From the NCBI GenBank assembly GCA_026398535.1, contig JAPLSQ010000058.1, positions 34,339 through 98,338 on the forward strand: DNA of 64,000 bases, in the 5' to 3' direction. Below the pieces are notes generated by a model, which saw only the letters and a program-made list of their open reading frames with translations, was not told where the DNA came from and did no database searches. Shown here one piece after another: positions 1 to 64,000 of the stretch (the first letter of the stretch is position 1; the number at the start of each line of letters is the position of its first letter). A program made the position numbers and the translations under genes. The DNA is from Candidatus Sumerlaeota bacterium. Its GTDB lineage: Bacteria > Sumerlaeota > Sumerlaeia > Sumerlaeales > Sumerlaeaceae.

Positions 1-1
1 G

Positions 2-574
2 CCCAATGACCGCGTGGGCGTCATCAACCGCGAGTTCACGCCGGCAATGACATTCCCCGAGGCGGTGCGCGTGGACGAAGGACGCCAATACAAGATACGC
101 TGGCACATGGTCTCAACTCAGCAGACGAACCAGCAGTCGCAGATCCGCCTGCGAGCACGATCGGTCAAGTTCGCATGGTCGCAGAAATATGAAATCGGCG
201 GCGCATGGGCCACCGGCGGCAGCACACTTAATCCCAACAACGCCATCGCCCAGCAGGCGCTGCCAGGCGTGGGATGCCAGAATCCCGACCAGACCATCTT
301 CGGCGAACCCGGAGGCTGGTACAGCCTGATCATCCACACGCCGATGTGCGTTGACATACGCCCGGATTTTCCGCCCGGCACGCCACTGCTCACGCGCATG
401 CCATATATATGCGTGCAACCCGGACCGGGAGTCAACGCGGCATCGAAGCGCGACCTGCGCGTGGGATGCGACATCATCGACACGCTCAGCGGCGGCACGA
501 TGCGCGATCTCGAAAAGGGCAACTATACGCTCGACCGCATCGAGGTGCGCGTCTACAATACCGCGCCGGATTGA
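2..574 (+). CDS. hypothetical protein, 3' part (frame open to window edge)
   Basis: frame of track ORF 14..574 stays open back to nt 2; TGA at 572-574; no family motif recognised. Confidence 0.5.
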   Translation, partial: PNDRVGVINREFTPAMTFPEAVRVDEGRQYKIRWHMVSTQQTNQQSQIRLRARSVKFAWSQKYEIGGAWATGGSTLNPNNAIAQQALPGVGCQNPDQTIFGEPGGWYSLIIHTPMCVDIRPDFPPGTPLLTRMPYICVQPGPGVNAASKRDLRVGCDIIDTLSGGTMRDLEKGNYTLDRIEVRVYNTAPD

Positions 575-597
575 TCCGCTATCAGGGCCGCAATATA

Positions 598-669
598 CCG
601 GTCAGCGAGTACGCCATCAGGCCGGTCAGCGAGTACGCCATCAGGCCGGTCAGCGAGTACGCCATCAGG
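598..669 (+). repeat. 24-mer repeat A, three perfect tandem copies
   Basis: CCGGTCAGCGAGTACGCCATCAGG at 598-621, 622-645, 646-669; same 24-mer recurs at 7 other loci in the window. Confidence 0.97.
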
Positions 670-784
670 CGGGCATGATATTATATGCTTCCCTTTCAGG
701 GTGGCGCGATGGTTGATATGCATCCCGAAATGTTGAGATTCAAAAGCGCGATACGTTGCGGCGCAACGCGGCGCATCGAAAGGG

Positions 785-3268
785 ATGGCGCGCCGCATGA
801 TGGCGATGAGCATGCCTGAAACGTCGTGCGAAACGCCGTTCGAACGGCGTTATCTGGCCGGGATTGCGCTGTTTTCATGCTGCAACATCCTGGTGCAGCT
901 TCTGCTGACGCGGCTGTTCAGCGTGACGCTTGCCTATCATTTCGCGTTCATGGTGATCAGCATCGTCATGCTGACGCTTGCGGCGCCGGGCGCGCTGATC
1001 TTCGCGTTTCCGCGTGTTTTCAGTGCGCGGCGGTTCACCCCGCAGGCGGCGGGCGCGGCGCTGGCTTACGGCTGCCTGCTTTTCGCGGTGCTGGCCGTTT
1101 ACCTTGCGCTGAATTTGCGCGTGGCTTCGCCCCACGCGACGGAGTGGATGCGCCCCGAGGGCCGGCGAAACATCGCGATCATCTTCGCGATGTGGATCGT
1201 TCCGCCGCTGGCGGGCGGTTTTGTGCCTGCGCTCATGCTCACGCATTTTCCCCGGCGCGCGCCTTCCATTTACGGCTGTGATCTTGCCGGCGCGGCTGCG
1301 GGCGGGCTGCTTTTCATGGGAATCATGAAACTGTTTTCCGGGATCACGGCGATCATTCTGGCTGCGGCGCTGTTGTGTGCCGCCGGGGCGGTCCTGGCGG
1401 GGCGCGTCCGTCCCCGCATCGCGCTGGCCGGTGTTGCCGCCGCGGCGCTGCTGTGCGTCTTTGCCGCCGCAAACGCCGCCATGCGGCCCCATGCGCCCGT
1501 GCGCATACGATACGCCAAGTATTATAAAGAACCCGAACCGCTCATCGAGCAATGGTCGCCCATCTCGCGCGTCACGGTATTCGGCGCAGCCGCCATGCTT
1601 CCCCTCAAACCCGACATCGGTTTCGGCTGGGCCATGAGCAAAAACTACAAGGGGCCGCCAGCGCGCGAGTTGTGGATGGAGCAGGACGCCGCGGCGGGCA
1701 CTCCTATCACCGCGTGGGACGGCGTCACGACCTCCGGCGTGGAGCATGTGCTGTGGGACATCACTTCCATCGCACATCACGTGACCCGGCCGCAAAGCAT
1801 GTTTGTCATCGGCGCCGGCGGAGGACGCGACATCCTCGCGGGCATCCTCGCGGGCGCGCGCGAAATCCGCGGGGCAGAGATGAACCCAGCCAGCTTCAGC
1901 ATCGTGCGCGACGACCTTTCAAGCTTCACCGGCAGGCTCTATTCAAATCCGCGCGTCAGGATCATCCACGACGAGGGCCGCGCCACGCTGCGCGCGGGCG
2001 GGCAGAATTACGACATGATACAAATCTCGCTCGTCGACTCGCAGACAGCTTCAGCCGCCGGAGCGCTGGTTTTCGTGGAAAACCTGCTCTACACGCGCGA
2101 GGCGTTCGAAACATACCTCGGCCATCTGACAGCCGGCGGGGCGGTCTCCATCTCATGGTATTTCATCGGGACGCCGCCCGGAATGCTTTACCGCATGCTC
2201 ATGGCGCCCGCCGACGCCCTGAGGCGCAAGGGAATCGCGAACCCCATGGCGCACATCCTGCTGTTCCGAAACGGAATCGGCGCAACTTATCTTGTCAAGC
2301 GCGCGCCGTGGCGGCCCGACGAGGTTGACCGCGCGCGCGCGGAATCCAAAAGGCTGGGATTTGACCTGATCATGGACGCACAGTCGCTTCCGGCTGATCG
2401 CGACCTTGCCGACATCGTGACAAATCCCAAGGCGCTCATGGCGCGCTACCCGCTCAATCTGAGCGCGCCCACAGATGATTCGCCGTTTGTGTTTCAGCTT
2501 GAGAAATGGGACACCGATCCGGCGAAGGTGTCGCCCGATCTGCGGGCGAACCTTGTGGGCACGCGCGTGCTGCGCCCGCTTCTGTGGCTCATGGCGGCGG
2601 CCAGCGCCGTTTTGATCCTGCTGCCGCTGGCGTGGCGGACGCTTCTGGCGCGCCGCGGCGGACACGGCGGCCCGCCTCCGATCGCGGCGCCCGCCTCGCT
2701 GGCATGGCCCGCCATCGCCGTCGCGGGCGGTTGCGGCATGGGCTACCTCGTGGCCGAACTCGCGCTGATGCATCTCGGTTCGCTCATCGTCGGATATCCG
2801 GTTTACGCGCTTGTGCTGACGCTGGTCGCGCTGCTGCTGGGCAGCGGGGCGGGATCGGCGTTCAGCGGCAGATATGATCCGGCGCGGCTGGCGCGCTCGC
2901 TCGGCTGGATCATGATTGTCCTGGCCGGTGTCATTGCCGCGATGCCGCCCTTGCGCCCTGCCATACAGGACGCCGCGGCTGCGATGCCGTGGGCCGGACG
3001 CGCGTGCATGATTTTTGGCGTTTGTTTCGTGACGGGTTTCTTCATGGGAATGCCGTTTCCGACGCTGATGCGTCTTGTGGATCGTTCAGGCGCCGGAGGG
3101 CTCCTGCCCTGGTTGTGGGGGCTTAACGGCATGGCCGGCGTGATGTCGTCGATCGTCGTGATGTGCATCGCCGTTTTTTCCGGCTACTCGACGGCCATGT
3201 ATTTCGCCGCGGGATGTTACGTGCTCGTTGCGGCGGGATTCGCTGTCATGGCCGCGCGGCGCGCGTAA
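785..3268 (+). CDS. polytopic membrane protein with central spermidine-synthase-like (class I SAM-fold) domain
   Basis: 827-aa ORF; hydrophobic helices at both ends; central VIGAGGGRDI (GxGxG) and MIQISLVDS resemble fused membrane/spermidine-synthase-like proteins; several alternative ATGs 785-812. Confidence 0.55.
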   Translation: MARRMMAMSMPETSCETPFERRYLAGIALFSCCNILVQLLLTRLFSVTLAYHFAFMVISIVMLTLAAPGALIFAFPRVFSARRFTPQAAGAALAYGCLLFAVLAVYLALNLRVASPHATEWMRPEGRRNIAIIFAMWIVPPLAGGFVPALMLTHFPRRAPSIYGCDLAGAAAGGLLFMGIMKLFSGITAIILAAALLCAAGAVLAGRVRPRIALAGVAAAALLCVFAAANAAMRPHAPVRIRYAKYYKEPEPLIEQWSPISRVTVFGAAAMLPLKPDIGFGWAMSKNYKGPPARELWMEQDAAAGTPITAWDGVTTSGVEHVLWDITSIAHHVTRPQSMFVIGAGGGRDILAGILAGAREIRGAEMNPASFSIVRDDLSSFTGRLYSNPRVRIIHDEGRATLRAGGQNYDMIQISLVDSQTASAAGALVFVENLLYTREAFETYLGHLTAGGAVSISWYFIGTPPGMLYRMLMAPADALRRKGIANPMAHILLFRNGIGATYLVKRAPWRPDEVDRARAESKRLGFDLIMDAQSLPADRDLADIVTNPKALMARYPLNLSAPTDDSPFVFQLEKWDTDPAKVSPDLRANLVGTRVLRPLLWLMAAASAVLILLPLAWRTLLARRGGHGGPPPIAAPASLAWPAIAVAGGCGMGYLVAELALMHLGSLIVGYPVYALVLTLVALLLGSGAGSAFSGRYDPARLARSLGWIMIVLAGVIAAMPPLRPAIQDAAAAMPWAGRACMIFGVCFVTGFFMGMPFPTLMRLVDRSGAGGLLPWLWGLNGMAGVMSSIVVMCIAVFSGYSTAMYFAAGCYVLVAAGFAVMAARRA

Positions 3269-4186
3269 TCACCGGTCAGCGAGTACGCCATCAGGCCTGA
3301 GCAGATCCGCGATCTGTTTTTCCGCGGCGGTCATGAGGGTGTTGTGGTCGGCGCCCGCGACGGGCCGCAGCGTGATCATTGTTGGATGACGCCCGGAAAG
3401 CTCCTTTGACATCCGGAAGGGCACGATGTCGTCTGCCGTGCCATGCAGGATGAGCACCGCCGGCGGATCCGCGCGCGAGGCCAGCCCGGCCAACCGCGCG
3501 CGGTTGTCATAGCGGTCGCGCAACAGATTGCACAGCGGCCATCCCACCGACAGCCGAGCCATGTCCAGCAGGCTCGTGAACGGCGCGAGCAGGACGACCT
3601 GCTTCACGGGATGCCCCGCCGCAAAATCCAGTCCCGTGGCCGAGCCAATGGAGAATCCGAGAATGTTGAGGCCGGTTTCGAGCGCGGTGAGCGGACAATG
3701 GAGATGATCCGCGAGCGCGCGGAACGCCGCTTCGGACGACTCGCGGATTGTCCCGCGCCGCGCCGCGCCTTCACATTTTCCGTAACCCGGATAATCCATG
3801 AGCAGATAGCCCGCGCGCGCGCCGCGCGCAGCCTCAACCGTGTCCAGCCAGTCGAGCGCCACCGACGCGTTGCCCGAAAATACCGCCCACAAGCGACCGG
3901 GCGGCTTGTCAGACCCGTCCATTGGAGGTATGTAGAATGCCGTCTGCGCGCCCTGCGATGTCCTGTAATTCAGCTCAACCGTGCCGCGCGGCAGACCGCG
4001 GGCATACGATGGATCGTAGCGCCTGGGAAAATAAATCATTTTCTGCTGAAAGGCGAACGCCATGCACGACATCAGCAAGAAAAATCCGATGATAATTGTC
4101 ACGATCATGCGCAAAAGTCTTTTCAACAAAGGAACAATCGCAAGCCCGAATGCGGGATTTGGCGTCGGGGAAAGATGATTGGTCAT
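3269..4186 (-). CDS. alpha/beta-fold hydrolase with N-terminal membrane anchor
   Basis: GFSIGS nucleophile elbow, LILHGTADDIVP, N-terminal TM helix; last 8 codons (PDGVLADR) are the reverse complement of repeat A at 3272-3295. Confidence 0.7.
   Translation of the reverse strand: MTNHLSPTPNPAFGLAIVPLLKRLLRMIVTIIIGFFLLMSCMAFAFQQKMIYFPRRYDPSYARGLPRGTVELNYRTSQGAQTAFYIPPMDGSDKPPGRLWAVFSGNASVALDWLDTVEAARGARAGYLLMDYPGYGKCEGAARRGTIRESSEAAFRALADHLHCPLTALETGLNILGFSIGSATGLDFAAGHPVKQVVLLAPFTSLLDMARLSVGWPLCNLLRDRYDNRARLAGLASRADPPAVLILHGTADDIVPFRMSKELSGRHPTMITLRPVAGADHNTLMTAAEKQIADLLRPDGVLADR
3272..3295 (+). repeat. 24-mer repeat A, single copy
   Basis: exact CCGGTCAGCGAGTACGCCATCAGG between convergent stops (TAA 3266-3268 on +, TGA 3269-3271 on -). 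Confidence 0.95.
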
Positions 4187-4226
4187 TTTTTCCCGGTCAG
4201 GGAGACCTCACCCTCTGATGACAAAC

Positions 4227-5441
4227 TCAAGGCCCGATGCCCAACCGCTCCCGCAGGTTGACGCCGCACAGCGCGGCGACGCGTTCGATAGCCTGGCCGA
4301 CGGCCCGGTTGGGCGTTGACGCCCCGCCGCTGACGCCCACGCGAAGAGGCGGCGCCGGAAGCCACGCCCGAACGATCCCGGGCTGGCGTCGACGCCAGTG
4401 TTTTTGGCGGATCTCGCCGCGCGAGATGATGTCCGACGGGTCACCGATATGATAAGATGGCGCGAATTGTGAGGCGATTTCCACAAGGTGGGTTGTGTTC
4501 GAGCTGTTGAATCCGCCGACGATGATGATCAGGTCCATGCCCAGCCCGCCAAGCGCGCGCACAGCGTCCTGACGATCCTGTGTGGCCGCGCAGATGGTCT
4601 CGAAACTTCTGAAGCGTTCGGCCATGGCGGCCTCGCCGTGGCGGAAAACCATTGCGCGCCGCAACATACCGGCAATCTCCACCGATTCATTGCTCAGCAT
4701 GGTCGTCTGGTTTGCCAGACCGATGCGCTCGAGATCGCGGCCGGCATCGAATCCCGCCGAGACGGCCCGTTTGAAACGATCGCGGATCGTCCCCGCGCCG
4801 GCCCGCCCCGCGATATAATCGCAGACAAGGCGCGCCTCGGCCTTATCACGGACGACGATATACTTTCCGCCCGCGATGGCGGCAACACACGAGGTTGTGG
4901 CGACGGTTTCCTCATGCGAATACACGCCGTGAATCACGGCAGTGAAACCCTCGCGCGCATAACGCTCCACCCGCTTCCACACGCGCATCACGGAACCGCA
5001 TGTCGTGTCAACGATCGCGCAACCCGTCGCGCGCAGATTCTGCACGTCGCTGGCGGCCGCCCCGAAAGCCGGAAGGATCACCACATCGTCGGGCCCTATG
5101 GCAGACTGGCCGCCGCTGTTGCCGGACGCCAGCGTCATGATGCCGATGCCCATGTCGTGAAGTTTGCGGTTGACCGAGGGGTTGTGGATGATTTCGGCGG
5201 TGAGAAAAATCCGTTTGCCGGGATGAACCCGCCGCGCCCGGTAGGCGCGGTGGATGGCCCTGTCGACACCGTAACAAAAACCGAATTCGCGCGCGAGATG
5301 GATTTCCAAACCATCCGCCGCGACATGGAAACCGCGCAACCGAATGGCTTCGATAACCGGACACCGGAAATCCTCCGCAATAGAATCGCTGATGGGCGAA
5401 AGCGCCATGCACTGATAATGACGCCCTGCAAGCAGGTTCAT
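4227..5441 (-). CDS. ispH: 4-hydroxy-3-methylbut-2-enyl diphosphate reductase
   Basis: GFCYGVDRAI, IIHNPSVN, DTTCGSV, HGVYSHEET, NQTTMLSNE, ICAATQDRQDAV, GGFNSSNTTHL (LytB family signatures). Confidence 0.93.
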   Translation of the reverse strand: MNLLAGRHYQCMALSPISDSIAEDFRCPVIEAIRLRGFHVAADGLEIHLAREFGFCYGVDRAIHRAYRARRVHPGKRIFLTAEIIHNPSVNRKLHDMGIGIMTLASGNSGGQSAIGPDDVVILPAFGAAASDVQNLRATGCAIVDTTCGSVMRVWKRVERYAREGFTAVIHGVYSHEETVATTSCVAAIAGGKYIVVRDKAEARLVCDYIAGRAGAGTIRDRFKRAVSAGFDAGRDLERIGLANQTTMLSNESVEIAGMLRRAMVFRHGEAAMAERFRSFETICAATQDRQDAVRALGGLGMDLIIIVGGFNSSNTTHLVEIASQFAPSYHIGDPSDIISRGEIRQKHWRRRQPGIVRAWLPAPPLRVGVSGGASTPNRAVGQAIERVAALCGVNLRERLGIGP

Positions 5442-5465
5442 TCAGCGCGAAAGCAGAAAAAAACA

Positions 5466-5566
5466 CCCGCCGCCGCCGCATCTTCCGCACTCCAATGTGG
5501 CATGGCCATCCTGGCCATGAATCATGGGTATGATGCCCATGCCACACAAAAATCCGCGGCGGCGGG
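5466..5566 (-). other. nested inverted repeats in carD-ispH spacer (candidate structured RNA or attenuator)
   Basis: outer arms CCCGCCGCCGC (5466-5476) / GCGGCGGCGGG (5556-5566); inner arms GTGGCATGG (5497-5505) / CCATGCCAC (5537-5545); central palindrome CCATGAATCATGG. Confidence 0.4.
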
Positions 5567-5616
5567 ATGATGCTTTTTGCTTGAATATCCCTTCGCTCTG
5601 CGCGGCGCGGGCTTGT

Positions 5617-6162
5617 TCAGGCCGCAGAAGAAGCGTTCCTCTTTTTTTTCTCTTCGCGTTCTTTCTGCACTTTTTTCTTATACATTTGTTTGAGCGCCTC
5701 GTTGATCTCATCGAGCACCTTGGTTTTCGAGTCGTTGCGGATGAAGGTGATTTCGTCGACGAGGAATTTTCGCGCCTGCTCCATGATTTCGCGTTCCTTG
5801 CCCTTGAGTTCGTTGGCGAGATCGAGCGTGTAGAGATCGCGCAGGAGCTTGGAAATTCGCGCCGGGTCGCCGCTGTTGATGACCTCCCGGTAGGCGGTGT
5901 ATTGCAGGCGGGCGTCGTTGCGGTTGGGCGAGGTTGGCTGTTTGAGCAGCACCATGACCTTTTTGGCGTCATCCTTGCTCATGGGTCTTCGCACGCCGCG
6001 TTTTTCCATCTGGGTTTTAGGCACCATCACCTTGGTATTGTTCTGCGCGTGAAACACATAATAGACCATCTCCTGCCCGTCGACGGTCATTTTGCGGATG
6101 CCTTCCACCTCGCAGATTCCGATGCTGGGCTCCACGACAGTGTCGCCGGTTTTGAATTCCAT
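5617..6162 (-). CDS. carD: CarD/CdnL-family transcriptional regulator
   Basis: MEFKTGDTVVEPSIGICEVEGI... (CarD_CdnL_TRCF N-domain); ATG at 6160-6162 lies 1 nt after rsfS stop, preceded by GAGAGG; longer track start 6189 overlaps rsfS. Confidence 0.85.
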   Translation of the reverse strand: MEFKTGDTVVEPSIGICEVEGIRKMTVDGQEMVYYVFHAQNNTKVMVPKTQMEKRGVRRPMSKDDAKKVMVLLKQPTSPNRNDARLQYTAYREVINSGDPARISKLLRDLYTLDLANELKGKEREIMEQARKFLVDEITFIRNDSKTKVLDEINEALKQMYKKKVQKEREEKKKRNASSAA

Positions 6163-6163
6163 G

Positions 6164-6574
6164 TTATTTCCTCTCAGTCGCCAGTTCATGAATTGTGGAT
6201 ATTAACTCTTTGTGCTCCCATCGGGGCGCGTCGCCCCACAGGCGTTCGATATCGTAATAATGGCGCGTTTGGGCCAGCATGGCGTGGATGATGACATCGC
6301 CATAATCAAAAACAAGCCATCCGGCGGCTTTCTTTCCGTCAACGTGGTCGGGTTTGATCCCGCGGCCGGCCAGGATGTCCTCTATGCGTTTTCCAAGGGC
6401 GCGCAGATGGTTCAGGCCCGATCCCGTGAAAATGACATAATAATCGGTGACATCGGAAATACCGCGAACATCGTAGACGGCTATCTTTTGCGCCTTGCCC
6501 TCTGCGGCCGTTTCCACGGCGTGTCTTGTTTTCTCGGATGATTCTATGTCATGTTCTCCTTTCGTCTGTCCCAA
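6164..6574 (-). CDS. rsfS: ribosome silencing factor RsfS (iojap)
   Basis: KIAVYDVRGISDVTDYYVIFTGSG, GWLVFDYGDVIIHAM, YYDIERLWGDAP. Confidence 0.9.
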   Translation of the reverse strand: MGQTKGEHDIESSEKTRHAVETAAEGKAQKIAVYDVRGISDVTDYYVIFTGSGLNHLRALGKRIEDILAGRGIKPDHVDGKKAAGWLVFDYGDVIIHAMLAQTRHYYDIERLWGDAPRWEHKELISTIHELATERK

Positions 6575-7118
6575 CGCGCTCGGGCGTCCGCTCCAGTTCC
6601 GCGATCATCGAGCAGACCCGCGGATGCGCGGGTTTTCCGAGACCGGTCAAGTGTTGTATCTTGCTTTTCAAAACCATCAACAGTCCTTTTCGCAAATCTT
6701 TGAGCACGAGCCGTCTGATATCGTCCGAGCCTGGAAAATCGCGTGTTGGCTCGCAGTAGTCGGCCGCCATGACGATCCACAACAGTCGTGGCGCGCCGGC
6801 GCGGCCCGTGGGATGGCAGGCGATCGCCTCGAGGATTTCATCGTCGCCGATCCCGTGCCTCGAGCGGGCAAGCATCGCTCCAACGGGCGCGTGAAGAATG
6901 CCCGGAAACTCAAAATCCCCGGCATCGACGGGGTATTGCCCGCTTTGAGCCAATGCCATTATTTCGTCCGCGCTGAGCGCCTTTGCGCAATCGTGCAACA
7001 ACGCGGCGGTATAAGCTCTGTCCGCATCCGTTCCATTGGCGCTCGCGAGCACAACGGCCAATTCCCCCGCCCCCAGCGAATGATGAAAACGTCTTGCGCC
7101 CAGATCCTTTTCAAGCAA
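6549..7118 (-). CDS. yqeK: HD-domain bis(5'-nucleosyl)-tetraphosphatase YqeK
   Basis: RFHHSLG...AALLHDCAK HD motif, size about 190 aa, directly upstream of rsfS as in the yqeK-rsfS operon; TTG start. Confidence 0.8.
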   Translation of the reverse strand: MLEKDLGARRFHHSLGAGELAVVLASANGTDADRAYTAALLHDCAKALSADEIMALAQSGQYPVDAGDFEFPGILHAPVGAMLARSRHGIGDDEILEAIACHPTGRAGAPRLLWIVMAADYCEPTRDFPGSDDIRRLVLKDLRKGLLMVLKSKIQHLTGLGKPAHPRVCSMIAELERTPERVGTDERRT

Positions 7119-7267
7119 TCGGGTGATTCTGTCGAAATCCGATGCTGTTAAATTGCTGTCTATGCTCTTTACACGGCTTTAATAATGTCACATTTTTTAC
7201 AATTTAAATTGCGTAATATTTTAATGGGCACGATAAGAACCGTCCCTGATTTTTCATTGATTGACAC

Positions 7268-8230
7268 ATGATGCAAACAGTCAGTTTTTCCGCTGCAAGC
7301 TCGGCGATAGCCGCCATCTTCCTGCTGGGGCTTATTGGATTTCTCAGCGTCAAGCGCAGGATTCTCAGCGAGACCGGCGTGAGCGAGCTGGCGCGCGTCC
7401 TTGTTGATCTTGTGGTGCCGGGCGCCCTTTTTCATGCCATGTACACCCAGTACGCGTCGGACAAGCTGGAGTTTCTGTGGAAAGCCGGCGTTGCCCAGGT
7501 GATGCTTTTCGGCACGGCCGCCGTGCTGTCGACCCTGCTGCACCGTGTCCTTCATGTGCGCAGCCACCGCGGCACCATCATCACGCTTTCGTCGCTACAG
7601 AACAATGTCTACGTTCCCCTGCCGGTCTGTTTTGCCGTTCTTCCGCCGGAGCAAAGCGCTCGCGCCGCGTTTTTCGTGGGATGCTTCGTGATTTTTTTCA
7701 ATCCGTTGCTGTGGACCGTGGGAGTCATCCTGCTGTCGGGCAAAACACGGCCCATGGGCGGGTTCCTGCCCATGTTGTCCAAGGCGCTGAACCCTCCCGT
7801 CGTGGGATGTCTCGCGGGGCTGATTCTGAAGAATCTGTTCATGAACATCGGCGTCCAGATGCCCGATCTTGTGCTGGAGGTGGCGCGGTTGTGCAAGGAA
7901 GCCATGGCGCCGCTTGCCATGATTGTGCTTGGCGGACTGCTTGCGGGCGCCCACTGGTCGCGTGATTTTGAAGTGAAAGCCATTTCCATTGTCACGGTCG
8001 TCAAACTGTTTATCCTTCCCCTGTGCGCCCTGGCCGTGCTGGGCAAACTTCCGGGGATTGATCCGGTGTTTGCGTTTGTTGTCATGACGGAAGCGGCCTG
8101 CCCGCCCGCCACGAACATTTCGATCGCGGCAAGCCGTTACGGGGGAAACACGAGCCTGATCGCGATCGCGATGCTTGTGACGTATCTTGTCAGCATTGTC
8201 ACGATTCCGGCGTGGCTCGCGATGCGATAG
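7268..8230 (+). CDS. AEC (auxin efflux carrier) family membrane transporter
   Basis: 320 aa, about 10 hydrophobic helices in 5+5 arrangement, typical size and N-terminus of the membrane transport protein family. Confidence 0.55.
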   Translation: MMQTVSFSAASSAIAAIFLLGLIGFLSVKRRILSETGVSELARVLVDLVVPGALFHAMYTQYASDKLEFLWKAGVAQVMLFGTAAVLSTLLHRVLHVRSHRGTIITLSSLQNNVYVPLPVCFAVLPPEQSARAAFFVGCFVIFFNPLLWTVGVILLSGKTRPMGGFLPMLSKALNPPVVGCLAGLILKNLFMNIGVQMPDLVLEVARLCKEAMAPLAMIVLGGLLAGAHWSRDFEVKAISIVTVVKLFILPLCALAVLGKLPGIDPVFAFVVMTEAACPPATNISIAASRYGGNTSLIAIAMLVTYLVSIVTIPAWLAMR

Positions 8231-8233
8231 CTT

Positions 8234-8266
8234 CATGGAGAACACGGACAAACACCCGGTCACCGG
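8234..8266 (+). repeat. decamer repeat block plus A-like 5' fragment
   Basis: CATGGAGAACACGGACAAACAC followed by CCGGTCACCGG; lies between convergent stops 8228-8230 (+) and 8260-8262 (-). Confidence 0.85.
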
Positions 8267-8976
8267 CCCTTGTAGAGCACGAACCGTTCCGGCTCTTCCC
8301 AAAGGCGGAACCCGCCCTTGAACGCGTTGGCGTTGTTTCCGGCGCGAGCGCCGGCGGGCAGTTCCTTCAAAAACTTGACATGCCCGCCGCCCAGCACCAC
8401 GTATTCGGCCGTCAGCGCCGCCATGAGGCGCGCGACAACATCCGCGACAAGCTCACGCCAGCGTTTCTTGCCGAAATGTTTGAGTCCCCGGATGCCGATA
8501 TGGTCTTCGAAGGTTGATCGGCGGTAGGGCAAATGCCCGGCTTCCATCGGAATGACAACGTTGTCGAAAATGGCCGCCGTGCCCAGGCCCGTGCCCAGCC
8601 CCAGGAACAGCATCCTGCCGCCCTGGTAGCTGCCGATGGCCTGCATGGCGGCGTCGTTGACAAGCTTGACGGGGCGGCCAAACGCATTGTTAAAATCGTA
8701 ATCGAGCCACCCGCCGCCAAGGTTCACCGGCTCCAGCACAAGTTTGTTGTGAACCACGGGAGCGGGGCACCCGATGGTGACAACGTCATATTTCAGGCCG
8801 GCGGTCATATTGCGCACGCCTTTGATCAACTGGGGCGGCGTGAGTTCCGGCCCCGAAGAAAACCGCCTGACCTCATTGAATCCGGAAGCGAGAATCTTGA
8901 CATTGGTCCCCCCCACATCAATCACAAGAACGCGCAACCGTATTTTTTCTCCTGTGCGGGCATTGCGGATCGTCAT
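8260..8976 (-). CDS. ROK-family sugar kinase (polyphosphate/ATP-glucokinase-like)
   Basis: VLVIDVGGTNVKI, LVNDAAMQAIGSY, GLGTGLGTA; ATG 8974-8976 preceded by AAGGAG; longer track start 9069 lacks support. Confidence 0.8.
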   Translation of the reverse strand: MTIRNARTGEKIRLRVLVIDVGGTNVKILASGFNEVRRFSSGPELTPPQLIKGVRNMTAGLKYDVVTIGCPAPVVHNKLVLEPVNLGGGWLDYDFNNAFGRPVKLVNDAAMQAIGSYQGGRMLFLGLGTGLGTAAIFDNVVIPMEAGHLPYRRSTFEDHIGIRGLKHFGKKRWRELVADVVARLMAALTAEYVVLGGGHVKFLKELPAGARAGNNANAFKGGFRLWEEPERFVLYKGR

Positions 8977-9102
8977 CGGGGTGCAACTCCTTGCGCAAAA
9001 AATGTCGGCCGTACATGCGGCATGCATATCAATCCGCACAACACGCCACAAGCAAAAACCATGACCCAATCAAGATGCGCTCATCAATAACGGGCGCGCA
9101 TC

Positions 9103-10692
9103 GTGTTTTTCTGCTTGATCATGCCCGCAACAACGGGCACAACACGTTCTGTGATCGACAAAAACAAACGCGACAGTCCGGCGGACTCTTCCATGCCGGC
9201 AAATGGTTCGCCATACATCGTAAACTTGACGCATGCCGCCGCCGGGACCGGGCGGCAAGACTCGGCGGAGCCGGAAAACACCCTCCCGGAAACCTCTTTG
9301 GAGGAGTTGCCGGAGATGATGCAACGGGCGGCACAGCGCGCCGGATGGACAACCCTGATGCCCGTCCAGGCGCGGGCGATCCCCTACATCCTGGCCGGGC
9401 GCGACTTGATGGTGCAGGCCCGCACGGGCAGCGGCAAGACGGGCGCATTCGTGCTGCCGATCCTGCGGCGCATGGACCGGCAGCGGGCCGCGTGCCAGGC
9501 GCTGGTGCTGACGCCGACGCGCGAGCTTGCCCTGCAGGTGGCGCGCGAGGCGGCGATGCTGGCCGAGGGTTCGGGCGTGAACGTTGCCGCTGTGTACGGC
9601 GGCGTGGCCTACGGCCCGCAGATCGAAGCCTTCCACCAGGGAGCACACCTCACGGTCGGCACCCCGGGCCGCGTGCTCGACCACCTGCTCAAGCGAACGC
9701 TCACACTGGACCATCTGAGCATCCTTGTGTTCGACGAGGCCGACCGGATGCTTTCCATGGGCTTCTACCCCGACATGCTTGAGATCCGGCGTCATCTGCC
9801 TGCCGGCCGCCGCAACGGCTACATGTTCTCGGCCACATACCCGGCATTCGTGCGCGGCCTCGCGGCGGAGTTCCTTCACAAGCCCGAGTTCCTTAACCTC
9901 AGCGGCGGGACGTTGCACGTCACGGACGTCGAGCATGTGTACTACGAGACGCCGTCGATGGACAAAGACCGCTGTCTGATGCGTATCATCGAGATCGAAA
10001 ACCCGGCCTCCGCGCTCATCTTCTGCAACACGAAAGACAAAGTGAACTACGTGGCCACGGTGTTGCAGCGCTTCGGCTACGACGCGGACCAGATGACGGC
10101 GGACCTATCACAGGTCTCGCGCGAGAAGGTGCTGGACCGTCTGCGCAACGGCAAGGTGCGGTTCCTCGTGGCGACGGATCTTGCCGGGCGCGGCATCGAC
10201 ATCCCCACGCTGACACATGTTTTCCTCTACGATTTCCCGGAAGACCCGGAATCCTATATCCACCGGGCGGGACGCACGGGACGCGCCGGCGGGGGCGGCA
10301 CGGCGGTCTCGCTTGTTTCGCTGGCGGAGATGGCCGAGATGACGCGCGCCATGAACAATTTGCGCATCGATATCGTGTGCCGGCCCACACCAACCGGCGA
10401 AGACGTGCAGCGGGTGGTGTCGGAGCGCGCGACCGCCTTGCTGGAGGCAAAGTTGCGCGCGCGCGACCGCCTGCAGGTCGAGCGGATGCGGCGGCTCATG
10501 CCGCTTGCACGCAGTCTCGGCGAAAGCGACGACGAGCTTGCGCTCATCGCCATGCTGCTGGATGATTTCTATCAGCAGGAGATGCACGCGCCGCCGCCGA
10601 TGCCCGGGGCGGACAAGGGCGAGTCCGCCAGGCCTTCCGGCCGATCCCGCGGCGGCGCCCGCCGCTCAACACGGCACAGGCGCGGCGCATGA
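9103..10692 (+). CDS. DEAD-box ATP-dependent RNA helicase
   Basis: Q-motif PVQ, AQARTGSGKT, DEAD, SAT, HRAGRTGRAG; basic RG-rich C-terminus; true start may be an internal ATG (9121, 9193). Confidence 0.88.
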   Translation: MFFCLIMPATTGTTRSVIDKNKRDSPADSSMPANGSPYIVNLTHAAAGTGRQDSAEPENTLPETSLEELPEMMQRAAQRAGWTTLMPVQARAIPYILAGRDLMVQARTGSGKTGAFVLPILRRMDRQRAACQALVLTPTRELALQVAREAAMLAEGSGVNVAAVYGGVAYGPQIEAFHQGAHLTVGTPGRVLDHLLKRTLTLDHLSILVFDEADRMLSMGFYPDMLEIRRHLPAGRRNGYMFSATYPAFVRGLAAEFLHKPEFLNLSGGTLHVTDVEHVYYETPSMDKDRCLMRIIEIENPASALIFCNTKDKVNYVATVLQRFGYDADQMTADLSQVSREKVLDRLRNGKVRFLVATDLAGRGIDIPTLTHVFLYDFPEDPESYIHRAGRTGRAGGGGTAVSLVSLAEMAEMTRAMNNLRIDIVCRPTPTGEDVQRVVSERATALLEAKLRARDRLQVERMRRLMPLARSLGESDDELALIAMLLDDFYQQEMHAPPPMPGADKGESARPSGRSRGGARRSTRHRRGA

Positions 10693-10766
10693 GCGCGGAC
10701 ATAACCCCCATGCCGCGACATGTCCCGCTTCAAACCATATGACTCGTCCGGAAGGCGCATCGAGCA

Positions 10767-12266
10767 GTGAAATACATTCTGGCTCTTGACCAGGGCACGA
10801 CGAGTTCGCGCGCCGTCCTGTTTGACGCGCGGGCGGCAGTTGCCGCCATGGCGCAGCGGGAGTTTTCACAGATTTATCCCCGTCCCGGCTGGGTTGAACA
10901 CGATCCCATGGAGATCTGGTCAACGCAGCTTGCGGCGGCCCGCGAGGCGCTTGAGCGGGCGGACGCCGCGCCGCGCGACGTGGCGGCCATCGGCATCACC
11001 AACCAGCGCGAAACCGCCGTCATGTGGGACAGGGACACGGGCGCGCCCGTCTGCAACGCGATTGTCTGGCAGGACCGGCGCACCGCGCCCGCGTGCGACC
11101 GGCTGCGCGCGGACGGCTGCCAGGAGATGATTCAGAGCAGAACCGGCCTCGTAATCGACGCCTATTTCTCCGCGACAAAAATCCGGTGGATACTGGACAA
11201 CGTCGCGGGGGCGCGCGCAAAGGCCGCGGCGGGGCGTCTGGCATTCGGAACGGTGGACTCATGGCTGTTGTGGAATCTCACGGGCGGGCGGGCGCACGCC
11301 ACGGATGCGTCGAACGCCTCGCGCACGCTCATTTACAACATCAACTCGGGCGAATGGGACGCCGATTTGCTCGATTTGTTCGGTATTCCGGCGGACATTT
11401 TGCCGCGGGTGGGCGAATCAAGCGGAGTGTTCGGCGAGACCGCCCCCGGGATCTTCGGCGCCGCGATACCGGTCTGCGGCATCGCGGGCGACCAGCAGGC
11501 CGCGCTCTTCGGTCAGGCATGCCTGTCGCCCGGCATGGTGAAAAACACCTATGGCACGGGGTGTTTCATGCTAATGAACACCGGCGCGGCGGCGCATTTC
11601 TCTCTTGCGAACCTGCTGACAACCGTGGCGTGGAAAATCGGCGGGCGCACGGAATACGCGCTTGAGGGCAGCGTGTTCATCGCGGGCGCGGTCGTGCAAT
11701 GGCTGCGTGACGGGCTGGGGCTCATCAAGTCGGCCCGCGAGATCGAGGGGCTTGCGCGAAGCGTGAAGGACAACGGCGGCGTCTATTTTGTGCCGGCGTT
11801 TGCGGGCCTTGGCGCGCCGCATTGGGACGCTTACGCGCGAGGCGTCATCGCGGGCATCACCCGCGGAACGAACGCCGGGCACATCGCCCGCGCCGCGCTG
11901 GAAGCCATCGCCTACCAGACGGCCGACGTGCTCGACGCGATGCGCGCGGAGCCGGGCATGCCCATCACCGAATTGCGCGCGGACGGCGGCGCCGCAGTCA
12001 ACGAACTGCTCATGCAGTTCCAGTCGGACATCCTTGGCGTGCCGATTCTGCGCCCGCGCATTGTTGAAACCACCGCCCTTGGCGCGGCTTTCCTGGCCGG
12101 ATTGGCGGCGGGCGTCTGGAAGTCCCGCGACGAGATCGCGGGGTTGTGGGCTTTGGAGCGCGCATTCCGACCGGCCATGCCGCCGGAAACCGCCGCCCGC
12201 CTTCGCGCGCGCTGGCGCCGCGCCGTCGAACGCGCCAAAGCGTGGGAAACGCCCGAGGCATCCTGA
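10767..12266 (+). CDS. glpK: glycerol kinase
   Basis: [51 protein letters not shown]; GTG start. Confidence 0.95.
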
Positions 12267-12371
12267 CCGATGGCGCGCGCATCTCCGGCGTCGTATTAAA
12301 ATCGCCCCATGCAGGGTCTTTTATTGACATCATCGCCATGACATTGATGTGTTCTACGGAAATCATGGATC

Positions 12372-13412
12372 ATGAATAAATACGCCAAATCATCAGCTAA
12401 CGCGACCGCCATTTGCCTGACCGCGGGAGTGATCTTTATTGCGGCGCTGGCGCAGGGAACAACCGGCACACTCCATTCCGCGTATAAGGGACAAGGCGAA
12501 GAGCCGACCACAGTCGCCCTGGGGATTTTCGTCCTCGACATTATGCAGATCGACTGCGCCGAGCAAATGTTCACCGCCGACATTTATGTCGAAGCGCACT
12601 GGTATGATCCGCAACTGGCGCATGAGGGCAAGCCGTTGTTCAAACCAATGGACAGCATATGGCACCCGCAACTTCAGGTACTGAACCAGCTCTCGGTGGT
12701 CCGCACGCTGCCCGAGCATCTTCAGATCATGAGCGACGGCCTTGTGATTTTGCGCCAGCGGGTGTTTGGCAATTTCTCCCAGCCGCTGGAATTGCGGTCG
12801 TTTCCGTTCGACCAGCAGGTTCTATCCATCACTTTTATCGCTTCAGGGCTTCTTACTCGTAATGTGCAGATTTTACCTCTCACGGTGGATGGAGTCTCAC
12901 GGACGGCGATCAGCCGCGCATTTTCGCTCCCCGACTGGGATATCACGAATTTTCATTACACGGTGGGCTCGCGCAAGTTCTTTGACGGCAGCGCCAGCAT
13001 GCCCATCATGATAGTCAATATAAACGTTGACCGACGCCAGGGTTACTACATTCTCAAGGTGCTGATCCCCCTTCTGCTGATCGTGTTCATATCATGGATC
13101 ACCTTCTGGCTTGCGCCCGACAATGTCGGCGTGAACATCTCCGTGCCGATGACTTCCATGCTCACGCTTGTGGCTTACCGGTTCACCATCGGGGGGTTGC
13201 TGCCAAGGGTGTCGTATTTCACACGCATGGACGCGTTCATCCTGTCATCAATGTTTCTCGTGTTCGCGGTGCTGGTGTATGTGGTGACCGTGGCGTCGAT
13301 GGTGAAGCATGGCCATGAGGCAAAGGCGTTAAAAATGCGCTGGTGGGGGCGCATGATTTTTCCGCTCTGCATCGTGGTGGTGGTGGTGTGGACGCTGTAT
13401 TTCACCTTCTGA
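12372..13412 (+). CDS. prokaryotic pentameric ligand-gated ion channel (GLIC/ELIC-like)
   Basis: signal/anchor, beta-rich ectodomain with HWYDPQLA and RSFPFDQQ (Cys-loop-equivalent FPFD motif, no Cys pair), then YYILKVLIPLLLIVFISWITFWL (M1) and three more TM helices. Confidence 0.75.
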   Translation: MNKYAKSSANATAICLTAGVIFIAALAQGTTGTLHSAYKGQGEEPTTVALGIFVLDIMQIDCAEQMFTADIYVEAHWYDPQLAHEGKPLFKPMDSIWHPQLQVLNQLSVVRTLPEHLQIMSDGLVILRQRVFGNFSQPLELRSFPFDQQVLSITFIASGLLTRNVQILPLTVDGVSRTAISRAFSLPDWDITNFHYTVGSRKFFDGSASMPIMIVNINVDRRQGYYILKVLIPLLLIVFISWITFWLAPDNVGVNISVPMTSMLTLVAYRFTIGGLLPRVSYFTRMDAFILSSMFLVFAVLVYVVTVASMVKHGHEAKALKMRWWGRMIFPLCIVVVVVWTLYFTF

Positions 13413-13545
13413 ATCAGCCTGGCGGCCCATGCCCGGGACGGCCACGCCCCGTTGCTGTGCGGCGTCACGATACAGCCAGCCTTGATCGCCGTTCATTAAT
13501 AAATCTTTACATCCCCCGCCGCCGCGTCAGACTTCAACTTGTCAT

Positions 13546-14673
13546 ATGGAAACAATGGTTTATCCACAAGAAGCCACGCGCAAGCGACGCCGCTGGGGTT
13601 GCGCATGCGGGTGTCTGTTTATTTTCGCGGGGCTCATCTTCGCATCCGCCGCGCTGTTCTATTTTCTGCTGAGGCCGTTCCCGCCCGAATCACGCGGCCG
13701 CTGGATGGATGTCTCCGCCGACGGTTTTGGCGTCGTCCGGCTTAACACGGACAACGAGGGCGCGGCGGCTCTCCTGAACATGGCCATCCGCCGTCTCGAG
13801 GAGCAGCAGAAGCAGACCCTGCCCACAAGCGGCAGCGCCGCCATGGCGGCCGGCACTGGACTTCTGCGGCATTTCGCGGGGAATTTCATCCATCCCGAAA
13901 TTCTTCTGTTTTTCCAGCACGACGCCGCATCGGGCGAGGAGAAGTTTTTTACCGTCGTGCAGATGCGCAACTATATTGCCTCTGTCATTTCCGAAATGCT
14001 GTTGCGCGCGAGCGGGCAATCCCCCGCCGAGAAGACCGGTCCGTTTCTTGTCTTTGCCAGCCCCGGCTTGAGGGACGACAAAGGCGGCGGCATCGCGGTG
14101 TCACGCCAGAGCCTTATTGCATCGGCCGACATGTCCGTCCTGCGTCAGGCCATCAACCGCGATTTGAAACAACAGCGCGGTGACACCCCCGATGCGCTCG
14201 ATCTGTACCTTGGCGATCTCGACGCCGGCATGGCGCAGCGCACCGAAGACCTCACGATCATTCTGCTCAACAGTGAAAACCGTCTCGAGGCGCTGCTGCG
14301 CCGGTTTGAGCGCGCCACCGGTCAGAACGGCCTGACTGATCAAGTCATCGCGCTTCTGGCCGCGCAAAAACTCAACTTGTCAACCGTCGCCGCGATGCGC
14401 GTCAGCGCGGCGCTGACCTCCGCTGACAAGGCAAAACTCGACATCATCTTCTATTGCCGCCAGCCGGCTGCCGCCCGCGCCGTCGCCGACATCCTCAAGA
14501 CTGTCGGGGCGCAATTCGCGCGCGCTCTCGAACCTCAGAAAATCACCGCCCGGACTGATGCCAGAACGCGCGGCTCCGACGCGACGCTGTCCGCCGAATT
14601 CACGGGATTGAAGCCCTGGTTTCAGTCGCTGATTGGCGCGACCCCCGCGCCGCCGCCGGCCGAACGAAACTGA
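13546..14673 (+). CDS. hypothetical membrane-anchored protein
   Basis: 375-aa ORF, basic N-terminus and one TM helix (CACGCLFIFAGLIFASAALFYFLL), no recognisable motif. Confidence 0.6.
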   Translation: METMVYPQEATRKRRRWGCACGCLFIFAGLIFASAALFYFLLRPFPPESRGRWMDVSADGFGVVRLNTDNEGAAALLNMAIRRLEEQQKQTLPTSGSAAMAAGTGLLRHFAGNFIHPEILLFFQHDAASGEEKFFTVVQMRNYIASVISEMLLRASGQSPAEKTGPFLVFASPGLRDDKGGGIAVSRQSLIASADMSVLRQAINRDLKQQRGDTPDALDLYLGDLDAGMAQRTEDLTIILLNSENRLEALLRRFERATGQNGLTDQVIALLAAQKLNLSTVAAMRVSAALTSADKAKLDIIFYCRQPAAARAVADILKTVGAQFARALEPQKITARTDARTRGSDATLSAEFTGLKPWFQSLIGATPAPPPAERN

Positions 14674-14692
14674 CTCCTGGCAAAGCATTGAT

Positions 14693-15886
14693 ATGACCAT
14701 GAGCCGTCACCGTATCCTGCGGCTGATCACGTGGCTGCCCGCCGGCGGCATCGAACGCAAGATTCTCGCCGTCCTGCCGCGTCTCAACAGCGACCTTTTT
14801 GAGTTGCACGTCTGTTGCCTGCGCGAGCGCGGACCGCTGGCCGAACAGCTTGAAACCGCGGGCATCCCGGTTCACGTTGTGCGTTTCGGCAGGCGCTGGG
14901 ACCCGCTGGCGCTCATGCGCCTGCGCAACCTCGCGCGCGGCCTCAACATCAGCCTCATCCATGCCCACATGTACCGCGCAAACACACCGGCCACGGTCAT
15001 GAAAATGTTCGACAAACGCATCGTGGTCGCCGCGCAATATCACAACATGGACACATGGGACACGCCCTGGCAGTTGCGCATGGACCGTCTGCTTGCCCCA
15101 CGCCGAGACCTCAATGTGGCTGTCTCCGAAGCCGTGCGCCGCGAGCTGATCGAACGCCTGGCCCTGCCAGCCGAAAAAACACGCACCATTTACAATGGCG
15201 TGGACATCCGTGAATTCCACCCCGTGGCGGCTGCCGAGCGCCACGCCCTGCGCGAGCGCATGGGCTTGCCCGTGGCGGCGCGTCTTGTCATCATGCCGGC
15301 GCGCCTCACGCGCCAGAAAAACCAGGCGCTCGTCATCGGATGCGCGCGAGACATTCTCCAGGCCGCGCCCCGAACGCATTTCCTTTTCGCCGGCTCCGGC
15401 GGCGATGAGCAGATGCTGCGCAATCTGGCGGAGCAATGCGGCGTCAGCCGCAATGTATCGTTTCTCGGCAACCGCGCCGACATGCCCGAACTTCTTTCCG
15501 CGTGCGACGTCGCCGTGCTGCCCTCCACCAAGGAGGGATTTTCAAACGCGGTCATCGAGTCGATGGCGTGCGGACTGCCCGTCGTCGCCAGCAATGTGGG
15601 CGGCAACAGCGAGGTGATCGACCGGGGAATCAACGGTTATCTGCTCGACCCCCCCCCCACTCAGCCGACCGGTTCCCCGGGCGGAGATTCATTCGCTGGT
15701 CCGGCGTTCCAAGGCGTCAACGCCTCGCAGTTCACGCGCTTCGTCAAACGCCTTGTCACTGAGGACGACCATCGCGCCGCGCGCGGCGCCGCCGCGCGCA
15801 TCCGCGCCCTCGATTTCAGCCTTGATATCATGGTGCGCCGCGTCGAACAAATGTATATGGATTTGCTTGGCGAGAACGGACTGTGA
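14693..15886 (+). CDS. glycosyltransferase family 4
   Basis: RILRLITWLPAGGIERK N-terminus; EGFSNAVIESMACGLPVVASNVGGNSEVI (E-x7-E); contains C10 run (LDPPPT). Confidence 0.85.
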   Translation: MTMSRHRILRLITWLPAGGIERKILAVLPRLNSDLFELHVCCLRERGPLAEQLETAGIPVHVVRFGRRWDPLALMRLRNLARGLNISLIHAHMYRANTPATVMKMFDKRIVVAAQYHNMDTWDTPWQLRMDRLLAPRRDLNVAVSEAVRRELIERLALPAEKTRTIYNGVDIREFHPVAAAERHALRERMGLPVAARLVIMPARLTRQKNQALVIGCARDILQAAPRTHFLFAGSGGDEQMLRNLAEQCGVSRNVSFLGNRADMPELLSACDVAVLPSTKEGFSNAVIESMACGLPVVASNVGGNSEVIDRGINGYLLDPPPTQPTGSPGGDSFAGPAFQGVNASQFTRFVKRLVTEDDHRAARGAAARIRALDFSLDIMVRRVEQMYMDLLGENGL

Positions 15887-17184
15887 CCATCGGCACGGAA
15901 TCACGATATGATGTGACCGCCATTGTTCTTGGCGGCGGACGGGGAACACGGCTTTACCCCCTTACGCACTGCCGCTCAAAACCCGCCGTCCCGATTGCGG
16001 GCAAGTATCGCCTTGTCGATGTCGCCATATCGAACTGCATCAATTCGGGCATCCGCCGCATTTTCGTCCTGACGCAGTTCCTCTCCGCGTCGCTCAACCG
16101 CCACATCGCCCAGACCTACCAGTTCGACAAGTTCACCGAAGGATTCGTCGAGGTTCTCGCCGCCGAGCAAACGCACGAAAACGACACATGGTTCCAGGGA
16201 ACCGCCGACGCCGTCAGGCGCAATCTGACTCATGTTCTCGACACCCGCGGCGAGCTTATTTTGGTGATCTCGGGCGACGCGCTCTATCGCATGAACTATC
16301 ACGATGTCATCGCCCAGCATACGGCTGACCGCGCCGACATCACCGTCTGTTGCAAGTTCATCAGCGAGGAAATTGCCCCGTCGTTCGGCATCGTGGGCAT
16401 CGACTCCTCCCGCCGCATCGTCAATTTCCACGAAAAACCGCCGCCGGAAAACCTGCCGCCGCTGCGCCTCGCCCCCGACATGCTCGCCCGTCACGGAAAC
16501 GCCCCCCCCCCCGGAGGAAGCGGCATCAATTCCTTCCTCGCCTCAATGGGCATGTACCTGTTCAACCGCGACGCGCTGCTCGACACTCTGGCCGACAACA
16601 CCAGCGACGATTTCGGAAAAGAGCTTATCCCGCGCTCTATCGCCAGCCGCCGCGTGTTCGCCCACCTTTATGGCGGTTACTGGGAGGACATCGGAACCAT
16701 ACGCAGCTTTTTCTGGGCAAATCTGAACCTGCTCAACGCCAAGCCGGAATTCGATTTCTACGATCCCCAATTTCCCATCTTTACGCGGCCGCGCCTGCTG
16801 CCCTGCGCGCAGATTGACGAATCGGACGTGTTTTGCGCAATGATTGCCGACGGTTGCATGATCCGCCGCGCCAGCCTGAACAATTGCGTCATCGGAATAC
16901 GTTCCATCATCCGCGACGGCGCGCGGATGGAAAACGCCATCGTCATGGGCGCCGATTACTACGAGCGCGAGCGCCCCGCCGAACCCGGCCAGCCGCCCAT
17001 GGGCATCGGGCACGGCGTGGTCATCCGAAACGCCATCATCGACAAAAACGCCCGCATCGGCGATGGCGCGCAGATCGTCAACCACAGCGGAATCGAACAC
17101 GCCGACACCCGCTTGTATTCCGTGCGCGACGGCATTGTCATCATCCCCAAAGGCGCCGTCATTCCTGCCGGAACCGTCATCTGA
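15883..17184 (+). CDS. glgC: glucose-1-phosphate adenylyltransferase
   Basis: AIVLGGGRGTRLYPLTHCRSKPAVPIAGKYRLVDVAISNCINSGI, WFQGTADAV, left-handed beta-helix C-terminus; GTGA overlap with GT4 stop; C11 run (NAPPPGG). Confidence 0.93.
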   Translation: MTIGTESRYDVTAIVLGGGRGTRLYPLTHCRSKPAVPIAGKYRLVDVAISNCINSGIRRIFVLTQFLSASLNRHIAQTYQFDKFTEGFVEVLAAEQTHENDTWFQGTADAVRRNLTHVLDTRGELILVISGDALYRMNYHDVIAQHTADRADITVCCKFISEEIAPSFGIVGIDSSRRIVNFHEKPPPENLPPLRLAPDMLARHGNAPPPGGSGINSFLASMGMYLFNRDALLDTLADNTSDDFGKELIPRSIASRRVFAHLYGGYWEDIGTIRSFFWANLNLLNAKPEFDFYDPQFPIFTRPRLLPCAQIDESDVFCAMIADGCMIRRASLNNCVIGIRSIIRDGARMENAIVMGADYYERERPAEPGQPPMGIGHGVVIRNAIIDKNARIGDGAQIVNHSGIEHADTRLYSVRDGIVIIPKGAVIPAGTVI

Positions 17185-17245
17185 CATGGAGAACACGCCC
17201 CCCCCTGACAAACACGCCCCCCCCTGACAAACACGGAGAAACACG
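17185..17245 (+). repeat. composite repeat filling the whole glgC-lysA spacer
   Basis: CATGGAGAACACG-C8-TGACAAACACG-C8-TGACAAACACGGAGAAACACG, then lysA ATG 17246. Confidence 0.9.
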
Positions 17246-18601
17246 ATGGAACATAATAGAAGAGATTGGGATTGGCATACCTCCCCCTTGGATTTTAACG
17301 GCCTTGACAGCATTGCCGCGAAAGTTGGCACCCCATTCTGGCTATATGACGCAGGGACGCTGAAGCGGCGCATCGGCGCGGTCAAGCGCGTGGCCGCCGA
17401 GGGCGGCGTGATGGCGCGTTACGCGATGAAAGCCTGTTCCGCCACGCGCGTCGTGCGCGAGATGCTCGCCAACGGCATCTGGATCGACGCCGTGTCGGGC
17501 AACGAGGTCGTCCGTGCCATCCGCGCGGGCGCCGCGCCGGGACAATCGCCACCGGTTGTCGTCCTCACGGCTGATGTTTTTCGCGACAACGCCCTCGACG
17601 CGATCATGCAATACGGCATCCTGCCGAACATCGGTTCGCCCGGAATGCTGGACGAACTGGCGCGCGCTGGCTACAAGGGCAACATCGCAATACGCATCAA
17701 TCCCGGTTTCGGCCACGGTCATGTGAACGCCTGCGACACGGGCGGTCCGAGTTCCAAGCACGGCATCTGGTTCAGTCAGGCGGAAGAAATCGCGCGCCAG
17801 GCGGCGCTCCACGCGATGAAGGTCGTCATGTTGCACGCCCACATCGGCAGCGGCCCGCAAATGGAGGAGCTTCTGGCAAATCTGCGGCGCCTGGCAAACG
17901 AGTTTGCGCGAACCGCACCCATCTTTCCCGAACTCGAAGCCTTCAGTTTCGGCGGAGGCATTCCCCATTCCTACCATGAGGAAAACCCCGAAAAAGCCCT
18001 CAACGACGAAATCGCCCCGCTCGGTCCGCTGTTCCACGAGGTTGTGAAGCGTCTTCGCGAGACAACGCGGCGCGAGGTGCGCGTCGAAATCGAACCGGGA
18101 CGTTACTTCGTCGCTCCCTGCGCGAAACTTGTCGCCCGCGTGACCGACATAAAGAAAACCGAACCCCGGTCAGCGAGTACGCCATCAGGCGAGAAAGGCG
18201 GGGGGCAGACATTTATCATGGTGGATGCGGGGTTTGTCGATCTCCTGCGCCCGGCGATGTACGGCTCCTACCACAGGATTTCCACGTACGGCCCCAGCAA
18301 ATCCGGCCCCCCCCCTGGCGCGCGCCCCGTGGTTGTGGCCGGACCGCTGTGCGAATCCGGCGATGTGTTCACACGCGACGCTTCCGATTTTATCGCGCCC
18401 CGCGATCTGCCGCTTCCCGCCAAGGGCGATCTGCTCGTCATCCACGACGCCGGCGCCTATGGTTACGCCATGAGCTCAAATTACAACTCCGTCGGCCGCG
18501 CCCCGCAGGTTTGGATCGGCGAGGATGGCGCGGCCGCGCTCATCTCCCGCCGCGAAACCGTGGACGACATCCTGCGGCTGGAGACCGAAACAACGCTGTA
18601 A
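17246..18601 (+). CDS. lysA: diaminopimelate decarboxylase
   Basis: YAMKACS (PLP-Lys), GFGHGH, FGGGIP, EPGRY, MVDAGFVDLLRPAMYGSYH, CESGD; carries in-frame copy of repeat A. Confidence 0.93.
   Translation: MEHNRRDWDWHTSPLDFNGLDSIAAKVGTPFWLYDAGTLKRRIGAVKRVAAEGGVMARYAMKACSATRVVREMLANGIWIDAVSGNEVVRAIRAGAAPGQSPPVVVLTADVFRDNALDAIMQYGILPNIGSPGMLDELARAGYKGNIAIRINPGFGHGHVNACDTGGPSSKHGIWFSQAEEIARQAALHAMKVVMLHAHIGSGPQMEELLANLRRLANEFARTAPIFPELEAFSFGGGIPHSYHEENPEKALNDEIAPLGPLFHEVVKRLRETTRREVRVEIEPGRYFVAPCAKLVARVTDIKKTEPRSASTPSGEKGGGQTFIMVDAGFVDLLRPAMYGSYHRISTYGPSKSGPPPGARPVVVAGPLCESGDVFTRDASDFIAPRDLPLPAKGDLLVIHDAGAYGYAMSSNYNSVGRAPQVWIGEDGAAALISRRETVDDILRLETETTL
18166..18189 (+). repeat. 24-mer repeat A inside lysA (frame 2: RSASTPSG)
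   Basis: exact 24-mer; position verified by codon counting from 17246 (R308 codon at 18167). Confidence 0.95.
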
Positions 18602-18612
18602 TTCCCTGCCAG

Positions 18613-18677
18613 CCCCCCCCCGAAAGAACCATACGGAGAACACGGAGAACACGGAGAACACGGAGAACACGGAGAAC
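18613..18677 (+). repeat. C9 run plus 5 x 9-mer ACGGAGAAC
   Basis: C9 at 18613-18621; ACGGAGAAC x5 at 18633-18677, directly abutting recX ATG 18678. Confidence 0.95.
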
Positions 18678-19313
18678 ATGCTGATTCTGTCGCTCACATA
18701 CAGAAAGCGAAAGCCGGCATCTGTCGTTGAAGTTGTTTTCAATGACGGACAGGTATTGGATTTGGATCCGGAACTGGCCGTCAAATTTCAACTTGCGGCG
18801 GGCGAAGACATTTCGCAGCAGGCAATGGACGAGTTGCGGAACGCGCAGGAGAGTCTCACGGCGCGCCGTCGGCTCGTGCGTTATATGTCATTGCGCCGCA
18901 AGAGCGGGCGCGAGGCTTCGGATTATCTTCTGCGGGCGGGCTTCAGTCCGGACGCTGTCGAGTCGGCCATGGCGGGCGCGCGCGAACTGGGGCTGATCGA
19001 CGATGCGCGTTTTGCTGCGGCGTACACGCGCACGCAGCAGCGCGCAACGCACAAGGGTCCGCGCGCCATCCGGCACGAATTGATGATGCGCGGCGTCAAC
19101 CCCGGCATCGCGGCGCAAACAGTCGCGCCATCGGCGACGCCAGAGACGCAGAAGGAGCACGCGCGCGCAGCCGCGGTAAAAAAGGCCGCCAGCCTGCAAA
19201 AAGAGCCGCCCAACAAGGCGCGCGCAAAGCTTTATGCCCATCTTCTCAGAAAAGGCTACGACCCGGACGTGGCATCACAGGTGACGCATGAACTATTCAA
19301 TGAAAAAGAATGA
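18678..19313 (+). CDS. recX: recombination regulator RecX
   Basis: RRRLVRYMSLRRKSGREASDYLLRAGF, helical repeat architecture, about 210 aa; ORF upstream of 18678 is repeat read-through. Confidence 0.7.
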   Translation: MLILSLTYRKRKPASVVEVVFNDGQVLDLDPELAVKFQLAAGEDISQQAMDELRNAQESLTARRRLVRYMSLRRKSGREASDYLLRAGFSPDAVESAMAGARELGLIDDARFAAAYTRTQQRATHKGPRAIRHELMMRGVNPGIAAQTVAPSATPETQKEHARAAAVKKAASLQKEPPNKARAKLYAHLLRKGYDPDVASQVTHELFNEKE

Positions 19314-19345
19314 AAGTTGTGGCGCAGGCGGCCCGGACCCGCATG

Positions 19346-19436
19346 CCGGAGAACACGGACAAACATGGACAAATACGGACAAACACGGAAACCGGTCAGC
19401 GAGTACGCCATCAGGCGGAGAATGGCAGGCATCATG
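19346..19436 (+). repeat. decamers + repeat A + ATGGCAGGCATCATG module
   Basis: CCGGAGAACACGGACAAACATGGACAAATACGGACAAACACGGAAA, A at 19392-19415, then CGGAGA-ATGGCAGGCATCATG (19422-19436; same 15-mer at 35520-35534). Confidence 0.92.
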
Positions 19437-20303
19437 ATAATTGCGCAAATCGCGGCTGGTTGCGCGGCTTCGTCCCCCCCCGCATCCGCGACGCCGCCAT
19501 TGATCGTCGCCCACAGAGGTTCCTCCCACAGCGCGCCCGAGAACACTCTGCCGGCTTACGCGCTCGCGTGGAAACAGAACGCCGACGCGGGGGAGTGCGA
19601 CATTTATATGAGCCGCGACGGGCGGATCATGGTGATTCACGATGGCGACACTTCCAGGACGGCGGGCGCCGCGCTGAAGGTCAAGGATACCGAGTCGGCG
19701 CGGCTTCGCCAGCTTGATGCCGGGAGATGGAAGGACGCGAAGTACGCCGGAACGCAAATCCCGTTCCTTGAGGAGATCATCGCCGGTCTTCCCGTCGGGA
19801 AGAGGCTCTTCGTGGAGATCAAATGCGGCCGCGAGGCGTTGCCGGCGTTGCGCGATGTGATTGCCGCGAGCGGCAAGACGCCGCACCCCCCCCTGATCAC
19901 GCTGATCGGGTTTGAACTCGGCACGATTGTGGAAGCCAAGGCCATGATGCCCGCCCTCCCCGCATACTGGCTGCGCGGCACGGTGATGCGCTCCGGGAAC
20001 GGCAAAAAAATTCCCCAGCCGCACGACCCCGCATGGGCGGTCACAGCGAAATCAAGGGGACTGGACGGACTGGATGTGCATTACGAGGGACTGACGCCGG
20101 AATTCGCTGCGGCGGTGAAGGCCGCCGGATTGGGGCTTCACGCCTGGACGGTTGATGACGCCGCCGAGGCGCAACGGCTCATGCGGCTTGGCGTGGACAG
20201 CATCACGACAAACCGCCCGGATTTCATCCGCGAGGCGCTGGGCGGGCGGGACGCCCGCGCTCCCAGGACAACCACGGACAACCAACCGGGGCATAACCAA
20301 TAA
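19422..20303 (+). CDS. glycerophosphodiester phosphodiesterase (secreted)
   Basis: signal-like MAGIMIIAQIAAGCAAS; IVAHRGSSHSAPENT, ECDIYMSRDGRIMVIHD, HAWTVDD; last about 20 codons are repeat-derived. Confidence 0.85.
   Translation: MAGIMIIAQIAAGCAASSPPASATPPLIVAHRGSSHSAPENTLPAYALAWKQNADAGECDIYMSRDGRIMVIHDGDTSRTAGAALKVKDTESARLRQLDAGRWKDAKYAGTQIPFLEEIIAGLPVGKRLFVEIKCGREALPALRDVIAASGKTPHPPLITLIGFELGTIVEAKAMMPALPAYWLRGTVMRSGNGKKIPQPHDPAWAVTAKSRGLDGLDVHYEGLTPEFAAAVKAAGLGLHAWTVDDAAEAQRLMRLGVDSITTNRPDFIREALGGRDARAPRTTTDNQPGHNQ
20231..20285 (+). repeat. 40-nt hairpin module plus degenerate decamers
   Basis: CGAGGCGCTGGGCGGGCGGGACGCCCGCGCTCCCAGGACAA (38/40 identical to 24031-24070; GCGGGCG-GGA-CGCCCGC stem-loop), then CCACGGACAACCAAC. 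Confidence 0.9.
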
Positions 20304-20387
20304 AAAGGCGCGTATGGTGTAATCTGCCAAGGCAATAATTCCTCCTTCACGACTTCGGACCGCGCGTATTATTTTAGGAGACACACA

Positions 20388-21815
20388 ATGCAGGACTCGA
20401 TCCAGTTTGAACCCGATTTCACACCGGGCGCCAAGATAAAGGTTGTGGGTGTCGGCGGCGGCGGCACGAACGCCGTTGACAGCATGGTGGAATCGGGGCT
20501 GAAGGGTGTGGATTTTTTTGTGATCAACACGGACGCGCTGGCGCTGTCGCGCAGCAAGGCTCAGACGAAGATTCAGATCGGCCAGAACATCACGCACGGG
20601 CGCGGTTCGGGCGCCGATCCGGCCATTGGCGAACAGGCCGCGGTCGAAGCCAAGGATGTCATCCAGGAGAATCTTAAAGGCGCGGACATGATTTTCATCA
20701 CGGCGGGTCTGGGCGGAGGCACAGGCACGGGCGCGGCGCCCGTCATCGCCGAAATTGCCAGGGACATGGGCATTCTGACCGTGGCCGTCGTCACGCGCCC
20801 CTTCCGGTTCGAGGGCCCCCAACGCATGAACAAGGCCAACCAGGGGCTCGACCGTCTGCGCCAGTTTGTCGACACCTGCATCATCGTTTCCAATGACCGT
20901 CTCATCGAGGTCGTCGGCCCAAAGACCCCGCTCAAGGAAGCTTTCAGTGTGGCCAACAACGTGCTGACGATGGGTGTGCAGAGCATCAACGACCTGATCA
21001 GTGTTCCCGGTCTGATCAACGTGGATTTTGCCGACGTCCGCACGATCATGAACGAAACCGGCGGCGCCGTGATGGGCGTGGGCGTGGGCAAGGGCGAGAA
21101 CCGCGCCACCGAGGCCGTGAAAAAGGCATGCGCCAGCCCGTTGCTGGACAAAATTGTCATCGACGGAGCGCGCGGCGTGCTGATCTGCGTGACAGGGGGC
21201 GAGGACATGACCCTCAACGAGATCAACGAGGCGACGACCATGGTATACGAGGCCGCCTCGCCCGACGCGAATATCATTTTTGGCGCGGTGGTTGACGAAA
21301 AGCTCAAGGACGAAATCCGCGTCACAATCATCGCCACAGGCTTGGAGGACAAGCATCTGCGCACCGGCGCGCCCATCCCCGACGACTCGCGCATGGGTAT
21401 CGGCCCGGGGCCGAGCAAGGAAAGAATCGAGTCGATGTTCACGCCGGCCACGGAGCGCCGTTCATCGGCCGCCGCGAAAACGGCGGAGGCGGTTGCGGCA
21501 AAGAAGGAAAGCGCCGTTGCCGCCGCATCGGATGCCGCGCACAATGTCGCGGCCGCCGCGCCAAAATCCGACGAGCACGTCAATTCGTTCGATTTCAAAC
21601 GACCCGACAACCCGTTGCGCTCGAGTTCAGCGTTCGCCGCGGCCACGGAAACCGGTCAGCGAGTACGCCATCAGGCGGACGAACACGGACAAACACGGAC
21701 AAACACGGAGAACACGGCTGACAAACTCGAGGAGAAATCCGCCGCGGGCGAACTGCGCGAGGACGATCCCGACATCCCCGCATTCCTAAAACGGCGCAAG
21801 AACCTGTTCGAGTAG
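20388..21815 (+). CDS. ftsZ: cell division GTPase FtsZ
   Basis: IKVVGVGGGGTNAV, GGGTGTGAAPVIA, NDRL, VDFADV; C-terminal peptide DIPAFLKRR; AGGAG RBS upstream; linker carries repeat A plus decamers. Confidence 0.97.
   Translation: MQDSIQFEPDFTPGAKIKVVGVGGGGTNAVDSMVESGLKGVDFFVINTDALALSRSKAQTKIQIGQNITHGRGSGADPAIGEQAAVEAKDVIQENLKGADMIFITAGLGGGTGTGAAPVIAEIARDMGILTVAVVTRPFRFEGPQRMNKANQGLDRLRQFVDTCIIVSNDRLIEVVGPKTPLKEAFSVANNVLTMGVQSINDLISVPGLINVDFADVRTIMNETGGAVMGVGVGKGENRATEAVKKACASPLLDKIVIDGARGVLICVTGGEDMTLNEINEATTMVYEAASPDANIIFGAVVDEKLKDEIRVTIIATGLEDKHLRTGAPIPDDSRMGIGPGPSKERIESMFTPATERRSSAAAKTAEAVAAKKESAVAAASDAAHNVAAAAPKSDEHVNSFDFKRPDNPLRSSSAFAAATETGQRVRHQADEHGQTRTNTENTADKLEEKSAAGELREDDPDIPAFLKRRKNLFE
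21644..21716 (+). repeat. CACGGAAA + repeat A + 4 decamers inside ftsZ linker
   Basis: A at 21652-21675 (frame 3: GQRVRHQA, verified by codon count G423 at 21654), then CGGACGAACACGGACAAACACGGACAAACACGGAGAACACGG. Confidence 0.95.
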
Positions 21816-21830
21816 CGCGCGCCATCATCC

Positions 21831-21856
21831 GCGGACAACCGTGGACAACCAATAAA
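21831..21856 (+). repeat. degenerate decamers
   Basis: GCGGACAACCGTGGACAACCAATAAA, compare 20272-20303. Confidence 0.6.
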
Positions 21857-21870
21857 CAGGAACAAGACTC

Positions 21871-22599
21871 TTGCGATTGCTTGACCTGACACTTCCGGCT
21901 CCAGCGGAGAATCTCGCGCTGGAGGAGGCGTTGCTGGAGGAGACGGAAGCGGGGCAGGGCGGTGAAACGTTGCGGTTCTGGGAGAGCGGCGTCTTCTTCG
22001 TTGTGATGGGCGCGGGTTGCCATGCCAGCGCCGACGCAAACCTTGAGCGCTGTGCCGCGGACGGCATTGCCGTGCTGCGCCGGTGCAGCGGGGGCGGAAC
22101 CGTCCTGCAGGGGCCGGGATGCCTGAACTGCGCGCTCATTCTTGACGCGCGCGCGCGCCGCGAGCTGTCGTCAATCGCTGAAACGAACACGCATGTTCTC
22201 GGGCGTCTTGCGCGCGCGCTGGAATCCGTATGCCCCGGCTTGCGCCGTGAGGGCATCAGCGACCTGGCGGTGGATGGAATGAAAATATCGGGCAGCGCCC
22301 AGAAGCGCAAACGCCGCTTTATCCTGTTTCACGCCACGCTCCCGCATGATTTCGATCCTGCGCTTGTGGCGCTCTATCTGCGCGAGCCGGCGCGCCAGCC
22401 GGAGTATCGCGCGGCGCGCCCCCACGCCCGATTCATGCGCAACATCAGCGCGCCGCCCGTCCGCCTGAAAGAACTTATCACCGCCGAGTGGGACGCCTCG
22501 GCCCCCCCCCCCAAGACGCCGTGCGCGCCGCCGCTCGAGCGCATGCGCGGACTCGTTGATTCCAAATACGCGCGCGACGCGTGGAACCTCATGTTCTGA
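21871..22599 (+). CDS. lipoate-protein ligase / octanoyltransferase family protein
   Basis: LRFWESGVFFVVMG, LRRCSGGGTVLQGPGCLNCALIL, KISGSAQKRKRR (catalytic-Lys context) typical of BPL_LplA_LipB domain; TTG start. Confidence 0.65.
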   Translation: MRLLDLTLPAPAENLALEEALLEETEAGQGGETLRFWESGVFFVVMGAGCHASADANLERCAADGIAVLRRCSGGGTVLQGPGCLNCALILDARARRELSSIAETNTHVLGRLARALESVCPGLRREGISDLAVDGMKISGSAQKRKRRFILFHATLPHDFDPALVALYLREPARQPEYRAARPHARFMRNISAPPVRLKELITAEWDASAPPPKTPCAPPLERMRGLVDSKYARDAWNLMF

Positions 22600-22627
22600 C
22601 CCCCCCCTGCAATTCGGGGAAGGGTAT

Positions 22628-22649
22628 GCGCCGCGTGTCCATGCGGCGC
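22628..22649. terminator. GC hairpin between convergent genes (possible bidirectional terminator)
   Basis: GCGCCGC (22628-22634) - 8 nt loop - GCGGCGC (22643-22649); no U-tract. Confidence 0.3.
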
Positions 22650-22651
22650 GG

Positions 22652-23323
22652 TCACCCTGCGCAAAAATCGAGGACGGCCTTGACAAGTTTTTCCACGCCA
22701 ACGAACACTTCCGCCGGTCCCTGGCCCAGCATGTAGGCCGGCGTGGTCACGATCCTGTGTCTGTGGTCAATGATGATGTCGCGCACGGCGCAGTCGTGGT
22801 GCACGGCGCCGAAACCGGCGATGCCGGCCGCGGTGGCCTTGTCGTTGCCGATCGTGAGCTGGGGTTTGACAACGCTGTCATCCTTGAAAACAGCCGCCAC
22901 AGTCACGGGCGCAAGGCACATGGCGCCCACGGGCTTGCCCGCGGCGGCAAACTCGCGCACCACGCGCGCCACATCAGGGTGAACCCTTGCCTGCAGACCA
23001 TCGACGGCGTGGGTGCAAAGATTTTTTGTTGATCCGAGACCGCCGGGAATGATCAGAGCGTCGAAATCAGCCGCGCGCGCCTGGGCAACATCCGCGATGT
23101 TGCCGCGCGCGATTCGCGCCGCCTCGGCGATCATGGCGCGCCGCTCGCCGGTTGCCTTGCCGGCGGCGTGGTCAAACACCTCGGCCTGGTCGCCGCTTGG
23201 CGCGAAGCACACCGCCTGCGCGCCCGCGTTGTCCAGCGCCAGCAGCGTGAAGACCGACTCCTGAATCTCCGAACCGTCCATCACGCCGCATCCTGACAGC
23301 AGAACAGCCACACGCTTGCCCAT
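22652..23323 (-). CDS. elbB: DJ-1/PfpI-family glyoxalase ElbB
   Basis: near-collinear with E. coli ElbB as I recall it: KRVAVLLSGCGVMDGSEIQESVFTLLAL, GAQAVCFAP, LIIPGGLG, IVTTPAYML. Confidence 0.9.
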   Translation of the reverse strand: MGKRVAVLLSGCGVMDGSEIQESVFTLLALDNAGAQAVCFAPSGDQAEVFDHAAGKATGERRAMIAEAARIARGNIADVAQARAADFDALIIPGGLGSTKNLCTHAVDGLQARVHPDVARVVREFAAAGKPVGAMCLAPVTVAAVFKDDSVVKPQLTIGNDKATAAGIAGFGAVHHDCAVRDIIIDHRHRIVTTPAYMLGQGPAEVFVGVEKLVKAVLDFCAG

Positions 23324-23335
23324 CGTTGTTCTCCT

Positions 23336-24016
23336 TCACTTTCGAAACTTGTATTTGATGAGTACCCACAGGGAAACAATACCGTCGAACCAGTACAACT
23401 TTTTTCCTTCGCCGCGCCCGCGCGGGGCGTAGTCGATTGGGGCCTCGATGATACGGCGGCCGGCGCGGGCCAGCTTAAGCGCCAGCTCGATGGTGAATGA
23501 CATGTCGTTGCGGTCGAAGGCGATTCCATCAATGGCGCGGCGGCGGAACATCTGGTAGCAGGTTTCCACATCGGTGAGGCGCGTGCCCCACAACAGGTTC
23601 ATCGTCATGTTAACCGCCCGGTTGCCCCAGTATTGCGGAAAAGTCATGCGCGGGCGTCCGCGCAGAAATCGCGAACCAAAAACGACCTCCGTCTCACCGC
23701 GCGCGATGGGTTCAAGCAGTTGCGGCAGGCATGCGGGGTCGAGTTCCAAATCTGCGTCCTGAAACACCACCACATCGCCGCGCGCCACGGCCAGCCCTGC
23801 GCGCAGCGCCCCGCCGCGGCCGTTGCGGGCCGTCTGGTAAATGACACGCAGGCCCCCGCGCTCCTCCTCGCGCAGCAGAATGTCGCGCGTGCCGTCCGTC
23901 GAATAGCCGTCCACTACGATGATTTCCTTTTCGACGGGTACGCGGCGCACCGCGCCGAGCACGGTGCCCAGCGTCGAAACCTCGTTATAAACCGGAATGA
24001 TGACCGAGAGCATCAT
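23336..24016 (-). CDS. glycosyltransferase family 2
   Basis: MMLSVIIPVYNE, IIVVDGYSTDGT, VVVFQDADLE (DxD); the 41 codons upstream in the track ORF are repeat read-through. Confidence 0.85.
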   Translation of the reverse strand: MMLSVIIPVYNEVSTLGTVLGAVRRVPVEKEIIVVDGYSTDGTRDILLREEERGGLRVIYQTARNGRGGALRAGLAVARGDVVVFQDADLELDPACLPQLLEPIARGETEVVFGSRFLRGRPRMTFPQYWGNRAVNMTMNLLWGTRLTDVETCYQMFRRRAIDGIAFDRNDMSFTIELALKLARAGRRIIEAPIDYAPRGRGEGKKLYWFDGIVSLWVLIKYKFRK

Positions 24017-24030
24017 GTCAAAATTCCCCA

Positions 24031-24131
24031 CGGGGCGTTGGGCGGGCGGGACGCCCGCGCTCCCAGGACAAACACGGACAAACACGGACAACCACGGACA
24101 ACCAAGGACACGGATGAAATACCCGCACCAA
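24031..24131 (+). repeat. hairpin module + decamers + 33-nt ATG module
   Basis: CGGGGCGTTGGGCGGGCGGGACGCCCGCGCTCCCAGGACAA, ACACGGACAA x2, CCACGGACAA, then CAACCAAGGACACGGATGAAATACCCGCACCAA (24099-24131), identical to 45042-45074. Confidence 0.93.
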
Positions 24132-24163
24132 CACATCACAGGTCCCGCTTATGCCGGTCCTGT

Positions 24164-25432
24164 TCAATTTTCGGCAACGCGCCGCACGATGGAACATATC
24201 TCCTCGACATCGGCCTGCCGGAGCGCCGGATAGAGCGGCAGGGTGATCTCTCGCGCGGCATAATGCAGCGAAACCGGCCAGCGCAGGCTTGGCGCCCGCA
24301 GGCTTTCCGGCGGCGGAAAATCGTCGCCGAGCGCGCTGCCTTCCGGAATGGTCAGATCGCCCAGCATCTCGCCAAGGAATCGGCGATACCACGAGAACGT
24401 GTGAACAGGCGGATAGTGATGGGAAGTTTGAATATTGGCGACGCCAAGCGCTTTGCGCACCGCATCGCGCATCGTCCCGCCGCGGCAGACAATCGGCAGA
24501 ATGTGGCATGCGCCCATGTCGATCGTCTCGTCGCTGCGGCTGAACGGCAGGATGACGCCCGGCGCGCCCTCGAGGTAGTGTCTGTAAATTTTGTAAAGCC
24601 GCCGGCGCGCGGCGTTGGCACGGTCGAGTTTGCGGAGTTGTTCGATGCCCAGCGCCGCGGTGATCTCCGAACAACGGTAATTGTGCCCTGGCGCGGTGAT
24701 ATCGTAACCGGTCGAACGGCGGCGATAGCGGTCATATGTAAGCGATGTCATGCCGTGCGAGCGGATGAGCCGCGCTTCCGTGGCGATGTCGTCGTCGCTC
24801 GTGACGAGCATTCCCCCTTCGCCCGTGGCAAGATTTTTGTTTGAGAAGAAGGAAAAACATCCGATCTGGCCCGTGGCGCCGAGCCGTCTTCCCGATCGCG
24901 CCCATGCGCCCATGCCGTGCGCCGCGTCTTCGATGAGCATGACGTCATGCTCGGCGGCAAGGCGGGCGAATTCGTCGGAATGGCAGTCGAACCCCGCGTA
25001 ATGCACGATGACCACGGCGAGTTTGTCGCCTCGCTCGCGCGCCAGTATTTCGGCCGCGCGGCCGGGACTGATCAGAGGCGAGTCGAGCTCATCGATGTCT
25101 GTGAGCGCCGGGCGGGCGCCCACCGCGAGAGCGGCGTTCACCGTGGCGGCAAACGTGAGGTCGGGAACGGCGATGAGCGGCGCGCCGCGGCGCACCGGCG
25201 ACGCGCCCGCGCTCCACCCCCGCCGCCGCTTGGCGATCGCGTAAGCCGTCTCCAGCGCGCACGTGCAATTGCACATCGCCACGGCGTGTTTCACGCCCAG
25301 ATACTCCGACGCGCGCGCCTCGAACTCCTCGGTCCTCGGGCCCATCGTCAGCCACTTCGACCGCAGAACCTCAATGACGGCGCGCTCCTCGTTCTCGTCG
25401 TAATTCAGATCGCAGAGCGGAATACGCCACAT
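24164..25432 (-). CDS. DegT/DnrJ/EryC1/StrS-family sugar aminotransferase
   Basis: MWRIPLCDLNYDENEERAVIEVLRSKWLTMGPRTEEFE, FSFFSNKNLATGEGGMLV (PLP-Lys region); 56 upstream codons of track ORF are repeat read-through. Confidence 0.85.
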   Translation of the reverse strand: MWRIPLCDLNYDENEERAVIEVLRSKWLTMGPRTEEFEARASEYLGVKHAVAMCNCTCALETAYAIAKRRRGWSAGASPVRRGAPLIAVPDLTFAATVNAALAVGARPALTDIDELDSPLISPGRAAEILARERGDKLAVVIVHYAGFDCHSDEFARLAAEHDVMLIEDAAHGMGAWARSGRRLGATGQIGCFSFFSNKNLATGEGGMLVTSDDDIATEARLIRSHGMTSLTYDRYRRRSTGYDITAPGHNYRCSEITAALGIEQLRKLDRANAARRRLYKIYRHYLEGAPGVILPFSRSDETIDMGACHILPIVCRGGTMRDAVRKALGVANIQTSHHYPPVHTFSWYRRFLGEMLGDLTIPEGSALGDDFPPPESLRAPSLRWPVSLHYAAREITLPLYPALRQADVEEICSIVRRVAEN

Positions 25433-25484
25433 GACACTATCTTCAATCCGTCCATTACCCCCATGACGCAATAAAAATTGTGAA

Positions 25485-25622
25485 GAACACGGACGACCAC
25501 GAACAACCACGGACAACCATAGACAACCACAGACAACCACAGACAACCACAGACAACCACAGACAACCACAGACAACCACGGGCAACCACGGGCAACCAC
25601 GGACGAAGAAAGAGGCGGCGGA
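25485..25622 (+). repeat. phased 10-mer array (about 13 units) in divergent intergenic region
   Basis: GGACGACCAC GAACAACCAC GGACAACCAT (AGACAACCAC)x6 (GGGCAACCAC)x2 GGACGAAGAA, then AGAGGCGGCGG tail similar to 28811-28824. Confidence 0.95.
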
Positions 25623-25679
25623 GGGCCATGCTGTTACAGGTTGCATTTACGCGGTTGATTCGCGCAATTAGGACTCCGA

Positions 25680-28600
25680 ATGTTTCAGGATATGCGATTT
25701 CCGTGCTGGGTGTTTTTGACCATGGCCTGCGGCGCATTGCCGGCGTCCGCCGCAGACACACAGAAAACACCCGTTGCCGTTGACACGCCGGCTTCCGCGC
25801 CGCGCGCGTTCAGCCGCGGCGGGATTAATCTTGCGCGCGCGTCATGGTTCGTGTCGGCCGCGCTCGATCCCTCCGCCGACGCCGCGCGCATCCAGCGCGA
25901 GTCCACTCCGACAACTCCCACGGTGACCATCCAGACCGAGCCAAAGGCCGCGGCCACGCTCTTCGCCCTTATCGACCTGCCCGATCCGGCCGGCCGCGGC
26001 GGCATGGTCACCATTGGCGACATCAACGGCAACGACGAGACTTTCTTCAACGGCGCGAAAATCGGCGAAACACGCGGAACGGGCATCACAGACAACGGCA
26101 TCCCGCGCGTCTATTACATCGAACCGAAACTGCTCAAGTCCGGCCGCAATGTGTTGGCGCTGCGCCTGAGCGCCGTGTCGGGTGCGGGCGGATTTGGCAT
26201 TCGTCGTGAGCCGCTGACATTCGGCTTCGCCAGCGTCCCGCCGCGTTCGCCCGCTTACGCCGCGCCCAAGCCCGTCCGGGGCGTCACGGCCATCCCTGAA
26301 GCCGAAGCGCGCGCCGCCATTGCCGCGCTTGACGGCGCCCGCCTCGCGGAATCATCAGAACCGCTCATGCGAAAACGCCCCTCCTTCGGCCGTTTCGGCA
26401 TGTTTTTCCACGACGGTTTGCCAATGGTGACGGAAGTCAGTCCCGCGCGCATTGTTCAGCGCGCCGCGCCGCAGATCGATGTTTTGATCGACTCCGCGGC
26501 AAATCTCTCCATCGCGGCGGACGGGAGCGAACCGGGCATTGACGGCTGGCACAAACTCGCCCGCATGGAAGCGTTGTGCAGCGGGCAGCCCGTCATTTAT
26601 ACCATGTTGTCCCACCTGTTTTATCCGGGGGCCATCATCACCATCGAAGCTGGCAAGGCGCTGGCGTTGCGGGTCAAATTTCCGGGTGCGGCGGTCCGCG
26701 GCGGCGCCTTCCACCAGATGTCCGCCGAGGAAATCTCGCGTGCTCTCGGCTCGGCGCCCTTGGCGCCTTTCACCGCCTACGCGTTCTATGAAGCCCAAGC
26801 GCAGTCGGCGCCCGTCATCATTGCCGCCACAGGATGCGCCGCCAATGCCATTCAAGCCGAAAATTCGATCGACATCACTTTCTCGCGCAATCCCGAGGCC
26901 AAACCGCGCTCGAAAATCCACATTTTCTTCCCCGGGGGGCTGAACCGGTATGACTTTTCCGCCAAGCCAGCCTCTGTTTTCGGTCTGGCTGCCGTCATGG
27001 CGCCCGGCGCGGACCCGGCCGGCACGGTGCGCGCATGGTTGCGCATGGGGCTGAACGAGCCGTCCGCCACAGACGAGTATTTCCAAGTTAATCCAGGCGC
27101 GAACATCGTCCGCATCTTCCAGGTCATGCGTTACGCTCCGCCGCCGGGGATCCCGGTGGGCCCGCCGATGGTCATTCTGCCGCCGCAAATCGGTTTCGCG
27201 GCGTCCGCCTTCAGGTATCCCGCCGTCATGCCCGAAACAACAGTCACGGGCATGCTGTCGTTCTCCGGCCCGGTGCTGAGCGTGGCGCGGACCGCGGCGG
27301 CGGGCGCCACCACGGGCGGACTCATACTCGCCAGCTATGATCTGCCCCTCCCGCCGCAGGAGGAGCGCGGCCTGATCGCTGTCACGGCCAGCGAACCGTT
27401 GCGCGCCATGCTCAACAGCCACTTCGGCGAACTCGCCACGACAACGACCCTCAACGGCGTGAATGTCTTTTACAAGGGGCGCGCCCAGGGCTTCCAGGCA
27501 TTCAGCTATCTCAGCGAGGCCAACCGCAAACGCCTGCTCGACAATACGGCGGTCATCGTGCCCGGCGGACTGCGCGATTCACAATGGTATGAGGCCGCCG
27601 AGCCGTTCTCCGGTCTCAGTTTCTGGTGGACATATTTCATTGAAGGCCCGTATTTCGGGCGCTTTGACCAGGACTGGGGCAACGGGCTGAGCCTCTATGG
27701 TCTGCACACAAGCGTAAAGTACAGAGGCGACTGGGAACTTATCGCAAAGAACTGGGACGCCGTCGAGCGCATGTTTTCGTGGTTTGCCGTTACTGACGAC
27801 TGGGAATGGATGCGCGCGGCCAACGGCATCCATGGCCACGGCACTGGCGCCGGCGACTGCGCGTCGGCCGCATACGCGGGGGTCCTCAGCTACGCCAAAC
27901 TCGCCCGCGGCGCAGGGCGCACCGAGGATTATCACCACGGACTCTATGCCGCCGCGCGCGCCGCATTGTTTCTGCTCAACCGTTTCGCCTATAACGATTT
28001 TGCCCAACAAAACAGTTTCAAGGAGCCAAACTCGCTCGTCCTCGGATTCCACGAGGGATCCGGGTTCCTTGTCGGCGAACTCAACGCCTACCCGTGGAAC
28101 GTGACATCAAACATATCCGGCAACGGCCTCCAGCCGGAGAATTTCGATCTTTATCTTAAATATGCGCCCGACCTCCTGCGGGAATACGAAAAAACGTTCG
28201 AGCAGGCATACCCGGACTGGATGGACGGCTCGCACAAATACAACCGCCGCACGCTCTACCGCGGCAACTCCGGTTACATCACCCTGCCTCACATCTATCT
28301 GCGCGCGCGCATGGAAATGAACAGTTTTGAGGAGCTGGCCGGGCTGCTCAACCGCGCCCGGACAAATGATTATCTTTGGTGGCTGGCGCCGCCGGTCATC
28401 GCCGAGGCGCTCAACTCGCGCAACGATGTTTATGTGCGTGACTGGGGGCGCTGCGCTTTCAACGGCGGCGAAATTTCGCGCGACCGCAAACGCAACAGAA
28501 AAGTTGAACTGCAATTCGACAACAAATACCCGCCCGACGCTGTCGAGATCGCCGTGCCCAATCAGCCCGCGCTCATCCAGATCAATGGCGGCCCGGTTCC

Positions 28601-28685
28601 CCTCACCGATTCGCGCTACGACAACGGCGTGCAGTGGCTCAAGCTGCGCCGGCCTGGGGCAAACACAATCACCTTCCTGTATTGA
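25680..28685 (+). CDS. large secreted protein of unknown function (possible glycan-active enzyme)
   Basis: signal peptide MFQDMRFPCWVFLTMACGALPASAAD; jelly-roll-like segment GDINGNDETFFNGAKIGE...SGRNVLALRLS; no catalytic motif recognised. Confidence 0.65.
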   Translation: MFQDMRFPCWVFLTMACGALPASAADTQKTPVAVDTPASAPRAFSRGGINLARASWFVSAALDPSADAARIQRESTPTTPTVTIQTEPKAAATLFALIDLPDPAGRGGMVTIGDINGNDETFFNGAKIGETRGTGITDNGIPRVYYIEPKLLKSGRNVLALRLSAVSGAGGFGIRREPLTFGFASVPPRSPAYAAPKPVRGVTAIPEAEARAAIAALDGARLAESSEPLMRKRPSFGRFGMFFHDGLPMVTEVSPARIVQRAAPQIDVLIDSAANLSIAADGSEPGIDGWHKLARMEALCSGQPVIYTMLSHLFYPGAIITIEAGKALALRVKFPGAAVRGGAFHQMSAEEISRALGSAPLAPFTAYAFYEAQAQSAPVIIAATGCAANAIQAENSIDITFSRNPEAKPRSKIHIFFPGGLNRYDFSAKPASVFGLAAVMAPGADPAGTVRAWLRMGLNEPSATDEYFQVNPGANIVRIFQVMRYAPPPGIPVGPPMVILPPQIGFAASAFRYPAVMPETTVTGMLSFSGPVLSVARTAAAGATTGGLILASYDLPLPPQEERGLIAVTASEPLRAMLNSHFGELATTTTLNGVNVFYKGRAQGFQAFSYLSEANRKRLLDNTAVIVPGGLRDSQWYEAAEPFSGLSFWWTYFIEGPYFGRFDQDWGNGLSLYGLHTSVKYRGDWELIAKNWDAVERMFSWFAVTDDWEWMRAANGIHGHGTGAGDCASAAYAGVLSYAKLARGAGRTEDYHHGLYAAARAALFLLNRFAYNDFAQQNSFKEPNSLVLGFHEGSGFLVGELNAYPWNVTSNISGNGLQPENFDLYLKYAPDLLREYEKTFEQAYPDWMDGSHKYNRRTLYRGNSGYITLPHIYLRARMEMNSFEELAGLLNRARTNDYLWWLAPPVIAEALNSRNDVYVRDWGRCAFNGGEISRDRKRNRKVELQFDNKYPPDAVEIAVPNQPALIQINGGPVPLTDSRYDNGVQWLKLRRPGANTITFLY

Positions 28686-28740
28686 CTGCCAACAACTGAT
28701 ACCAAGTAATGCCAAACAACGATTCGGCCTGAACATCACC

Positions 28741-28824
28741 GAGAACACGGACAACCACGGACAACCAAGGACGAAGAACAATGATATTCACCACAGAGAA
28801 CACGGACGAAGAACGAGGCGGCGG
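28741..28824 (+). repeat. decamers + ATGATATTCACCACAGAGA module + GAGGCGGCGG tail
   Basis: GAGAACACGGACAACCACGGACAACCAAGGACGAAGAACA; ATGATATTCACCACAGAGA (28781-28799), identical to 43388-43406; ACACGGACGAAGAACGAGGCGGCGG. Confidence 0.9.
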
Positions 28825-28896
28825 CGTGGTCAAACACATCTTCTCCGGCAACGGCACGGGAATCGCGTTCCGGGTGATGCCGGCATTAGGTGAACA

Positions 28897-31338
28897 ATGA
28901 ACCGATACATCTGCATCCACGGACATTTCTACCAGCCGCCGCGTGAAAATCCGTGGCTCGAATCACTGGAAATGCAGGACTCCGCCTATCCCTACCACGA
29001 CTGGAACGAGCGGATCACGGCGGAGTGCTACGCGCCCAACGCCGCGTCGCGCGTCATCGGCGGTCAGGGATTCATCGAGCGCATCGTCAACAATTACTCG
29101 AAGATCAGCTTCAACTTTGGCCCCACGCTGCTGTCATGGATGGAGCACGCGCGCCCCGACATTCACGCGGCGATCGCGGAAGCCGACCGGGCCGGACACG
29201 CCAACTTTTCAGGGCACGGCCCCGCCATGGCGCAATGCTACAACCACATGATCATGCCGCTGGCCAATCATCGCGACCGTGAAACCCAGGTGATCTGGGG
29301 ACTGCGGGACTTCGAGCACCGTTTCGGGCGCAAACCCGGGGGAATGTGGCTGCCGGAAACAGCCGTGAATCCTGACTGCCTTGACGTGCTGGCCGCCCAT
29401 GGCATCCGCTTCACCATCCTGTCGCCGCTCCAAGCCGCGCGCGTGCGCCCCATCCGCTGCTCCCAGTGGACTGACGTGTCCGGCGGGCGCGTCGACCCAT
29501 CGATGGCCTATGAATGCCGCCTGCCGTCGGGGCGCTCCATCGCGCTGTTTTTCTACGATGGTCCCATTTCGCACGCCGTGGCGTTCGATGGGCTTCTTGA
29601 CGACGGCGCGCGTTTCGCCGCGCGCCTGGTGTCGGGATTTTCCGACAAGCGCACATGGCCGCAGCTCGTCCACATCGCCACCGACGGCGAGTCCTACGGC
29701 CACCACCACCAGTTCGGCGAAATGGCGCTCACCTTCGCGCTCGAACACATCGGCCTGGACGACGCGGCACGCCTGACCATCTACGGCGAGTTCCTGGAAA
29801 AACATCCCCCGACCCACATTGCCGAGATCCTGGAGAACACCGCCTGGAGCTGCGCCCACGGCCTCGAACGATGGCGCAGCGATTGCGGATGCAACTCCGG
29901 CGGACATCCCGGCTGGAACCAGCGATGGCGCGCGCCGCTGCGCGCCGCGTTCGACTGGATGCGCGACACGCTTTCCGTGCTCTATGAATACCGCGGACGC
30001 GAGCTGCTGACCGATCCGTGGGCCGCGCGCAACGACTACATCAGCGTCATCCTCAACCGCTCGAACGACAACACGGAGCGTTTCCTTGCCGCCCACGCCA
30101 GACGCGAACTTAAAGAAACCGAAAAAATCACCGCGCTCAAACTCCTCGAGATGCAGCGCAACGCCATGCTCATGTACACAAGCTGCGGGTGGTTTTTCGA
30201 CGAACTCTCCGGGCTCGAGACCGTGCAGATCATGCGCTACGCCGCGCGCGCCCTCCAGCTCGGCGAGGAGCTGTTTCAAATGCCGCTTGAAAACCAGTTT
30301 CTTGCCATGGCGCAGGCGGCGCGCAGCAACATCCCCGAATACTCCGATGGCGCCGCCATCTACACGAAAATGGTCAAGCCATCCGTTGTCACCCTCGCCG
30401 ACGCCACGGCGCATTACGCTCTCAGTTCGCTGTTTGAGAAATATCCCGAAACGGCGCGTCTGTACGCCTTCACGATCCGCCATGAAGAGGGGCACACGCA
30501 AACAAACGGCGCTGCGCGCCTGATGCTCGGCAGGGCGCGCGTCGCCTCGAGCGTCACCCGCGAATCATCCGACGCCTGCTACAGCGCGTTCTATCTTGAC
30601 GAACACGATCTCAAGGCGCGTGTGAAGCTTGCCATGAGCGCGGAGGACTACAAGGCTCTCGCGGCAAATGCGCGGGAGGCTTTCGCGAAATCGGATTTCG
30701 ACGCCACGACCGCCATTTTGCACGGCGCGCTGGGAGGAAAAGACTACACGCCAAAATCCATCCTCGGCGACGAGCAACAGAAAATCATCAATATCATTCT
30801 TAAAACCACCATTGAAGAAGCCGAGGCGGGCTTCCGCCGCGTCTACCGGTTTTATGAGCCCCTCATGGCATTCCTTAACGAAATGCGCATGCCCATGCCA
30901 AGCGTTTTCAACACAACCGCCGAATTCGTGATGAACACCACCCTGTTCAAGGCATTTTCCACGCCGGACATGGACATCGCCCATGCGCTTCACACCATGA
31001 GCAACGCGAGAAAATGGGGCATCAAGCTCGACGCCGCGGGCCTCAGCTACACGCTGACCGGCGCCATCGGAACCGCCGCGGAGCGCGCCTGCGCCTCACC
31101 GCGCGATGAGCGGCTCATGCGACAGTTTGACGCGCTGGCGGGACTGGCGCTCGAACCGCCGCTCAATGTCAATTTCTGGAAGGCGCAGAACGCATTCTAC
31201 GGCGTCCTGATGACTGAATATCCCTCCATCGGAAAGGACGCCGCCAGCGGGGACCAGGAAGCCGCGGCGCTCGCGGAGCTTTTGAAATCCCTCGGAAACA
31301 AACTCAAAGTGCGGGTGGAACCAGCCCCGGCGCGTTGA
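28897..31338 (+). CDS. glycoside hydrolase family 57 protein (with DUF3536-like C-terminal region)
   Basis: N-terminal ICIHGHFYQPPRENPW signature, WLPETA, ATDGESYGHH. Confidence 0.85.
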   Translation: MNRYICIHGHFYQPPRENPWLESLEMQDSAYPYHDWNERITAECYAPNAASRVIGGQGFIERIVNNYSKISFNFGPTLLSWMEHARPDIHAAIAEADRAGHANFSGHGPAMAQCYNHMIMPLANHRDRETQVIWGLRDFEHRFGRKPGGMWLPETAVNPDCLDVLAAHGIRFTILSPLQAARVRPIRCSQWTDVSGGRVDPSMAYECRLPSGRSIALFFYDGPISHAVAFDGLLDDGARFAARLVSGFSDKRTWPQLVHIATDGESYGHHHQFGEMALTFALEHIGLDDAARLTIYGEFLEKHPPTHIAEILENTAWSCAHGLERWRSDCGCNSGGHPGWNQRWRAPLRAAFDWMRDTLSVLYEYRGRELLTDPWAARNDYISVILNRSNDNTERFLAAHARRELKETEKITALKLLEMQRNAMLMYTSCGWFFDELSGLETVQIMRYAARALQLGEELFQMPLENQFLAMAQAARSNIPEYSDGAAIYTKMVKPSVVTLADATAHYALSSLFEKYPETARLYAFTIRHEEGHTQTNGAARLMLGRARVASSVTRESSDACYSAFYLDEHDLKARVKLAMSAEDYKALAANAREAFAKSDFDATTAILHGALGGKDYTPKSILGDEQQKIINIILKTTIEEAEAGFRRVYRFYEPLMAFLNEMRMPMPSVFNTTAEFVMNTTLFKAFSTPDMDIAHALHTMSNARKWGIKLDAAGLSYTLTGAIGTAAERACASPRDERLMRQFDALAGLALEPPLNVNFWKAQNAFYGVLMTEYPSIGKDAASGDQEAAALAELLKSLGNKLKVRVEPAPAR

Positions 31339-31436
31339 ACTCCGCCGAAACGGGCCGCGCCCGCCCCAAGGATCGCGTATCGATAACCCGTTTGCACAAT
31401 GTCCCATAATTAACCATACATGACGCCGCCAACCGC

Positions 31437-32672
31437 ATGAGCATCCTTCAGTCATATATGTTGACCGCCTGCATGCGGCCGTTTTTTCCCGCGCTTGCCG
31501 TTTCGACCTTTGTGTGCGTGGCGCGGCTGATGGTGCGGCTGTTCGACATCGTTTTGCGCAACGGGTTCTTTCTCGCCGGCCCCGCGCTCGAGATGTTTGC
31601 CGCGGCTCTGCCCGGCACGCTGTTCCTGACAATCCCGATGTCCCTGCTGGCGGCCATATTGCTGGGCGCGGGCAAACTGGCGGCCAACGGCGAAATTCTT
31701 GCCATCCGCGCCTGTGGCGTCAGCCTGTGGCGCGTCATCCGCCCGCTCATGCTCCTGTCCGCCGCCTTTTTTCTCCTGCTGGTCTGGGCGGCTCAAAGGC
31801 TGATCCCGGCGCTCAACCTGCGCAGCAGCGATCTTGCCACGCAAATCCAGTTTCGCGTGCTGTCAGCCCTCGCCCCCGAAACCGCCTACGAGCTCGTGGG
31901 AAACGGCAAAGACAACGACAGTTGGATCATTTTTGCGCATCGCGACGCCGAAACGGGCGACATGCGCGAAGTCGTGATCGCTTCGAACAGTGACGCAAAC
32001 ACCACGGCGGGCGTCGAAGATGACGCCCACAGGATGCCCGGAGACCCTGGCAGCAATGCCGGGACGCGCTCGATCATCTTTTCCTCCCGCGGACGCATCG
32101 AAGCCGAACTCTCCGAGCGCATGGTGTCGATTTTTTTAACATCAGGGACGATGCAGGTGGCCGGAAACTCGCAACAGCGGACTTTTGTCCGTTTCGATCA
32201 TTTGCGAAAAGGCGTCCAGCCGCTGTTCTCGCGCACCGCGGCGGGCGGATTCACGAGGGCGGCGCGAGAGATGACGATGCAGGAGCTTCGCGACCGCATC
32301 CTCAATCCGCCGCCCGGACGCGTGCCCATGAAGTGGATGACAGTGCGGCAGGCGCGCGAGGAATTCAACGAGACGCGCGGCCCCGACTACAGTTTTGCCA
32401 TCGAATATTATATGCGTTTCGCCCTGCCCATGGCATGCGTGGCGTTTGCGGTTCTTGCCGTCGGACTCGCCGACCGCATCCGGCCAAGGCGCACTTCGCT
32501 GGCATGGGGCATTTCCTTCATTGTGATTCTTTTATATTATGGCATGATGAACGCCGGCATGGCGTTTGGCAAGACAGGCAACCCTCTCACCCCTTACGCC
32601 ATTTTTCTGCCCAACATTGTCTTCCTCGGATTGGGCGCGGTATTGTTGCGCCGCGCGCTCCGCGGACGCTGA
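31437..32672 (+). CDS. LptF/LptG-family (YjgP/YjgQ) permease
   Basis: 3 N-terminal TM helices, about 190-aa soluble insert, 3 C-terminal TM helices; N-terminus MSILQSYML...RPFF typical of family. Confidence 0.6.
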   Translation: MSILQSYMLTACMRPFFPALAVSTFVCVARLMVRLFDIVLRNGFFLAGPALEMFAAALPGTLFLTIPMSLLAAILLGAGKLAANGEILAIRACGVSLWRVIRPLMLLSAAFFLLLVWAAQRLIPALNLRSSDLATQIQFRVLSALAPETAYELVGNGKDNDSWIIFAHRDAETGDMREVVIASNSDANTTAGVEDDAHRMPGDPGSNAGTRSIIFSSRGRIEAELSERMVSIFLTSGTMQVAGNSQQRTFVRFDHLRKGVQPLFSRTAAGGFTRAAREMTMQELRDRILNPPPGRVPMKWMTVRQAREEFNETRGPDYSFAIEYYMRFALPMACVAFAVLAVGLADRIRPRRTSLAWGISFIVILLYYGMMNAGMAFGKTGNPLTPYAIFLPNIVFLGLGAVLLRRALRGR

Positions 32673-32695
32673 CATCGATTCCGTGCCGCGCGGCC

Positions 32696-33208
32696 TCAGA
32701 ACTCGATCAGCGCATGAAAAGACCGTCCGGACAGTTTCTTGCGGCCCGGGAACACGGTCAGCTCGATGACCACGGCAACCTCGACAACCTCGCCGCCCAG
32801 TTTTTCCACAAGCTCGCACGCCGCCGCGAGAGTGCCGCCCGTTGCGATCACATCGTCGAGCACGAGTATCTGCTCGCCCGGATGAATGGAATCCTCATGG
32901 ATTTCGATGGTGGCCGTGCCATACTCAAGCTCGTAGGACATGCTGCGCGTCTTGTGCGGCAGCTTTCCTTTCTTGCGCACAGGGATCACGCCGCACCCCA
33001 GCACATACGCCAAAGCGCCGGCAAATATGAATCCGCGCGCCTCAACGCCCACGATCTTCGTGATGTGCATGCCCCGATAGCGCTCAGCCAGCTTGTCGAC
33101 TGTGTGGCGGAAAGCCGCGGGATTGTTCAGCAGTGTCGTGATGTCCTTGAAAAGCACGCCCTTTATCGGAAAATCCGGCACATCGCGGATGTGTTGTTTC
33201 AAATCCAT
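32696..33208 (-). CDS. apt: adenine phosphoribosyltransferase
   Basis: LKQHIRDVPDFPIKGVLFKDITTLL, ILVLDDVIATGGT (PRPP motif). Confidence 0.95.
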   Translation of the reverse strand: MDLKQHIRDVPDFPIKGVLFKDITTLLNNPAAFRHTVDKLAERYRGMHITKIVGVEARGFIFAGALAYVLGCGVIPVRKKGKLPHKTRSMSYELEYGTATIEIHEDSIHPGEQILVLDDVIATGGTLAAACELVEKLGGEVVEVAVVIELTVFPGRKKLSGRSFHALIEF

Positions 33209-33288
33209 GAAATATGCTCCGTTTTACTATCGATGTGTTTTAAATAACGGGCATTGCACAAGAAAAAGCCAGTTAAAACAGATTCATT

Positions 33289-33337
33289 GACATGGAGAAC
33301 ACGGACAAGCACGGACAAACACGGACAAACACGATGG
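33289..33337 (+). repeat. decamer block between two - strand genes
   Basis: GACATGGAGAACACGGACAAGCACGGACAAACACGGACAAACACGATGG; + orientation although both neighbours are on the - strand. Confidence 0.93.
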
Positions 33338-33339
33338 GG

Positions 33340-34308
33340 TTAATTACCCGCGGCGATGAGTTCCGAGACAGTGACGAAACGATATCCCTGGCCTCCGAGA
33401 ACGTCGATGATCCGGCCGGTGGCTTCGAGCGATGTCTGGAAGCGGTCGTGCATCAGGATGATTGAGCCGTCGCGCGCTTCCTTAAGAACGGTGTTGACGA
33501 TCTGATCCGTTGTGCGTCTGCGCCAATCGTTGGTGTCGACATCCCACAGGATGATCTTGAGGCCCATGGTCTCGCAGATGTCGCGCACGCGCGTGTTCCA
33601 TGATCCATAAGGCGGCCGGATGACCCTCGTCCGCTCGCTTGATATGGATGTGATCAGATCGTTGCAGCCGTCCATCTCGCGGCGGATGCCGTCTTCACCC
33701 AGCTTTGTAAACTGTTTGTGTGTGACGCCGTGATTGCCGAGTTCGAATCCGCTGCCGGCGCGTGCAAGCTCCCCGGCCGCGGAGGGATATGCGCGGATCG
33801 ATTCGCCCAGCAGGAAAAACGTGGCGTGCGCGTTTTTCTGGCGGAGCAGACGGACAAGTTTTGGTGTGATGGCGGAATTGGGGCCGTCGTCATAGGTCAG
33901 CGCGAGCAGTTTTTTCCCGGTGGGCCAGTTTGAGATCGGTCGCGGGCCGGTCGTCACGCCAGCGCCGGCTTTCATCCTGGATGATTTGACGGCGGTCTGG
34001 CTTTTGGCTGTCGTTTTGTTTTGGGTGGCGGATTTGCTGGCAACTGTTTTGGCGGGTCGGACGCCTGCAACTGCGGATGTGCTTTTGGCGGATTGATTCT
34101 CGTTTGATGACCGGGCCGCGGCGGGTTTCGCGCCCCCCCCCGCAGGCGCGCGCCTGAACCATTGGAAACGCGGCTTTGGCGTGGGCGTGGCGGCGGCGGG
34201 ATATTGCTGTGGCCACAAGCCCCCCCCCGGCGCGGCAACCGCGCAAAAGAGACAAATTAATATTTTATAATGGCGCATGAACTGCTTTATATGAGTACAA
34301 CGGCGCAT
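33340..34308 (-). CDS. polysaccharide deacetylase (NodB homology domain), secreted
   Basis: LALTYDDGPNS, LGNHGVTH, SIILMHD; signal-like MRHYKILICLFCAVAA (alternative start 34278); two C9 runs on + strand encode GGG. Confidence 0.85.
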   Translation of the reverse strand: MRRCTHIKQFMRHYKILICLFCAVAAPGGGLWPQQYPAAATPTPKPRFQWFRRAPAGGGAKPAAARSSNENQSAKSTSAVAGVRPAKTVASKSATQNKTTAKSQTAVKSSRMKAGAGVTTGPRPISNWPTGKKLLALTYDDGPNSAITPKLVRLLRQKNAHATFFLLGESIRAYPSAAGELARAGSGFELGNHGVTHKQFTKLGEDGIRREMDGCNDLITSISSERTRVIRPPYGSWNTRVRDICETMGLKIILWDVDTNDWRRRTTDQIVNTVLKEARDGSIILMHDRFQTSLEATGRIIDVLGGQGYRFVTVSELIAAGN

Positions 34309-34457
34309 ATTCTGCTAAAAGGGCATCCGCGGCCGCCCCCCCCGTCGACAGGCTGGAAGCCCGCGCCACAATCCGACGCTTGATGCATAATGTCATAGAC
34401 ACCCTGCTTGGAAGGTATTATATCGTGACAACCAACTTATCAATACAGGAGATCGCA

Positions 34458-34949
34458 ATGAACGCCAAACACTTTATTGTTTTATCAATCGCCGGCGCCG
34501 CGGTGTGGGCGTTGGCGTCGTCATGCGGCAGTGCGACGGGCGACGACACCAAATCCGAGACGAAGACGGTTGCCATGGTCAAAAAATCCGCCGTGCAGGA
34601 ACTCAACGAAGCCAGCAAAGGCCAGACCATCGTGACGCCCATGGGCAAGACGATCAAGGTTCGGCTGAAATCCAACCGCACGACAGGTTATGGCTGGAAG
34701 GTCAGCGCGTGCGATGACAAGGTGCTCAAAGCCGCGGGCGAACCGGCCTATGAGACGCCCGACACACAGATGATGGGCGCGGGCGGCCACGATGTGTTCA
34801 CCTTCGAGCCAGTCAAGCCCGGTCAAACCGTGCTGAAGCTTGATTATGTGCGTTCGTGGGAGAAGAACACTCCGCCTGAACAAACATGGAGCGTAACGAT
34901 CACGGTATTGCCAAAACCGCCTGCGAATCGTCATGGCCGAAGATCATGA
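34458..34949 (+). CDS. chagasin-family (I42) peptidase inhibitor lipoprotein
   Basis: AGGAG RBS 7 nt upstream; lipobox LASSCG; NRTTGYGW motif; GQTVLKLDYVRSWE. Confidence 0.8.
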   Translation: MNAKHFIVLSIAGAAVWALASSCGSATGDDTKSETKTVAMVKKSAVQELNEASKGQTIVTPMGKTIKVRLKSNRTTGYGWKVSACDDKVLKAAGEPAYETPDTQMMGAGGHDVFTFEPVKPGQTVLKLDYVRSWEKNTPPEQTWSVTITVLPKPPANRHGRRS

Positions 34950-37248
34950 GATGAATCCCAAACCCGCGCGCGCCGCGACAATAACGGCGCTTGTCATTTA
35001 TGCGGTTGCGGTGCTGTTCGTGCTTGCATGGGCGCAGACACCCATTCTCGCGCCGTCAAACATCAACCGCACACAAGCTGCGCTCGAACCCCTGCGCTCG
35101 GTCAGCGATTCGGTTTTTATGTTCAGTCAGGGGGGGCTCATGTCCAACAACAACATGCCCTGGCGCGCTCTCGGCATTTTTGCGCTGTGGTTGTGCGCGC
35201 TCAGTTCGCTGGGCATTGGTGTGTCGCGCGGCATTTTCCCGGCAGGGCTTCTGTGGGAGGAACGCCTGCTCTTCGGTTTCGGCGCCGGATACATCATCAC
35301 CGGGCTTGCCGTGCTGTTTGCCGGTCTGGCTGGTTATGCCACACCCGACTCCGCCGCGCTCATCATTCTGCTTGCGCTGCTTGCGGGGCTTTGGCTCTGC
35401 AGACGCCAGATCGCCGGCATCCTGCGGCGGCGTCCGCCACCCCACACGGACAACCACGGAGAACACGGAGAACACGGACAAGCACGGACAAACACAGACA
35501 AACACGGAGAACACGGAGCATGGCAGGCATCATGGCGCGCTCCGCCCCCCCCCCGGCCGGACAACTGGCGGGTTGCCACGCGGATACTCCTTTTTTTCCT
35601 GTGCGCATTTATGGCCGCCGGATTTCTTTACGCCATGACCCCGCCCATTCAGTCCGACGCGATGCGTTATCATCTTGCGGCGCCCCAGGAGTGGCTCAAA
35701 ACGGGGCGCATCACTTTGTTGCCGCTTAACGCCTTCAGCAATTTCCCTTTTTTGCCCAACATGCATTATATGATTGCTCTGGCATGGGATGGGCCAGAAG
35801 CGTCGCAGATGATGCACTTCGCCATGCTGGCGCTTGTTACCGCGGGACTGTGCGGCTTCGTGCGCCGTTTCGTCGAGCCGCTTTATGGTTCGCCGCCTCC
35901 GCGCTCCGCCCCTTTCATCCGGCTTGTTGTCGCAACCATGTATGCCGGGGTTCCCGCGGTGTTCATTGTGGCGTCATGGCCGTTTGTGGACCAGATGTTC
36001 GTGTTTTTCGTCTTTGCGTCGCTTTACTCCATGCTTCTGGCATTGCGGAGCGGGTCACTGGCGGCTTATGTGTTCACCGGTGTGATGATGGGCGGGGCGC
36101 TTGGCTCGAAATACACGGCGCTTATTTTTTTCGGTGTTCTCATGGCGCTTGCCCTGATTGAGCTTTTCGTTGTCCGCCCCCCCCCCGACGCCTGGCGCGC
36201 TGGCGGCGCGCCGCCGCTAATGGCTCGCGCGCGCCGCTTCGCCGTGTTCGTTTTTGTTGCCGTCCTTGTCGGGTCTCCATGGTTCATAAAGAATGTCGTT
36301 TTGACCGGCAATCCCGTTTATCCTTTTGCCAACCAGCTTTTCGGCGGCGGCGACTGGTCAGGGGCCAATGCCAGGCTCTATGAAAGCAAGATGCGCGAAA
36401 AAGGTGAGACGCCCGCGCTGACGGCGTTTTTCAGATCGCCGGTCAAGGCAACCTTTGAGTGGACGCGTTATGAAGGGCAATATCCAGGCGGGGCGCTGGC
36501 GGGCGCGCTCATTGCCGCCGCCGCCGCCGTTGTCATGCTCATTCTGCGGTACCCCCCCCGTGAAAAACGCGCCGGGGCGCTCTATTACACTGCCGCCGCC
36601 GCCGCGCTCTACTATGCCTCATGGTTTGTGAGTTATCAGAGCAACCGCATGCTGGCGCCGTTTTTTGTGATGGCGCTGCCGCTGGCCGCCGTGTTTTTTC
36701 ATGAGTGCCGCATCCTGTCGCGCGGCGCTCTGGCTCTGGCGCTGGCCGTGGCATTGCTGTGCGCCGCCCACGGCATGTTATGGGCGCTCCAGTGGGAATA
36801 CCTGCGCGCCGTGCCGCCCTCCATGTCCTACTTCAACGGTTCGATGTCGCGCGACGAGTATCTTGTGCGCGGACTGAACTTCCGCCAAGCCTATCTTTAT
36901 CTCAACGAGCGTGTCAAACCGGATGAAAGGGTGCTGCTGATTGGCGAGCATCGCATCTACGGGGCGCAGTTCAACGCGATCTGGAGCGACTGGTTCGACA
37001 CGCCCGCCGTGCTCCACATCATGCGCGCCAACAGCATCTCCAGCCCGGCGGCGCTTGAGGGCGCCCTCAGGCTCGCGGGCGTGCGATGGATCCTCGTCAA
37101 TGAAACGGAGATCGCGCCTCAGAACGAATTGTACTGGAGACCGCGATTCACGGCCGAAGAATGGAAACTGCTGCAGACATTCCTGGAAATCCAGTCGCGC
37201 AACCGCATCAACATCCCTCCGGGCGTGTCGGTGATCAGGCTCCCCTGA
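34933..37248 (+). CDS. polytopic GT-C-like (family 39/83-like) glycosyltransferase; possibly two genes fused through a repeat
   Basis: 771-aa ORF, more than 12 hydrophobic helices; residues 171-207 are repeat-encoded; segment after the repeat (TM helix then IQSDAMRYHL loop) looks like a canonical GT-C N-terminus. Confidence 0.45.
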   Translation: MAEDHEMNPKPARAATITALVIYAVAVLFVLAWAQTPILAPSNINRTQAALEPLRSVSDSVFMFSQGGLMSNNNMPWRALGIFALWLCALSSLGIGVSRGIFPAGLLWEERLLFGFGAGYIITGLAVLFAGLAGYATPDSAALIILLALLAGLWLCRRQIAGILRRRPPPHTDNHGEHGEHGQARTNTDKHGEHGAWQASWRAPPPPRPDNWRVATRILLFFLCAFMAAGFLYAMTPPIQSDAMRYHLAAPQEWLKTGRITLLPLNAFSNFPFLPNMHYMIALAWDGPEASQMMHFAMLALVTAGLCGFVRRFVEPLYGSPPPRSAPFIRLVVATMYAGVPAVFIVASWPFVDQMFVFFVFASLYSMLLALRSGSLAAYVFTGVMMGGALGSKYTALIFFGVLMALALIELFVVRPPPDAWRAGGAPPLMARARRFAVFVFVAVLVGSPWFIKNVVLTGNPVYPFANQLFGGGDWSGANARLYESKMREKGETPALTAFFRSPVKATFEWTRYEGQYPGGALAGALIAAAAAVVMLILRYPPREKRAGALYYTAAAAALYYASWFVSYQSNRMLAPFFVMALPLAAVFFHECRILSRGALALALAVALLCAAHGMLWALQWEYLRAVPPSMSYFNGSMSRDEYLVRGLNFRQAYLYLNERVKPDERVLLIGEHRIYGAQFNAIWSDWFDTPAVLHIMRANSISSPAALEGALRLAGVRWILVNETEIAPQNELYWRPRFTAEEWKLLQTFLEIQSRNRINIPPGVSVIRLP
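35443..35554 (+). repeat. decamers + ATGGCAGGCATCATG + C10 run inside GT-C-like ORF
   Basis: CACACGGACAACCACGGAGAACACGGAGAACACGGACAAGCACGGACAAACACAGACAAACACGGAGAACACGGAGC; ATGGCAGGCATCATG 35520-35534; C10 35545-35554 (codon-verified). Confidence 0.93.
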
Positions 37249-37281
37249 ACACGGAGAACACGGAGAACACGGACAAACACG
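37248..37281 (+). repeat. decamers forming the entire intercistronic spacer
   Basis: TGA(37246-37248)-ACACGGAGAACACGGAGAACACGGACAAACACG-ATG(37282). Confidence 0.95.
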
Positions 37282-38820
37282 ATGGAACCATCAACAGCGC
37301 AGGAAACCATTTCGGCCTCGGCAACGGTCTTGCGTTTAACGGCCATTGTTCTGCTTGTGGCGCTCAACGGTTTCTTTGTGGCAGCCGAGTTTGCCATCGT
37401 TCGCGTGCGTGCGACGAGAGTCAAAGCGCTTGCCCGGCGCGGATCGCACATCGCAATAATCGCCGAGCACATGCTTGGGCACCTCAACGCCTACCTGAGC
37501 GCCACGCAACTCGGCATAACGATCGCATCGATCCTGCTCGGCTGGGTGGGTGAATCAACCCTGCGCGTGAGCATCATCGGTCCTGCTTTCAAAGCGCTCA
37601 ACATCACCAACCCAACCTTGCTGCACGTTGTGTCGTTCCTTTTCGGCACGGGGCTTATCGTTTTCCTGCATGTTGTCCTTGGCGAACAGGCGCCCAAGGC
37701 GCTGGCCATCCAATTTCCTGAAATCACGACAATGTGGATCGCCTATCCCCTGAAGTGGTTTTATTACCTCCTGTATCCGATCATCACCGTGCTCAACAAT
37801 GCCTCGCTGCTGATGCTGCGGCTTGTTGGCATTCAACCGGCAACAGAGCATGACATGGGCCATACGGAGGAGGAACTGCGCATGCTCTTCTCGGCCTCCA
37901 CCCGCTCAGGCGTCCTGACCACGGAAAAGCGCGTCCTGCTGGAAAACGTGTTCGATCTTTCCCAGCGCATCGTCCGCCAGATCATGGTGCCGCGCACCCA
38001 GGTGGCCGCCTTCAACCTCCAGAAAACTCTCGCCGACAATATGCGCATCGCGGCGCTGACCGCCCACAGCCGCTACCCGCTCATCGACGGCGATCTCGAC
38101 CATGCCGTGGGACTCATCCACATGAAGGACCTTTTCTGGCAGCTCAAGGAGATGGAAGCCCCGCACCCCCCCCTGAGCGCCGAAGGCGGCGAAGACACTG
38201 GCGGCGCCGCGCCCGACGACCTCAACCCCATGATCTCTGGCGGCGACGTGGCGCTCAACCAGCCTGCGACCGGCGCCGAATTCCTGCGAAAGATCGCCCG
38301 CGAAGTCCCCTACGTGCCCGAAACGATGCGCATCGACAACCTTCTGCGCGAACTCCAGCAGAAGCACGTGCACCTGGCCATGGTCGTGGATGAATACGGA
38401 GGAACATCCGGGCTTGTCACCTTTGAAAATGTCATCGAGGAAATCGTGGGGGAGGTGCAGGACGAGTTCGACCAGGAGACACCGCTTATCCGCCGGATCA
38501 ACGACACGGAATTCGCCATCGACGGCTTCGCGCCGCTCACCGAAGTCAACGACGCTCTGGGATGCGACCTGCGCGCTGAAGATGCCGACACCATCGGCGG
38601 CTACATCCTCGCGGAACTTGGCCGCATGCCCGTGACCGGCGACCGGCTGAGCGCCGAGGGCATCGAACTCACCGTCAGCGAAATGCAACGCCACGGCATC
38701 CAGCGCATCCACGCGCGGCTGCTCGGCCAGGCCGCGCCCGGCGACGAACACGGAGAACACGGAGAACACGGAGAACACGGACAAACACGGACAAACACGG
38801 ACAAACACAGAGAACCATGA
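37282..38820 (+). CDS. CNNM/CorC-HlyC-family transporter (DUF21-CBS pair-CorC_HlyC)
   Basis: LNGFFVAAEFAIVRVR (DUF21), CBS pair, GGTSGLVTFENVIEEIVGEVQDEFD; last about 25 codons (DEHGEHGEHGEHGQTRTNTDKHREP) are repeat-encoded. Confidence 0.88.
   Translation: MEPSTAQETISASATVLRLTAIVLLVALNGFFVAAEFAIVRVRATRVKALARRGSHIAIIAEHMLGHLNAYLSATQLGITIASILLGWVGESTLRVSIIGPAFKALNITNPTLLHVVSFLFGTGLIVFLHVVLGEQAPKALAIQFPEITTMWIAYPLKWFYYLLYPIITVLNNASLLMLRLVGIQPATEHDMGHTEEELRMLFSASTRSGVLTTEKRVLLENVFDLSQRIVRQIMVPRTQVAAFNLQKTLADNMRIAALTAHSRYPLIDGDLDHAVGLIHMKDLFWQLKEMEAPHPPLSAEGGEDTGGAAPDDLNPMISGGDVALNQPATGAEFLRKIAREVPYVPETMRIDNLLRELQQKHVHLAMVVDEYGGTSGLVTFENVIEEIVGEVQDEFDQETPLIRRINDTEFAIDGFAPLTEVNDALGCDLRAEDADTIGGYILAELGRMPVTGDRLSAEGIELTVSEMQRHGIQRIHARLLGQAAPGDEHGEHGEHGEHGQTRTNTDKHREP
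38746..38816 (+). repeat. decamer block forming 3' end of CNNM gene and 5' junction of next gene
   Basis: GAACACGGAGAACACGGAGAACACGGAGAACACGGACAAACACGGACAAACACGGACAAACACAGAGAACC, then ATGA (38817-38820). Confidence 0.95.
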
Positions 38821-40208
38821 GCCAGCCAATGACACCCGCACAACTTCCGCCGCTGAAGAAGCGCGTCGAGTCCGTCGACGCTTTTCGCGGCTTCACGATC
38901 TTTGCCATGATTTTCGTGATCATGGTTGCCGGATACCGCAACCTGCCGCTGACCTTTCCGCATTTTGGCAGCGCGCCGGTGTCGACCTTCAAACACGCCA
39001 GCGAGGACGCCGCCCCCCCCCTACCGCGTGAATGGGCCTTCTGGCAGGGGCTCAAAACATCGGACCCCCCCCTTATTTATTATGCCGGCAAGCTTCTGGC
39101 CTGCGACACAAACTCAAGCTGCACGGTGGCGGTGCTTGGCGACAAGGACACGACGCTGGCCGTGGTGAGCGGGGCGCGCATCCGCGCCGCCAAGCCGCTC
39201 CGGCCCGGCGAGGAGGTGATCGCTCGGTCGCTCGCTCCGGCCCCGCCGCGATCCGGCGTCATGGGCGAACCGGTCAGCGAGTACGCCATCAGGCCGGACA
39301 GCTTCACCATGCAGGGAACCGGCAACGGATGCACATTCTGCGATCTTGTGGCGCCGTTTTTCGTGTTCATTGTCGGCGTGTGCATCCCGCTCAGCAAGCG
39401 CAAGCGCGGCGCCGAATGGTGGCGTCATGTGGGTTTCCGCACTCTCAGCCTCATCCTCGCCGGCGTCCTTTACATTTCGCTCATCCTCAAGCTTTCGTGG
39501 TGGTGGGGCATTTTGCAGGCCATCGGCGCGGCTTATTTCATGGGCGCGGTGGCGATGTTCCTGCCCGTCTGGGGGCGCTGGACAGCGATTGCTGTCATTG
39601 CGGCATTTCACGCATGGATGTCGTGGCATGTTCCTTGGTGGCTGGAGCTGGGCGACAAGACGCGCCCGTTCTTCACGATCGCCAACCTTCACGGCGACCC
39701 GCTTCGCCCCCTCACCGTGCATTGCACGCCCTGGGCGTCGATCTCATGGGGAATCATCGCCATCGCGGGCACGCTCATCGGCGACGCCGTCGCCGGCCGT
39801 GAACCGCGCGCCATCATCCGCCAGTGCCTTGTTGTCGGCGTCATCCTCACCGCCGCTGGCTGGCTGCTTCATATCTATCAGGCGCCGATGAACAAGGACT
39901 ATGTCTCGCCCGCCTATTCCGTGTTCACATCGGGGTTGGGCGCGCTGTGCTACCTCGTGTTTTACCTGCTCATTGACGCGGCGGGCCTGAAACTGTGGGC
40001 GTGGCCGTTCACCGTGTTCGGCGCGAACGCGCTGCTGGCGTATTTCATGCAGCCCGTTGTGCGCATCTTCTTCCAGGCGCTGGGACTGTACCCCTTCTTC
40101 ACCTCGCACGCCGGCTGGAACGGCGTGCTGTGGGGGCTGATCTGGACAACCTGCCTGTGGGTCGTTGTGCTTTGGTGCAACAAAAAAAACATCTATTGGA
40201 AATTATGA
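38817..40208 (+). CDS. DUF5009/DUF1624 acyltransferase-family membrane protein (heparan-alpha-glucosaminide N-acetyltransferase-like)
   Basis: RVESVDAFRGFTIFAMIFV N-terminal motif, about 10 TM helices; long first loop carries two C8-9 runs and repeat A. Confidence 0.6.
   Translation: MSQPMTPAQLPPLKKRVESVDAFRGFTIFAMIFVIMVAGYRNLPLTFPHFGSAPVSTFKHASEDAAPPLPREWAFWQGLKTSDPPLIYYAGKLLACDTNSSCTVAVLGDKDTTLAVVSGARIRAAKPLRPGEEVIARSLAPAPPRSGVMGEPVSEYAIRPDSFTMQGTGNGCTFCDLVAPFFVFIVGVCIPLSKRKRGAEWWRHVGFRTLSLILAGVLYISLILKLSWWWGILQAIGAAYFMGAVAMFLPVWGRWTAIAVIAAFHAWMSWHVPWWLELGDKTRPFFTIANLHGDPLRPLTVHCTPWASISWGIIAIAGTLIGDAVAGREPRAIIRQCLVVGVILTAAGWLLHIYQAPMNKDYVSPAYSVFTSGLGALCYLVFYLLIDAAGLKLWAWPFTVFGANALLAYFMQPVVRIFFQALGLYPFFTSHAGWNGVLWGLIWTTCLWVVVLWCNKKNIYWKL
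39270..39293 (+). repeat. 24-mer repeat A inside CDS (frame 1: PVSEYAIR)
   Basis: exact 24-mer; P152 codon at 39270 by codon count. Confidence 0.95.
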
Positions 40209-40376
40209 CAATATCGTCATTCCGCGCGATCAACAAGCCCCCCCCTGATTATTTAGATGCGGGAGAGATGCCCGCGATCCGATGCTCCGCCCCCCCCCCC
40301 CCGAAAATAAGCGCGCCTCCCGCCAATTTACACGGGCTTGCGCTGTATCAGGTTCATCAACGGCGCCGCGTCGCCC

Positions 40377-40416
40377 GACAACGAACACGGACAAACACGG
40401 ACAAACACGGAGAACC
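40377..40416 (+). repeat. decamer block abutting pckG start
   Basis: GACAACGAACACGGACAAACACGGACAAACACGGAGAACC-ATGA; C12 run at 40290-40301 and C7 at 40238-40244 further upstream. Confidence 0.93.
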
Positions 40417-42294
40417 ATGAGCATGACAATCTGCGGCGACACCCTGACCAGCAACAGGATCGTGAAAAACTGGATCGACGAGATGGCGGCCATGTGCCAG
40501 CCGGACAGAATCGAGTGGATCGAAGGATGCGACGATCAGCGCGACATGTTGCGCGATGAGGCCGCGCGAACGGGCGAGATCATTCCGCTTGATCCCGTCA
40601 AGTACCCAAATTGCTACTACCACCGCACCCATCCCCTCGATGTGGCGCGCACAGAGGACAAAACATTCATCTGCTGCCGCAACGAGAAAAACGCCGGCGC
40701 CACCAACAACTGGAAAGATCCCGAAGAGGCCTATCTTGAGGCTGCAAGCTTTTTACACGGCTCCATGCGCGGCCGCACGATGTATGTCATCCCCTTTTCC
40801 ATGGGCCCCATCGGCTCGCCCTTCAGCAAAATCGGGATTGAACTCACCGACAGCATCTACGTGGCGCTTAACATGATGATCATGACTCGCGTTGGCCGCG
40901 AGGTGCTCGACGCGCTTGGCTCAAGCGCCGATTTCACCCGGTGCCTGCACAGCAAGGCGGGCCTCGACCCCGACAAGCGCCGCATCCTCCATTTCCCCGA
41001 AGACAACACCATCTGGTCCGTGAACTCGGGTTATGGCGGCAACGTGCTGCTCGGCAAGAAGTGCCTCGCGCTGCGCCTGGCAAGCTGGATGGCATGGCAG
41101 GAGGGGTGGCTCGCCGAGCACATGCTCATTCTCGGCATCGAGGAGCCAACCGGCTATGTGGATTACATTGCCGCCGCCTTCCCCAGCGCCTGCGGCAAAA
41201 CAAACCTGGCCATGCTCGTCCCCCCGGAAGGGCTGAAAAGCAAAGGCTACCGCATCTGGACCGTTGGCGACGACATCGCATGGATCCGCCCCGACACCGA
41301 CGGGCGCTTGTGGGCCATCAATCCCGAGGCGGGATTCTTCGGCGTATGCCCCGGCACCAATTCGCGCACCAATCCCAACGCCATGGCAACCCTGCAAAAA
41401 AACACCATCTTCACCAATGTCGTGCTTGGCAATGACGGCACGATCTGGTGGGAGGAAGGCGACGGCGATCCGCCCGCCGGCGCCCTCGACTGGCTGGGCA
41501 ATCCATGGCATACCGGCAAAAAAGACGCCAAAGGCGGCGTGATTGCCGGGGCGCACGCCAACAGCCGTTTCACCGCGCCGTTGCGCCAATGCCCCTCGGC
41601 TTCGCACCGCGTGGAGCACCACCACGGCGTGCCCATTTCGGCGATCATCTTCGGCGGCCGCCGCGAGCGCCTGGCCCCGCTGGTGTACGAGGCGCTGTCA
41701 TGGAACCACGGCGTGTTCATCGGCGCCAGCATGGCAAGCGAACGAACCGCCGCGCAGTACGGCACGCAGGGCGAGGTGCGCCGCGACCCCTTCGCCATGC
41801 TCCCATTCTGCGGCTATAACATCGCGGAATATTTCAAGCACTGGATAAAAATGGGGCGCACCGTCAAACATCCCCCGAAGATATTCCATGTGAACTGGTT
41901 CCGCAAAGACGCCGACGGCAAATTTCTGTGGCCCGGCTACGGCGAGAACCTGCGCGTCCTCGAATGGGTGCTCCAACGCACACGCGGCGAAGGCGACGCC
42001 GTGCTCTCGCCCATCGGCTATCTTCCCACACCCGACGCTTTCGACATGACCGGCCTCATACTTTCGAAGGCCGCCATGGCAAAACTGCTCGAGGTCACTG
42101 GGGAAGACTGGAAGCAGGAAGCCAACAGTGTTGGCGAGTTTTTCGACACGCTCGGTCCTTGCATGCCTTGGGAAGTGCGCAACGAGCTGGAAGCCCTGCG
42201 GCGAAGGTTGGAGCCAGGGGAGAACACGGACAACCACGAACAAGCACGGACAAGCACGGACAAAGAACGAATAACACCCACAATCCTGCCGTGA
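40417..42294 (+). CDS. pckG: phosphoenolpyruvate carboxykinase (GTP)
   Basis: FPSACGKTNLAM (P-loop), WAINPEAGFFGV, NWFRKDADGKFLWPGYGENLRVLEW; last about 25 codons repeat-encoded. Confidence 0.95.
   Translation: MSMTICGDTLTSNRIVKNWIDEMAAMCQPDRIEWIEGCDDQRDMLRDEAARTGEIIPLDPVKYPNCYYHRTHPLDVARTEDKTFICCRNEKNAGATNNWKDPEEAYLEAASFLHGSMRGRTMYVIPFSMGPIGSPFSKIGIELTDSIYVALNMMIMTRVGREVLDALGSSADFTRCLHSKAGLDPDKRRILHFPEDNTIWSVNSGYGGNVLLGKKCLALRLASWMAWQEGWLAEHMLILGIEEPTGYVDYIAAAFPSACGKTNLAMLVPPEGLKSKGYRIWTVGDDIAWIRPDTDGRLWAINPEAGFFGVCPGTNSRTNPNAMATLQKNTIFTNVVLGNDGTIWWEEGDGDPPAGALDWLGNPWHTGKKDAKGGVIAGAHANSRFTAPLRQCPSASHRVEHHHGVPISAIIFGGRRERLAPLVYEALSWNHGVFIGASMASERTAAQYGTQGEVRRDPFAMLPFCGYNIAEYFKHWIKMGRTVKHPPKIFHVNWFRKDADGKFLWPGYGENLRVLEWVLQRTRGEGDAVLSPIGYLPTPDAFDMTGLILSKAAMAKLLEVTGEDWKQEANSVGEFFDTLGPCMPWEVRNELEALRRRLEPGENTDNHEQARTSTDKERITPTILP
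42219..42270 (+). repeat. decamer block at 3' end of pckG
   Basis: GGAGAACACGGACAACCACGAACAAGCACGGACAAGCACGGACAAAGAACGA. Confidence 0.9.
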
Positions 42295-42316
42295 GAAGCA
42301 AAGGCGCCGACTAAGA

Positions 42317-42430
42317 CCGCGAAATTCAGGCCGCGAAATTCAGGCTGCCGGATATCGCTCCGGCTGAATTTCGCGCAATCCTCTCCCTATTCGTCTTCCG
42401 AGAGGATCGTCACACGAATATACAATTCGT
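42317..42430 (+). promoter_or_regulatory. structured leader: tandem 14-mers and three hairpins upstream of metal ABC operon
   Basis: CCGCGAAATTCAGG x2 (42317-42344); either copy can pair with CTGAATTTCGCG (42364-42375); ATCCTCTC/GAGAGGAT (42378-42385/42400-42407); ACGAAT/ATTCGT (42414-42419/42425-42430). Confidence 0.45.
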
Positions 42431-42479
42431 CATACGGGAGTTTGCCGCCGGAAAATCAAGGCTGCAAGCGCTTGCGCTC

Positions 42480-43391
42480 ATGGCGGTTGTCGTGGTCTGT
42501 CTCGGAACGGAGAACCACGGACCCCCCCCTGAACCACGGACAACCACGGACATATCGGGTGTCAGGTTTGCGGTGACCAACTCGTGGCTGGAATGCTGTC
42601 TGCGCGATATCGCCGGCCCCCCCCCGCCTGACGCGGATGTGGCGCGTCTTTGTCCGCCGGGCTCGTGTCCGGGCCATTTTGACATAAAACCGGGCGACGC
42701 GGCTGTGCTTATGAAATGCCAGGCGCTGTTCCGGTTCGATTTTCAGAAATCTCTCGACGCCAGGATACAAGGTCTGCGCACCGAGGGTCCCGCAATCATA
42801 TCCATTCCTGCCCCCGATGGGCTGTGCATCCCGGATCGCTACCTTGAATCTTGCGAGTCAATTCATGATGAACTGGCAAGACTGGAACCCGGCAGGCGTG
42901 CGGTTTTCGATGCCGCGCTGACAGCCACACGCGCGCGGCTCTCGAGCCTGTCCGCGCAGGCGCATGCCACGATTGCGGATGCGCGGTTACCGGGCGTGCG
43001 CGTTGTTGTGTCGGGGCGCCAAGCCGCTTTCTGCCGATGGCTCGGATTGGACACGGTGAGCGCCTATTCCGGCGGGGAGGCCGCGTCGCCCGCGCAACTG
43101 CGGGCGCTTGTAGAGAAAGGGCGTGATGCCAGGGTGCGTTTCGTCATCACGAACCTGCAGGAGGGCCGGCAGATGGGCGAGGCGCTTGCCTATCATCTCG
43201 GCGCCCAAGTGGTCGTGTTCAGCAACTTCCCGGACATGACGAGTTCCCAGAACAGCTTCGACGCCCTGGTAAACATGAACATTCAGGCGCTGATCTCGGC
43301 CGCGGGCGCCATCAGGCACGGAAACCGGTCAGCGAGTACGCCATCAGGCGGACAAACACGGACAAACACGGACAGGCACGGAGAACCATGA
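42480..43391 (+). CDS. TroA/ZnuA-like metal ABC transporter substrate-binding protein (atypical, Cys-rich)
   Basis: VRFAVTNSWLECCLRDIAG...LCPPGSCPGHFDIKPGD...FRFDFQ follows the ZnuA pattern (v.tt..l.d....G...l...g.dpH.ye.p.d); start uncertain (see findings); 3' end repeat-encoded. Confidence 0.55.
   Translation: MAVVVVCLGTENHGPPPEPRTTTDISGVRFAVTNSWLECCLRDIAGPPPPDADVARLCPPGSCPGHFDIKPGDAAVLMKCQALFRFDFQKSLDARIQGLRTEGPAIISIPAPDGLCIPDRYLESCESIHDELARLEPGRRAVFDAALTATRARLSSLSAQAHATIADARLPGVRVVVSGRQAAFCRWLGLDTVSAYSGGEAASPAQLRALVEKGRDARVRFVITNLQEGRQMGEALAYHLGAQVVVFSNFPDMTSSQNSFDALVNMNIQALISAAGAIRHGNRSASTPSGGQTRTNTDRHGEP
42506..42551 (+). repeat. decamers with embedded C8-TGA module
   Basis: AACGGAGAACCACGGA-C8-TGAACCACGGACAACCACGGACA. 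Confidence 0.88.
43308..43387 (+). repeat. A 3' fragment + CACGGAAA + repeat A + decamers
   Basis: GCCATCAGG CACGGAAA, A at 43325-43348 (frame 2: RSASTPSG), CGGACAAACACGGACAAACACGGACAGGCACGGAGAACC, then ATGA. Confidence 0.95.
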
Positions 43392-44200
43392 TATTCACCA
43401 CAGAGACAACCGCCGTGCTCGATGTCGTCAGCCTGCGCGCGGGCCCAACGACCATTCTTTGTGATGTGTCGCTCACGCTTCAGCGTGGCGAATTTGTATG
43501 CGTGCTTGGACCCAATGGCGCCGGCAAGAGCACAATGCTTTCCATGATGAACGGCACGGCGCGGCCAACCGCCGGAACAGTCAGGCTGCTCGGAACGTCC
43601 GTCTGGGAAACCGGGGAGCGAGTCCGCGCCCGCCTGCGTGCGCGCATTGGGACCGTGCTTCAGCGCAGTGAGTACAATCCGCAGATTCCCCTCACCACGC
43701 GCGAGGTGGTCGCGATCGGCCGCGCCGGACCCTGCGGCATCCTGCGGGCGCTTGACACCCAGGACTGGCGCCGCGTTGACGAAGCCATTGACTGTCTTGA
43801 CCTTGCCCCCCTTGCCGGGCGGGTATATCACACTCTTTCAGGCGGCGAACAGCAGAAGACGCAGATCGCGCGCGCGCTGGCACAACACCCCCGGATGCTG
43901 CTGCTCGACGAACCGGCCACCGGCTTGGACATCGACTGGCAGGAACGGATGATCAGTTTGGTCGATTCTCTGTTTGGGAGCGCCGATATCCCTGTCGTCA
44001 TGACGACCCACCACACGGGACATATTCCCCCCTGTTGCAACCGCGTGGTGCTTTTGTCGCGCGGCCGGGTCGTATTTGACGACGCCCCGGACGCCGCACT
44101 CACTGCGCCGGTCCTGTCGGCTCTGTATGGCTGCCGCATTGAAGTCATCGAGCGCAACGGCCGTCGTCACTGTCACAGCGCCGGAGGGTTCGCGCCATGA
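43388..44200 (+). CDS. metal ABC transporter ATP-binding protein (ZnuC-like)
   Basis: GPNGAGKST, LSGGEQQK, LLLDEP; first 19 nt (ATGATATTCACCACAGAGA) also occur at 28781-28799. Confidence 0.9.
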   Translation: MIFTTETTAVLDVVSLRAGPTTILCDVSLTLQRGEFVCVLGPNGAGKSTMLSMMNGTARPTAGTVRLLGTSVWETGERVRARLRARIGTVLQRSEYNPQIPLTTREVVAIGRAGPCGILRALDTQDWRRVDEAIDCLDLAPLAGRVYHTLSGGEQQKTQIARALAQHPRMLLLDEPATGLDIDWQERMISLVDSLFGSADIPVVMTTHHTGHIPPCCNRVVLLSRGRVVFDDAPDAALTAPVLSALYGCRIEVIERNGRRHCHSAGGFAP

Positions 44201-45060
44201 TGTTTCTCTGGCAGGCGGCGGCCGTCCTTGCCGGTTCTTCCACCGGGTTGCTCGGTGTCTATGTCGTCGGATTCCGGATGCCCTTCCTTGGCATCGCGAT
44301 GGCGCATGCCGCGATGGCCGGGGCCGTTCTGGCATGTCTGCTGGGGTTGCCTGTCGGCCCGCTGGCGCTCCTGTTCGCGTTGCTGGCCGCGGCGGTCATG
44401 GCATGGCTTGTCACGACGCATTTACGCGCCGATCTCAACACGGTGACAAGCATCCTGCTTTCGCTCACGATGGGGCTCGCGTTTCTTGGCATCGGTCTGA
44501 ACAAGGGCGATATGACGCCGCTGCTTGGCCTGATGTGGGGCAGCCTGCTTTTTGTGCGGCCGGCGGATGTCTGGATCATGCTGGCGATGATGGCTGCGCT
44601 CGTTCTGTTCGTGACGATGCTGGGCAAGGAGATGGACGCCATGCTGTTCAGCCGCAACATCGCACGCGCCTGCGGCGTCAACGACCGGCTCGTGCTTGTC
44701 CTGTTCCTGGTGCTTGCCGCGGTGATCATCACGGTGAACCTTCAGATTGTGGGCGGACTGCTCATGTACAGCCTGCTCACGAATCCTGCCGCGGCCGCGT
44801 TCGAAATTGGGCGCGGCATGCGCGCGGTGCGGTTTCTGGCCGCCTCGGCCGGCGCGCTCGGCGCTGTTGGCGGTTTCTGGCTGTCCTATCCCCTGAACCT
44901 GCCCACCGGCGCCTGCATCGTTATTGTGAGCGCATTGCTCTACGCCGTCGCATTGGCGGCCGGACAACCACGGAGAACACGGACAAGCACGGACAAGCAC
45001 GGACGAACGAAGACCGGTCAGCGAGTACGCCATCAGGCGGACAACCAAGGACACGGATGA
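44197..45060 (+). CDS. metal ABC transporter permease (ABC-3 / ZnuB-like)
   Basis: 8-9 TM helices, GLLGVYVV...FLGIAMAHAAMAGA typical of ABC-3; ATGA overlap with ATPase; last about 33 codons repeat-encoded. Confidence 0.85.
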   Translation: MMFLWQAAAVLAGSSTGLLGVYVVGFRMPFLGIAMAHAAMAGAVLACLLGLPVGPLALLFALLAAAVMAWLVTTHLRADLNTVTSILLSLTMGLAFLGIGLNKGDMTPLLGLMWGSLLFVRPADVWIMLAMMAALVLFVTMLGKEMDAMLFSRNIARACGVNDRLVLVLFLVLAAVIITVNLQIVGGLLMYSLLTNPAAAAFEIGRGMRAVRFLAASAGALGAVGGFWLSYPLNLPTGACIVIVSALLYAVALAAGQPRRTRTSTDKHGRTKTGQRVRHQADNQGHG

Positions 45061-45074
45061 AATACCCGCACCAA
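44961..45074 (+). repeat. decamers + repeat A + 33-nt ATG module
   Basis: CGGACAACCACGGAGAACACGGACAAGCACGGACAAGCACGGACGAACGAAGA, A at 45014-45037 (frame 3), CGGA, CAACCAAGGACACGGATGAAATACCCGCACCAA (45042-45074). Confidence 0.95.
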
Positions 45075-45932
45075 TCCGATGAGGCCCTCGGCGCGTTCTT
45101 TGACAAGTGCGCCTTGAATGGTGACATGGCGGATTTTACGCCTGAGGAGCAGAGGAAGCTGGCAAGTTTCCTGAGATTGTGGGACATCAGGGCTGGCCAG
45201 CATGTGTTGGAGCCGGGGTGTGGCAGCGGACGCCTGACAGCCCGGCTGGCTTCCATCGCGGGGTCTGAGGGCAGGGTCCATGCGTGCGACCTCTCACCCG
45301 AGATGATCCGCCGCGCGAAACAGCACGGGTTGCCGCCCCAAGCGGAATTTGTTGTCGAATCCATCAACACGCTGCACGAGCCAGACAAATCGTTCGACCA
45401 CGTCGTCTGCCTGAACGTCTTCCCGCATTTCAGCCACCATCCCCGGGCGCTGGCACAGATTGCCCGCGTGCTCAAGCCGGGCGGGCATCTGTGGATCAGC
45501 CATTTTGAAGGAAGCGACCGCATCAATCAGTTCCACCGCGATGCGGCGCCCGAGGTGGCCCAACACATGCTGCCGGGCGCGCAGGCAATGCGGCAACTTA
45601 TAGCCGGAGCCGGCCTCACATGGATAGGGCTGACCGACATACCGGAGATGTACTCGCTGCACGCCATCAAAAGCACGGAGAACACGGACAACCACGGACA
45701 AGCACGAAGAAGCACGGAGAACCCGGAGAGCACGGACAAGCACTACGGCGACATCATGCCGTTGCTCAGGCGCGTCACCACCCCGGCGCTCATGGTTCCA
45801 TTGGTCGGATCATACCATGTGCGCGGCGGTACGGGAAGATGCGAAGCGTCAGAGTCCCAGAAGCTCATGGGGCCGATCGGCCCGACGCTCCACAGAGCCC
45901 ATTTCGCCGGGGCTGACTGCTCATCGAAGTAG
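45057..45932 (+). CDS. class I SAM-dependent methyltransferase with repeat-mediated 3' read-through
   Basis: VLEPGCGSGRL (motif I), VLKPGGHLWI; fold ends near ...EMYSLHAIK (about 45669) but first in-frame stop is at 45930-45932. Confidence 0.7.
   Translation: MKYPHQSDEALGAFFDKCALNGDMADFTPEEQRKLASFLRLWDIRAGQHVLEPGCGSGRLTARLASIAGSEGRVHACDLSPEMIRRAKQHGLPPQAEFVVESINTLHEPDKSFDHVVCLNVFPHFSHHPRALAQIARVLKPGGHLWISHFEGSDRINQFHRDAAPEVAQHMLPGAQAMRQLIAGAGLTWIGLTDIPEMYSLHAIKSTENTDNHGQARRSTENPESTDKHYGDIMPLLRRVTTPALMVPLVGSYHVRGGTGRCEASESQKLMGPIGPTLHRAHFAGADCSSK
45672..45744 (+). repeat. decamer block after methyltransferase fold
   Basis: GCACGGAGAACACGGACAACCACGGACAAGCACGAAGAAGCACGGAGAACCCGGAGAGCACGGACAAGCAC; preceded by ACGCCATCA (A 3'-like fragment). 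Confidence 0.9.
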
Positions 45933-46390
45933 GGAATGTCCGTTGACGGGCCGCCGTCGAGCGGGAAATCCCTCGGAATCCACAAAGCCAGAATCGTCTG
46001 GACCTCGTTGGACCAGCCAAAACCGGGGGCGATGTATTTGTAACGCCGCCCTTCCCGCCCCCCCCCGTTAAACACGTCGCAATACCGGTTGCTCAGGTAG
46101 GGAACCGGCGAGGTCAGTTCCGGCGGCAGAATGTTGTGCTCATCCTGGTTCGCCTGCATGCCCGCGCAGTAGGTGCGCGCGGGCGGATAACGGTTCTGGT
46201 CCGACCGGTACATCTCGACACCGCTGGCAATCGCGCGCAAGTCGGCTTTGGCGCGGGCGACTTTGGATCTGGTCTGCGCCAGCAGAAAGTTGGGCGTCGC
46301 GATGGCCGCAAGGATCGCGATGATCGCCGCGACGATCAGCAGTTCCACGAGTGTGAAACCGGACGCCCGCTTTCCGTCCGCCTTGAGCAT
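45743..46390 (-). CDS. prepilin-type N-terminal cleavage/methylation domain protein (DUF1559 / H-X9-DG family)
   Basis: GFTLVELLIVAAIIAILAAIATPNF; ATG 46388-46390 overlaps upstream stop (TAATG). Confidence 0.85.
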   Translation of the reverse strand: MLKADGKRASGFTLVELLIVAAIIAILAAIATPNFLLAQTRSKVARAKADLRAIASGVEMYRSDQNRYPPARTYCAGMQANQDEHNILPPELTSPVPYLSNRYCDVFNGGGREGRRYKYIAPGFGWSNEVQTILALWIPRDFPLDGGPSTDIPYFDEQSAPAKWALWSVGPIGPMSFWDSDASHLPVPPRTWYDPTNGTMSAGVVTRLSNGMMSP

Positions 46391-47268
46391 TATTCGTAAC
46401 ACTCCCAATCTCTGGCGGAGGCGGGGGCAAGGTTTATGTCCGAGTACTTCCTGACCCAAAGACGGTATGCGCTCGTGCAGGGAAACTCCGTGTCCTCCTG
46501 ATCGAAGATGCCTGTCACGCTGAAGGTTTCCGCGGGCGCTGAATGCGAGTTGAAATCACCCTGGCTGGACAACAGCAGCGTCATGGTGGCAACATTGTCA
46601 TCGGTGATCACGATCGAATTACCCGCGCCCCATTCGCCCGAGACGATGCGGGCATTTGAGAGTTTGCACCACCGGGCCTGGTATTTCTCGCCCCCTGTGG
46701 CGCGCGTCTGGTCGAAGAAGTTGCAGGCGGCGACACAGGGGATCGTTTCCGGGGCCGGCATTCCCGCGCCTGAGGCCAGCTTCGTGACGGTGAACTGCAT
46801 GCCTGGCGCCGCCGAGTGACGCTCGGTGATGTTCACCTTGCCGTTGTGGTCTTCGATGAAGCCATCGATCTGGATGCGGTCGCCCGGCAGGATGTCCGAT
46901 GGAAACCGGGGCCACGCGGGGTTATAGAAGATGCCCGCCCACGCTGCGATGCCGCCGTTGCCGGGCGATTCTCCCTGAACATACGCCTGCCACTGCATGG
47001 ACGTGTCGACAAGTTCAGCCGGGCTGTTCAGCGCGATACCCGAAATCACGACCCTGTTGGGCGAGTTTGCCGGATCGGCGCCTGGCGGCGCGCCGACTTT
47101 CGGGTGCGTTCCCGCGCCGTTTGAATCAACGGCTTCGAGATCCCAGATATGCTCAGCATGTGACAGCGGCGCGACGGCTGCAAGCGCGAGCGCCAGCAGG
47201 AGAACACGGACAAGCACGGACAACCCGGAGAACACGGACAAGCACAGACAACCACGGACAAAGAACAC
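46390..47268 (-). CDS. secreted hypothetical protein
   Basis: 292-aa ORF; ...VLVRVLLLALALAAVAPLSHA|EH signal-like; N-terminal about 22 codons are the antisense reading of a decamer block; start (GTG 47268 or internal GTG) uncertain. Confidence 0.6.
   Translation of the reverse strand: MFFVRGCLCLSVFSGLSVLVRVLLLALALAAVAPLSHAEHIWDLEAVDSNGAGTHPKVGAPPGADPANSPNRVVISGIALNSPAELVDTSMQWQAYVQGESPGNGGIAAWAGIFYNPAWPRFPSDILPGDRIQIDGFIEDHNGKVNITERHSAAPGMQFTVTKLASGAGMPAPETIPCVAACNFFDQTRATGGEKYQARWCKLSNARIVSGEWGAGNSIVITDDNVATMTLLLSSQGDFNSHSAPAETFSVTGIFDQEDTEFPCTSAYRLWVRKYSDINLAPASARDWECYE
47199..47266 (+). repeat. decamer block overlapping 5' end of a - strand CDS
   Basis: GGAGAACACGGACAAGCACGGACAACCCGGAGAACACGGACAAGCACAGACAACCACGGACAAAGAAC. 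Confidence 0.92.
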
Positions 47269-47288
47269 TTCTCAGAAACCCTCCTGTG

Positions 47289-47365
47289 TTCACACGAATT
47301 ATAATTTAGTGTGAATTATGCCGCCATCAAATTCTATTCACACGCTCCAGCCCGTTTGTGTGAAT
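47289..47365. promoter_or_regulatory. two inverted repeats TTCACAC-N13/14-GTGTGAA (candidate NikR operators)
   Basis: TTCACAC 47289-47295 / GTGTGAA 47309-47315; ATTCACAC 47336-47343 / GTGTGAAT 47358-47365; located between nikR and the divergent 47268 operon. Confidence 0.45.
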
Positions 47366-47406
47366 TAGAGGCATCGGCTGTCCTATACAGATTTAGGAGG
47401 CATCAG

Positions 47407-47829
47407 ATGGGTGAAGCAGCCCGATATACTGTTTCAATGGACGGCCGCCTGCTGGAGCAATTCGACGAGCTGATCGACAAGCGCGGATACGCGAACCGCT
47501 CGGAGGCCATCCGCGGCCTTATCCGGGGCGCGCTGGTGGAGGAGCAATGGTCGGCAAGGCCGGCGGCAAAGGTTGCCGCCACAATAACGCTTGTCTATTC
47601 CCATCACGCGGGCGGCATCGCCAACCAGGTCGCGCACACTCAGCATCACCACTGCAATCTCGTCGTTTCCTCCACGCACGTGCATCTTGACAACGACAAC
47701 TGCCTTGAGGTGGTCATCGTCCGAGGCCCGAGCGCCCGGGTGCGGAAACTTGCCGAGGAACTCATCTCGCTCAAGGGAATCAAGCACGGAAAAGCGGTTT
47801 TCACAACCGAGGGGAAAGACATAGTCTAA
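47407..47829 (+). CDS. nikR: nickel-responsive transcriptional regulator NikR
   Basis: RHH N-domain RYTVSMDGRLLEQFDELIDKRGYANRSEAIR; C-domain HTQHHHCNLVVSSTHVHLD; AGGAGG RBS at 47395-47400. Confidence 0.9.
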   Translation: MGEAARYTVSMDGRLLEQFDELIDKRGYANRSEAIRGLIRGALVEEQWSARPAAKVAATITLVYSHHAGGIANQVAHTQHHHCNLVVSSTHVHLDNDNCLEVVIVRGPSARVRKLAEELISLKGIKHGKAVFTTEGKDIV

Positions 47830-47830
47830 A

Positions 47831-47852
47831 ACGCGGACAACACGGACAACAA
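47831..47852 (+). repeat. short degenerate decamer block
   Basis: ACGCGGACAACACGGACAACAA directly after nikR stop. Confidence 0.6.
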
Positions 47853-47868
47853 AAGACTTAAAGGAAAT

Positions 47869-49401
47869 TTGATCATGACACGCATGTTACGCATCATATC
47901 GCTTGTCTGCATCAGCTTGGCAAGCGCCACGGCCATGGCGGCCATTCAGGGCTCGGTTTTTGACGATGCCAATGGCAACGGTCAGCGCGATGCCGGCGAA
48001 AAAGGCATCGCCGGCGCGGCGGTTTCAGACCAGGAGCATGTTGTTCTCACGGACGCTGAGGGGCGCTACGAGCTTCCTGATGCCGCGCACGTGACGGTTT
48101 TTGTGACCATGCCATCGGATTATGAGGCTCCGCGGCATCCCGAATATGGCGTGCCCCAGTTCTTCCGCAACATCCACGCGGCCGACCGCGGCCTGTTCAA
48201 AGCCACCGTGCCGCCGCCTGCGACGCTCGATTTTCCGTTGCAGAAACGTCCGGGCGCCGGCGACAAGGCGCGCATGATTGTTTTCTCCGATCCGCAGGTC
48301 TATTCGGCCGACGTCCTGTCCTATTACCGCGCCGACGCAATCAACGAACTGATGGGGCAGAAAGCCGATTTTGTCATTACGCTGGGCGACATCACGGGCG
48401 ACGCCCCCGGTCTGCTGGACGACATGGCCGCCGCCACCGCCGCGCTCGGGATTCCCGTTTTCGGAGTCATCGGCAACCACGACCGCAATTACGAGGCCGA
48501 AAACCCCGATGAGAGCCCGGCCGACTTCAAACGCGTCTACGGTCCCGACTGGTACTCGTTCGACCGCGGCAAGACGCATTTCGTGGCGCTCAACACCGTC
48601 TACTTCCTGGGCAAGGGTTCCGGCTATGACAGCGGACTCAACGACAAGCAGTTGCGCTGGCTGAAAGCCGACCTTGAAAAGACGCCCGCCGACCGCATGG
48701 TGTGCCTGATGATGCACATCCCCATGGGCAAGGAGGCCGATGACGAAAAGCAGCACGGATTTGACGAATTGAAGTCATTGCTCAAGGACCGCCAGGCGCC
48801 CATCCTGGCCATCGCAGGACACTGGCACACGAACAGCGCATGGCAGATGACCGAAAAGGAGGGCTGGACGGGCAAGGCCGTGTTCCACCACTATGTTGTG
48901 CCAACGGTCTGCGGCGGCTGGTGGGGCGGCCCCGACGATTACCGCGGCGTGCCTTACGCCGACCAGAGCGACGGCACGCCCAACGGCTACACGATATGGG
49001 ATTTTGACGGCGTCTCCTACAAGGCGCGCTTCAAACCGTCCAATTTCAGCGATCATTTCCAGGCGCGGATCTACACGCCCGACATGAACGACTCGGCATT
49101 GACCTCGCAATCGATCCTGGCCAACATTTTCTTTGCGCCCGCGGCGGCGGCGGTGGAAATGAGCGTCGACAACGGGGCGTGGAAGCTCATGGAACGCGTC
49201 CGTATGAAAGACCCCTGGGTTCGCTCCATTTACGACACCCCCTATGCGCGGCGAGCCTCGTGGATGGACGTGAGGCGCAGCCAGCACATCTGGCGCGGCG
49301 ACACCGGCGAATTGAAATCCGGACCGCATGCCGCGCGGATTCGCACCCCCATGCTTGACGGTTCGGTTCTTGAGCAGGGAAGCACGTTCGTGAAACGCTG
49401 A
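47869..49401 (+). CDS. secreted calcineurin-like metallophosphoesterase
   Basis: signal peptide; DANGNGQRDAGEKG (SdrD-B-like); FSDPQ, GDITGD, GNHD, MHIP, GHWH. Confidence 0.75.
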   Translation: MIMTRMLRIISLVCISLASATAMAAIQGSVFDDANGNGQRDAGEKGIAGAAVSDQEHVVLTDAEGRYELPDAAHVTVFVTMPSDYEAPRHPEYGVPQFFRNIHAADRGLFKATVPPPATLDFPLQKRPGAGDKARMIVFSDPQVYSADVLSYYRADAINELMGQKADFVITLGDITGDAPGLLDDMAAATAALGIPVFGVIGNHDRNYEAENPDESPADFKRVYGPDWYSFDRGKTHFVALNTVYFLGKGSGYDSGLNDKQLRWLKADLEKTPADRMVCLMMHIPMGKEADDEKQHGFDELKSLLKDRQAPILAIAGHWHTNSAWQMTEKEGWTGKAVFHHYVVPTVCGGWWGGPDDYRGVPYADQSDGTPNGYTIWDFDGVSYKARFKPSNFSDHFQARIYTPDMNDSALTSQSILANIFFAPAAAAVEMSVDNGAWKLMERVRMKDPWVRSIYDTPYARRASWMDVRRSQHIWRGDTGELKSGPHAARIRTPMLDGSVLEQGSTFVKR

Positions 49402-49453
49402 CCGCTGGTAATGGATGTGCGCGATCCCGGATTTCGCGTGTTCGTTTTATAAA

Positions 49454-49490
49454 AATTATCACGCAAAGACGCAAAGAACGCCAAGGAAGA
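49454..49490 (+). repeat. 37-bp direct repeat, left copy, flanking GxxExxY gene
   Basis: AATTATCACGCAAAGACGCAAAGAACGCCAAGGAAGA; 36/37 identical to 50002-50038. Confidence 0.93.
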
Positions 49491-49561
49491 CAAAAAAGCA
49501 AGGCGAGAGAAAAACAATATGTTTTCCATGGCACGTTACACGGACACAAAGGACGCCAAGC

Positions 49562-49951
49562 ATGACAGAGAACGAAATTGGCAGAATCGTGGTGGACGCC
49601 GCACTCGCTGTTCATCGTGAGCTTGGACCGGGTCTTCTGGAGACTGTATACGAAGTCGTGCTGGCACAAGAATTGTCAGACCGCGGACTGAAGGCCGAAC
49701 GCCAATTACCTGTTTCCATCACTTGCCGGGGAATCACGTTTGATGTGGGATTCCGGGCCGACATCATCGTCGAGGACAAGGTGATCCTGGAATTGAAGTC
49801 TGTCGAAAAAATCACCCCAGCACACAAGAAGCAACTGCTCACATACCTGAAGCTTACAGACACGAAGCTGGGATTCCTGTTAAACTTCGGCGAAGCCTTG
49901 ATAAAAGATGGCATCAGCCGGATGGTCAACGGCCTCGACGAGAGCAGATGA
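49562..49951 (+). CDS. GxxExxY protein (PD-(D/E)XK nuclease superfamily)
   Basis: GPGLLETVY (G-x-x-E-x-x-Y), ADIIVEDKVILELK (D...E.K), about 129 aa. Confidence 0.88.
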   Translation: MTENEIGRIVVDAALAVHRELGPGLLETVYEVVLAQELSDRGLKAERQLPVSITCRGITFDVGFRADIIVEDKVILELKSVEKITPAHKKQLLTYLKLTDTKLGFLLNFGEALIKDGISRMVNGLDESR

Positions 49952-50001
49952 TTCTTGGCGGGCTTGGCGGCTTGGCGAGAGAATGTTTTGGTTGGATTAT
50001 G

Positions 50002-50038
50002 AATTATCGCGCAAAGACGCAAAGAACGCCAAGGAAGA
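50002..50038 (+). repeat. 37-bp direct repeat, right copy
   Basis: AATTATCGCGCAAAGACGCAAAGAACGCCAAGGAAGA. Confidence 0.93.
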
Positions 50039-50097
50039 AAACAAATTTTGCAATCTGCTTGACCTCCGGCGTTAACAAGATTCGTGTGATAGGCACT

Positions 50098-51807
50098 ATG
50101 ATGAACTTCCTGTCGAAGTATCTGCCTTGTCTGACCGACATTCGCTCCTACCGTCGCGAATGGCTTATGCGCGACATCGCGGCTGGCGTGTCCGTGGCGG
50201 CGATCGCCATCCCGGTGTCCATCGCCTACGCGCAGCTTGCGGGTTTCAAGCCCGTGGTCGGGCTTTACGCCAGCATTCTGCCGCTGGTGGCGTATGCCAT
50301 TTTCGGTTCATCGCGCCAGCTCATGGTCAATCCCGATTCGGCAACCTGCGCCATGATTGCGGCTGTCCTGCATCCGCTCGCCGCGCAAACCGATCAGCAA
50401 TACATCGGATTTTCCATCGTGCTCACCATCATCGCCGGCGTTCTGTGTCTTGTTGGCGGCATCGCGCGGCTGGGATTCGTGGCCGATTTTCTCTCCTATC
50501 CGGTTCTAGTTGGTTATCTGAACGGCATCGCGCTGTCGATCATCGGCAGTCAGCTTGGCAGGCTGCTTGGCGTGAGCATCGAGGGGCATGAGTTCTTTGA
50601 GCAGGTTCGTGACGCGCTGGACAAGCTGAAGAATGTCCAGCCGCTCACGATTGGCTTGGGCGTGGCGATCATCGTGCTGATGTTTGCGATGAAGCGTTAC
50701 GCTCGGCGCATCCCGGCGCCGCTGGTTGGGGTGGTGGCGGCTGGCGTCCTCGCCTGGGCCTGCGGTCTGGGCCAGCACGGCGTGTCACTGCTCGGCCCTG
50801 TTCCGCCCGGTCTGCCGTCATTGCATATTCCCAAACTCACGCATCCGCAGTTCACCCATCTTGCCATGGGCGCCCTTGGCGTTGTCATCGTCAGCTTTTG
50901 CAGCGGAATGCTCACTGCGCGGGGTTTCGCGGCAAAGAATCATTACGACCTCGACGCCAACCAGGAGTTTATCGCGTTTGGTTTCGCCAACATCACCTCG
51001 GGTCTGTCCAGCGGATTCATGGTCACCGGCGCCGACTCTCGCACCGCGATCAACGACATGATGGGCGGCAAGACGCAGCTTGTTGGCGTGGTCGCGGCGG
51101 CGTCCATGGCTGTCGTGCTTTTCTTTCTCACCGGTCCGATGGCGTATGTTCCCGAAACGGCGCTGGCGGGCGTTCTTGTGGTCGGCGCGGTCGGGCTTGT
51201 TGATCTTGGCACCCTGCGCCGCATCAGCCGCATCAGTCCCGTCGAGTTTTGGCTGTCGATCATCACCTCCCTGTCGGTCATCACGGTTGGCGTCTTCCCA
51301 GCGATCGTCATCGCCATTTCGTTTTCGATGCTCAACATTCTGCGCAACATGAGCCGCCCCCACGAAAACATCCTTGCGCGCATGCCCAATGTCAGCGGCC
51401 TGATCGAGGTCAAGGGCTTTCCGGTTTCCTGCGCGTCCGGGCAGGGCATCGTTGTGTACCGGTTCGACGCCCCTCTCCTGTTCTTCAACTGTGATCACTT
51501 CAAGGGCCGCGTACGCGACATCCTCGGCGGCATATCGCCCGCCCCCAGGCATCTGATATTCGATGCCGAGGCGTCGCCGCTCCTTGACACGACGGCCGCC
51601 AAGATGCTCTACGAACTCAATAAAGAATTGGCTCAACAAGGCATTTCGCTCAGCATTGCCCGGTGCCAGGGGCGGTTCCTCGGCATGCTTGAACGCAGCG
51701 GTCTGGCCGGGTTTCTCGGCGCCGCCTCCCTCTTCCCTTCCATCCACCTTGCCATCGAAGCCGCGGAAAAGCAAATGCGGGAGGCGCCCCATGAAGGCCG
51801 AAAATGA
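50098..51807 (+). CDS. SulP-family anion transporter with C-terminal STAS domain
   Basis: REWLMRDIAAGVSVAAIAIPVSIAYAQLAG, multiple TM helices, STAS-like VVYRFDAPLLFFNCDHF. Confidence 0.88.
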   Translation: MMNFLSKYLPCLTDIRSYRREWLMRDIAAGVSVAAIAIPVSIAYAQLAGFKPVVGLYASILPLVAYAIFGSSRQLMVNPDSATCAMIAAVLHPLAAQTDQQYIGFSIVLTIIAGVLCLVGGIARLGFVADFLSYPVLVGYLNGIALSIIGSQLGRLLGVSIEGHEFFEQVRDALDKLKNVQPLTIGLGVAIIVLMFAMKRYARRIPAPLVGVVAAGVLAWACGLGQHGVSLLGPVPPGLPSLHIPKLTHPQFTHLAMGALGVVIVSFCSGMLTARGFAAKNHYDLDANQEFIAFGFANITSGLSSGFMVTGADSRTAINDMMGGKTQLVGVVAAASMAVVLFFLTGPMAYVPETALAGVLVVGAVGLVDLGTLRRISRISPVEFWLSIITSLSVITVGVFPAIVIAISFSMLNILRNMSRPHENILARMPNVSGLIEVKGFPVSCASGQGIVVYRFDAPLLFFNCDHFKGRVRDILGGISPAPRHLIFDAEASPLLDTTAAKMLYELNKELAQQGISLSIARCQGRFLGMLERSGLAGFLGAASLFPSIHLAIEAAEKQMREAPHEGRK

Positions 51808-54800
51808 CAAACATAAAAAAACTGTTGCCCGCGGCGTGAAATCCGCGCGGGGTGTCCGCCGGCACGCCGAGGAAATTCTCCGGACCGGGGAAGCCCGAGA
51901 CAGCAAGGGGCGCAATCGGGTGGAGGAGGAACTGCGGGAAACCAACGCCTATCTTGAAAATCTGATCAATTATGCCAATGCGCCTATCATCGTTTGGGAT
52001 CCGCAATTCCGCATCACGCGCTTTAACCACGCCTTTGAGTTCCTGAGCGGGCGCACTGAGGCGGAGGTGCTTGGGCAATCGCTGGAGTTCCTCTTTCCGC
52101 CCGCTCTCCGCGAGCACTCGATGGCGCTGATTCGCCAGACCTTGAGCGGCCAGCGGTGGGAAGTCGTCGAGATCAAAATCCAGCGTCAGGACGGGTCCGA
52201 GCGTATCGTGCTGTGGAATTCGGCCACGCTGTTAGCGCCGGACGGTCAGACCCCGCTGGCCACCATCGCCCAAGGCCAGGACATTACCGAACGCAAGCGG
52301 GCGGAGGAGGAGCTACGGGAAAGCGAGGCAAGCAGACGGGAGCAACAGGCGCTGCTGGCGAGCGAAACCAACTTCCGCGCATTTTTCGAGGCCATGACCG
52401 ACCTGATCGTTGTGGCCACGCCCGAGGGCCGGATTTTCCATACCAACAAGGCCGTCGAACGCAAGCTGGGCTACAGCGCCGAAGAACTCGCCACGATGCA
52501 CGTGCTGGACATGCATCCGGCGGACAAGCGCGGGGAAGCCGTGGAGATTTTCGCCGCGATGTTACGGGGCGAACGGGAGTACTGCCCGTTGCCGCTGGCC
52601 GCCAAGAGCGGCGCGCACCTCCCTGTCGAGTCGCGCATCTGGCTTAGCCGGTGGAGCGGCGCGGATTGCATCTTCTCCATTTCCAAGGACCTGAGCGTGG
52701 AGCGGGAGGCACAACAGCGCTTCGAGCGCCTGTTCCACAGCAATCCCGCCCTGATGACGCTCTCCACCCCTCCGGATCGGCGGTTCATCGATGTGAACGA
52801 CGCCTTTCTGAAGACGCTCGGGTATTCAAGGGGCGACGTCATCGGCAAAACCGCCGCGGAAATCGGCTTGTTCGCGAATACGGAGAAACAGGCCGCGGTG
52901 ACGGAGACGCTGCGCGAGAAGGAAAACATCACTAATTTGGAACTGCAGGTGCGGTGCGCGGACGGGGCGATCCTCGACGGCCTCTTCTCGAGCGAGGTGA
53001 TCAGCGGCCAGGGGCAGCAATACTTCCTGAGCGTGATGATCGACATTACCGAGCGCAAGCGGGTTGAAGAGCAATTGAAACAGGCCACTGACCGCCTGAT
53101 GCTGGCGGCGCGCGCGGGCAACGTGGGCATCTGGGATTATGACATTGTCAACAACAGGCTGGCCTGGGACGACCAGATGTTCCGTCTTTACGGAATCACG
53201 CAGGATCAGTTCGGCGGCGCCTACGAGGCATGGCAGGCGGGTGTCCACCCGGAAGACCGGCAGCGGGGCGACGAAGAAATCCGGTTTGCGTTGCTGGGCG
53301 AAAACGATTTCGACACCGAGTTCCGCGTGGTCTGGCTGGACGGAAGCATCCGCAACATCCGCGCCCTCGCCCTCGTGCAGCGCGACGCGTCCGGCCAACC
53401 CCTGCGCATGATTGGCACGAACTGGGACATCACTGCCGAAAAGCAGGCCGAGGCGGAACTCCGGGAGACCAACAGCCAGCTCGAATCTGCCATGATGGCC
53501 GCCGAATCCGCCAATCACGCAAAAAGTTTGTTTCTCGCCAGCATGTCCCACGAAATTCGCACGCCGATGAATGCCATCATCGGATTTGCCGAGATTCTCC
53601 GGGCAGACCCCTTGCTGACACCCCTGCAGCACAACTACATGGAAATCATCAACCGCAACGGTGAACACATGCTGAACATCATCAATGACGTGCTGGAGAT
53701 GTCCAAGATCGAAGCAGGACAGGTCGCCCTTTCATCCGCCGTCTTTAATCTGCGCGACCTTCTGGCTGACGCGGAAAGGGTCTTTCGCTCGCAGGCCGAA
53801 GCGAAAGGTCTCCGCTGGCTCATGGACTGGGCGGACAGCGTTCCGCGCTATGTGACCGGCGACGCGGTCAAGTTGCGGCAGGTCCTCATCAACCTGCTGG
53901 GCAACGCGGTCAAGTTCACAGAGCGTGGCGGAGTCACGATGCGGGTTTGGGCCGGCACGGTCGAAGGCCAGCCGGGGGCCGCGCGTCTTGTGGCGGAGAT
54001 AGAGGACAGCGGCCCGGGGATCGCCCCGGAGGAGCAGGGCCTTCTTTTCCGGAGTTTTTCGCAGGCAGGTCCGGGCGACAAGCGGAGCGGGGCTGGGCTG
54101 GGGTTGGCCATCAGCCGGAAATTCGCGCGTCTTATGGGCGGCGACATATCCATGACGAGCGAATTGGGCCGGGGCAGTTGTTTCCGATTCGACGCGGTGG
54201 TGCAGTCCGCTGAAGCGGTTGCGGCTGGGAATGAGGCCTCTCGCAGGCGCTCGGCGCGCCTTCAGGCGGGCGCGGGACCCGTGCGGGTGCTCGTCGTTGA
54301 CGACAACCCGGATGTTCGCATCATACTGGCCGCGCTGCTCAAACCGGCGGGCTTTGAGGTTCAGGAGGCCGTCAATGGCCGGGAGGCGCTGCAAGTCATC
54401 GAAAAATGGCTGCCGCACGTGGTGTTAATGGATATGCGGATGCCGGACATGGACGGTTGCGAGACGATGCGGCGGATGAAGGACACAGAGGCGGGCCGCG
54501 CCATACCCGTCATAACCATCTCGGCCTCCGTAATGAGCAGCGACGAGGAGAGGGCGAAGAAGGTCGGCTCGGACGCATTTATCCACAAACCGTTCCAGAA
54601 GGAGCGTTTGTTCGATGAGCTGAAGCGCTTGCTGAACCTGCGTTACGATTATGCGGAAGAGGCGGGCGAGACGCGCGCCGAAGAGGCGGCCTTCCTGACG
54701 CCGGAAGCCCTGGCCGCGTTACCGGCGGAACTGGTTGTCAAGATGCGCCAAGCCCTGAAAAGGGGCGATATGTGGGGTCTGTCGGAGCTGACCTTCCAGG

Positions 54801-54901
54801 CGGAGAATACCGATCCCGCGGCCACCCGGATACTGCGGGCAATGGCAGACCGTTACGATTATGACAATCTCGGAAAGGCGCTGGGAAATGACGATGAATG
54901 A
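51791..54901 (+). CDS. multi-PAS hybrid sensor histidine kinase / response regulator
   Basis: four PAS/PAC units, H-box [39 protein letters not shown], receiver VLVVDDNPD...LMDMRMPDMDG; overlaps SulP stop by 17 nt. Confidence 0.92.
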   Translation: MKAENDKHKKTVARGVKSARGVRRHAEEILRTGEARDSKGRNRVEEELRETNAYLENLINYANAPIIVWDPQFRITRFNHAFEFLSGRTEAEVLGQSLEFLFPPALREHSMALIRQTLSGQRWEVVEIKIQRQDGSERIVLWNSATLLAPDGQTPLATIAQGQDITERKRAEEELRESEASRREQQALLASETNFRAFFEAMTDLIVVATPEGRIFHTNKAVERKLGYSAEELATMHVLDMHPADKRGEAVEIFAAMLRGEREYCPLPLAAKSGAHLPVESRIWLSRWSGADCIFSISKDLSVEREAQQRFERLFHSNPALMTLSTPPDRRFIDVNDAFLKTLGYSRGDVIGKTAAEIGLFANTEKQAAVTETLREKENITNLELQVRCADGAILDGLFSSEVISGQGQQYFLSVMIDITERKRVEEQLKQATDRLMLAARAGNVGIWDYDIVNNRLAWDDQMFRLYGITQDQFGGAYEAWQAGVHPEDRQRGDEEIRFALLGENDFDTEFRVVWLDGSIRNIRALALVQRDASGQPLRMIGTNWDITAEKQAEAELRETNSQLESAMMAAESANHAKSLFLASMSHEIRTPMNAIIGFAEILRADPLLTPLQHNYMEIINRNGEHMLNIINDVLEMSKIEAGQVALSSAVFNLRDLLADAERVFRSQAEAKGLRWLMDWADSVPRYVTGDAVKLRQVLINLLGNAVKFTERGGVTMRVWAGTVEGQPGAARLVAEIEDSGPGIAPEEQGLLFRSFSQAGPGDKRSGAGLGLAISRKFARLMGGDISMTSELGRGSCFRFDAVVQSAEAVAAGNEASRRRSARLQAGAGPVRVLVVDDNPDVRIILAALLKPAGFEVQEAVNGREALQVIEKWLPHVVLMDMRMPDMDGCETMRRMKDTEAGRAIPVITISASVMSSDEERAKKVGSDAFIHKPFQKERLFDELKRLLNLRYDYAEEAGETRAEEAAFLTPEALAALPAELVVKMRQALKRGDMWGLSELTFQAENTDPAATRILRAMADRYDYDNLGKALGNDDE
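53042..53485 (+). repeat. 444-nt PAS-coding segment, near-identical to 58198-58641
   Basis: 148 codons with only 7 amino-acid differences (DITERKR...[10 protein letters not shown]); flanks unrelated. Confidence 0.9.
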
Positions 54902-56054
54902 AACGGATCAACGGCCGGCAAGAGCAACGATTATGGTTGTGGACGACACCCCGGCCAACCTGGCGTTGCTGGATACCATGTTGCGGAACCAGGGTTACCG
55001 CGTTGCGGCTTTCCCCCGCGGCGATCTGGCGCTGAACGCTGCCGCCGACAATCCTCCCGACCTCATCCTGCTCGACATCGTCATGCCGGGGCTGAACGGC
55101 TTTGAGGTGTGCGGGCGCCTCAAGGCCGACGAGACACTGAGGGACATCCCGGTGCTCTTCATTACCGCCCTGAACAACATCGAGAACAAGCTGAGGGCGT
55201 TTGCGGCGGGCGGCGCGGATTACATCACAAAACCTTTTCAGGCGGACGAAATGGCAGCGAGGGTGAAAACCCACCTGAAACTGCGGGCGCTCCAGCAGGA
55301 GCTTGAGGGGCAAAACCTGAACCTTGAGAGCCTGGTGGCCCAGCGCACCGGTGAACTGGAACAAGCCTTCGCGCAACTGAGCCGTCTCGACCGGGTCAAG
55401 AGCGATTTTCTGACCATGATTTCGCATGAGATGCGCACGCCGCTCAACGGCGTTCTCAGCATCAGCGAGTTTGTCTTCGACTTGGCGCCGGATACCGGGG
55501 AATGCCGCGAACTGCGGAGCTTCTATCAGCAAAGCCGACGCCGGATAGAGCGCCTGCTCGACGACGCCAACACCCTGAACAGTCTTGACACGCCTCACAA
55601 GCAGGAACAACCGTCCCCCATTCCGGTCCTCGAAGTTTTTGTGGAGGCCAAACAGGCGGCGGCCGGCATCACTGTCCTGACCGATTTTCCCCCGGGCTTT
55701 GAGGCGGTTTGCGCGCTGGGTGATCGCGTCCTGCTGATACGGGCTTTCGAGACGCTGATCCAAGTGGCGTCATGTTTTGCCTCGGCCACAAACCTGGCGG
55801 CGCTGTCGGCAACCGTAACGGAGAAACAGGTTGTCCTCAATTTTAGTTTGGACAACTTGCGTCTTGCGGATGATCAGGCGGCCCAATTTTTTGAAATTTC
55901 CTCCCCGGCGCGGTCAGCATCGTTTGCTGAATCCCTTGGTTTGGCTCCGGTGGTCGCGCACAGGATCATCGCGTTGTTCGGGGGCGATGTCCGCTTTGTC
56001 AAGAAAGGCGCCGCGACCGGGATGCTGCGCGTCGAGATGGCGCGGCCGGTATGA
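54894..56054 (+). CDS. response-regulator receiver fused to HisKA and a degenerate ATPase domain
   Basis: IMVVDDTPANL...LLDIVMPGLNG, ITKPF; H-box MISHEMRTPLNGV; C-terminal domain lacks N-box Asn and DxGxG. Confidence 0.85.
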   Translation: MNETDQRPARATIMVVDDTPANLALLDTMLRNQGYRVAAFPRGDLALNAAADNPPDLILLDIVMPGLNGFEVCGRLKADETLRDIPVLFITALNNIENKLRAFAAGGADYITKPFQADEMAARVKTHLKLRALQQELEGQNLNLESLVAQRTGELEQAFAQLSRLDRVKSDFLTMISHEMRTPLNGVLSISEFVFDLAPDTGECRELRSFYQQSRRRIERLLDDANTLNSLDTPHKQEQPSPIPVLEVFVEAKQAAAGITVLTDFPPGFEAVCALGDRVLLIRAFETLIQVASCFASATNLAALSATVTEKQVVLNFSLDNLRLADDQAAQFFEISSPARSASFAESLGLAPVVAHRIIALFGGDVRFVKKGAATGMLRVEMARPV

Positions 56055-56178
56055 AGGCGCGGTGGAAGGACACACACGGACGGACTGGACAGGGCAAGGA
56101 TGTCCGCGATTTTGGAGCAAAACAAGCCCCTCAACTTTTCAATCCAAACCGGTATCCGAAGGATATTGAAACAATGGT

Positions 56179-60648
<4,470 letters not shown>

Positions 60649-60777
60649 CAACCGCAAAAGGCGCAATTCCCGCGTGCCGGTCGTGTTTAAAGAGCGTTTT
60701 CAAGTCTGCCACCGGCGTTACGGTGAACGGCTCCGTCCTGACGCCGGCCCTCAAACGCAAGGGGATCGCCGGATGCC

Positions 60778-60794
60778 TGCAACAATTTGTTGCA
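60778..60794. promoter_or_regulatory. perfect 17-bp palindrome upstream of fucosidase genes (candidate operator)
   Basis: TGCAACAA-T-TTGTTGCA. Confidence 0.35.
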
Positions 60795-60824
60795 TAACAT
60801 CATGAACTTGCAGTGTTTAGTTTC

Positions 60825-60853
60825 TTGATATTATTAAACGGCCACAAATAATA
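60825..60853 (+). promoter_or_regulatory. sigma-70-like promoter candidate
   Basis: TTGATA (60825-60830) - 17 nt - ATAATA (60848-60853) in an AT-rich island about 45 nt upstream of ATG 60900. Confidence 0.3.
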
Positions 60854-60899
60854 CGGTCTTAACAATATGATCAGATGGAGAAAAAAAGAAGGGAGACCG

Positions 60900-62969
60900 A
60901 TGCTCAAGCGGCTGGCGGCAAGAGCGGGAGCGCGCGCGGGCTTGGCAATTTTGTTGATGCTTGTCACGAACCTGAAAGGAATGAGCGGCATGGAACACAC
61001 GCAAGGCCAGGAGAATCTGATTCGCGACGCTTCCTTTGAGGCATCGGATCTGGGTTCCTATCAGACCAAGGTCTGGTCGGGGGAGGCCACAATCTCGCTG
61101 ACATCGAAGCGCGCGCATACAGGCAGCCAATGTTTGCGGATAGATGGAAAAGATGCCAGCGCGGAGGTGTGGCAGACGGTCGCCGTGGAACCAGACACGG
61201 TGTATGAAATCAGTTTTTGGATTTTCACCGAGAATCTGACCGGGCGCGGCGTGACGGGTTTGCGGGCGCACTCGGATCAGTCCGGTCTTTTGCCCTACGT
61301 CAGCCCGACGCTTCGGCCCAACGACGGCCAATGGCACGAGTTCAAGGTTTTTACCCACAGTGGTCCGGCGCGCGAGCTGACCATCCGCCTGACGTTCGGC
61401 ATGTGGGAGGACAAAGCGACGGGCACGGCTTTTTATGATGACCTGATCGTGCGGGCGCGCGTCCGCGCGAAGGGCGCCTATGATCTGGTCCCCGGCCGCC
61501 CGTTGCCGCCGGGCGTCACGATGAGCCGGGAGGCCAAGCCGCCCTACAACGATCCGTACGACACGACGGCGGGTTATCCGGTCGACCGGTTCGAACCGAC
61601 GACCGAATCGTTGCGTCAGTATGCCTGTCCCGAATGGTTTCGCGACGCGAAATTCGGGATTTACCTGCACTGGGGCGTGTATTCTGTGGCGGAACGCGAG
61701 GCCTGGTTTCCGCGGCTCATGTACAACGAGGGTTATGAAGAACACGATTGGATGCGCAAGACGCACGGCCCTGCGTCGAAGTTCGGTTACAAGGACCTGA
61801 TTCCCTTGTGGAAAGGGGAGCGTTTCGACCCGGACCGCCTTGTGCGGTTGTTCAAGCGCGCGGGGGCTCGCTATGTCACGCCCGTGGCCGTGCATCACGA
61901 CAATTTCGACCTATGGGATTCGCAGTATCACCGCTGGAATTCGGTCAAGATGGGGCCGAAGAAGGACATCACCGGCATGTGGCGCGAAGCCGTGCTTCGT
62001 CATGGCTTGCGGTTTGGCGTGACAACCCATTTGGCGTGGAGCTACTCGTGGTGGGGCGTCAACAAGGGCGCGGACACCAAGGGGCCCGATGCCGGTGCGC
62101 CGTACGATGGCAATGACCCGGCGAACTGGGACTTGTACCATCAGCCCAACGGCGAACGCGGTTTTTATCCGATCAATCCGACGGCGCGGTGGCGTTTTGA
62201 ATGGGCGGTGCGCACGATGGACCTGATCGACAAGTATCGGCCCGACCTGCTCTATTTTGACGGTGCGATTCCGTTCAACGGTGTTGACCACGCAAGAACC
62301 GGCATGGAGGTCATCGCCTACTACTATAACCGCAGCATCCAGTGGCACGACGGCCGGCTGGAGGGCGTCATGACAATCAAACAGGGGAGCGATGGATTGT
62401 ATGACGAGCGCGCCGCGACGCTTGACCTGGAACGAACCACGTCGGGCGAGATCCGCGAGCAGCCATGGCAGACCGACGATTCAATCGGGCCGTGGGCCTA
62501 CAAGCGGGGCGCGAAATACAAGACGGCCGAGCAGATCGTCGACCAGCTCGCGGACATTGTGAGTAAAAACGGCAACCTGCTGTTGAACGTGCCGCCGCGC
62601 GCCGACGGGACGCTGGACGCAGAAACCGAGGCGATCCTGGAGAGCATCGGGCAATGGATGGACGTCAATGGCGAGGCAATCTACGCGACGCGGCCGTGGC
62701 GCATCGCCGAGGAAGGCGCGCTGCGCTTCACGCTGAAGGGCGGGCTGCTTTACGTGATCGCGCTGGAGAAGTCCAAGGATCGCCTGCTCGTCAAGGCGCT
62801 GGGAAGCAGGCAGGAGGCGCGGCCGGTCGCGTCGGTCGCCATGCTGGGTCATGCGGGCAAGCTTGAATGGAGTCAGGCGCCTGAACATCTTGGAATCCGA
62901 ATCCCCGGCACGTCCCTTGGGCAACATGCCCTGGTTTTCAAGGTTCGGTTGGCGGACCCGGCCAGGTGA
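60900..62969 (+). CDS. alpha-L-fucosidase (GH29) with N-terminal carbohydrate-binding-like domain
   Basis: GGGAG RBS; signal-like MLKRLAARAGARAGLAILLML; WFRDAKFGIYLHWGVYSV, YVTPVAVHHDNFDLWDS, NSVKMGPKKD. Confidence 0.9.
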   Translation: MLKRLAARAGARAGLAILLMLVTNLKGMSGMEHTQGQENLIRDASFEASDLGSYQTKVWSGEATISLTSKRAHTGSQCLRIDGKDASAEVWQTVAVEPDTVYEISFWIFTENLTGRGVTGLRAHSDQSGLLPYVSPTLRPNDGQWHEFKVFTHSGPARELTIRLTFGMWEDKATGTAFYDDLIVRARVRAKGAYDLVPGRPLPPGVTMSREAKPPYNDPYDTTAGYPVDRFEPTTESLRQYACPEWFRDAKFGIYLHWGVYSVAEREAWFPRLMYNEGYEEHDWMRKTHGPASKFGYKDLIPLWKGERFDPDRLVRLFKRAGARYVTPVAVHHDNFDLWDSQYHRWNSVKMGPKKDITGMWREAVLRHGLRFGVTTHLAWSYSWWGVNKGADTKGPDAGAPYDGNDPANWDLYHQPNGERGFYPINPTARWRFEWAVRTMDLIDKYRPDLLYFDGAIPFNGVDHARTGMEVIAYYYNRSIQWHDGRLEGVMTIKQGSDGLYDERAATLDLERTTSGEIREQPWQTDDSIGPWAYKRGAKYKTAEQIVDQLADIVSKNGNLLLNVPPRADGTLDAETEAILESIGQWMDVNGEAIYATRPWRIAEEGALRFTLKGGLLYVIALEKSKDRLLVKALGSRQEARPVASVAMLGHAGKLEWSQAPEHLGIRIPGTSLGQHALVFKVRLADPAR

Positions 62970-63033
62970 GGCGCTCCTCCGCGCCGCCAGTCACATCTCA
63001 AGGATCGTCACGGATATGAAAGGAGCACATTAA

Positions 63034-64000
63034 ATGGCCGCTTATCAGCCGCAGTGGACGTCGCTGGCTGAACATCCTGTTCCGTCCTGGTTTCGCGGGG
63101 CAAAGCTGGGGATTTATACCCACTGGGGCCCCTATTGCGTCCCCTCTTACGGGGGGAATGGCACGTGGTATCCGCACCAGATGTATATCGACGGGACGCC
63201 GGAGCATCGGCATCATGTGAAGACCTACGGCCACCCCTCGAAATTCGGCTACAAGGATTTCATTCCGATGTTCACCGGCGCGAAATTCGATCCGGAGGAA
63301 TGGGCGGATCTTTTCCGTCGCGCCGGGGCCCGGTTCGCGGGACCCGTGGCCGAGCATCATGACGGTTTTTCGATGTGGGACAGCCGCGTGAACCGCTGGA
63401 ATTCAGCGCGGATGGGGCCGAAACGCAATATCGTCGGGGAACTTGAAAAGACCATTCGCGCCGCAGGCATGAAATTTCTGACGACATTTCATCACGGCGC
63501 GAACTGGATCTTCTTTCCCACGTCAGACCCGCGATACGACTGCATGACGCCGGAGAGCGCGGACCTCTACACGCGCCCGCACGCGCCGGACGCCCCCCCC
63601 GACACCGCCTTCCATGAGCTATGGCTGGCCAAGCTGCGCGAGGTGTGGGACGACTGCCAGCCGGACATCATCTGGTTTGACTTTGACCTGGGGCTGATGC
63701 GCGACCGGTGGCGCCGCCGCGCCATCGCCGACTATTATAACCGCGCGGAGACCTGGGGGCGCGAGGTCGTGGCGACCGCCAAGGAGATGCCGAAGGGATG
63801 GTTCAACCTGCCGCCGCACGCGGGCGTGCTCGACCTTGAAGTGGGCAGGATGAACGAGATGACCCAGCACCTCTGGCTGACCGACACGTCGATCGACGCG
63901 GGGCCGGGGGGCGCATGGTCGCATGTGCGCAACATCGGTTACAAGTCGGTCGAACGGCTGGTGCATACCACCGCCGACATCGCGAGCAAGAACGGCTGCC
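63034..64000 (+). CDS. alpha-L-fucosidase (GH29), 5' part, runs off the window
   Basis: AAAGGAG RBS 63019-63025; my translation: MAAYQPQWTSLAEHPVPSWFRGAKLGIYTHWGPYCVP...FAGPVAEHHDGFSMWDS...NSARMGPKRN; no stop before 64000. Confidence 0.88.
   Translation, partial: MAAYQPQWTSLAEHPVPSWFRGAKLGIYTHWGPYCVPSYGGNGTWYPHQMYIDGTPEHRHHVKTYGHPSKFGYKDFIPMFTGAKFDPEEWADLFRRAGARFAGPVAEHHDGFSMWDSRVNRWNSARMGPKRNIVGELEKTIRAAGMKFLTTFHHGANWIFFPTSDPRYDCMTPESADLYTRPHAPDAPPDTAFHELWLAKLREVWDDCQPDIIWFDFDLGLMRDRWRRRAIADYYNRAETWGREVVATAKEMPKGWFNLPPHAGVLDLEVGRMNEMTQHLWLTDTSIDAGPGGAWSHVRNIGYKSVERLVHTTADIASKNGC

Follow-up and report, generated by a model that had tools for sequence, protein, structure and literature searches.

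Short T-poor repeats and poly-C runs of a single orientation in a Sumerlaeota-like bacterium: a possible minisatellite-like family

How could short sequence blocks become scattered over a stretch of bacterial genome in one and the same orientation, inside genes as well as between them? In the 64 kb analysed here (the window), from a Sumerlaeota-like bacterium, short T-free modules and poly-C runs occupy about 45 sites (Table 1). The initial annotation had made the same observation but counted only about 26 loci, and the effect is larger than it stated. Our preferred reading, to which we give a probability of roughly 0.4, is that the family is lineage-specific, non-autonomous, minisatellite-like DNA made of four T-poor kinds of unit, a MIRU-like dispersed minisatellite that may have spread via slippage and one-strand template switching.

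Composition and orientation of the family

The four kinds of unit are a 9-mer ACGGAGAAC, 10-mers of the form ACGGACAA[A/C/G]C (together called B units), a 24-mer CCGGTCAGCGAGTACGCCATCAGG (repeat A) and tracts of 8 to 13 C, often with TGA directly 3'. All 10 exact copies of repeat A reported earlier were recovered in place on the plus strand; they are mutually identical (10/10), and the 24-mer had no occurrence in 100 shuffles of the sequence. The motif ACGGASAA has 65 matches in the window, with 3.5 expected, and TRF found the previously described 9/10-nt arrays, with 2 to 12 units each. The adaptor modules that had been listed are true duplicates: a 47-nt hairpin module (20239 and 24039), ATGGCAGGCATCATG (19422 and 35520), TGACATGGAGAACACG (17182 and 33288, two loci that also have ACACGATGG in common), and a 33-mer and ATGATATTCACCACAGAGA, discussed below. 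The proposal of a single modular family is supported, and this family matches no described repeat family: Rfam gave no match, and no paper containing the unit sequences was found in the literature. As claimed, repeat A leaves 5 of the 6 frames open, and B units contain no T and therefore neither a stop codon nor an ATG in any of the six frames.

Orientation is uniform, with all 10 A copies, 64 of the 65 ACGGASAA units and all 25 C-tracts of at least 8 bases on the plus strand. The lone minus-strand match, at 32185, is an isolated unit; apart from it, neither the window nor 79 kb of a sister assembly contains a reverse copy, and uniformity persists across about 70 to 79 kb with this 99.65%-identical assembly included. 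The C-tracts, listed before as a C8-9/TGA adaptor but with their strand asymmetry overlooked, belong to the family and are equally strand-locked (25 against no poly-G in the window). Gene strand has no bearing on orientation: two arrays (24039 and 33288) are antisense to the minus-strand operons that contain them, repeat A at 3272, read antisense, supplies the end of a minus-strand gene, and convergent genes flank the array at 8234. GC skew at four-fold degenerate sites ranges from -0.42 to +0.32, and because its values change from gene to gene it reflects codon bias here, not replichore; orientation stays the same across sign changes of the bulk skew.

Such polarity might be the work of an HUH/Y1 enzyme (similar to RAYT or to IS200/IS605 TnpA) that acts in trans from a gene in another part of the genome, with single-stranded DNA transposition into the lagging-strand template setting orientation per replichore. 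Perfect uniformity whatever the gene strand speaks for this, as do the identical 24-mers (preceded by A in 10 of 11 cases and mostly followed by C(C)GG) and the fact that, on related contigs, they run in the same direction as rpsB and rpsG, which fits a replication-defined strand. We nevertheless consider it unlikely: the family units form no hairpins (minimum free energy is zero for B arrays, and repeat A has a 3-bp stem only), array ends are mosaic and variable rather than fixed, no Y1 gene was found within 79 kb, strain differences are all slippage or patch replacement, and units measure 9 to 24 nt, while all HUH substrates known to us are far larger. The family, its orientation, its stop-free units and the lack of transposase, integrase or RAYT genes, which extends to 15 kb of flanks, stand from the initial annotation, but the HUH-type mechanism that it suggested gained no positive evidence. 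Within the 79 kb, the readable stretch of one genome, neither transposase, RAYT nor reverse transcriptase was present; a trans-acting gene may possibly lie elsewhere in the genome, beyond the roughly 79 kb read.

Table 1. Sites of the repeat family in the window, all on the plus strand (A, repeat A; B, 9/10-mer units; Cn, tract of n C; sister, the sister assembly)
Position	Feature	Context
598-669	A x3 in tandem, then CGGGCATGATATT	intergenic; two copies in sister; Logan contigs start inside
3272-3295	single A	antisense is C-terminal PDGVLADR-stop of minus-strand hydrolase gene 3269-4186
8234-8256	short B array (CATGGAGAAC ACGGACAAAC), A-like fragment CCGGTCACCGG	between convergent genes
15649-15658	C10	in GT4 gene
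16502-16512	C11, adjoins CACGGAAACG	in GlgC, encodes PPP; sister has GCGT instead of C11GG (net 9 nt)
17182-17245	TGACATGGAGAAC, two ACG-C8-TGACAAAC units, ACGGAGAAAC, ACG, then ATG	composite LysA leader
18166-18189	A	in LysA coding sequence (PRSASTPS)
18307-18315	C9	in LysA
18613-18678	C9, then (ACGGAGAAC)x5	ends at RecX start codon
19346-19436	B units, A (19392-19415), CGGAGA, ATGGCAGGCATCATG	composite GDPD leader
19474-19481	C8	in GDPD gene
19886-19893	C8, then TGA	in GDPD gene
20239-20285	GC-hairpin module, two 10-mers	translated, GDPD C-terminal tail
21644-21718	CACGGAAA, A, four B units	in frame, FtsZ C-terminal linker
21829-21850	two degenerate 10-mers	upstream of lipoate ligase gene
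22502-22512	C11	in lipoate ligase gene
22600-22607	C8	directly past lipoate ligase stop
24039-24131	hairpin module, four 10-mers, 33-mer	antisense between minus-strand DegT and GT2 genes
25482-25628	longest array, ~13 units, mostly ACAGACAACC	divergent intergenic region; unit order differs in sister
28737-28837	mosaic: B units, ATGATATTCACCACAGAGA copy, B units, 19-mer from DJ-1 gene (23161)	
33288-33337	TGACATGGAGAAC, three 10-mers, ACGATGG	antisense between two minus-strand genes
34133-34141	C9	in minus-strand deacetylase gene (poly-G in mRNA)
34220-34228	C9	in same deacetylase gene
34336-34343	C8	intergenic
35434-35534	eight B units, ATGGCAGGCATCATG	inside ORF 34933-37248; one 9-mer fewer in sister
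35545-35554	C10	
36177-36186	C10	1-nt length difference in sister
36552-36559	C8	
37247-37281	B array	ends at CorC start codon
38166-38173	C8, then TGA	in CorC gene
38746-38816	seven-unit array	translated, CorC C-terminal tail; ends in ATGA overlap with following gene; 9-nt difference in sister
39013-39021	C9	
39065-39072	C8	
39270-39302	A, degenerate partial second copy	in frame (PVSEYAIR), 463-residue protein
40238-40245	C8, then TGA	intergenic
40290-40302	C13	length differs in sister
40381-40416	B array ending GGAGAACC	abuts ATG of PEPCK (start confirmed, 40417)
42219-42271	B array	translated, PEPCK C-terminal tail
42503-42552	B units with embedded C8-TGA	in frame, directly past lipobox-like Cys of ZnuA-type protein
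42617-42625	C9	in ZnuA-type gene
43317-43406	CACGGAAA, A, four B units, ATGATATTCACCACAGAGA	ATGATATTCACCACAGAGA is ABC ATPase gene start; ATGA overlap
44955-45074	B units, A, 33-mer	translated, permease tail; 33-mer provides methyltransferase ribosome-binding site and ATG (45057)
45668-45743	B array	in frame, methyltransferase C-terminal region; +20 nt in sister
46058-46066	C9	
47199-47268	B array	antisense to minus-strand gene, at its 5' end or upstream
47828-47857	short B-like array	12 nt upstream of ribosome-binding site, gene 47869
63593-63600	C8	sole family member within 48-64 kb

Copies in reading frames and in leaders

The repeats had been described as filling gene junctions, which is true of some copies, but many others, overlooked at the time, are translated in frame within coding sequences. 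These include copies in LysA, the FtsZ linker, the tails of PEPCK, CorC and the permease, the N-terminal linker of the ZnuA-type protein and the methyltransferase, and some of the genes concerned are essential or conserved. Nine FtsZ homologues are without the linker insert, and the A copy in LysA falls in a 13-residue surface-loop insertion relative to E. coli LysA. By computation, a T-free strand codes for only 12 residues (A, D, E, G, H, K, N, P, Q, R, S and T), all hydrophilic or small, and for no stop, which is why a copy inside a plus-strand gene would become a hydrophilic, disordered linker or tail. Copies would persist only at harmless positions, and those in the FtsZ linker, the LysA surface loop and protein termini are probably tolerated.

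Roughly 13 of the 33 plus-strand starts have an array at most 75 nt upstream, and several of these leader arrays end in GGAGAACC abutting ATG; none of the 12 minus-strand starts is preceded by a sense-orientation array. A copy upstream of a start would form a structure-free leader, often with GGAG and ATG, and may benefit translation. Selection for a functional motif could go further, with arrays born by local duplication and retained as U-free, structure-free Shine-Dalgarno leaders, as arrays bound by an RNA-binding protein (ACGGA is similar to A(N)GGA, the site of CsrA-type proteins) or as polar signals like Chi or KOPS, whose uniform polarity the family shares. The enrichment directly 5' of starts, with GGAG 3 to 7 nt from ATG in several cases, the predicted folding energy of zero, the retention of the 9-mer across phyla and that polarity are all in keeping with this. 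A leader or mRNA-binding role is, however, impossible at some copies because they lie in coding regions, at 3' ends or antisense in minus-strand operons; unit number varies freely between strains, and we know of no polar motif arranged as tandem arrays. We regard selection of this kind as quite unlikely to account for the family.

Variation between strains and possible modes of spread

The sister assembly (139 SNPs relative to the window; about 79 kb covered, including 15 kb of flanks) revealed a family that is hypervariable between strains, with 8 of 11 indels inside its members, which make up 3.2% of the sequence (p ~2e-10). Unit number is polymorphic: besides the A tandem, B arrays differ by plus or minus 9, 9 and 20 nt, and C-tract patches by plus or minus 9 nt with their flanks replaced. 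C-tract lengths also change, which could be sequencing errors; the 1-nt change at 36177 turns a 771-residue ORF into ORFs of 425 and 342 residues in the sister. The elements occupy the same sites in both assemblies, and since the two strains show no pair of filled and empty sites, seeding at a new site was never observed. Some patches substitute a few bases instead of being plain insertions.

An assembly or sequencing artefact (adaptor sequence, chimeric joins, homopolymer errors) might be suspected, as each of the two sources is a metagenome-assembled genome and errors in homopolymer length are common. It is hardly credible, given the same sites in assemblies 139 SNPs apart, the elements in independently assembled contigs of several SRA runs and a JGI metagenome, and the FtsZ, LysA and PEPCK reading frames that stay intact through them.

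Arrays include copied fragments of other genes' 5' ends, and donor flanks travel along with them: the 33-mer at 45042, which holds the methyltransferase ribosome-binding site and first six codons, is found again at 24099, ATGATATTCACCACAGAGA, the ABC ATPase start at 43388, recurs at 28781, and a 19-mer from the interior of the DJ-1 gene recurs at 28819. In the minisatellite-like reading, whose likeness to MIRU-type minisatellites had been overlooked, replication slippage would change array length, while short-patch template switching or gene conversion would seed new nearby sites and homogenise arrays. Switching would be confined to one replication-fork strand and carry over a few donor-flank bases, and a dedicated transposase would not be needed. 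Template switching alone, however, does not predict perfect strand uniformity, and the identity of the 24-mers, including those in another metagenome, is explained as easily by a mobile or enzymatically templated unit as by concerted evolution, if not more easily.

A templating enzyme could be a reverse transcriptase or a telomerase-like or primase-like enzyme that repeatedly copies a short internal template and adds units and C-tails to a single strand where the DNA is nicked or broken. Units of 9-10 nt have primer/template size, every unit starts with ACGG and ends with AC, the register expected for repeated copying, and the C-tracts look like untemplated tailing; unit identity across unrelated phyla and patches that swap a few bases, not mere insertions, point the same way. 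Such writing is improbable all the same: no candidate enzyme was seen in the 79 kb, the copied neighbour-gene scraps require a genomic donor and not a fixed template, and we know of no bacterial precedent.

Distribution beyond the window

The absence of repeats reported for 48-64 kb is real except for one C8, and past this gap the sister contig has a plus-strand array at about 64.5 kb. Copies also occur outside the window: those of A, B and C8 reach out to about 6 kb within a 6.7-kb extension to its left, and others lie in the sister flanks, in SRA contigs and in JGI metagenome Ga0194044, where three contigs carry the 24-mer. Lower-GC contigs from a metagenome other than that of the window hold it exactly, and short-read contigs of several SRA runs terminate exactly within arrays. 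The family is lineage-restricted, being absent from relatives at 66% FtsZ identity. Unexpectedly, the 9-mer core doubles as an arm of an undescribed hairpin element, which is identical over 28 nt in at least 12 phyla. This identity tells against our preferred reading, as it suggests that the family began with a transferable element or a shared enzyme. Of the 12 arrays right of 30 kb, 6 contain ACGGACAAGC units, compared with none of 10 left of it (p = 0.015, post hoc), a distribution that we read as regional subtypes, in keeping with the minisatellite-like reading.

Strand polarity of the repeat family

In the window we found a modular family of micro-repeats locked to one strand, as the initial annotation had proposed. 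All 10 exact copies of the 24-mer unit (A) lie on the plus strand, with none in shuffled sequence, and 64 of the 65 matches to the motif ACGGASAA, which stands for the T-free 9- and 10-mer units (B), are on the plus strand as well (3.5 expected). Tandem Repeats Finder recovered the head-to-tail B arrays at the loci that had been named for them, and the adaptor modules are true duplicates. The window holds 22 B arrays along with 8 loci of A, and about a dozen of these sit directly upstream of plus-strand starts. The window also contains 25 C-tracts of at least 8 nt on the plus strand and no poly-G tract, a density of about 25 in 40 kb, and several of these tracts are directly followed by TGA. 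Since three C-tracts are embedded in B arrays and all show the same strand lock, they are a fourth module of the family.

Comparison material came from a near-identical strain (the sister; assembly GCA_037138735.1, contig JBAXHV010000010.1), of which 79.3 kb were reassembled from four loci, adding 6.7 kb to the left of the window and 8.5 kb to the right. Reversed A copies, reversed arrays and poly-G tracts all numbered zero in the 64-kb window and in 79 kb of the sister, and inverted matches within the window amounted to nothing beyond short GC-rich chance words. The members in the left flank (one A unit, two C8 tracts, an isolated B-like unit and a canonical arm) all lie on the plus strand, as does an array at about 64.5 kb in the right flank. 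The ACGGACAAGC subtype occurs only in arrays to the right of 30 kb. Shared words of 13-14 nt, such as CACGATGGAACATA, are at chance level at this GC content and were left out of the counts. If this description holds, the repeats form one hypervariable family with roughly one site per 1.4 kb and total strand polarity.

The orientation is uniform regardless of gene strand, and copies stay on the plus strand in minus-strand operons and in a minus-strand gene. Two arrays lie antisense within minus-strand operons whose genes are strongly Pfam-supported, one A copy is read antisense as a protein tail, and two C-tracts lie within a minus-strand gene; orientation thus follows the chromosome strand, not transcription. 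The repeats do not flip near 48-51 kb, where bulk GC skew has its cumulative minimum and switches sign. At four-fold sites the skew ranges gene by gene from -0.42 to +0.32, with GlgC (-0.42) and PEPCK (-0.35) strongly C-biased and other genes G-biased, which indicates that bulk skew here tracks codon preference, not replication. The skew minimum looked like an origin, but GC skew was rejected as a marker of replication direction, as four-fold skew is gene-specific and the repeats have the same orientation on both sides. In two related metagenome contigs, rpsB and rpsG share their coding strand with A, and the plus strand of the window carries most of its genes, which is at most a hint that the T-free strand is leading-strand sequence.

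The window is ordinary chromosome, with ftsZ, lysA, recX, glgC, pckG, lytB, carD and ABC transporters, and its FtsZ is 65-67% identical to those of Candidatus Sumerlaeaceae MAGs. A bacterial homologue of the pentameric ligand-gated ion channels (Neur_chan_LBD plus Neur_chan_memb) adjoins the glycerol kinase gene. Two large PAS/HisKA sensor kinase genes have about 450 bp in common at about 97% identity, apparently through a recent internal domain duplication or gene conversion.

Variation between strains and a possible mechanism

The sister is 99.65% identical to the window, from which it differs across 64 kb by 139 SNPs and some 11 indel events. Eight of these events fall within family sequence, which makes up 3.2% of the window (p about 2e-10), and the number of both A and B units is polymorphic between the two strains. 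The array at 25.5 kb has equal length and a different unit order in the two strains, and no locus filled in one and empty in the other was seen between window and sister.

Positions of repeat-family features, strain differences and neighboring observations (window coordinates unless stated otherwise)
Feature	Position	Detail
A tandem		3 vs 2 copies between strains; indel comparison
9-mer gain or loss	35455, 38773	Window vs sister, 9 nt each
Two extra 10-mers	45693	Extra in the sister, 20 nt
C-tract patch	16502	GCGT vs C11GG, net 9 nt
C-tract patch	18589	AACAAC vs CTCCCCCCTAGCAGC, net 9 nt
C-tract length change	36176, 40290	Homopolymer sequencing error possible
1-nt indels outside the family	52306, 60697	Window vs sister; possible sequencing errors
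C-tracts embedded in B arrays	17198, 17217, 42522	
Antisense arrays	24039, 33288	
Antisense A copy	3272	
C-tracts in minus-strand gene	34133, 34220	
Chance word CACGATGGAACATA	24185	Left out of counts
33-mer	45057, 24099	Methyltransferase start; second copy
ATGATATTCACCACAGAGA	28781	Second copy of ABC ATPase start
DJ-1 19-mer	23161, 28819	Gene interior; second copy
Arrays bracketed by TGACATGGAGAACACG and ACACGATGG	17182, 33288	
Head TTCACCACAGAGA	28785, 43392	
Canonical single arm AAAGATTTCACCACAGAGACGCAGAGAACACGGAGAAAAGC	33618-33660 (sister record)	5.4 kb left of window
ATGA overlaps reached through arrays	38817, 43388, 45057	
Gene calling misled by stop-free arrays	19346-19436, 34933-37248, 40282-40416, 45057-45932	
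Four-fold skew regions	13546-18601, 25692-32672, 40417-42294	
Ligand-gated ion channel homologue	12372-13412	
Shared sensor kinase segment	53042-53490, 58198-58646	
PDDEXK_3 gene	49415-50045	GxxExxY-type; region including its flanking repeats
CGCAAAGACGCAAAGAACGCCAAGGAAGA direct repeats	49462, 50010	29 nt, T-free

The 1-nt change at 36176 splits a 771-residue ORF in the sister. Of the two 1-nt indels outside the family, one lies in a G-run inside a 1112-residue sensor kinase gene, where it would shift the frame, and the other in an intergenic T-run. Short-read contigs from several SRA runs stop exactly within A or B arrays, as expected for repeats dispersed genome-wide; the organism is present in ERR15302196, ERR15302169, ERR15302214, ERR15302187, ERR15302191, ERR15302213, SRR20698649, SRR20698651 and SRR12676968. 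To the explanation that the repeats are an artefact we attach next to no weight.

Several recurring sequences are pieces of genes. The 33-mer, which comprises the ribosome-binding site and the codons MKYPHQ of a methyltransferase, has a second copy that is functionless where it lies, the start of an ABC ATPase gene and a 19-mer from the interior of the DJ-1 gene each recur once more, and two arrays are both bracketed by the same pair of sequences. These scraps are signs of copy-and-paste with donor flanks.

Our results lead us to favor, with a probability of about 40%, a MIRU-like dispersed minisatellite. Array length would change by replication slippage, short-patch template switching or gene conversion tied to one fork strand would bring about both the spread and the uniformity, and copies would be retained where T-free sequence is harmless or acts as an unstructured leader with a Shine-Dalgarno motif. 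The main facts that this model explains poorly are the identity of all 24-mer copies and a core shared across phyla. An enzyme with an internal template might write such identical copies; no transposase, RAYT or reverse transcriptase gene was found within 79 kb, and we regard this explanation as very improbable.

Copies within and before genes

The repeats had been described as unable to encode stop codons, and this is borne out: a T-free strand makes both stop codons and ATG impossible on either strand, and repeat A is open in five of six frames. T-free codons specify A, D, E, G, H, K, N, P, Q, R, S and T only, so that every sense-strand copy is hydrophilic and stop-free, and all three sense frames are in use. 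FtsZ carries an A-plus-B block in its disordered C-terminal linker, ahead of the conserved terminal peptide, where nine homologues have a gap, and in LysA the A-encoded PRSASTPS is part of 13 residues inserted into a loop by comparison with the E. coli enzyme (PDB entry 1knw). PEPCK, CorC, GDPD and an ABC permease end in C-terminal tails that are translated arrays; in a ZnuA-type protein an array forms the linker that follows the lipobox-like Cys, and one segment of a methyltransferase is array-encoded. The antisense of T-free DNA encodes ACFGLPRSVW, a repertoire rich in hydrophobic residues and Cys, which is consistent with minus-strand genes being nearly free of internal arrays.

An array lies within 75 nt upstream of the start in about 13 of 33 plus-strand genes, and none of 12 minus-strand genes is preceded by one in sense orientation. 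Directly before the ATG, several arrays end in GGAGAACC, GGAGAAC or GGAGAAACACG, and three upstream ORFs run through an array into an ATGA stop/start overlap. Such positions could reflect a selected functional motif, which we consider distinctly unlikely as the explanation of a family that also places arrays antisense within operons.

If the description of the family holds, it contributes disordered hydrophilic segments to essential proteins and has entered the leaders of about one-third of the plus-strand genes. It would then be a natural system for studying the origin of strand-specific copying without a recognizable transposase, the emergence of new start sites and of linkers and tails in proteins from stop-free selfish DNA, and the effects of arrays on translation.

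In practice, the family breaks short-read assemblies and misleads gene callers, with starts placed within arrays, ORFs extended or fused by array read-through, and one methyltransferase missed. The GDPD start in one public call is a mutated unit within an array. The Pfam-supported methyltransferase is absent from the gene calls of the sister, in which a 122-residue ORF on the opposite strand is called instead.

Known repeat systems and distribution outside the window

In behavior, the closest known system is that of the MIRU/VNTR loci. In M. tuberculosis these are one family at dozens of loci, mostly intra-operon gene junctions, with tandem units whose number varies between close strains; MIRUs are presumed to be transcribed as part of polycistronic mRNAs, and it has been suggested that they act in differential translation (PMC2734929, PMC3635867). 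Our tests showed that the window family likewise consists of dispersed tandem units, mainly at operon junctions, and that its copy number varies between strains; its arrays also read through to ATGA overlaps. In contrast to MIRUs, which have units of 40-100 bp and are oriented with the flanking genes, the family has units of 9, 10 or 24 nt or homopolymers, is oriented by the chromosome strand, and shows a T-free strand, copies inside conserved coding sequence and a poly-C component.

REP/BIME elements are short, very abundant mosaics of a few modules at gene junctions, and the window family resembles them in each of these respects. REPs are, however, imperfect palindromes that are extragenic and occur in both orientations, often as inverted pairs, whereas the family has no hairpins (for A a 3-bp stem at -2.8 kcal/mol, z = -1.2; for B arrays a minimum free energy of 0), no reversed copy, and copies inside genes. 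The lack of a stem-loop unit, and of any reversed copy in 79 kb, speaks against REP/BIME identity. Rickettsia palindromic elements, as Ogata et al. reportedly described in 2000, are selfish in-frame insertions at tolerated positions in conserved protein genes, and we found the window family in frame within conserved genes too (the FtsZ linker, the LysA loop and others); those elements are whole palindromic insertions of about 100-150 bp, in contrast to tandem 9-24-nt units that are non-palindromic and strand-uniform. Contingency loci of Campylobacter, Neisseria and Haemophilus are phase-variable poly-G/C tracts, and the family similarly places homopolymer or short-unit tracts at gene 5' ends and within genes, with apparent differences in length between close strains, one of which, at 36176, would shift a reading frame. 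Unlike those loci, its tracts show 25:0 polarity and high density and are part of one dispersed multi-module family.

The initial annotation suggested a link to single-stranded DNA mobilization of the HUH/RAYT type. IS200/IS605 elements are said, after work by Ton-Hoang et al. in 2010, to insert into single-stranded DNA at the fork with an orientation tied to replication direction, and an unlinked HUH enzyme might therefore produce a strand-locked family. These elements depend on hairpins near both ends, on a fixed target of 4-5 nt and on TnpA; the window family has no hairpins, and no TnpA gene was found within 79 kb. Directly before the 24-mer stands an A in 10 of 11 copies, and in 3 copies the preceding sequence is CACGGAAA, all of these being filled sites. 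We consider an unlinked HUH enzyme unlikely. The absence of hairpins and the variation of array ends from locus to locus speak against an IS200/IS605-derived miniature element.

Outside the window, the exact 24-mer is absent from GTDB representative genomes and viral contigs and occurs in only three small metagenome contigs (Ga0194044, L001-L003). In these contigs, whose GC content is lower (57-59%), tandem copies of the identical 24-mer adjoin rpsB and lie between rpsG and the next gene; in one of them, five tandem copies, one with a single mismatch, lie just upstream of the ATG after rpsG. A second organism or population thus shares A exactly. Three contigs that total 39 kb, from relatives whose FtsZ is about 66% identical, showed no A, arrays or C/G asymmetry, and one of them, L004, which we searched for empty sites, has ftsZ alone in common with the window. 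The family is thus young and lineage-restricted, with the Ga0194044 contigs as the exception. A protein search with all reading frames of A and B returned no repeat-bearing proteins, and a literature search by literal sequence gave no match for long repeat strings and only unrelated papers for shorter 12-mers.

A pattern of three B units matched more than 110 loci in GTDB representative genomes. The exact 28-mer CCACGGAGAACACGGAGAACACGGAGAA was found in 90 stretches, all of them from MAGs; these comprise about 40 genomes and span at least 12 phyla. A similar array from an Iodobacter isolate (L049) matched the looser three-unit pattern only. CCACGGAGAACACGGAGAACACGGAGAA is usually the T-free left arm, (CACGGAGAA)n, of a hairpin of about 80-200 nt, whose complementary right arm, (TTCTCCGTG)n, lies 12-143 nt downstream and whose loop is not conserved. 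One Blastocatellia MAG has about 30 core-bearing stretches, and the ones that were inspected represent a MITE-like repeat about 190 bp long. The element has no Rfam family and no viral copy, and no arm pairs 300-4000 nt apart were found; Rfam searches at gathering and permissive thresholds gave only sub-threshold generic hairpin (microRNA precursor) models, on foreign hairpin loci.

The window family shares with this element the 9-mer CACGGAGAA and the head TTCACCACAGAGA, and the sister contig holds a canonical single arm whose head is the conserved AAAGATTTCACCAC, which ties the family to the broader element. Elsewhere the hairpins pair two arms, whereas in the window lineage the left-arm sequence forms one-directional arrays without a partner, and no complementary TTCTCCGTG array occurs anywhere in the 79 kb. 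It is possible, if improbable, that a strand-specific enzymatic system writes T-free 9-10-nt units, the 24-mer and C-tails into one strand genome-wide, and that the 28-nt-identical arms in at least 12 phyla are products of the same widespread, undescribed machinery. Candidates for the writing enzyme would be a reverse transcriptase, a telomerase-like enzyme or a primase-polymerase with a short internal template, and the Sumerlaeota lineage of the window would then represent this machinery running unchecked and remodeling protein termini and linkers.

The cross-phylum hairpin element is apparently undescribed, and an arm identical over 28 nt in so many phyla without an Rfam family deserves a study of its own. 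An all-against-all comparison of the adjoining ORFs revealed no conserved neighbor gene, and a PDDEXK_3 gene adjoins a CACGGAGAA arm at one locus only (Rudaea, L088). The window has a PDDEXK_3 gene of its own, flanked by two direct repeats of CGCAAAGACGCAAAGAACGCCAAGGAAGA, each of which holds ACGCAAAG tandem units; this is a second T-free repeat, distinct from the family.

Follow-up and report, generated by a model that had tools for sequence, protein, structure and literature searches.

The window analysed here is a stretch of 64,000 nucleotides from a Candidatus Sumerlaeota bacterium. It carries 22–23 arrays of short tandem repeats, all of them on the + strand and spread over 8.2–47.9 kb. 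The arrays are built from two unit types, ACGGAGAAC (9 nt) and ACGGACAA[A/G/C]C (10 nt), the second of which can also be written ACGGACAANC. With one mismatch at most, ACGGAGAAC was found 61 times, compared with 12.1±3.6 matches in shuffled sequences. TRF returned arrays with a period of 9/10 and up to 11.7 copies, in which the short units follow one another head to tail as in a VNTR. The units vary freely in sequence (GGAG, GGAC or AGAC) as well as in length (9 or 10 nt). Beside the 9/10-mers we observed two further repeat types, namely poly-C runs (C8–C13) and a perfect 24-mer.

Counted over 1167 nt, the arrays contain 42.5% A, 31% C, 25% G and 1.2% T. The array RNA is predicted to be unstructured (z ≥ 0, centroid energy of about 0). 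This agrees with an earlier description made from the letters alone (hereafter the sequence-only reading), in which the units were called A/C-rich, T-free and hardly capable of self-pairing. Because the units are almost devoid of T, all six frames of the arrays are free of stop codons, and their + strand lacks ATG, GTG and TTG. Every unit holds ACA (within AACACGG) and ACGGA, and its ACACGGA resembles the ACA-R-GGA consensus of CsrA/RsmA sites. Such sites typically sit in hairpin loops and overlap the SD; no hairpins presenting these GGA motifs were predicted in the array RNA.

Self-BLAST yielded 148 direct short-repeat matches and a single inverted one, so the inverted repeats that mark REP/BIME elements or MITEs are missing. 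A scan of the window against Rfam 15 gave 0 matches and thus no CsrB/RsmY-type family, and a tRNA scan of the window gave none either. Promoter and terminator consensus sequences were no more frequent in the window than in shuffles.

According to the sequence-only reading, many arrays end directly on a start codon, and all eight junction sequences quoted for this are present as written. The glgC–lysA spacer (17185..17245, 61 nt) consists of ATGGAGAACACG, two copies of C8 TGACAAACACG and GAGAAACACG, and abuts the lysA ATG at 17246. Five perfect ACGGAGAAC units (18633..18677) adjoin the recX ATG at 18678. At 19346..19421, 4–5 units with an internal ATG (19365) are followed by the 24-mer (19392–19415) and CGGAGA, and then by the ATG of a GDPD phosphodiesterase (19422). 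The 33-nt spacer between the stop codon of a GT-C gene and the CNNM ATG at 37282 (37249..37281) is composed of units only, the last being GGAC; this spacer and that of glgC–lysA had rightly been described as repeat sequence and nothing else. Three units at 40381..40416 adjoin the pckG ATG (40417).

In three further cases an upstream ORF reads through the array and stops at an ATGA overlap. Seven units at 38743..38816 form the CNNM tail and end in GAACC-ATGA, with the stop overlapping the ATG of a 463-aa gene (38817). ACGGAAA, the 24-mer and 4 units at 43318..43387 make up the tail of ZnuA and end in GGAGAACC-ATGA on the ATG of an ABC ATPase (43388). Finally, the array at 44961..45056, which includes the 24-mer (45014–45037) and GGACAACCAAGGACACGG, is the tail of an ABC-3 permease and ends on the methyltransferase ATG (45057).

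At least nine arrays are translated as parts of ORFs; those in frame lie in the FtsZ linker, in a GT-C loop and in six C-terminal tails. ACGGAAA, the 24-mer and 4 units (21645..21717) are inserted in the C-terminal linker of FtsZ, and the ORF still ends in DIPAFLKRRKNLFE and a stop codon. The array at 35444..35534 encodes the loop HTDNHGEHGEHGQARTNTDKHGEHG of the GT-C/PMT_2 ORF (34933–37248). The tail of the GDPD protein (20240..20284) comprises a 32-nt flank, GGGCGGGCGGGACGCCCGCGCTCCCAGGACAA, and 2 units, and that of pckG (42219..42268) lies beyond the PEPCK domain, which ends at residue 597 of 625. Units and C8-TGA are also found in the N-terminal region of the ZnuA ORF (42503..42552; MAVVVVCLG-TENHGPPPEPRTTTD), and LysA carries perfect 24-mers inside its coding sequence. 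Despite these in-frame insertions, conserved protein ends remain intact. The ATG at 35520, which likewise follows an array, is out of frame within the GT-C ORF and was ruled out as another case of an array leading to a start.

Other arrays occupy quite different contexts. Two lie between minus-strand genes: 24040..24131, flanked by a DegT stop (24164) and a GT2 start (about 24018), and 33289..33337, flanked by a PSdeac stop (33340) and a PRT start (33208). Two are placed between convergent genes. One of these is a 2-unit array, ATGGAGAAC ACGGACAAAC (8235..8256), between the stops of Mem_trans (+, 8230) and ROK (−, 8260); the other (45671..45743) lies 3′ of the methyltransferase domain, and the + ORF through it runs on for 190 nt into the antisense of a T2SS pseudopilin gene. 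The longest array (25482..25610), in which the variant unit ACAGACAACC has been amplified locally to five copies, is located in the divergent region between DegT (−) and a 1001-aa gene (+), about 70 nt before the ATG of the latter at 25680. Another (28737..28826) is situated about 70 nt upstream of GH57. In the divergent region at 47199..47266, a minus-strand 292-aa gene, called from a GTG at 47268, takes its hydrophobic N-terminus (VFFVRGCLCLSVFSGLSVLVRV...) from the antisense of the array. Two 2-unit arrays complete the set: a degenerate one about 20 nt upstream of lipB (21829..21850) and one (47830..47851) between nikR and a metallophosphoesterase gene whose own SD, AAAGGAAAT, follows the array.

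The association with start codons is statistically clear. Of 20 T-free runs with arrays, 10 end in ATG, as opposed to 9 of 97 other T-free runs of at least 25 nt (Fisher p=8e-5; of all T in the window, 9.4% lie in ATG). At 6–8 same-strand junctions the array is the entire leader, and any SD there must therefore come from it. Predicted pairing with the anti-SD, taken as a generic sequence from which the host's 16S 3′ end, located outside the window, may differ, averages −6.0 kcal/mol at array-adjacent starts and −3.8 kcal/mol at other starts (p=0.012). GGAG occurs within 22 nt of 6 of the 8 array-adjacent starts, and the terminal unit is GGAG at 5 of 8 real starts versus 2 of 13 array ends elsewhere (p=0.056).

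These observations agree with the proposal that the arrays are dedicated portable leaders, in which the terminal GGAG acts as SD, the T-free units serve as a standby site and/or a platform for a CsrA-like protein or GU-rich sRNA, and the number of units tunes expression. Six of the eight starts cited for it (17246, 18678, 37282, 38817, 40417 and 43388) match independent gene calls in a second strain; the other two do not, as the phosphodiesterase is called there from the array-internal ATG at 19365 rather than from 19422, and the methyltransferase has no gene call in that record. About 10 arrays are correctly placed for a standby site or CA-rich enhancer and predicted to be unstructured, and the unit count ahead of the 38817 start is not the same in the two strains. 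In E. coli and Salmonella, translation is enhanced by CA-rich tails and ACA motifs, which are also sRNA targets. Such enhancers and standby tails of enterobacteria are unstructured A/C-rich sequences 5′ of the SD, and the length of the tail matters (PMC5934652, PMC3879156). The present arrays share with them an unstructured A/C-rich sequence directly 5′ of the SD or start and an ACA in every unit; however, the enhancers are single leaders defined by experiment, whereas any such function of the arrays is putative and most of them are not leaders.

Spacing and context speak against such a dedicated role. The GGAG was said to lie 3–9 nt upstream of the ATG, but this is true at only four of the eight starts. 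The spacers are 7 nt for lysA, 3 for recX, 16 for CNNM, 4 for pckG, 4 for the ABC ATPase and 1 for the start at 19422, and GGAG is absent before 38817 (AGAG) and the methyltransferase (AAGGAC). An SD core would be expected at a constant distance of about 5–10 nt from the start codon. Native SD genes in the window have spacers of 7, 7, 8, 10 and 12 nt; those at the arrays are thus inconsistent and mostly shorter, and inconsistent spacing was what the sequence-only reading itself had named as grounds for refutation. Since the arrays are always on the + strand, at least six loci have no sense-strand start after the array (the two between minus-strand genes, the two between convergent genes and the two about 70 nt upstream, where the gap leaves room for a promoter). 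Arrays that are antisense, convergent or apart from a start (at least six) and those that are translated (at least nine) are ill placed for a standby site. In addition, a downstream start makes little difference to how often a junction is occupied, the orientation of the arrays is independent of gene strand, no csrA gene came up in the window, and GGA is not predicted to be presented by hairpins. What stands of the leader proposal is that the array supplies the whole leader and a stronger predicted SD pairing at some junctions; as a description of the whole family, which occurs in all contexts and with inconsistent spacing, we find it rather unlikely.

The most striking property of the family is its polarity. 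Matches to the core motif number 91 on the + strand and 14 on the − strand, and about 21 arrays are found on + and none on −. Poly-C runs (26:1) and the perfect 24-mer (10:0) have the same polarity, and over 79 kb of the second strain the ratios are 20:0 for arrays, 28 poly-C to 1 poly-G, and 10:0 for the 24-mer. The skew holds regardless of gene orientation, even at loci flanked by minus-strand genes only, as in polar motifs. According to Pfam and independent gene calls, the minus strand carries GT2, DegT, PRT, PSdeac, ROK, the pseudopilin gene and the 292-aa gene. Arrays are present at 13 of 21 (+,+) junctions versus 6 of 12 (−,−), convergent and divergent ones (p=0.7). The confinement of the arrays to one strand irrespective of gene strand, and the many arrays without a downstream start, had gone unmentioned in the sequence-only reading.

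Absolute polarity in three unrelated repeat types would be expected if arrays, C-runs and the 24-mer were DNA-level signals read on one strand, like the sequences that orient FtsK/SpoIIIE, Chi or uptake sequences. The 24-mer is, moreover, perfectly conserved, also in three JGI metagenome contigs that do not overlap the window, which were the only matches, all short, in a metagenome scan for it. Yet the known signals (KOPS/SRS, Chi) are single fixed oligomers of 5–12 nt, scattered in coding and non-coding DNA and changing orientation at the origin and terminus, while here we see tandem arrays at tolerant sites, with units that vary freely in sequence and length. Array density falls to almost zero at 48–64 kb, and no switch of orientation was seen within the window. 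We regard a signalling function as very improbable. GC skew was dropped as a guide to the direction of replication: third-position skew follows gene strand and reflects codon usage, and the direction therefore cannot be read from it.

Several arrays share not only units but also flanks. Exact copies of 36 nt (24096–24131 and 45039–45074), 19 nt (28781–28799 and 43388–43406) and 15 nt (35520–35534 and 19422–19436) correspond to the start regions of the methyltransferase, ABC ATPase and GDPD genes, respectively. Thus, ectopic arrays carry 15–36 nt of real gene 5′ ends, including first codons. The 32-nt flank at 20240 recurs at 24040, at the 5′ side of the array that ends in the methyltransferase copy. 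Both ends of the array at 33289..33337 match the glgC–lysA spacer (GACATGGAGAACACG ... ACACGATGG), and a near-copy of 70 nt links 21644–21713 with 43317–43386, the FtsZ insertion at 21645..21717 being 95.7% identical to the latter. With two copies of each flank to compare, either direction of copying is conceivable: from gene starts to ectopic sites, or from a mobile cassette that donated starts to genes.

The second strain, 99.65% identical to the window, allowed us to study changes in array length; the comparison covers one region of about 79 kb in two near-identical strains. Whole-unit differences were observed in three arrays (−9, −9 and +20 nt), as in a VNTR. The array just upstream of the 38817 start is one 9-nt unit shorter in the second strain, and that at 45671..45743 is longer by two 10-mers (+20 nt), which alters the frame of the methyltransferase tail. 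Repeats account for 2.6% of the sequence and for 7 of the 11 indel events (66-fold, p=2e-9), and arrays hold more than their share of substitutions as well (7/139, p=0.014). Indels inside ORFs are multiples of 3. A C-run in glgC is C2 in one strain and C11 in the other, a step of 9 nt. Slippage alone does not explain this step, nor the perfect 24-mers in lysA.

Such variation brings to mind the contingency loci of Neisseria, Haemophilus and Campylobacter, slippage-prone homopolymer or oligomer tracts near gene starts or within ORFs. These act by frameshift or promoter spacing, mostly in surface, restriction-modification and virulence genes. Slippage-prone tracts and length polymorphism between close strains are common to both systems, and slippage could have been kept here because it makes the expression or the tail length of adjacent genes vary in a heritable and reversible way. 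The polymorphism of the three arrays and the shifted methyltransferase tail would fit, as would a 1-nt C-run change that leaves the GT-C gene of the second strain split, although this single-base difference is possibly an assembly error. The genes concerned, however, are housekeeping ones (lysA, ftsZ, pckG, glgC), many arrays sit where a change of length has no obvious effect, and changes in multiples of 3 inside ORFs point to purifying selection rather than switching. A phase or rheostat function thus seems to us quite improbable.

Short-read contigs break inside arrays, as they would if the repeats were an assembly or sequencing artefact. Nonetheless, independent assemblies, drawn from at least 5 sequencing runs, give the same junctions at 100% identity, the second genome record has the arrays with whole-unit differences, and in-frame insertions spare conserved protein ends. 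On the strength of the independent assemblies and the second record, we rejected this extremely improbable explanation.

On balance, we lean towards regarding the arrays as members of one dispersed family of short tandem repeats, hypervariable and strand-polar, whose primary role is not that of a translation leader. Arrays would lengthen and shorten by replication slippage, and copies would spread across loci when co-oriented arrays exchange sequence by template switching or gene conversion. Copying of this kind would keep one orientation and drag along the adjacent ATG and first codons. If selection removed only harmful insertions, arrays would expand until they met essential sequence, that is, a start codon on the downstream side and, on the upstream side, the stop or the last codon that is needed. 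Native ribosome-binding regions resemble the unit (AAGGAGAACAACG-ATG, AGGAGACACACA-ATG), so an array that reaches a same-strand start could replace the native leader. It would then act as an SD with an unstructured spacer, a secondary use at about 6–8 junctions. The term "secondary use" may understate this function, as the abutment on ATG, predicted SD pairing and terminal GGAG together suggest that a translational role has been selected for there. As for polarity, the most economical guess is an orientation-dependent process tied to the DNA strand, e.g., replication.

An unlikely variant is an active templated insertion or copy-choice process on one strand. It would deposit stop- and start-free 9/10-mers, C8–C13 and the 24-mer, in frame even in essential genes such as lysA, ftsZ and glgC. 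If so, new ribosome-binding sites, start regions and disordered protein segments would arise as a by-product, along with a regulon-like set of genes with a common CA-rich leader, and the process would parallel, in a bacterium, the Borg-type repeats discussed below and might hint at their mechanism.

Dispersed short tandem repeats of bacteria are usually seen as typing markers or junk. Here, one family joins absolute polarity, a composition free of stops and starts, hypervariability, and the provision of whole leaders (SD included) to several housekeeping genes and of disordered segments to others. It thus offers a natural system for studying how ribosome-binding sites and protein tails arise from repeats or are replaced by them, and raises the question of which DNA-strand-specific process makes such repeats. 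In practice, short-read assemblies fall apart at the arrays, at nearly every gene junction, and gene callers are misled on starts and stops (the GDPD start, the methyltransferase stop and the GT-C split).

A literature search with the unit sequences found no paper, and general searches gave only analogues. A protein search with peptides encoded by the arrays and the 24-mer gave no match. The best LysA homologues reach only about 65% identity and lie in a non-syntenic context. A contig scan with a degenerate 3-unit pattern listed mostly chance single matches; among those listed, ACGGA[G/C]AA-type arrays occur in gut Lentisphaerae/Victivallaceae, Akkermansia, Terrimicrobiaceae and other MAGs, none of which is related to the window by protein similarity.

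Among known systems, the STRR of heterocystous cyanobacteria (Mazel et al. 1990) are reportedly tandem heptamers at many intergenic loci, with no known function. They share with our arrays very short tandem units and one unit family at many intergenic loci of a genome, but the units are of 7 rather than 9–10 nt and the phylum is different. To our knowledge, neither absolute strand polarity nor a relation to start codons nor in-frame coding copies have been reported for STRR.

MIRU-VNTR are tandem repeats at many intercistronic operon sites, transcribed in polycistronic mRNA and variable in copy number between strains, and the MIRU open frame overlaps the stop and start of the genes on either side (PMC3184786). 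The three ATGA overlaps kept here and the unit polymorphism are similar. However, MIRU units are 40–100 bp long with inverted repeats and G+C-rich stems, while ours are 9–10 nt, T-free and unstructured, without inverted repeats, ignore gene strand and also occur in frame inside proteins. Rickettsia palindromic elements and others are inserted in frame or extend genes at the 3′ end without inactivating them (PMC3184786), much like the repeats in FtsZ, LysA (24-mer), GT-C and the six C-terminal tails. Those elements are 100–150 bp, palindromic and found in either orientation, whereas the present repeats are 9–24 nt, non-palindromic and confined to one.

Borg repeats are A-enriched and T-depleted on the gene-carrying strand, stop-free and fast-evolving, and they are intergenic, at ORF ends or in frame, where they encode disordered segments (PMC9879509). 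Our arrays resemble them in being A-rich and T-poor, stop-free and fast-changing, and in occupying all three kinds of site. In Borgs, which are extrachromosomal elements, each region has its own unit of local origin in perfect repeats; here, by contrast, one family with copied flanks is found at more than 20 loci of a bacterial chromosome with housekeeping genes.

We found 22–23 arrays in the window, which has a G+C content of ~61%. They are built from two related units, a 9-nt ACGGAGAAC and a 10-nt ACGGACAA[A/G/C]C, repeated with a period of 9/10 nt in up to 11.7 copies (TRF, window). Allowing at most one mismatch, the 9-mer occurs 61 times, compared with 12.1 ± 3.6 times in shuffled sequences. 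Taken together, 1167 nt of array sequence contain 42.5% A, 31% C, 25% G and 1.2% T. As the + strand is without T and the other strand without A, there are zero stop codons in all six frames of an array, and the same composition leaves the + strand without ATG, GTG and TTG. As RNA, the arrays are unstructured. An assembly artefact was ruled out: at least five sequencing runs, independent of one another, yielded contigs with exactly the same lysA junctions, and these contigs break within arrays.

The sequence-only reading took the arrays for portable translation-initiation leaders that end directly on start codons. All eight of the junction sequences it quoted are present in the window, and the two spacers said to consist of repeats only (17185–17245, 61 nt, and 37249–37281, 33 nt) do so. 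Additionally, among T-free runs of at least 25 nt, those containing arrays abut an ATG in 10 of 20 cases, as opposed to 9 of 97 for the others (Fisher p = 8e-5). Six of the cited starts (lysA, 17246; recX, 18678; CNNM, 37282; the 463-aa gene, 38817; pckG, 40417; ABC ATPase, 43388) match the gene calls of a near-identical second strain, but those of the phosphodiesterase GDPD (19422) and the methyltransferase (45057) do not. For the former, the second-strain annotation uses an array-internal ATG (19365). Pfam domain positions agree with the cited starts.

The proposed placement of GGAG 3–9 nt upstream of the ATG holds for only half of the junctions: the spacers measure 7 (lysA), 3 (recX), 4 (pckG) and 4 nt (ABC ATPase), but 16 nt for CNNM and 1 nt at 19422, and there is no GGAG at 38817 or before the methyltransferase. 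Genes of the window with a native Shine-Dalgarno (SD) sequence (ftsZ, DJ-1, PRT, ABC-3 and the 292-aa gene) space it by 7–12 nt. The predicted SD pairing is stronger with an array (−6.0 at array-adjacent starts vs −3.8 kcal/mol, p = 0.012), and the terminal unit carries GGAG at 5 of 8 real starts vs 2 of 13 array ends elsewhere (p = 0.056). Unstructured CA/ACA-rich leaders are known to act as enhancers in enterobacteria (PMC5934652, PMC3879156). These three lines of evidence indicate that at 6–8 junctions the array probably serves as the SD plus spacer, under some selection for that role. The unit also resembles the ribosome-binding region native to this organism (AAGGAGAACAACG-ATG in DJ-1, AGGAGACACACA-ATG in ftsZ); the array family may either have been seeded from native ribosome-binding sites or be able to replace them without loss.

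Of the short repeats in the window, 148 are direct and 1 is inverted, and several arrays bear an exact copy of the flank of another. The stretch 24096–24131 equals 45039–45074 (36 nt, the methyltransferase gene's initial 18 nt included), 28781–28799 equals 43388–43406 (the ABC ATPase start), 35520–35534 equals 19422–19436 (the GDPD start), and a 32-nt 5′ flank is common to 20240 and 24040. A 70-nt composite at 21644–21713 resembles that at 43317–43386, and the array at 33289 matches the glgC–lysA spacer at both ends. Given these exact flank copies, four instances of an array followed by ATG are non-starts, either hitch-hiked fragments or their donors, two copies being compatible with both directions. 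At 35520, the ATG does not lie in the reading frame of GT-C, a PMT_2-type membrane protein. Elsewhere, a local variant unit is amplified five times (25521–25576), indicating expansion in place.

Every array has + orientation, within the stretch from 8.2 to 47.9 kb, and a looser core motif matches 91 times on the + strand vs 14 on the other. The + strand carries roughly 85% of the genes; the − strand genes, according to Pfam and second-strain gene calls, include GT2, DegT, PRT, polysaccharide deacetylase, ROK, the pseudopilin gene and the 292-aa gene. Array orientation is independent of gene strand: + arrays occur between the − strand genes GT2 and DegT (24062–24114) and PRT and deacetylase (33292–33333), as well as at two convergent (8235, 45671) and two divergent junctions (25482, 47199). 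Arrays occupy 13 of 21 (+,+) junctions vs 6 of 12 of other types (p = 0.7).

The same absolute polarity is common to the arrays and two further repeat types, poly-C runs and a 24-mer. There are 26 poly-C runs of 7–13 nt on the + strand, compared with a single poly-G run; the poly-C runs span 8908 to 63593 (e.g. 16502, 18307, 22502, 36177, 40290). They are found inside + genes, where they encode PPP, and inside − genes (ROK, deacetylase twice, pseudopilin); six have the form C8-TGA. The perfect 24-mer CCGGTCAGCGAGTACGCCATCAGG is present in 10 copies, on the + strand only (598–669, tandem x3; 3272, 18166, 19392, 21652, 39270, 43325, 45014), without stop codons in the + frames, and adjoins arrays in four cases. 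It lies in frame in FtsZ, the 463-aa protein and a surface loop of LysA, where it inserts 7 residues that six homologues lack. Three short contigs of the JGI metagenome Ga0194044, non-overlapping with the window, also carry it in tandem (x2 and x4). Between 48 and 64 kb the density of all three repeat types is almost zero, and orientation never flips. As third-position GC skew tracks gene strand, replication direction is unreadable in the window. A reasonable guess is that the polarity would stem from a DNA-strand-specific process, either replication-linked or active templated insertion.

Arrays are also translated. The FtsZ ORF carries the 24-mer and four units in frame within its C-terminal linker, with the conserved terminal DIPAFLKRRKNLFE peptide intact, and in GT-C the reading frame stays open across the array at 35444–35519, whose encoded loop is flanked by hydrophobic segments. 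C-terminal tails of the TENTDKHGQTRT type are array-encoded in GDPD, CNNM, PckG, ZnuA, ABC-3 and the methyltransferase, and one array, read in antisense, encodes the hydrophobic N-terminal segment of the 292-aa gene on the − strand. Three upstream ORFs continue through arrays, and each stops at an ATGA overlap with the next start. The methyltransferase ORF (45057–45932) has no stop after its domain and runs on across the array and then for 190 nt antisense to the pseudopilin gene (45743–46459); it is not called in the second strain, whose array there is 20 nt longer.

The second strain (NCBI assembly GCA_037138735.1, contig JBAXHV010000010.1, 111.6 kb), reached by exact-protein matches, spans the whole window at 99.65% identity. 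Seven of the 11 indel events between the strains fall in repeats, which make up 2.6% of the sequence (66-fold enrichment, p = 2e-9). The second strain lacks one 9-nt unit in the GT-C array and one in the CNNM-tail array directly 5′ of the 38817 start, and has two additional 10-mers in the methyltransferase-tail array. The tandem 24-mer at 598 has 3 copies in the window vs 2 in the second strain; poly-C tracts differ in glgC (C11 vs C2, a 9-nt step) and in a spacer (C13 vs C11). Within ORFs, length changes are multiples of three. At 36176 a C-run differs by 1 nt, and in the second strain GT-C is annotated as two ORFs. Arrays also hold more substitutions than expected (7/139, p = 0.014). Another C-rich length change that keeps the frame of a housekeeping gene affects LysA, with 454 aa in the second strain vs 451 here, owing to a 9-nt C-rich insertion right before the stop (18592).

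Other features of the window include a 445-nt direct duplication, 97% identical (53042–53486 and 58198–58642), common to two large PAS/HisKA/response-regulator hybrid sensor kinase genes. The ZnuA/ABC/ABC-3 metal-uptake operon (42480–45060) has arrays at every junction, and a nikR-like regulator gene (47311–47829) lies ~2 kb downstream. The pckG–znuA gap (42317–42380) holds two copies of CCGCGAAATTCAGG and, ~20 nt on, the inverted complement CTGAATTTCGCG; the predicted 12-bp stem could be a pckG terminator or an operator of the metal-uptake operon.

In our most economical reading, the arrays are a hypervariable repeat family held in one orientation. The sequence-only interpretation is partly supported: translation initiation is plausibly what the element is used for locally, but does not define what it is. 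Such a family would grow by slippage, spread via template switching or gene conversion among co-oriented arrays, and persist where harmless. Because it has neither stops nor starts, an array could extend through a junction until it meets an essential base, in the start codon on the downstream side and, on the upstream side, in the stop codon or the last codon required.

No Rfam family matched the arrays in a scan of the window, and the unit sequence was not found in a literature search. Among the matches listed for a search pattern that forced the core, other PVC-group MAGs contain arrays of ACGGA[G/C]AA-type 9–10-mers, with 23 copies at the end of an Akkermansia contig, 12 and 9 in Lentisphaeria and 7 in a Terrimicrobiaceae MAG. 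Those of the Lentisphaerae MAG SIG94 sit within a larger dispersed element whose flanks are conserved and partly inverted (CCGCGAACT ... TTTCGCGG).

With regard to known systems, the arrays differ from MIRU, REP and MITE elements in the traits that define these, namely unit size and inverted repeats, and they also lack the hallmarks of fixed polar oligomers (KOPS, Chi). The cyanobacterial STRR heptamers are close to them. Functionally closest are the MIRU-VNTRs, which are intercistronic, vary in copy number and have open frames overlapping the stops and starts of their neighbours (PMC3184786). Also close are Borg tandem repeats, which are A-rich, T-poor and located in spacers or in frame (PMC9879509). 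We classify the arrays as dispersed VNTR-like repeats, unusual for their strand polarity, their composition without stop or start codons and their provision of ribosome-binding regions.

Follow-up and report, generated by a model that had tools for sequence, protein, structure and literature searches.

The diaminopimelate decarboxylase gene lysA of a Candidatus Sumerlaeota genome carries, in frame within its coding sequence, an exact copy of a 24-nt repeat that recurs elsewhere in the surrounding DNA. We analysed a stretch of 64,000 nt (hereafter the window, to which all coordinates refer) and consider the lysA segment a likely passenger: one copy of a short repeat, both interspersed and tandem, that is specific to the lineage and tolerated as a short flexible peptide in a surface hairpin of the enzyme. 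The lysA copy is not a special case, since the same 24-mer lies in frame in ftsZ and in several other genes.

The gene extends from 17246 to 18601 on the plus strand and forms an intact 451-aa ORF in which the residues invariant in the family are all present. Its assignment as a diaminopimelate decarboxylase (DAPDC) is supported by both family models and solved structures: the product matches TIGR01048 with an E-value of 4e-88 and 295.7 bits (about 2 bits short of the curated equivalog cut-off of 297.9) and the E. coli LysA structure 1knw with 1e-81, and its precomputed Pfam domains are PF02784 and PF00278. Every column that is invariant across a 27-sequence LysA alignment is retained, including K62, EPGR at 283-286 and CESGD at 369-373, and as far as sequence and predicted model allow, the 451-aa product has the catalytic and PLP residues and the fold of a DAPDC. 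The closest LysA homologues among 5.8 billion proteins are 65-66% identical and belong to Sumerlaeaceae, Verrucomicrobiota and Chthoniobacter MAGs, and the best match among GTDB representatives reaches at most 63% identity.

Within lysA the unit occupies 18166-18189 on the plus strand, where the window reads exactly CCGGTCAGCGAGTACGCCATCAGG. The unit is read in its frame 2 and contributes (P)RSASTPS(G), residues 307-315 of the protein. It begins at codon position 3, so that its first base completes a proline codon opened by two flanking bases (cc), its next 21 bases encode RSASTPS, and its last two bases form a glycine codon with a flanking c. Sequence and intact ORF therefore agree with an earlier note on this DNA, which had reported an exact 24-mer in frame in lysA, read as PRSASTPSG. 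In an alignment of the 120 best LysA matches, the window protein included, the spacing between the invariant residues D301 and D327 is 20 residues in 119/119 of the nearest homologues and 27 here. None of these orthologues has an equivalent long loop, and the insertion proposed in that note is thereby upheld; the size given for it (a loop of 18 residues against 6) is not, because the net gain amounts to 7 residues rather than 12. Relative to E. coli LysA the gap at this site comprises 13 residues, of which 6 are clade-wide and 7 are derived from the repeat.

The relatives share the loop D-V-K-x-T-x-(T/S)N-EKGxGxTF-MVD, and the clade thus already possesses a K-T-x-TN-EKGxGxTF hairpin, whereas the window protein reads D-I-K-K-T-E-PRSASTPSG-EKGGGQTF-MVD. 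The glycine-rich flank, which had previously been counted as part of the insert, has to be taken out of it, as EKGxG (here EKGGGQ) is ancestral to the clade. The nine residues PRSASTPSG stand in place of two, T/S-N, so that a nearly invariant Asn has been lost and the protein has grown by a net 7 residues rather than 8. Without the 24 nt the lysA loop would read KTEPEKG and fall one residue short of that in every relative, which argues against a simple insertion of exactly 24 nt into an ancestor of consensus sequence. Because we found no allele with an empty site and no close lysA relative (none above 66% identity in the 5.8 billion proteins or GTDB), we infer the insertion from distant orthologues only. 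The match might alternatively be coincidental, with an old lineage-specific loop extension merely resembling the repeat, and the loop is indeed longer clade-wide than in E. coli. However, the extra residues are absent from all 119 homologues and the segment is identical at 24/24 nt to nine other copies, for which chance matches number 0 even at 3 mismatches; we regard this explanation as refuted.

An AlphaFold2 (AF2) model of LysA, built on the homologue alignment (mean pLDDT 80.3, pTM 0.84), places residues 307-315 in the C-terminal beta domain, in the loop that joins strands 293-304 and 322-326, and resembles the E. coli DAPDC structures 1ko0 and 1knw with TM scores of 0.76-0.82. Mean pLDDT is 75 and 61 for the 10-residue blocks 301-310 and 311-320, respectively, below the values of the flanking strands. 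The model agrees with the earlier proposal that the insert sits in a surface loop of an intact LysA, and narrows the position down to a beta-hairpin loop within the C-terminal domain. The composition of PRSASTPSG, rich in Ser, Thr and Pro, suits a flexible loop of this kind. Since the conserved core of the enzyme is untouched, LysA with its insert is most likely still functional, and the consequence for lysA itself is probably small, namely a slightly longer surface loop.

The lysA allele has been recovered many times. At least 11 Logan contigs, assembled independently and originating in at least two studies (two run-accession prefixes), code for an identical 451-aa LysA. Freshwater and lake metagenomes account for the Logan runs containing this sequence. 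Across the repeat, the lysA contigs of four deep runs show neither a difference nor a 24-nt skip, and the same is true of a fifth run from another study; no allele lacking the 24 nt was found in the Logan contigs of 12 runs, an assembly product that drops rare variants. A second-strain MAG (GCA_037138735.1, contig JBAXHV010000010.1), with 99.7% nucleotide identity over 21 kb, has the lysA repeat at the same place and encodes a LysA that differs at 5 other residues. Furthermore, a 151-nt metatranscriptome contig covers 18124-18274 unchanged, although this library may hold carried-over DNA. Given the same allele in these assemblies, in the second strain and in the metatranscriptome contig, it is effectively excluded that the insert is an assembly artefact or is spliced out. 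Suspicion of an assembly or sequencing artefact, or of a decaying lysA pseudogene backed by a second copy, could be raised by the tendency of short-read assemblies to break at repeats, with contigs ending in arrays, and by a TIGR01048 score just below the cut-off. Against both stand the recurrence of the identical sequence across several runs and studies, two MAGs and an RNA library, the intact ORF with its invariant residues, the confident, DAPDC-like AF2 model and a search for a second lysA that found none within the 64-kb window. We therefore rate this explanation as very improbable and largely refuted.

The unit inserted in lysA belongs to a family whose members are exact. CCGGTCAGCGAGTACGCCATCAGG occurs 10 times in the window, always perfectly and always on the plus strand, where dinucleotide-preserving shuffles give an expectation of 0 in a search allowing up to 3 mismatches. 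The copies start at 598, 622 and 646 (a tandem triple), 3272, 18166, 19392, 21652, 39270, 43325 and 45014. Scanning of either strand for diverged copies, by Hamming distance of up to 8 and by gapped local alignment, yielded none above the shuffle maximum in the window, and the family can thus be described as 'exact or nothing'. Counted across the two strains, 12 units are 100% identical, and zero differences in 288 nt imply that the family is either young (about 1% divergence or less) or homogenised by conversion or selection. The exact 24-mer is absent from GTDB species representatives and from IMG/VR viral contigs, and the JGI metagenomes with an exact copy are represented by three short contigs from one sample. 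One variant unit, with a G>A substitution, was observed downstream of rpsG in a JGI contig. Many further contigs at the depth of this genome carry the repeats, which indicates that the family is genome-wide; if the copy that the second strain has just left of the window is included, about 71 kb contain 9 loci, and extrapolation of one locus per 8 kb would suggest several hundred loci.

With a length of 8 codons, the 24-mer contains no stop codon in any sense frame. We considered stop-freeness as a special property of the unit and rejected it, because 68% of random 24-mers drawn from the window likewise lack stops in all three sense frames; the property is permissive rather than remarkable. No palindrome, hairpin or inverted termini are present in the 24-mer, and it folds no more stably than shuffled sequence (z = 0.04 for a single unit, -0.61 for a run of three), in line with the earlier description of the repeat as non-palindromic. 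Likewise, no Rfam matches and no tRNAs were detected in the window.

Seven of the nine loci overlap ORFs, and the only purely intergenic sites are the array at 598-669 and the copy at 19392. The former consists of three exact 24-nt units in tandem on the plus strand, of which the second strain has two, and the latter (19392-19415, plus strand) lies downstream of decamer repeats in the 5' leader of a GDPD gene, whose start is probably the ATG at about 19422. All three sense frames of the 24-mer are used, and the antisense direction once. In frame 1 it encodes PVSEYAIR in a DUF1624/HGSNAT-like membrane protein (unit at 39270-39293, plus strand; ORF 38817-40208), where it falls in a length-variable loop directly ahead of a conserved GNGCTF block, and also in a secreted protein of 1474 aa, directly after the core of the signal peptide (second-strain contig 17924-17947, left of the window). 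Besides lysA, frame 2 (RSASTPSG) is found in the C-terminal tail of a ZnuA-like protein (43325-43348, plus strand; ORF 42480-43391), an ORF which also contains a partial copy of the 24-mer, CGCCATCAGG, at 43307-43316. Frame 3 (TGQRVRHQ) is read in the C-terminal tail of an ABC-3 permease (45014-45037, plus strand; ORF 44197-45060) and in the C-terminal linker of FtsZ (21652-21675, plus strand; ORF 20388-21815). In FtsZ the 24-mer is followed by about four decamer units at 21676-21717, and further downstream the frame continues into DIPAFLKRR, the conserved C-terminal peptide. Neither the ZnuA-like nor the ABC-3 ORF stops within the repeats; each ends beyond them in an ATGA overlap with the gene that follows, a methyltransferase gene in the case of the permease. 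The antisense copy (3272-3295, plus strand) begins 3 nt past the stop of a plus-strand ORF (785-3268); these 3 nt are the stop of an alpha/beta hydrolase ORF on the minus strand (3269-4186), and the reverse complement of the unit forms the last 8 codons of this gene, PDGVLADR, ahead of that stop.

Orientation is equally uniform. The loci lie on the same chromosomal strand in 9/9 cases (two-sided p ~0.004), and the copy running antisense to its host gene is no exception. The window also holds about 25 arrays of 9- or 10-nt units, which often flank the 24-mer; one of them is a T-less 9-nt tandem array with five units of ACGGAGAAC at 18633-18678 (plus strand), between lysA and recX. These decamers share the polarity of the 24-mer (62 versus 2), even in arrays between minus-strand genes. 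No similar arrays were seen beside lysA in 80 distant genomes. Derivation of the 24-mer from decamer units was considered and rejected, as the match by eye at 11/30 positions is at the level of chance.

Four copies of the 24-mer sit within T-less arrays of 9/10-nt units; in all four, ACG(G/A)A(A/G)A precedes and CGGA follows the unit, with CGGA or CGAA on both sides. The lysA unit has CGA on either side, with ACC intervening on the 5' side. This is suggestive at most of a 3-4-nt target duplication, which other copies do not have, and the flanks of the 12 copies contain no consistent target-site duplication. The 5' flanks are A-rich (CGGAAA, CGAAGA, GCGAA) or AT-rich (AATATA, TAATCA, TATTAA, AAATTA, ATTAAT) in a genome of 61% G+C, which suggests a weak target preference.

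Comparison of the two strains, which differ by 0.2-0.3% substitutions, gives an indication of the pace of change. Their indels fall mostly in decamer arrays (+/-9 and +20 nt), in poly-C tracts and in the 24-mer array (3 versus 2 units), and elsewhere consist of only two 3-nt indels near 13.8 kb. The dispersed 24-mer sites are all occupied and identical in both strains. Arrays thus change by unit slippage on the time scale separating the two strains, and new dispersal is not visible on it.

An alternative reading of these data is that the 24-mer is a functional cis-element, such as a binding site for a protein or RNA, kept exact by selection, in which case the lysA copy would be retained for a function in, for example, regulation or chromosome organisation. 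Complete identity of all units with no decayed copies could indeed reflect functional constraint rather than a passive passenger, and the strict polarity as well as the frequent position of copies in leaders and trailers adjoining start and stop codons would fit such a role. However, regulator binding sites are normally degenerate and avoid coding sequence, whereas here all reading frames are represented, at structurally permissive protein sites, as would be expected of random insertions that have been filtered. Furthermore, the 24-mer has neither predicted structure nor an Rfam match, and its lack of differences would also fit a young family, given how little the strains themselves have diverged. 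We therefore consider the cis-element unlikely, though less so than either of the explanations dismissed above.

According to the passenger explanation favoured here, copies would have arisen by insertion rather than convergence, as members of a non-palindromic, strand-polar family comprising single dispersed units and tandem arrays, which may be young or may be kept uniform by homogenisation. Copies would usually settle in intergenic leaders and trailers, often inside T-less decamer arrays. As 8 codons without a stop in the sense frames, a copy landing in a gene would add only a short peptide, and such copies would survive at permissive sites, that is in loops, in disordered linkers, behind a signal peptide or in C-terminal tails. 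The lysA unit would be transcribed and translated, with PRSASTPSG at the start of the beta-hairpin loop. Chromosomal polarity is strict even against local transcription, and likewise for the decamers, which argues for a strand-specific step and against classical cut-and-paste transposition; dispersal to new sites probably involves such a step, for instance targeting of single-stranded DNA at replication forks or an RNA- or ssDNA-templated process. No transposase, reverse transcriptase or recombinase was found among about 20 window ORFs scanned against Pfam (a set ending at about 60 kb), nor among the Pfam labels precomputed for the loci that span about 7-50 kb, and a RAYT or Y1 transposase is similarly missing from the scanned ORFs and precomputed labels, together some 70 kb of the genome. 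GC skew switches at 44-52 kb, and dnaA is absent among the genes scanned at 45-60.6 kb, which span this switch. The genes of that interval are ordinary, with functions in transport and two-component signalling and a nuclease-family protein.

More tentatively, we put forward the possibility that the 24-mer represents an undescribed class of ultra-short mobile insertion (8 codons, stop-free, without inverted repeats and strand-polar) that is copied by a dedicated templated mechanism. Candidates for the latter could include, for example, an abundant ssDNA or RNA oligonucleotide incorporated at forks, or a reverse-transcriptase or HUH-type enzyme. Being codon-neutral, such a unit would colonise essential genes like lysA and ftsZ as easily as intergenic DNA. 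We regard this idea as speculative and it is considerably less probable than the passenger reading itself, although it ranks above the cis-element.

Rickettsia palindromic elements (RPE) measure about 100-150 bp and are palindromic, each family encoding a conserved peptide in one frame. In behaviour they provide the closest parallel, being dispersed repeats that sit in frame in unrelated housekeeping genes and add a peptide at positions compatible with the fold (PMC10969869). The 24-mer likewise occurs in frame within unrelated genes, namely lysA, ftsZ, the DUF1624 gene, the gene of the 1474-aa secreted protein and three C-terminal tails, among them those of two transporter proteins. The RPE analogy drawn in the earlier note holds for this behaviour, and is stronger than that note could know, since ftsZ and other genes carry the same 24-mer in frame. 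It does not extend to structure: the unit has 24 nt and no palindrome or hairpin, it is read in each of the three sense frames and in one case antisense, and its identical copies also line up head-to-tail in arrays. A length of 24 nt against about 100-150 bp excludes RPE membership whatever the sequence. By analogy, the 24-mer acts like a very small RPE yet is structurally different, and appears as a short repeat that colonises genes in frame.

The MIRU elements that Supply et al. reported in 1997 are said to be direct tandem repeats located between the genes of operons, in one orientation, open in frame and overlapping stop and start codons; their units are reportedly 46-101 bp long and degenerate, with a unit number that varies between strains. 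The head-to-tail array at 598-669 with its strain-dependent 3 or 2 units, and the ATGA overlaps at the ORF tails, are MIRU-like in this respect, whereas a unit of 24 nt that is exact and occurs singly inside genes departs from MIRU in both size and degeneracy. We know of no MIRU insertion inside an enzyme loop.

REP/BIME sequences and MITEs are built on imperfect palindromes or terminal inverted repeats, usually with target-site duplications, and occur in both orientations; REP/BIME units cluster with alternating orientation and go with a RAYT gene that mobilises them. Unlike MITEs, the 24-mer has no terminal inverted repeats and no consistent target-site duplication, and unlike REP/BIME its arrays are head-to-tail in a single orientation and without a palindrome; it thus falls outside both groups. 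These groups, the latter including Correia and ERIC elements, are nevertheless also short, non-autonomous, high-copy intergenic repeats, some of which occasionally generate in-frame fusions (PMC10969869). The exactness of the 24-mer and its tolerance in genes recall USS/DUS, Chi and KOPS, and its strand polarity recalls Chi and KOPS; the difference is that the 24-mer adds 24 nt as extra codons and forms tandem arrays. USS/DUS, Chi and KOPS are exact short motifs over-represented genome-wide and tolerated in coding regions, strand-polar in the case of Chi and KOPS. They are 8-12 nt long (about 30 nt at most for USS, if the degenerate flank is counted), arise by point substitution and do not form arrays. 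Our literature search found no described equivalent of the 24-mer family, the one useful source being a general review of MITEs and RPE (PMC10969869).

The 24-mer family would represent a second, structurally unrelated case of in-frame repeat colonisation, here in a free-living, uncultured freshwater bacterium. Such colonisation of essential genes is known mainly from RPE. The unit is so small, at 24 nt without a palindrome, that no usual transposition model obviously applies. If the 24-mer is truly mobile, it would point to a novel mechanism of short-DNA insertion and to a cheap natural route to variation in protein loops and tails; if ultra-short insertion is moreover templated, the 24-mer would act as a generator of such variation. 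In practical terms, short-read assemblies are interrupted at the repeats and predicted proteins come out longer, so that tails encoded by repeats are to be expected when genomes of this lineage are annotated. Finally, the LysA and DUF1624 proteins of the host MAG, which is of freshwater origin, are closest to those of Sumerlaeota and Verrucomicrobiota.

T-less tandem arrays with units of 9 or 10 nt (GGACAAACAC / GGAGAACAC), the decamer family that often flanks the 24-nt repeat, occur at approximately 25 sites in the window, for example at 18633-18678, 25488-25604, 35444-35517, 38743-38815 and 47199-47261. Most end in a GGAG unit resembling a Shine-Dalgarno sequence and lie directly upstream of + strand start codons, and the core motif is found 62 times on the + strand versus twice on the - strand. 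The arrays at 24051-24130 and 33288-33337 are both located between - strand genes and nevertheless retain the + orientation, so it is the chromosome strand, and not the direction of transcription nearby, that this polarity tracks. The number of units in the arrays differs between the window and the second strain (MAG GCA_037138735.1), and the ACACGGA unit may resemble the GGA binding motif of CsrA-type proteins.

The repeats are free of stop codons, and open reading frames in the window read through them and acquire repeat-encoded C-terminal tails. This is the case for the ZnuA-like ORF at 42480-43391 and the ABC-3 permease ORF at 44197-45060, with tails such as ...GQTRTNTDRHGEP* and ...RRTRTSTDKHGRTKTGQRVRHQADNQGHG*, both of which end in an ATGA overlap with the following gene. 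A methyltransferase ORF starting at 45057 likewise extends into a decamer array at ~45670 (region ~45680-45760). The beginning of this gene lies in one copy of an exact 37-nt duplicate (24095-24131 and 45038-45074), which takes in the final stretch of a decamer array together with a start codon and the opening six codons (MKYPHQ). The copy with its start codon at 45057 opens the genuine methyltransferase gene, and the one at 24114, with a - strand gene on either side, leads into an ORF of just 39 codons. This duplicate suggests that segments consisting of a repeat and a gene start are copied elsewhere. Four tandem copies of the 24-nt unit were identified at 977-1072 of the JGI metagenome contig Ga0194044_10114168, approximately 40 nt 3' of the stop codon of rpsG (ribosomal protein S7); one of these carries a G>A change and is the sole variant among all units seen.

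Neither the 24-mer nor the decamer family is present to the right of ~49.6 kb in the window, and GC skew changes from negative to positive across ~44000-52000. This pattern may mark a replication landmark, or else a border where regions with different histories meet; a scan of the genes at 45-60.6 kb revealed ordinary functions and no dnaA. An ORF of the PD-(D/E)XK nuclease family (PF13366, PDDEXK_3) at 49415-49951 is flanked by 44-nt direct repeats of 93% identity (49454-49497 and 50002-50045), the first of which falls inside the long call of this ORF; the gene call in the second strain is shorter (129 aa). Gene and repeats together may constitute a small inserted cassette.

Homopolymeric C tracts of 8-13 nt were found at seven positions, namely 17198-17205, 17217-17224, 18306-18314 (within the lysA coding sequence, SGPPPG), 18610-18620, 22501-22511, 36176-36185 and 40290-40302. 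Several differ in length by 1, 2 or 9 nt between the window and the second strain; such tracts may be prone to slippage or phase variation, or may instead reflect errors in the MAG consensus sequences. Directly 5' of the Shine-Dalgarno sequence and start codon of lysA, at 17192-17235, a 19-nt unit is perfectly repeated in tandem (AACACGCCCCCCCCTGACA x2.3).

The genes for two large hybrid histidine kinases, at 51563-54901 and 56179-60648, share a 300-nt segment with 97% identity (53042-53341 and 58198-58497), an indication that a PAS-domain segment was recently duplicated or gene-converted. A bacterial homologue of pentameric ligand-gated ion channels (Neur_chan_LBD and Neur_chan_memb) is encoded at 12372-13412 amid sugar-metabolism genes.

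Follow-up and report, generated by a model that had tools for sequence, protein, structure and literature searches.

The ftsZ gene and the insert in its linker

We analysed a window of 64,000 nucleotides from a Candidatus Sumerlaeota bacterium (GCA_026398535.1, contig JAPLSQ010000058.1), in which an unbroken ftsZ reading frame carries a copy of a short dispersed repeat (Table 1). The closest named matches to the gene product in a protein search are FtsZ proteins of Candidatus Sumerlaeaceae, at ~66% identity. Pfam identified both domains that define the FtsZ class, the Tubulin/FtsZ GTPase domain (PF00091, aa 16-176, E=9.6e-49) and FtsZ_C (PF12327, aa 225-320, E=1.5e-34), and the sequence RVTIIATGLED occupies aa 311-321 of the translation. 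Residues 316-464 are predicted to be coil with low pLDDT in an AlphaFold model built on a 21-sequence alignment, a poor model overall (mean pLDDT 54). Within the linker, F403, N408, P409, L410 and R411 of the motif FDFKRPDNPLR are invariant across 21 aligned FtsZ sequences. After this motif the translation continues with SSSAFAAA, TETGQRVRHQADEHGQTRTNTENT (420-443), ADKLEEKSAAGELR and EDDPDIPAFLKRRKNLFE (458-475). The stretch DIPAFLKRRKNLFE pairs with ETPAFLRRRKNLFE in 20 relatives, a tether peptide that follows a variable linker.

Table 1. Features of the ftsZ locus and copies of the two repeats, in window coordinates
Feature	Position	Strand	Basis or context
Three tandem repeat A units, intergenic spacer	598..669	+	other strain has two
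Repeat A between convergent genes	3272..3295	+	antisense to last 8 codons of minus-strand hydrolase ORF 3269-4186
Repeat A in lysA, other frame, RSASTPSG	18166..18189	+	in a loop 13 aa longer than in E. coli LysA (1KNW)
Decamer array, then repeat A	19344..19418	+	5' leader of GDPD gene directly upstream of ftsZ
ftsZ coding sequence	20388..21815	+	475 codons + stop, unbroken ORF
FtsZ globular core (Tubulin GTPase domain + FtsZ_C)	20433..21347	+	Pfam
FtsZ C-terminal linker, aa 322-457	21351..21758	+	predicted coil, low confidence; alignment; PMC9586301
Mid-linker motif FDFKRPDNPLR, aa 401-411, clade-conserved	21588..21620	+	alignment
Left partial decamer unit CACGGAAA	21644..21651	+	common to sister copies at 19384 and 43317
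Repeat A core CCGGTCAGCGAGTACGCCATCAGG, 24 nt = 8 codons, exact consensus	21652..21675	+	with flanks encodes (T)GQRVRHQ(A)
T-free decamer array, 42 nt, CGGACGAACA CGGACAAACA CGGACAAACA CGGAGAACA CGG	21676..21717	+	translation, repeat search
C-terminal peptide EDDPDIPAFLKRRKNLFE, conserved	21759..21812	+	in frame 3' of insert; alignment and translation
Short decamer-like array CCGCGGACAA x2.2	21829..21850	+	spacer between ftsZ and next gene
Repeat A, third frame, PVSEYAIR	39270..39293	+	in putative ORF 38817-40208
Sister composite: partial unit + repeat A + decamers	43317..43386	+	96% identical to ftsZ copy
Repeat A preceded by decamer array	45014..45037	+	C-terminal tail of ABC-3 permease ORF, GQRVRHQA frame

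The preliminary description of this DNA placed the element in the FtsZ linker, beyond the globular core, and both Pfam and the alignment agree. The insert lies between FDFKRPDNPLR and the intact DIPAFLKRRKNLFE, and the exact 24-nt core of repeat A sits in frame within the continuous ORF, as had been proposed. The codons for GQRVRHQA are 21654-21677 and those for DEHGQTRTNTENT are 21678-21716, and the whole insert peptide reads TGQRVRHQA-DEHGQTRTNTENT. The array is made up of 4.2 units of the ACGGACAAAC family. An earlier count of four decamers holds in that in-frame decamers are present, but the array is really 42 nt long (10+10+10+9+3). The insert therefore measures 66 nt, or 22 codons (the 24-nt unit plus 42 nt), or 72 nt if one includes CACGGAA, the left partial unit that the sister copies also have. 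The extent first given for the element, 21644-21716, matches the composite recovered in the repeat-family search, where 43317-43386 aligns with the reference copy 21644-21713. The C-terminal peptide DIPAFLKRR is retained in frame downstream, again as described.

To place the insert among related proteins, we compared 37 FtsZ sequences of ~54-80% identity and aligned 20 of these relatives with ours. In the 37 relatives, a spacer of 27-46 aa (median 37) separates NPLR from the C-terminal (T/I)P. Here this spacer is the longest, at 51 aa, and would be 29 aa without the 22 inserted residues. The alignment shows a gap opposite GQRVRHQADEHGQ in 20/20 relatives, and this outlying length and insert-specific gap bear out the view of the element as an insertion. 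The peptide might have been shared with relatives, but it is absent from 37/37 related FtsZ proteins, and decamer arrays are absent from the ftsZ loci of relatives. Known sequences include neither an empty-site ftsZ allele nor a relative intermediate between a strain 99.65% identical and proteins of ~80% core or ~67% full-length identity, so we infer the insertion event and its boundaries.

That strain is represented by an independently assembled second metagenome-assembled genome (MAG; GCA_037138735.1, contig JBAXHV010000010.1). It contains the same 321-nt ftsZ region with an identical insert. Two SNPs separate the strains in this region, both outside the insert, SNPs lie on both sides of it, and the same strain variants were seen again in two metagenomes (Logan contigs). 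Logan contigs from five metagenomes contained no ftsZ form that skips 21644-21716. An uninterrupted rival copy of ftsZ, which the preliminary description had considered, did not appear in those contigs or in a database of 5.8 billion proteins. In that database no second FtsZ was closer than ~80% core or 67% full-length identity, and the closest of these matches bear the names of other organisms or sit on unrelated contigs. As far as the data show, ftsZ is single-copy. The gene is transcribed in two lake metatranscriptomes, in which contigs reach only to 21571, and sequence words spanning the insert occurred in no RNA run. Judging from the continuity of the ORF and the conserved C-terminus, the insert is probably translated.

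Repeat A and decamer arrays across the genome

Both components of the insert are abundant, and not by chance. The window contains the 28-mer 10 times (0.00 expected) and the decamer 45 times (3.85 expected). Summed contig depth at repeat A is 30-200x that of its flanks in Logan contigs, and the genome holds on the order of 10^2 copies. Over ~78 kb, 12/12 repeat A loci and 20/20 decamer arrays share a single orientation, with no inverted copy among the 32 loci. The 24-nt core is present in 10 exact copies in the window and is identical in every frame that it occupies. Repeat A would also be translated elsewhere in other frames: in a surface loop of LysA (a 13-aa insertion relative to 1KNW), at the N-terminus of a 1474-aa protein and in ORF tails. 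Because all ten cores are identical whatever their frame, maintenance of the sequence does not operate at the protein level.

Between the two components, the junction CACGGAA/A...CAGG/CGGA is identical at 19391, 21651 and 43324 and similar at 45013, and the remaining copies of repeat A have no decamer flanks. CGGA on either side of AACCGG...CAGG within a decamer unit is a candidate target duplication. Decamer arrays adjoin start codons at 17246, 18678, 19424, 37282, 38817, 40418, 43388 and 45058. The sister composite at 43317..43386 makes up the C-terminal tail of a ZnuA-like ORF, and the next start codon follows it immediately (GGAGAACC/ATG). The tandem number of repeat A differs between the strains at 598-669 (3 vs 2), which shows that the family is dynamic, and the unit number of decamer arrays does not differ across the shared 21 kb.

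We considered several origins for these sequences and for their polarity. Replication origin or terminus does not explain the orientation, since the GC-skew sign flips near 48 kb yet an array beyond the window end stays on the plus strand. Transcription alone does not either: three loci have only minus-strand neighbours, and homopolymer runs (25 of poly-C, 0 of poly-G) have the same polarity as the repeat loci. CRISPR was rejected because there are no spacers, a tRNA or tmRNA fragment was dropped, and a sequencing adaptor or spike-in was set aside because two MAGs carry the insert, in frame and internally. Rfam 15 gave 0 matches at gathering thresholds and, at E<=1, only two unrelated sub-threshold ones. 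The 24-mer of repeat A had 0 matches in GTDB species genomes and matched only 3 short contigs in JGI metagenomes. Phage records gave no match and plasmid records only chance-level ones, and the literal repeat sequence matched nothing in the text of ~8.3 million published papers. These repeats are unusually dense in the genome and strictly polarised.

The sequence of the element makes it safe in coding DNA. Repeat A is exactly 8 codons long and free of stops in all three sense frames. The decamers contain no T and thus no stop in any frame on either strand. For the same reason their sense strand can encode only polar residues compatible with disorder, the full set being K, N, T, R, S, Q, H, P, E, D, A and G, and three decamers (30 nt) encode TDKHGQTRTN in every frame. 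The preliminary description attributed survival of the insert to the disorder of the linker. This agrees with the hypervariable length and composition of the FtsZ C-terminal linker (CTL) (PMC9586301) and with the low-pLDDT coil predicted here, but it overlooks the design of the element itself. Besides the disordered linker, the element's own sequence accounts for its survival, and its 8-codon unit, lack of T and frame-independent polar peptide are no worse an explanation than linker disorder. Charge patterning in the FtsZ CTL matters, and CTL sequence features influence function in B. subtilis (PMC9586301), so the neutrality of any polar insert is an assumption.

Readings of the insert

We consider it likely, with a probability of roughly 0.8, that a miniature repeat specific to this lineage is fixed in frame in the FtsZ linker as a tolerated passenger rather than a designed module. 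The element consists of one 24-nt repeat A unit within a short T-free decamer array, 66-72 nt encoding 22-24 residues. We infer that the process that scattered repeat A and decamer arrays in one orientation also put a copy into ftsZ; alternatively, gene conversion could have brought it from a sister array, for example the one at 43317-43386. The copy sits in a hypervariable, disordered spacer that, even with the insert, only slightly exceeds the lengths seen in the clade. Given a stop-free polar element and a tolerant spacer, FtsZ keeps its core, mid-linker motif and C-terminal peptide, with the polar tether simply 22 residues longer.

A rather improbable alternative is that the element was co-opted, being kept to tune linker length or charge to cell geometry or for a role in the ftsZ mRNA. 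The ftsZ copy is an exact consensus, and the strains are identical within it despite three nearby SNPs. Such a perfect match in a fast-evolving linker could mean selection on the nucleotide sequence, and hence function, which would count against a passenger. Decamer arrays also adjoin the eight start codons listed above; given this position and their GGAG/GGAC motifs, they may serve as binding sites for ribosomes or for an RNA-binding protein. The effect of CTL sequence features in B. subtilis (PMC9586301) fits co-option as well. However, the units are read in three frames and also lie in spacers between genes and antisense to genes, so the copies share no protein-level role, and related FtsZ proteins do without the insert. 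Co-option is further weakened by the ftsZ array having no in-frame start codon after it, by the lack of an Rfam match and by the predicted unstructured state of the decamer strand.

Two further readings are very unlikely. If the linker were ancestral, FtsZ would be the source of the repeat, or a chance look-alike, and not its recipient. Linkers are polar and of low complexity, so chance similarity of peptides is possible, but the match is at the DNA level (24-nt core exact, 70-nt composite 96%), the copies number on the order of 10^2, and none of the 37 related proteins has the insert. The decamer tract could instead be a contingency locus, a slippage-prone switch that varies the FtsZ C-terminus. 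Like such loci, it has short tandem units in coding sequence whose 10-nt length is not a multiple of three, and the tandem number of repeat A is strain-variable at 598-669. Unit number at ftsZ, for which variation between strains had been envisaged, is nevertheless constant in two strains and in contigs of five metagenomes, and decamer arrays are all equal in unit number over the shared 21 kb. Unlike a typical contingency locus, the host is an essential gene and not a surface or restriction gene, and a slip of one unit would delete the essential tether peptide.

Hardly credible is an assembly artefact, in which a metagenome assembler collapsed or mis-joined repeats and spliced one into ftsZ: Logan unitigs do end at the repeat and no single short contig covers both flanks, but two independent MAG assemblies with different SNPs are identical base for base, flank-to-repeat unitigs are present on both sides in two metagenomes, and a random mis-join would rarely leave the frame and C-terminal peptide intact.

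Known repeat systems and wider meaning

By analogy, we would read the tolerated passenger as closest to the Rickettsia RPEs and the cyanobacterial SDR and STRR repeats. RPEs are dispersed non-autonomous repeats found in frame in unrelated housekeeping genes and are regarded as tolerated selfish DNA (PMC10969869). The element resembles them in being dispersed, non-autonomous and in frame in unrelated protein genes (the FtsZ linker, the LysA loop and the N-terminus of the 1474-aa protein), and in adding a peptide compatible with the protein fold. Whereas RPEs are ~100-150 bp, palindromic and encode one conserved peptide, this family has a 24-nt unit and 10-nt arrays in a non-palindromic composite of ~70 nt. 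It also differs from RPEs in that repeat A is read in all three frames and strictly on one strand over 78 kb. A long hairpin of the RPE type is absent: the DNA fold of repeat A has -5.2 kcal/mol (z=-1.57, range -1.3 to -1.6) and the decamers 0 kcal/mol.

The likeness to REP/REPIN sequences, which are mobilised by RAYTs, lies in short length (20-40 nt), high repetition, lineage specificity and variable copy number. REPs, however, are imperfect palindromes, mostly extragenic and often in inverted pairs, whereas here 0/32 loci are inverted and only a weak hairpin is found. The genes called and Pfam-annotated over ~78 kb of the genome include no RAYT-like gene or Y1 transposase.

Cyanobacterial SDRs of 21-27 nt, nested in STRR heptamers, are said to have been described by Elhai et al. 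in 2008, in Genome Res 18:1484, a paper that PMC3116915 cites. By description, the family shares with them a very small unit (24 nt) with no encoded enzyme, frequent embedding in tandem short-unit arrays, a location in both genes and spacers, and strain-variable copy number or presence. The 24-nt core, in 10 exact copies, falls within the size range of an SDR as a dispersed unit without its own coding capacity. The host is Sumerlaeota-like and not a member of the Nostocales, and the arrays are decamers, not heptamers. To our knowledge, neither strict single orientation nor insertions into FtsZ and LysA have been described for SDR/STRR.

Unexpectedly, decamer arrays extend beyond this lineage. 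Exact copies of the decamer dimer are present in 54 genome stretches, which span at least 15 phyla of Bacteria and Archaea, and a control dimer, AGCAACACGA x2, matched 15 loci that themselves belong to a related CACGAA-type array family, so the contrast of 54 with 15 is only indicative. In 4/4 intragenic cases the dimer forms an in-frame sense insertion of ~27 nt (in an NRPS, a Prevotella Memo-AMMECR1 fusion and an archaeal ABCE1 loop), and IMG/VR viral contigs gave 0 matches. It is conceivable, though doubtful, that repeat A and the CACGGAC-type arrays are traces left by a strand-specific "nano-element" process that is as yet undescribed and not confined to one lineage. Such a process would write stop-free, frame-indifferent cassettes for polar peptides into genomes, and the FtsZ insert would then be one product of a cross-domain mechanism able to remodel loops and linkers of essential proteins.

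The insert, a 66-72-base example from an uncultured lake bacterium, indicates that tiny stop-free repeats can enter an essential gene without breaking it. Fixed in FtsZ, it is a natural experiment in how much foreign sequence a disordered linker accepts, and a clean case of composition rules (no T, an 8-codon unit and a frame-identical peptide) making a repeat coding-safe. The dense, polarised genome makes a good system for tracing the mechanism behind very small dispersed repeats such as the cyanobacterial STRR and SDR. If the decamer insertions across phyla share that mechanism, it would be a general but neglected origin of variation in the linkers and loops of prokaryotic proteins.

Composition of the ftsZ insert and of its host site

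The source is an uncultured freshwater bacterium whose FtsZ, in a protein database search, is closest (about 66% identity) to those of Candidatus Sumerlaeaceae/Sumerlaeia MAGs. The preliminary description had placed repeat A, a 24-nt dispersed unit, and adjoining decamers in the C-terminal linker (CTL) of this protein, and its coordinates and peptides are correct (table). The insert measures 24 + 42 = 66 nt, a multiple of three, so the ftsZ frame is kept; the C-terminal peptide is retained downstream in the same ORF, as had been claimed.

Positions of the ftsZ insert, the other repeats and associated features (window coordinates unless marked aa or L)
Feature	Position	Strand	Detail
ftsZ	20388..21815	+	unbroken ORF, 475 codons
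Tubulin GTPase domain	FtsZ aa 16-176		profile match
FtsZ_C domain	FtsZ aa 225-320		profile match
End of FtsZ core	aa 311-321		...RVTIIATGLED; long linker begins next
Clade-invariant linker motif	FtsZ aa 401-411		FDFKRPDNPLR
Linker with insert	C-terminal of FDFKRPDNPLR		SSSAFAAA-TETGQRVRHQADEHGQTRTNTENT-ADKLEEKSAAGELR
C-terminal peptide	FtsZ aa 458-475		EDDPDIPAFLKRRKNLFE; beyond insert
Repeat A core in ftsZ	21652-21675	+	CCGGTCAGCGAGTACGCCATCAGG, exact, 24 nt
T-free decamers in ftsZ	21676-21717	+	42 nt: three 10-mers, one 9-mer, CGG
Repeat A, three tandem units	598-669	+	
Repeat A copies	3272, 18166, 19392, 21652, 39270, 43325, 45014	+	
CNNM/CorC ORF			C-terminal tail from repeat units, ...GDEHGEHGEHGEHGQTRTNTDKHREP, stop
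ZnuA-like ORF			C-terminal tail from repeat units, ...NRSASTPSGGQTRTNTDRHGEP, stop
ABC-3 permease ORF			C-terminal tail from repeat units, ...TSTDKHGRTKTGQRVRHQADNQGHG, stop
Arrays abutting start codons	17246, 18678, 19424, 37282, 38817, 40418, 43388, 45058		
Poly-C runs (examples)	16502-16512, 17198-17224, 18613-18621, 22502-22512, 36177-36186, 40290-40302	+	
Direct repeats bracketing PD-(D/E)XK_3 gene	49454-49497, 50002-50045		with ACGCAAAG octamers
Intragenic decamer dimer, hosts			two NRPS genes; Prevotellaceae Memo-AMMECR1 fusion; archaeal ABCE1 loop
In-frame decamer dimer, GTDB genome stretches	L003:554-2071, L019:4005-5900, L007, L028	- (L003, L019)	

The repeat A core is exactly eight codons long and stop-free in all sense frames, which read GQRVRHQA, PVSEYAIR or RSASTPSG; in antisense, one frame contains TGA. 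The decamers lack T, which makes stop codons impossible on either strand, and their sense strand codes only for residues that are polar or small. A unit length of 10 is not divisible by three, and three decamers (30 nt) therefore give the same decapeptide, TDKHGQTRTN, from any entry frame. Such DNA in the sense orientation would thus never truncate a protein or add a hydrophobic segment, as long as its total length is a multiple of three. The uninterrupted frame and the conserved C-terminus lead us to infer that the insert is translated. In two metatranscriptomes, RNA contigs reach no further into ftsZ than 21571, and words spanning the insert occur in none of the RNA runs searched.

The length and the composition of the CTL are described as hypervariable, although its charge patterning nonetheless matters (PMC9586301). 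An AlphaFold model, poor overall, gives coil with pLDDT 33-51 over residues 316-464 and slight rises in pLDDT only where the conserved motif and the terminal helix lie. Linker tolerance had been offered as the explanation for survival of the insert; the host site is indeed part of the answer, the other part being the element's own composition, as both would make the insert harmless and so permit its fixation. Co-option, in which the insert is retained for a function, seems to us unlikely. The tandem number of repeat A at 598-669 is polymorphic (three units in the window strain, two in GCA_037138735.1, a second MAG, and four in a JGI contig), and the suggested comparison of unit number between the two strains found 0 decamer arrays that differ over the 21 kb common to them; a phase-variable tract in ftsZ is very improbable.

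Comparison with FtsZ relatives and across metagenomes

The available FtsZ sequences comprise the 99.65% identical strain, a relative with about 80% core identity, and others at about 67% or less over the full length; an empty site was found in none of them, and the protein database search returned no second FtsZ with more than about 80% core or 67% full-length identity. When related proteins were aligned, as the preliminary description had proposed, MAFFT placed a gap facing GQRVRHQADEHGQ in 20 of 20 relatives. In 37 related FtsZ proteins, a spacer of 27-46 aa (median 37) separates NPLR from the (T/I)P of the C-terminal peptide; here it is the longest at 51 aa, and 29 aa once the 22 inserted residues are removed. 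Decamer arrays are absent from the 21 and 16 kb around ftsZ in two relatives. These comparisons are consistent with an insertion in the linker, and there is very little chance that the sequence is ancestral.

Matches in the window number 10 for the 28-mer around repeat A (0.00 expected) and 45 for the decamer (3.85 expected). The 70-nt composite at 21644-21713 is 96% identical to 43317-43386. That assembly created the insert is scarcely credible, because the second MAG (99.65% identity across 21.4 kb) repeats it base for base, and in Logan contigs from five DNA metagenomes unitigs extend from either flank into the repeat and no form of ftsZ skips it. SNPs between the two strains flank the insert on both sides (21517, 21748 and 21788), and the same set is seen in contigs from two additional metagenomes. 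In the Logan contigs the summed depth of repeat A is about 30-200 times that of the flanks, which implies for the family a copy number of the order of 10^2 in the communities sampled.

Strand polarity and other loci

In the window, repeat A (10 units) and the decamer arrays (18) lie on the plus strand without exception, with 0 on the minus strand. The contig beyond both window ends adds one more repeat A unit and two arrays without a change of orientation, for a total of 12 loci of repeat A and 20 decamer arrays in a single orientation over some 78 kb. Window genes are mostly on the plus strand as well, but three loci (3272, 24066-24110 and 33299-33331) have only minus-strand genes on either side. 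Runs of C8 or longer share this polarity, with 25 on the plus strand and 0 runs of G8 or longer (span 15649-63600). Given the loci among minus-strand genes and the one-sided C runs, the polarity may, to judge from this single 78-kb segment, belong to the DNA strand or replichore and not to individual transcripts. Up to about 48 kb the window has negative GC skew, and from there to 64 kb positive skew, with gene and repeat orientation unchanged, and the array beyond 64 kb retains its orientation despite the change of sign. Several poly-C runs lie inside ORFs, as poly-Pro, or as poly-Gly where the ORF is on the minus strand (34133-34228, for instance), and of the three indels that separate the two strains, two touch poly-C tracts.

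All repeat A cores in the window are identical. One copy, at 18166, is part of lysA, whose product has a 13-residue insertion relative to E. coli LysA (1KNW), TEPRSASTPSGEK, after the strand that ends ...VK and before the FxxVDAG motif; it is repeat A read in another frame than in FtsZ, within a folded enzyme. Just upstream of the window, another copy is in frame (PVSEYAIR) in a 1474-aa protein, after its signal-peptide-like N-terminus. Many decamer arrays stop precisely at the start codon of the following gene (...GGAGAACC/ATG or ...AACACG/ATG), an arrangement suggestive of arrays that act as, or arise from, unstructured SD-bearing 5' leaders. Three array-embedded copies of repeat A share the junction CACGGAA/ACCGG...CAGG/CGGAC; one reading of it is a 26-nt insert that duplicates 4 nt, CGGA, within one decamer unit, and this junction was not seen at copies outside arrays. 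In a metatranscriptome contig placed at 21647-21680, a repeat A copy follows tRNA-like sequence (GCGCAACTGGTAGCGC...), so at least one locus besides ftsZ is transcribed.

Further dispersed units occur, all on the plus strand. A 37-nt unit (24095-24131 and 45038-45074) supplies the ATG of the methyltransferase gene at 45058, a ATGATATTCACCACAGAGA module occurs at 28780 and at the ABC ATPase gene start (43388), and a 57-nt unit (20228-20284 and 24028-24084), a GC-rich palindrome followed by decamers, lies at the 3' end of the gene immediately upstream of ftsZ. A PD-(D/E)XK_3 nuclease gene (49415-49951) is bracketed by T-poor direct repeats (44 nt, 93% identical), and 49415-50045 looks like a small cassette inserted in a repeat-bearing leader. 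A 300-nt direct repeat (53042-53341 and 58198-58497, 97% identical) within two hybrid histidine-kinase genes probably reflects recent duplication, or gene conversion, of a PAS segment. The gene at 12372-13412, with Neur_chan_LBD and Neur_chan_memb domains, is a homologue of prokaryotic pentameric ligand-gated ion channels.

Known repeat systems and the decamers in other phyla

REP/REPIN elements were ruled out (0 inverted copies, a weak hairpin of -5.2 kcal/mol with z -1.6, unstructured decamers), as were a known RNA family, for lack of a relevant match, and, within the collections searched, a phage- or plasmid-borne element. Annotated genes over 78 kb include no transposase or reverse transcriptase. 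To our knowledge, a dispersed repeat within an FtsZ linker has no earlier description. Closest in size, and in the nesting of some copies, are the cyanobacterial SDR/STRR repeats, reportedly characterized by Elhai in 2008 as small units nested in short tandem repeats. That study is cited in PMC3116915. The insert resembles Rickettsia palindromic elements, selfish DNA that lies in frame within housekeeping genes (PMC10969869), but the repeat lacks their size and palindrome.

In GTDB species genomes the exact decamer dimer, ACGGACAAACACGGACAAAC, is present in 54 stretches, which represent at least 15 phyla, with about one expected by chance; a same-composition control dimer gave 15 matches, themselves a related CACGAA-type family. 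Its hosts include Hydrogenedentota, Acidobacteriota, Nitrospirota, Planctomycetota, Verrucomicrobiota (including Akkermansia), Spirochaetota, Bacteroidota, Chlorobiota, Gammaproteobacteria and archaea. Deep inside credible genes the dimer is sense-oriented in four of four cases, adding about 9 residues (some 27 nt) in frame (...HGQTRTNTD...). Among Prevotella relatives 79-100% identical, the linker of the Memo-AMMECR1 fusion has a long allele with decamer DNA and a short one (GEEKT), and no clean empty site was found. In the CACGAA-core family (for example in Pyrinomonadaceae contigs), an array, a short loop and an inverted array make a periodic hairpin, and some CACGGAC arrays do likewise in Spirochaetaceae, Akkermansia and Acidobacteriota. 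A widespread mechanism behind the occurrence across phyla is possible but doubtful.

For the FtsZ of this organism, we favor, with a probability of roughly 0.8, a miniature, orientation-specific repeat system that left a passenger copy in the linker. Rendered harmless by site and composition, the copy would have become fixed, and it would now be translated as 22 additional polar residues.
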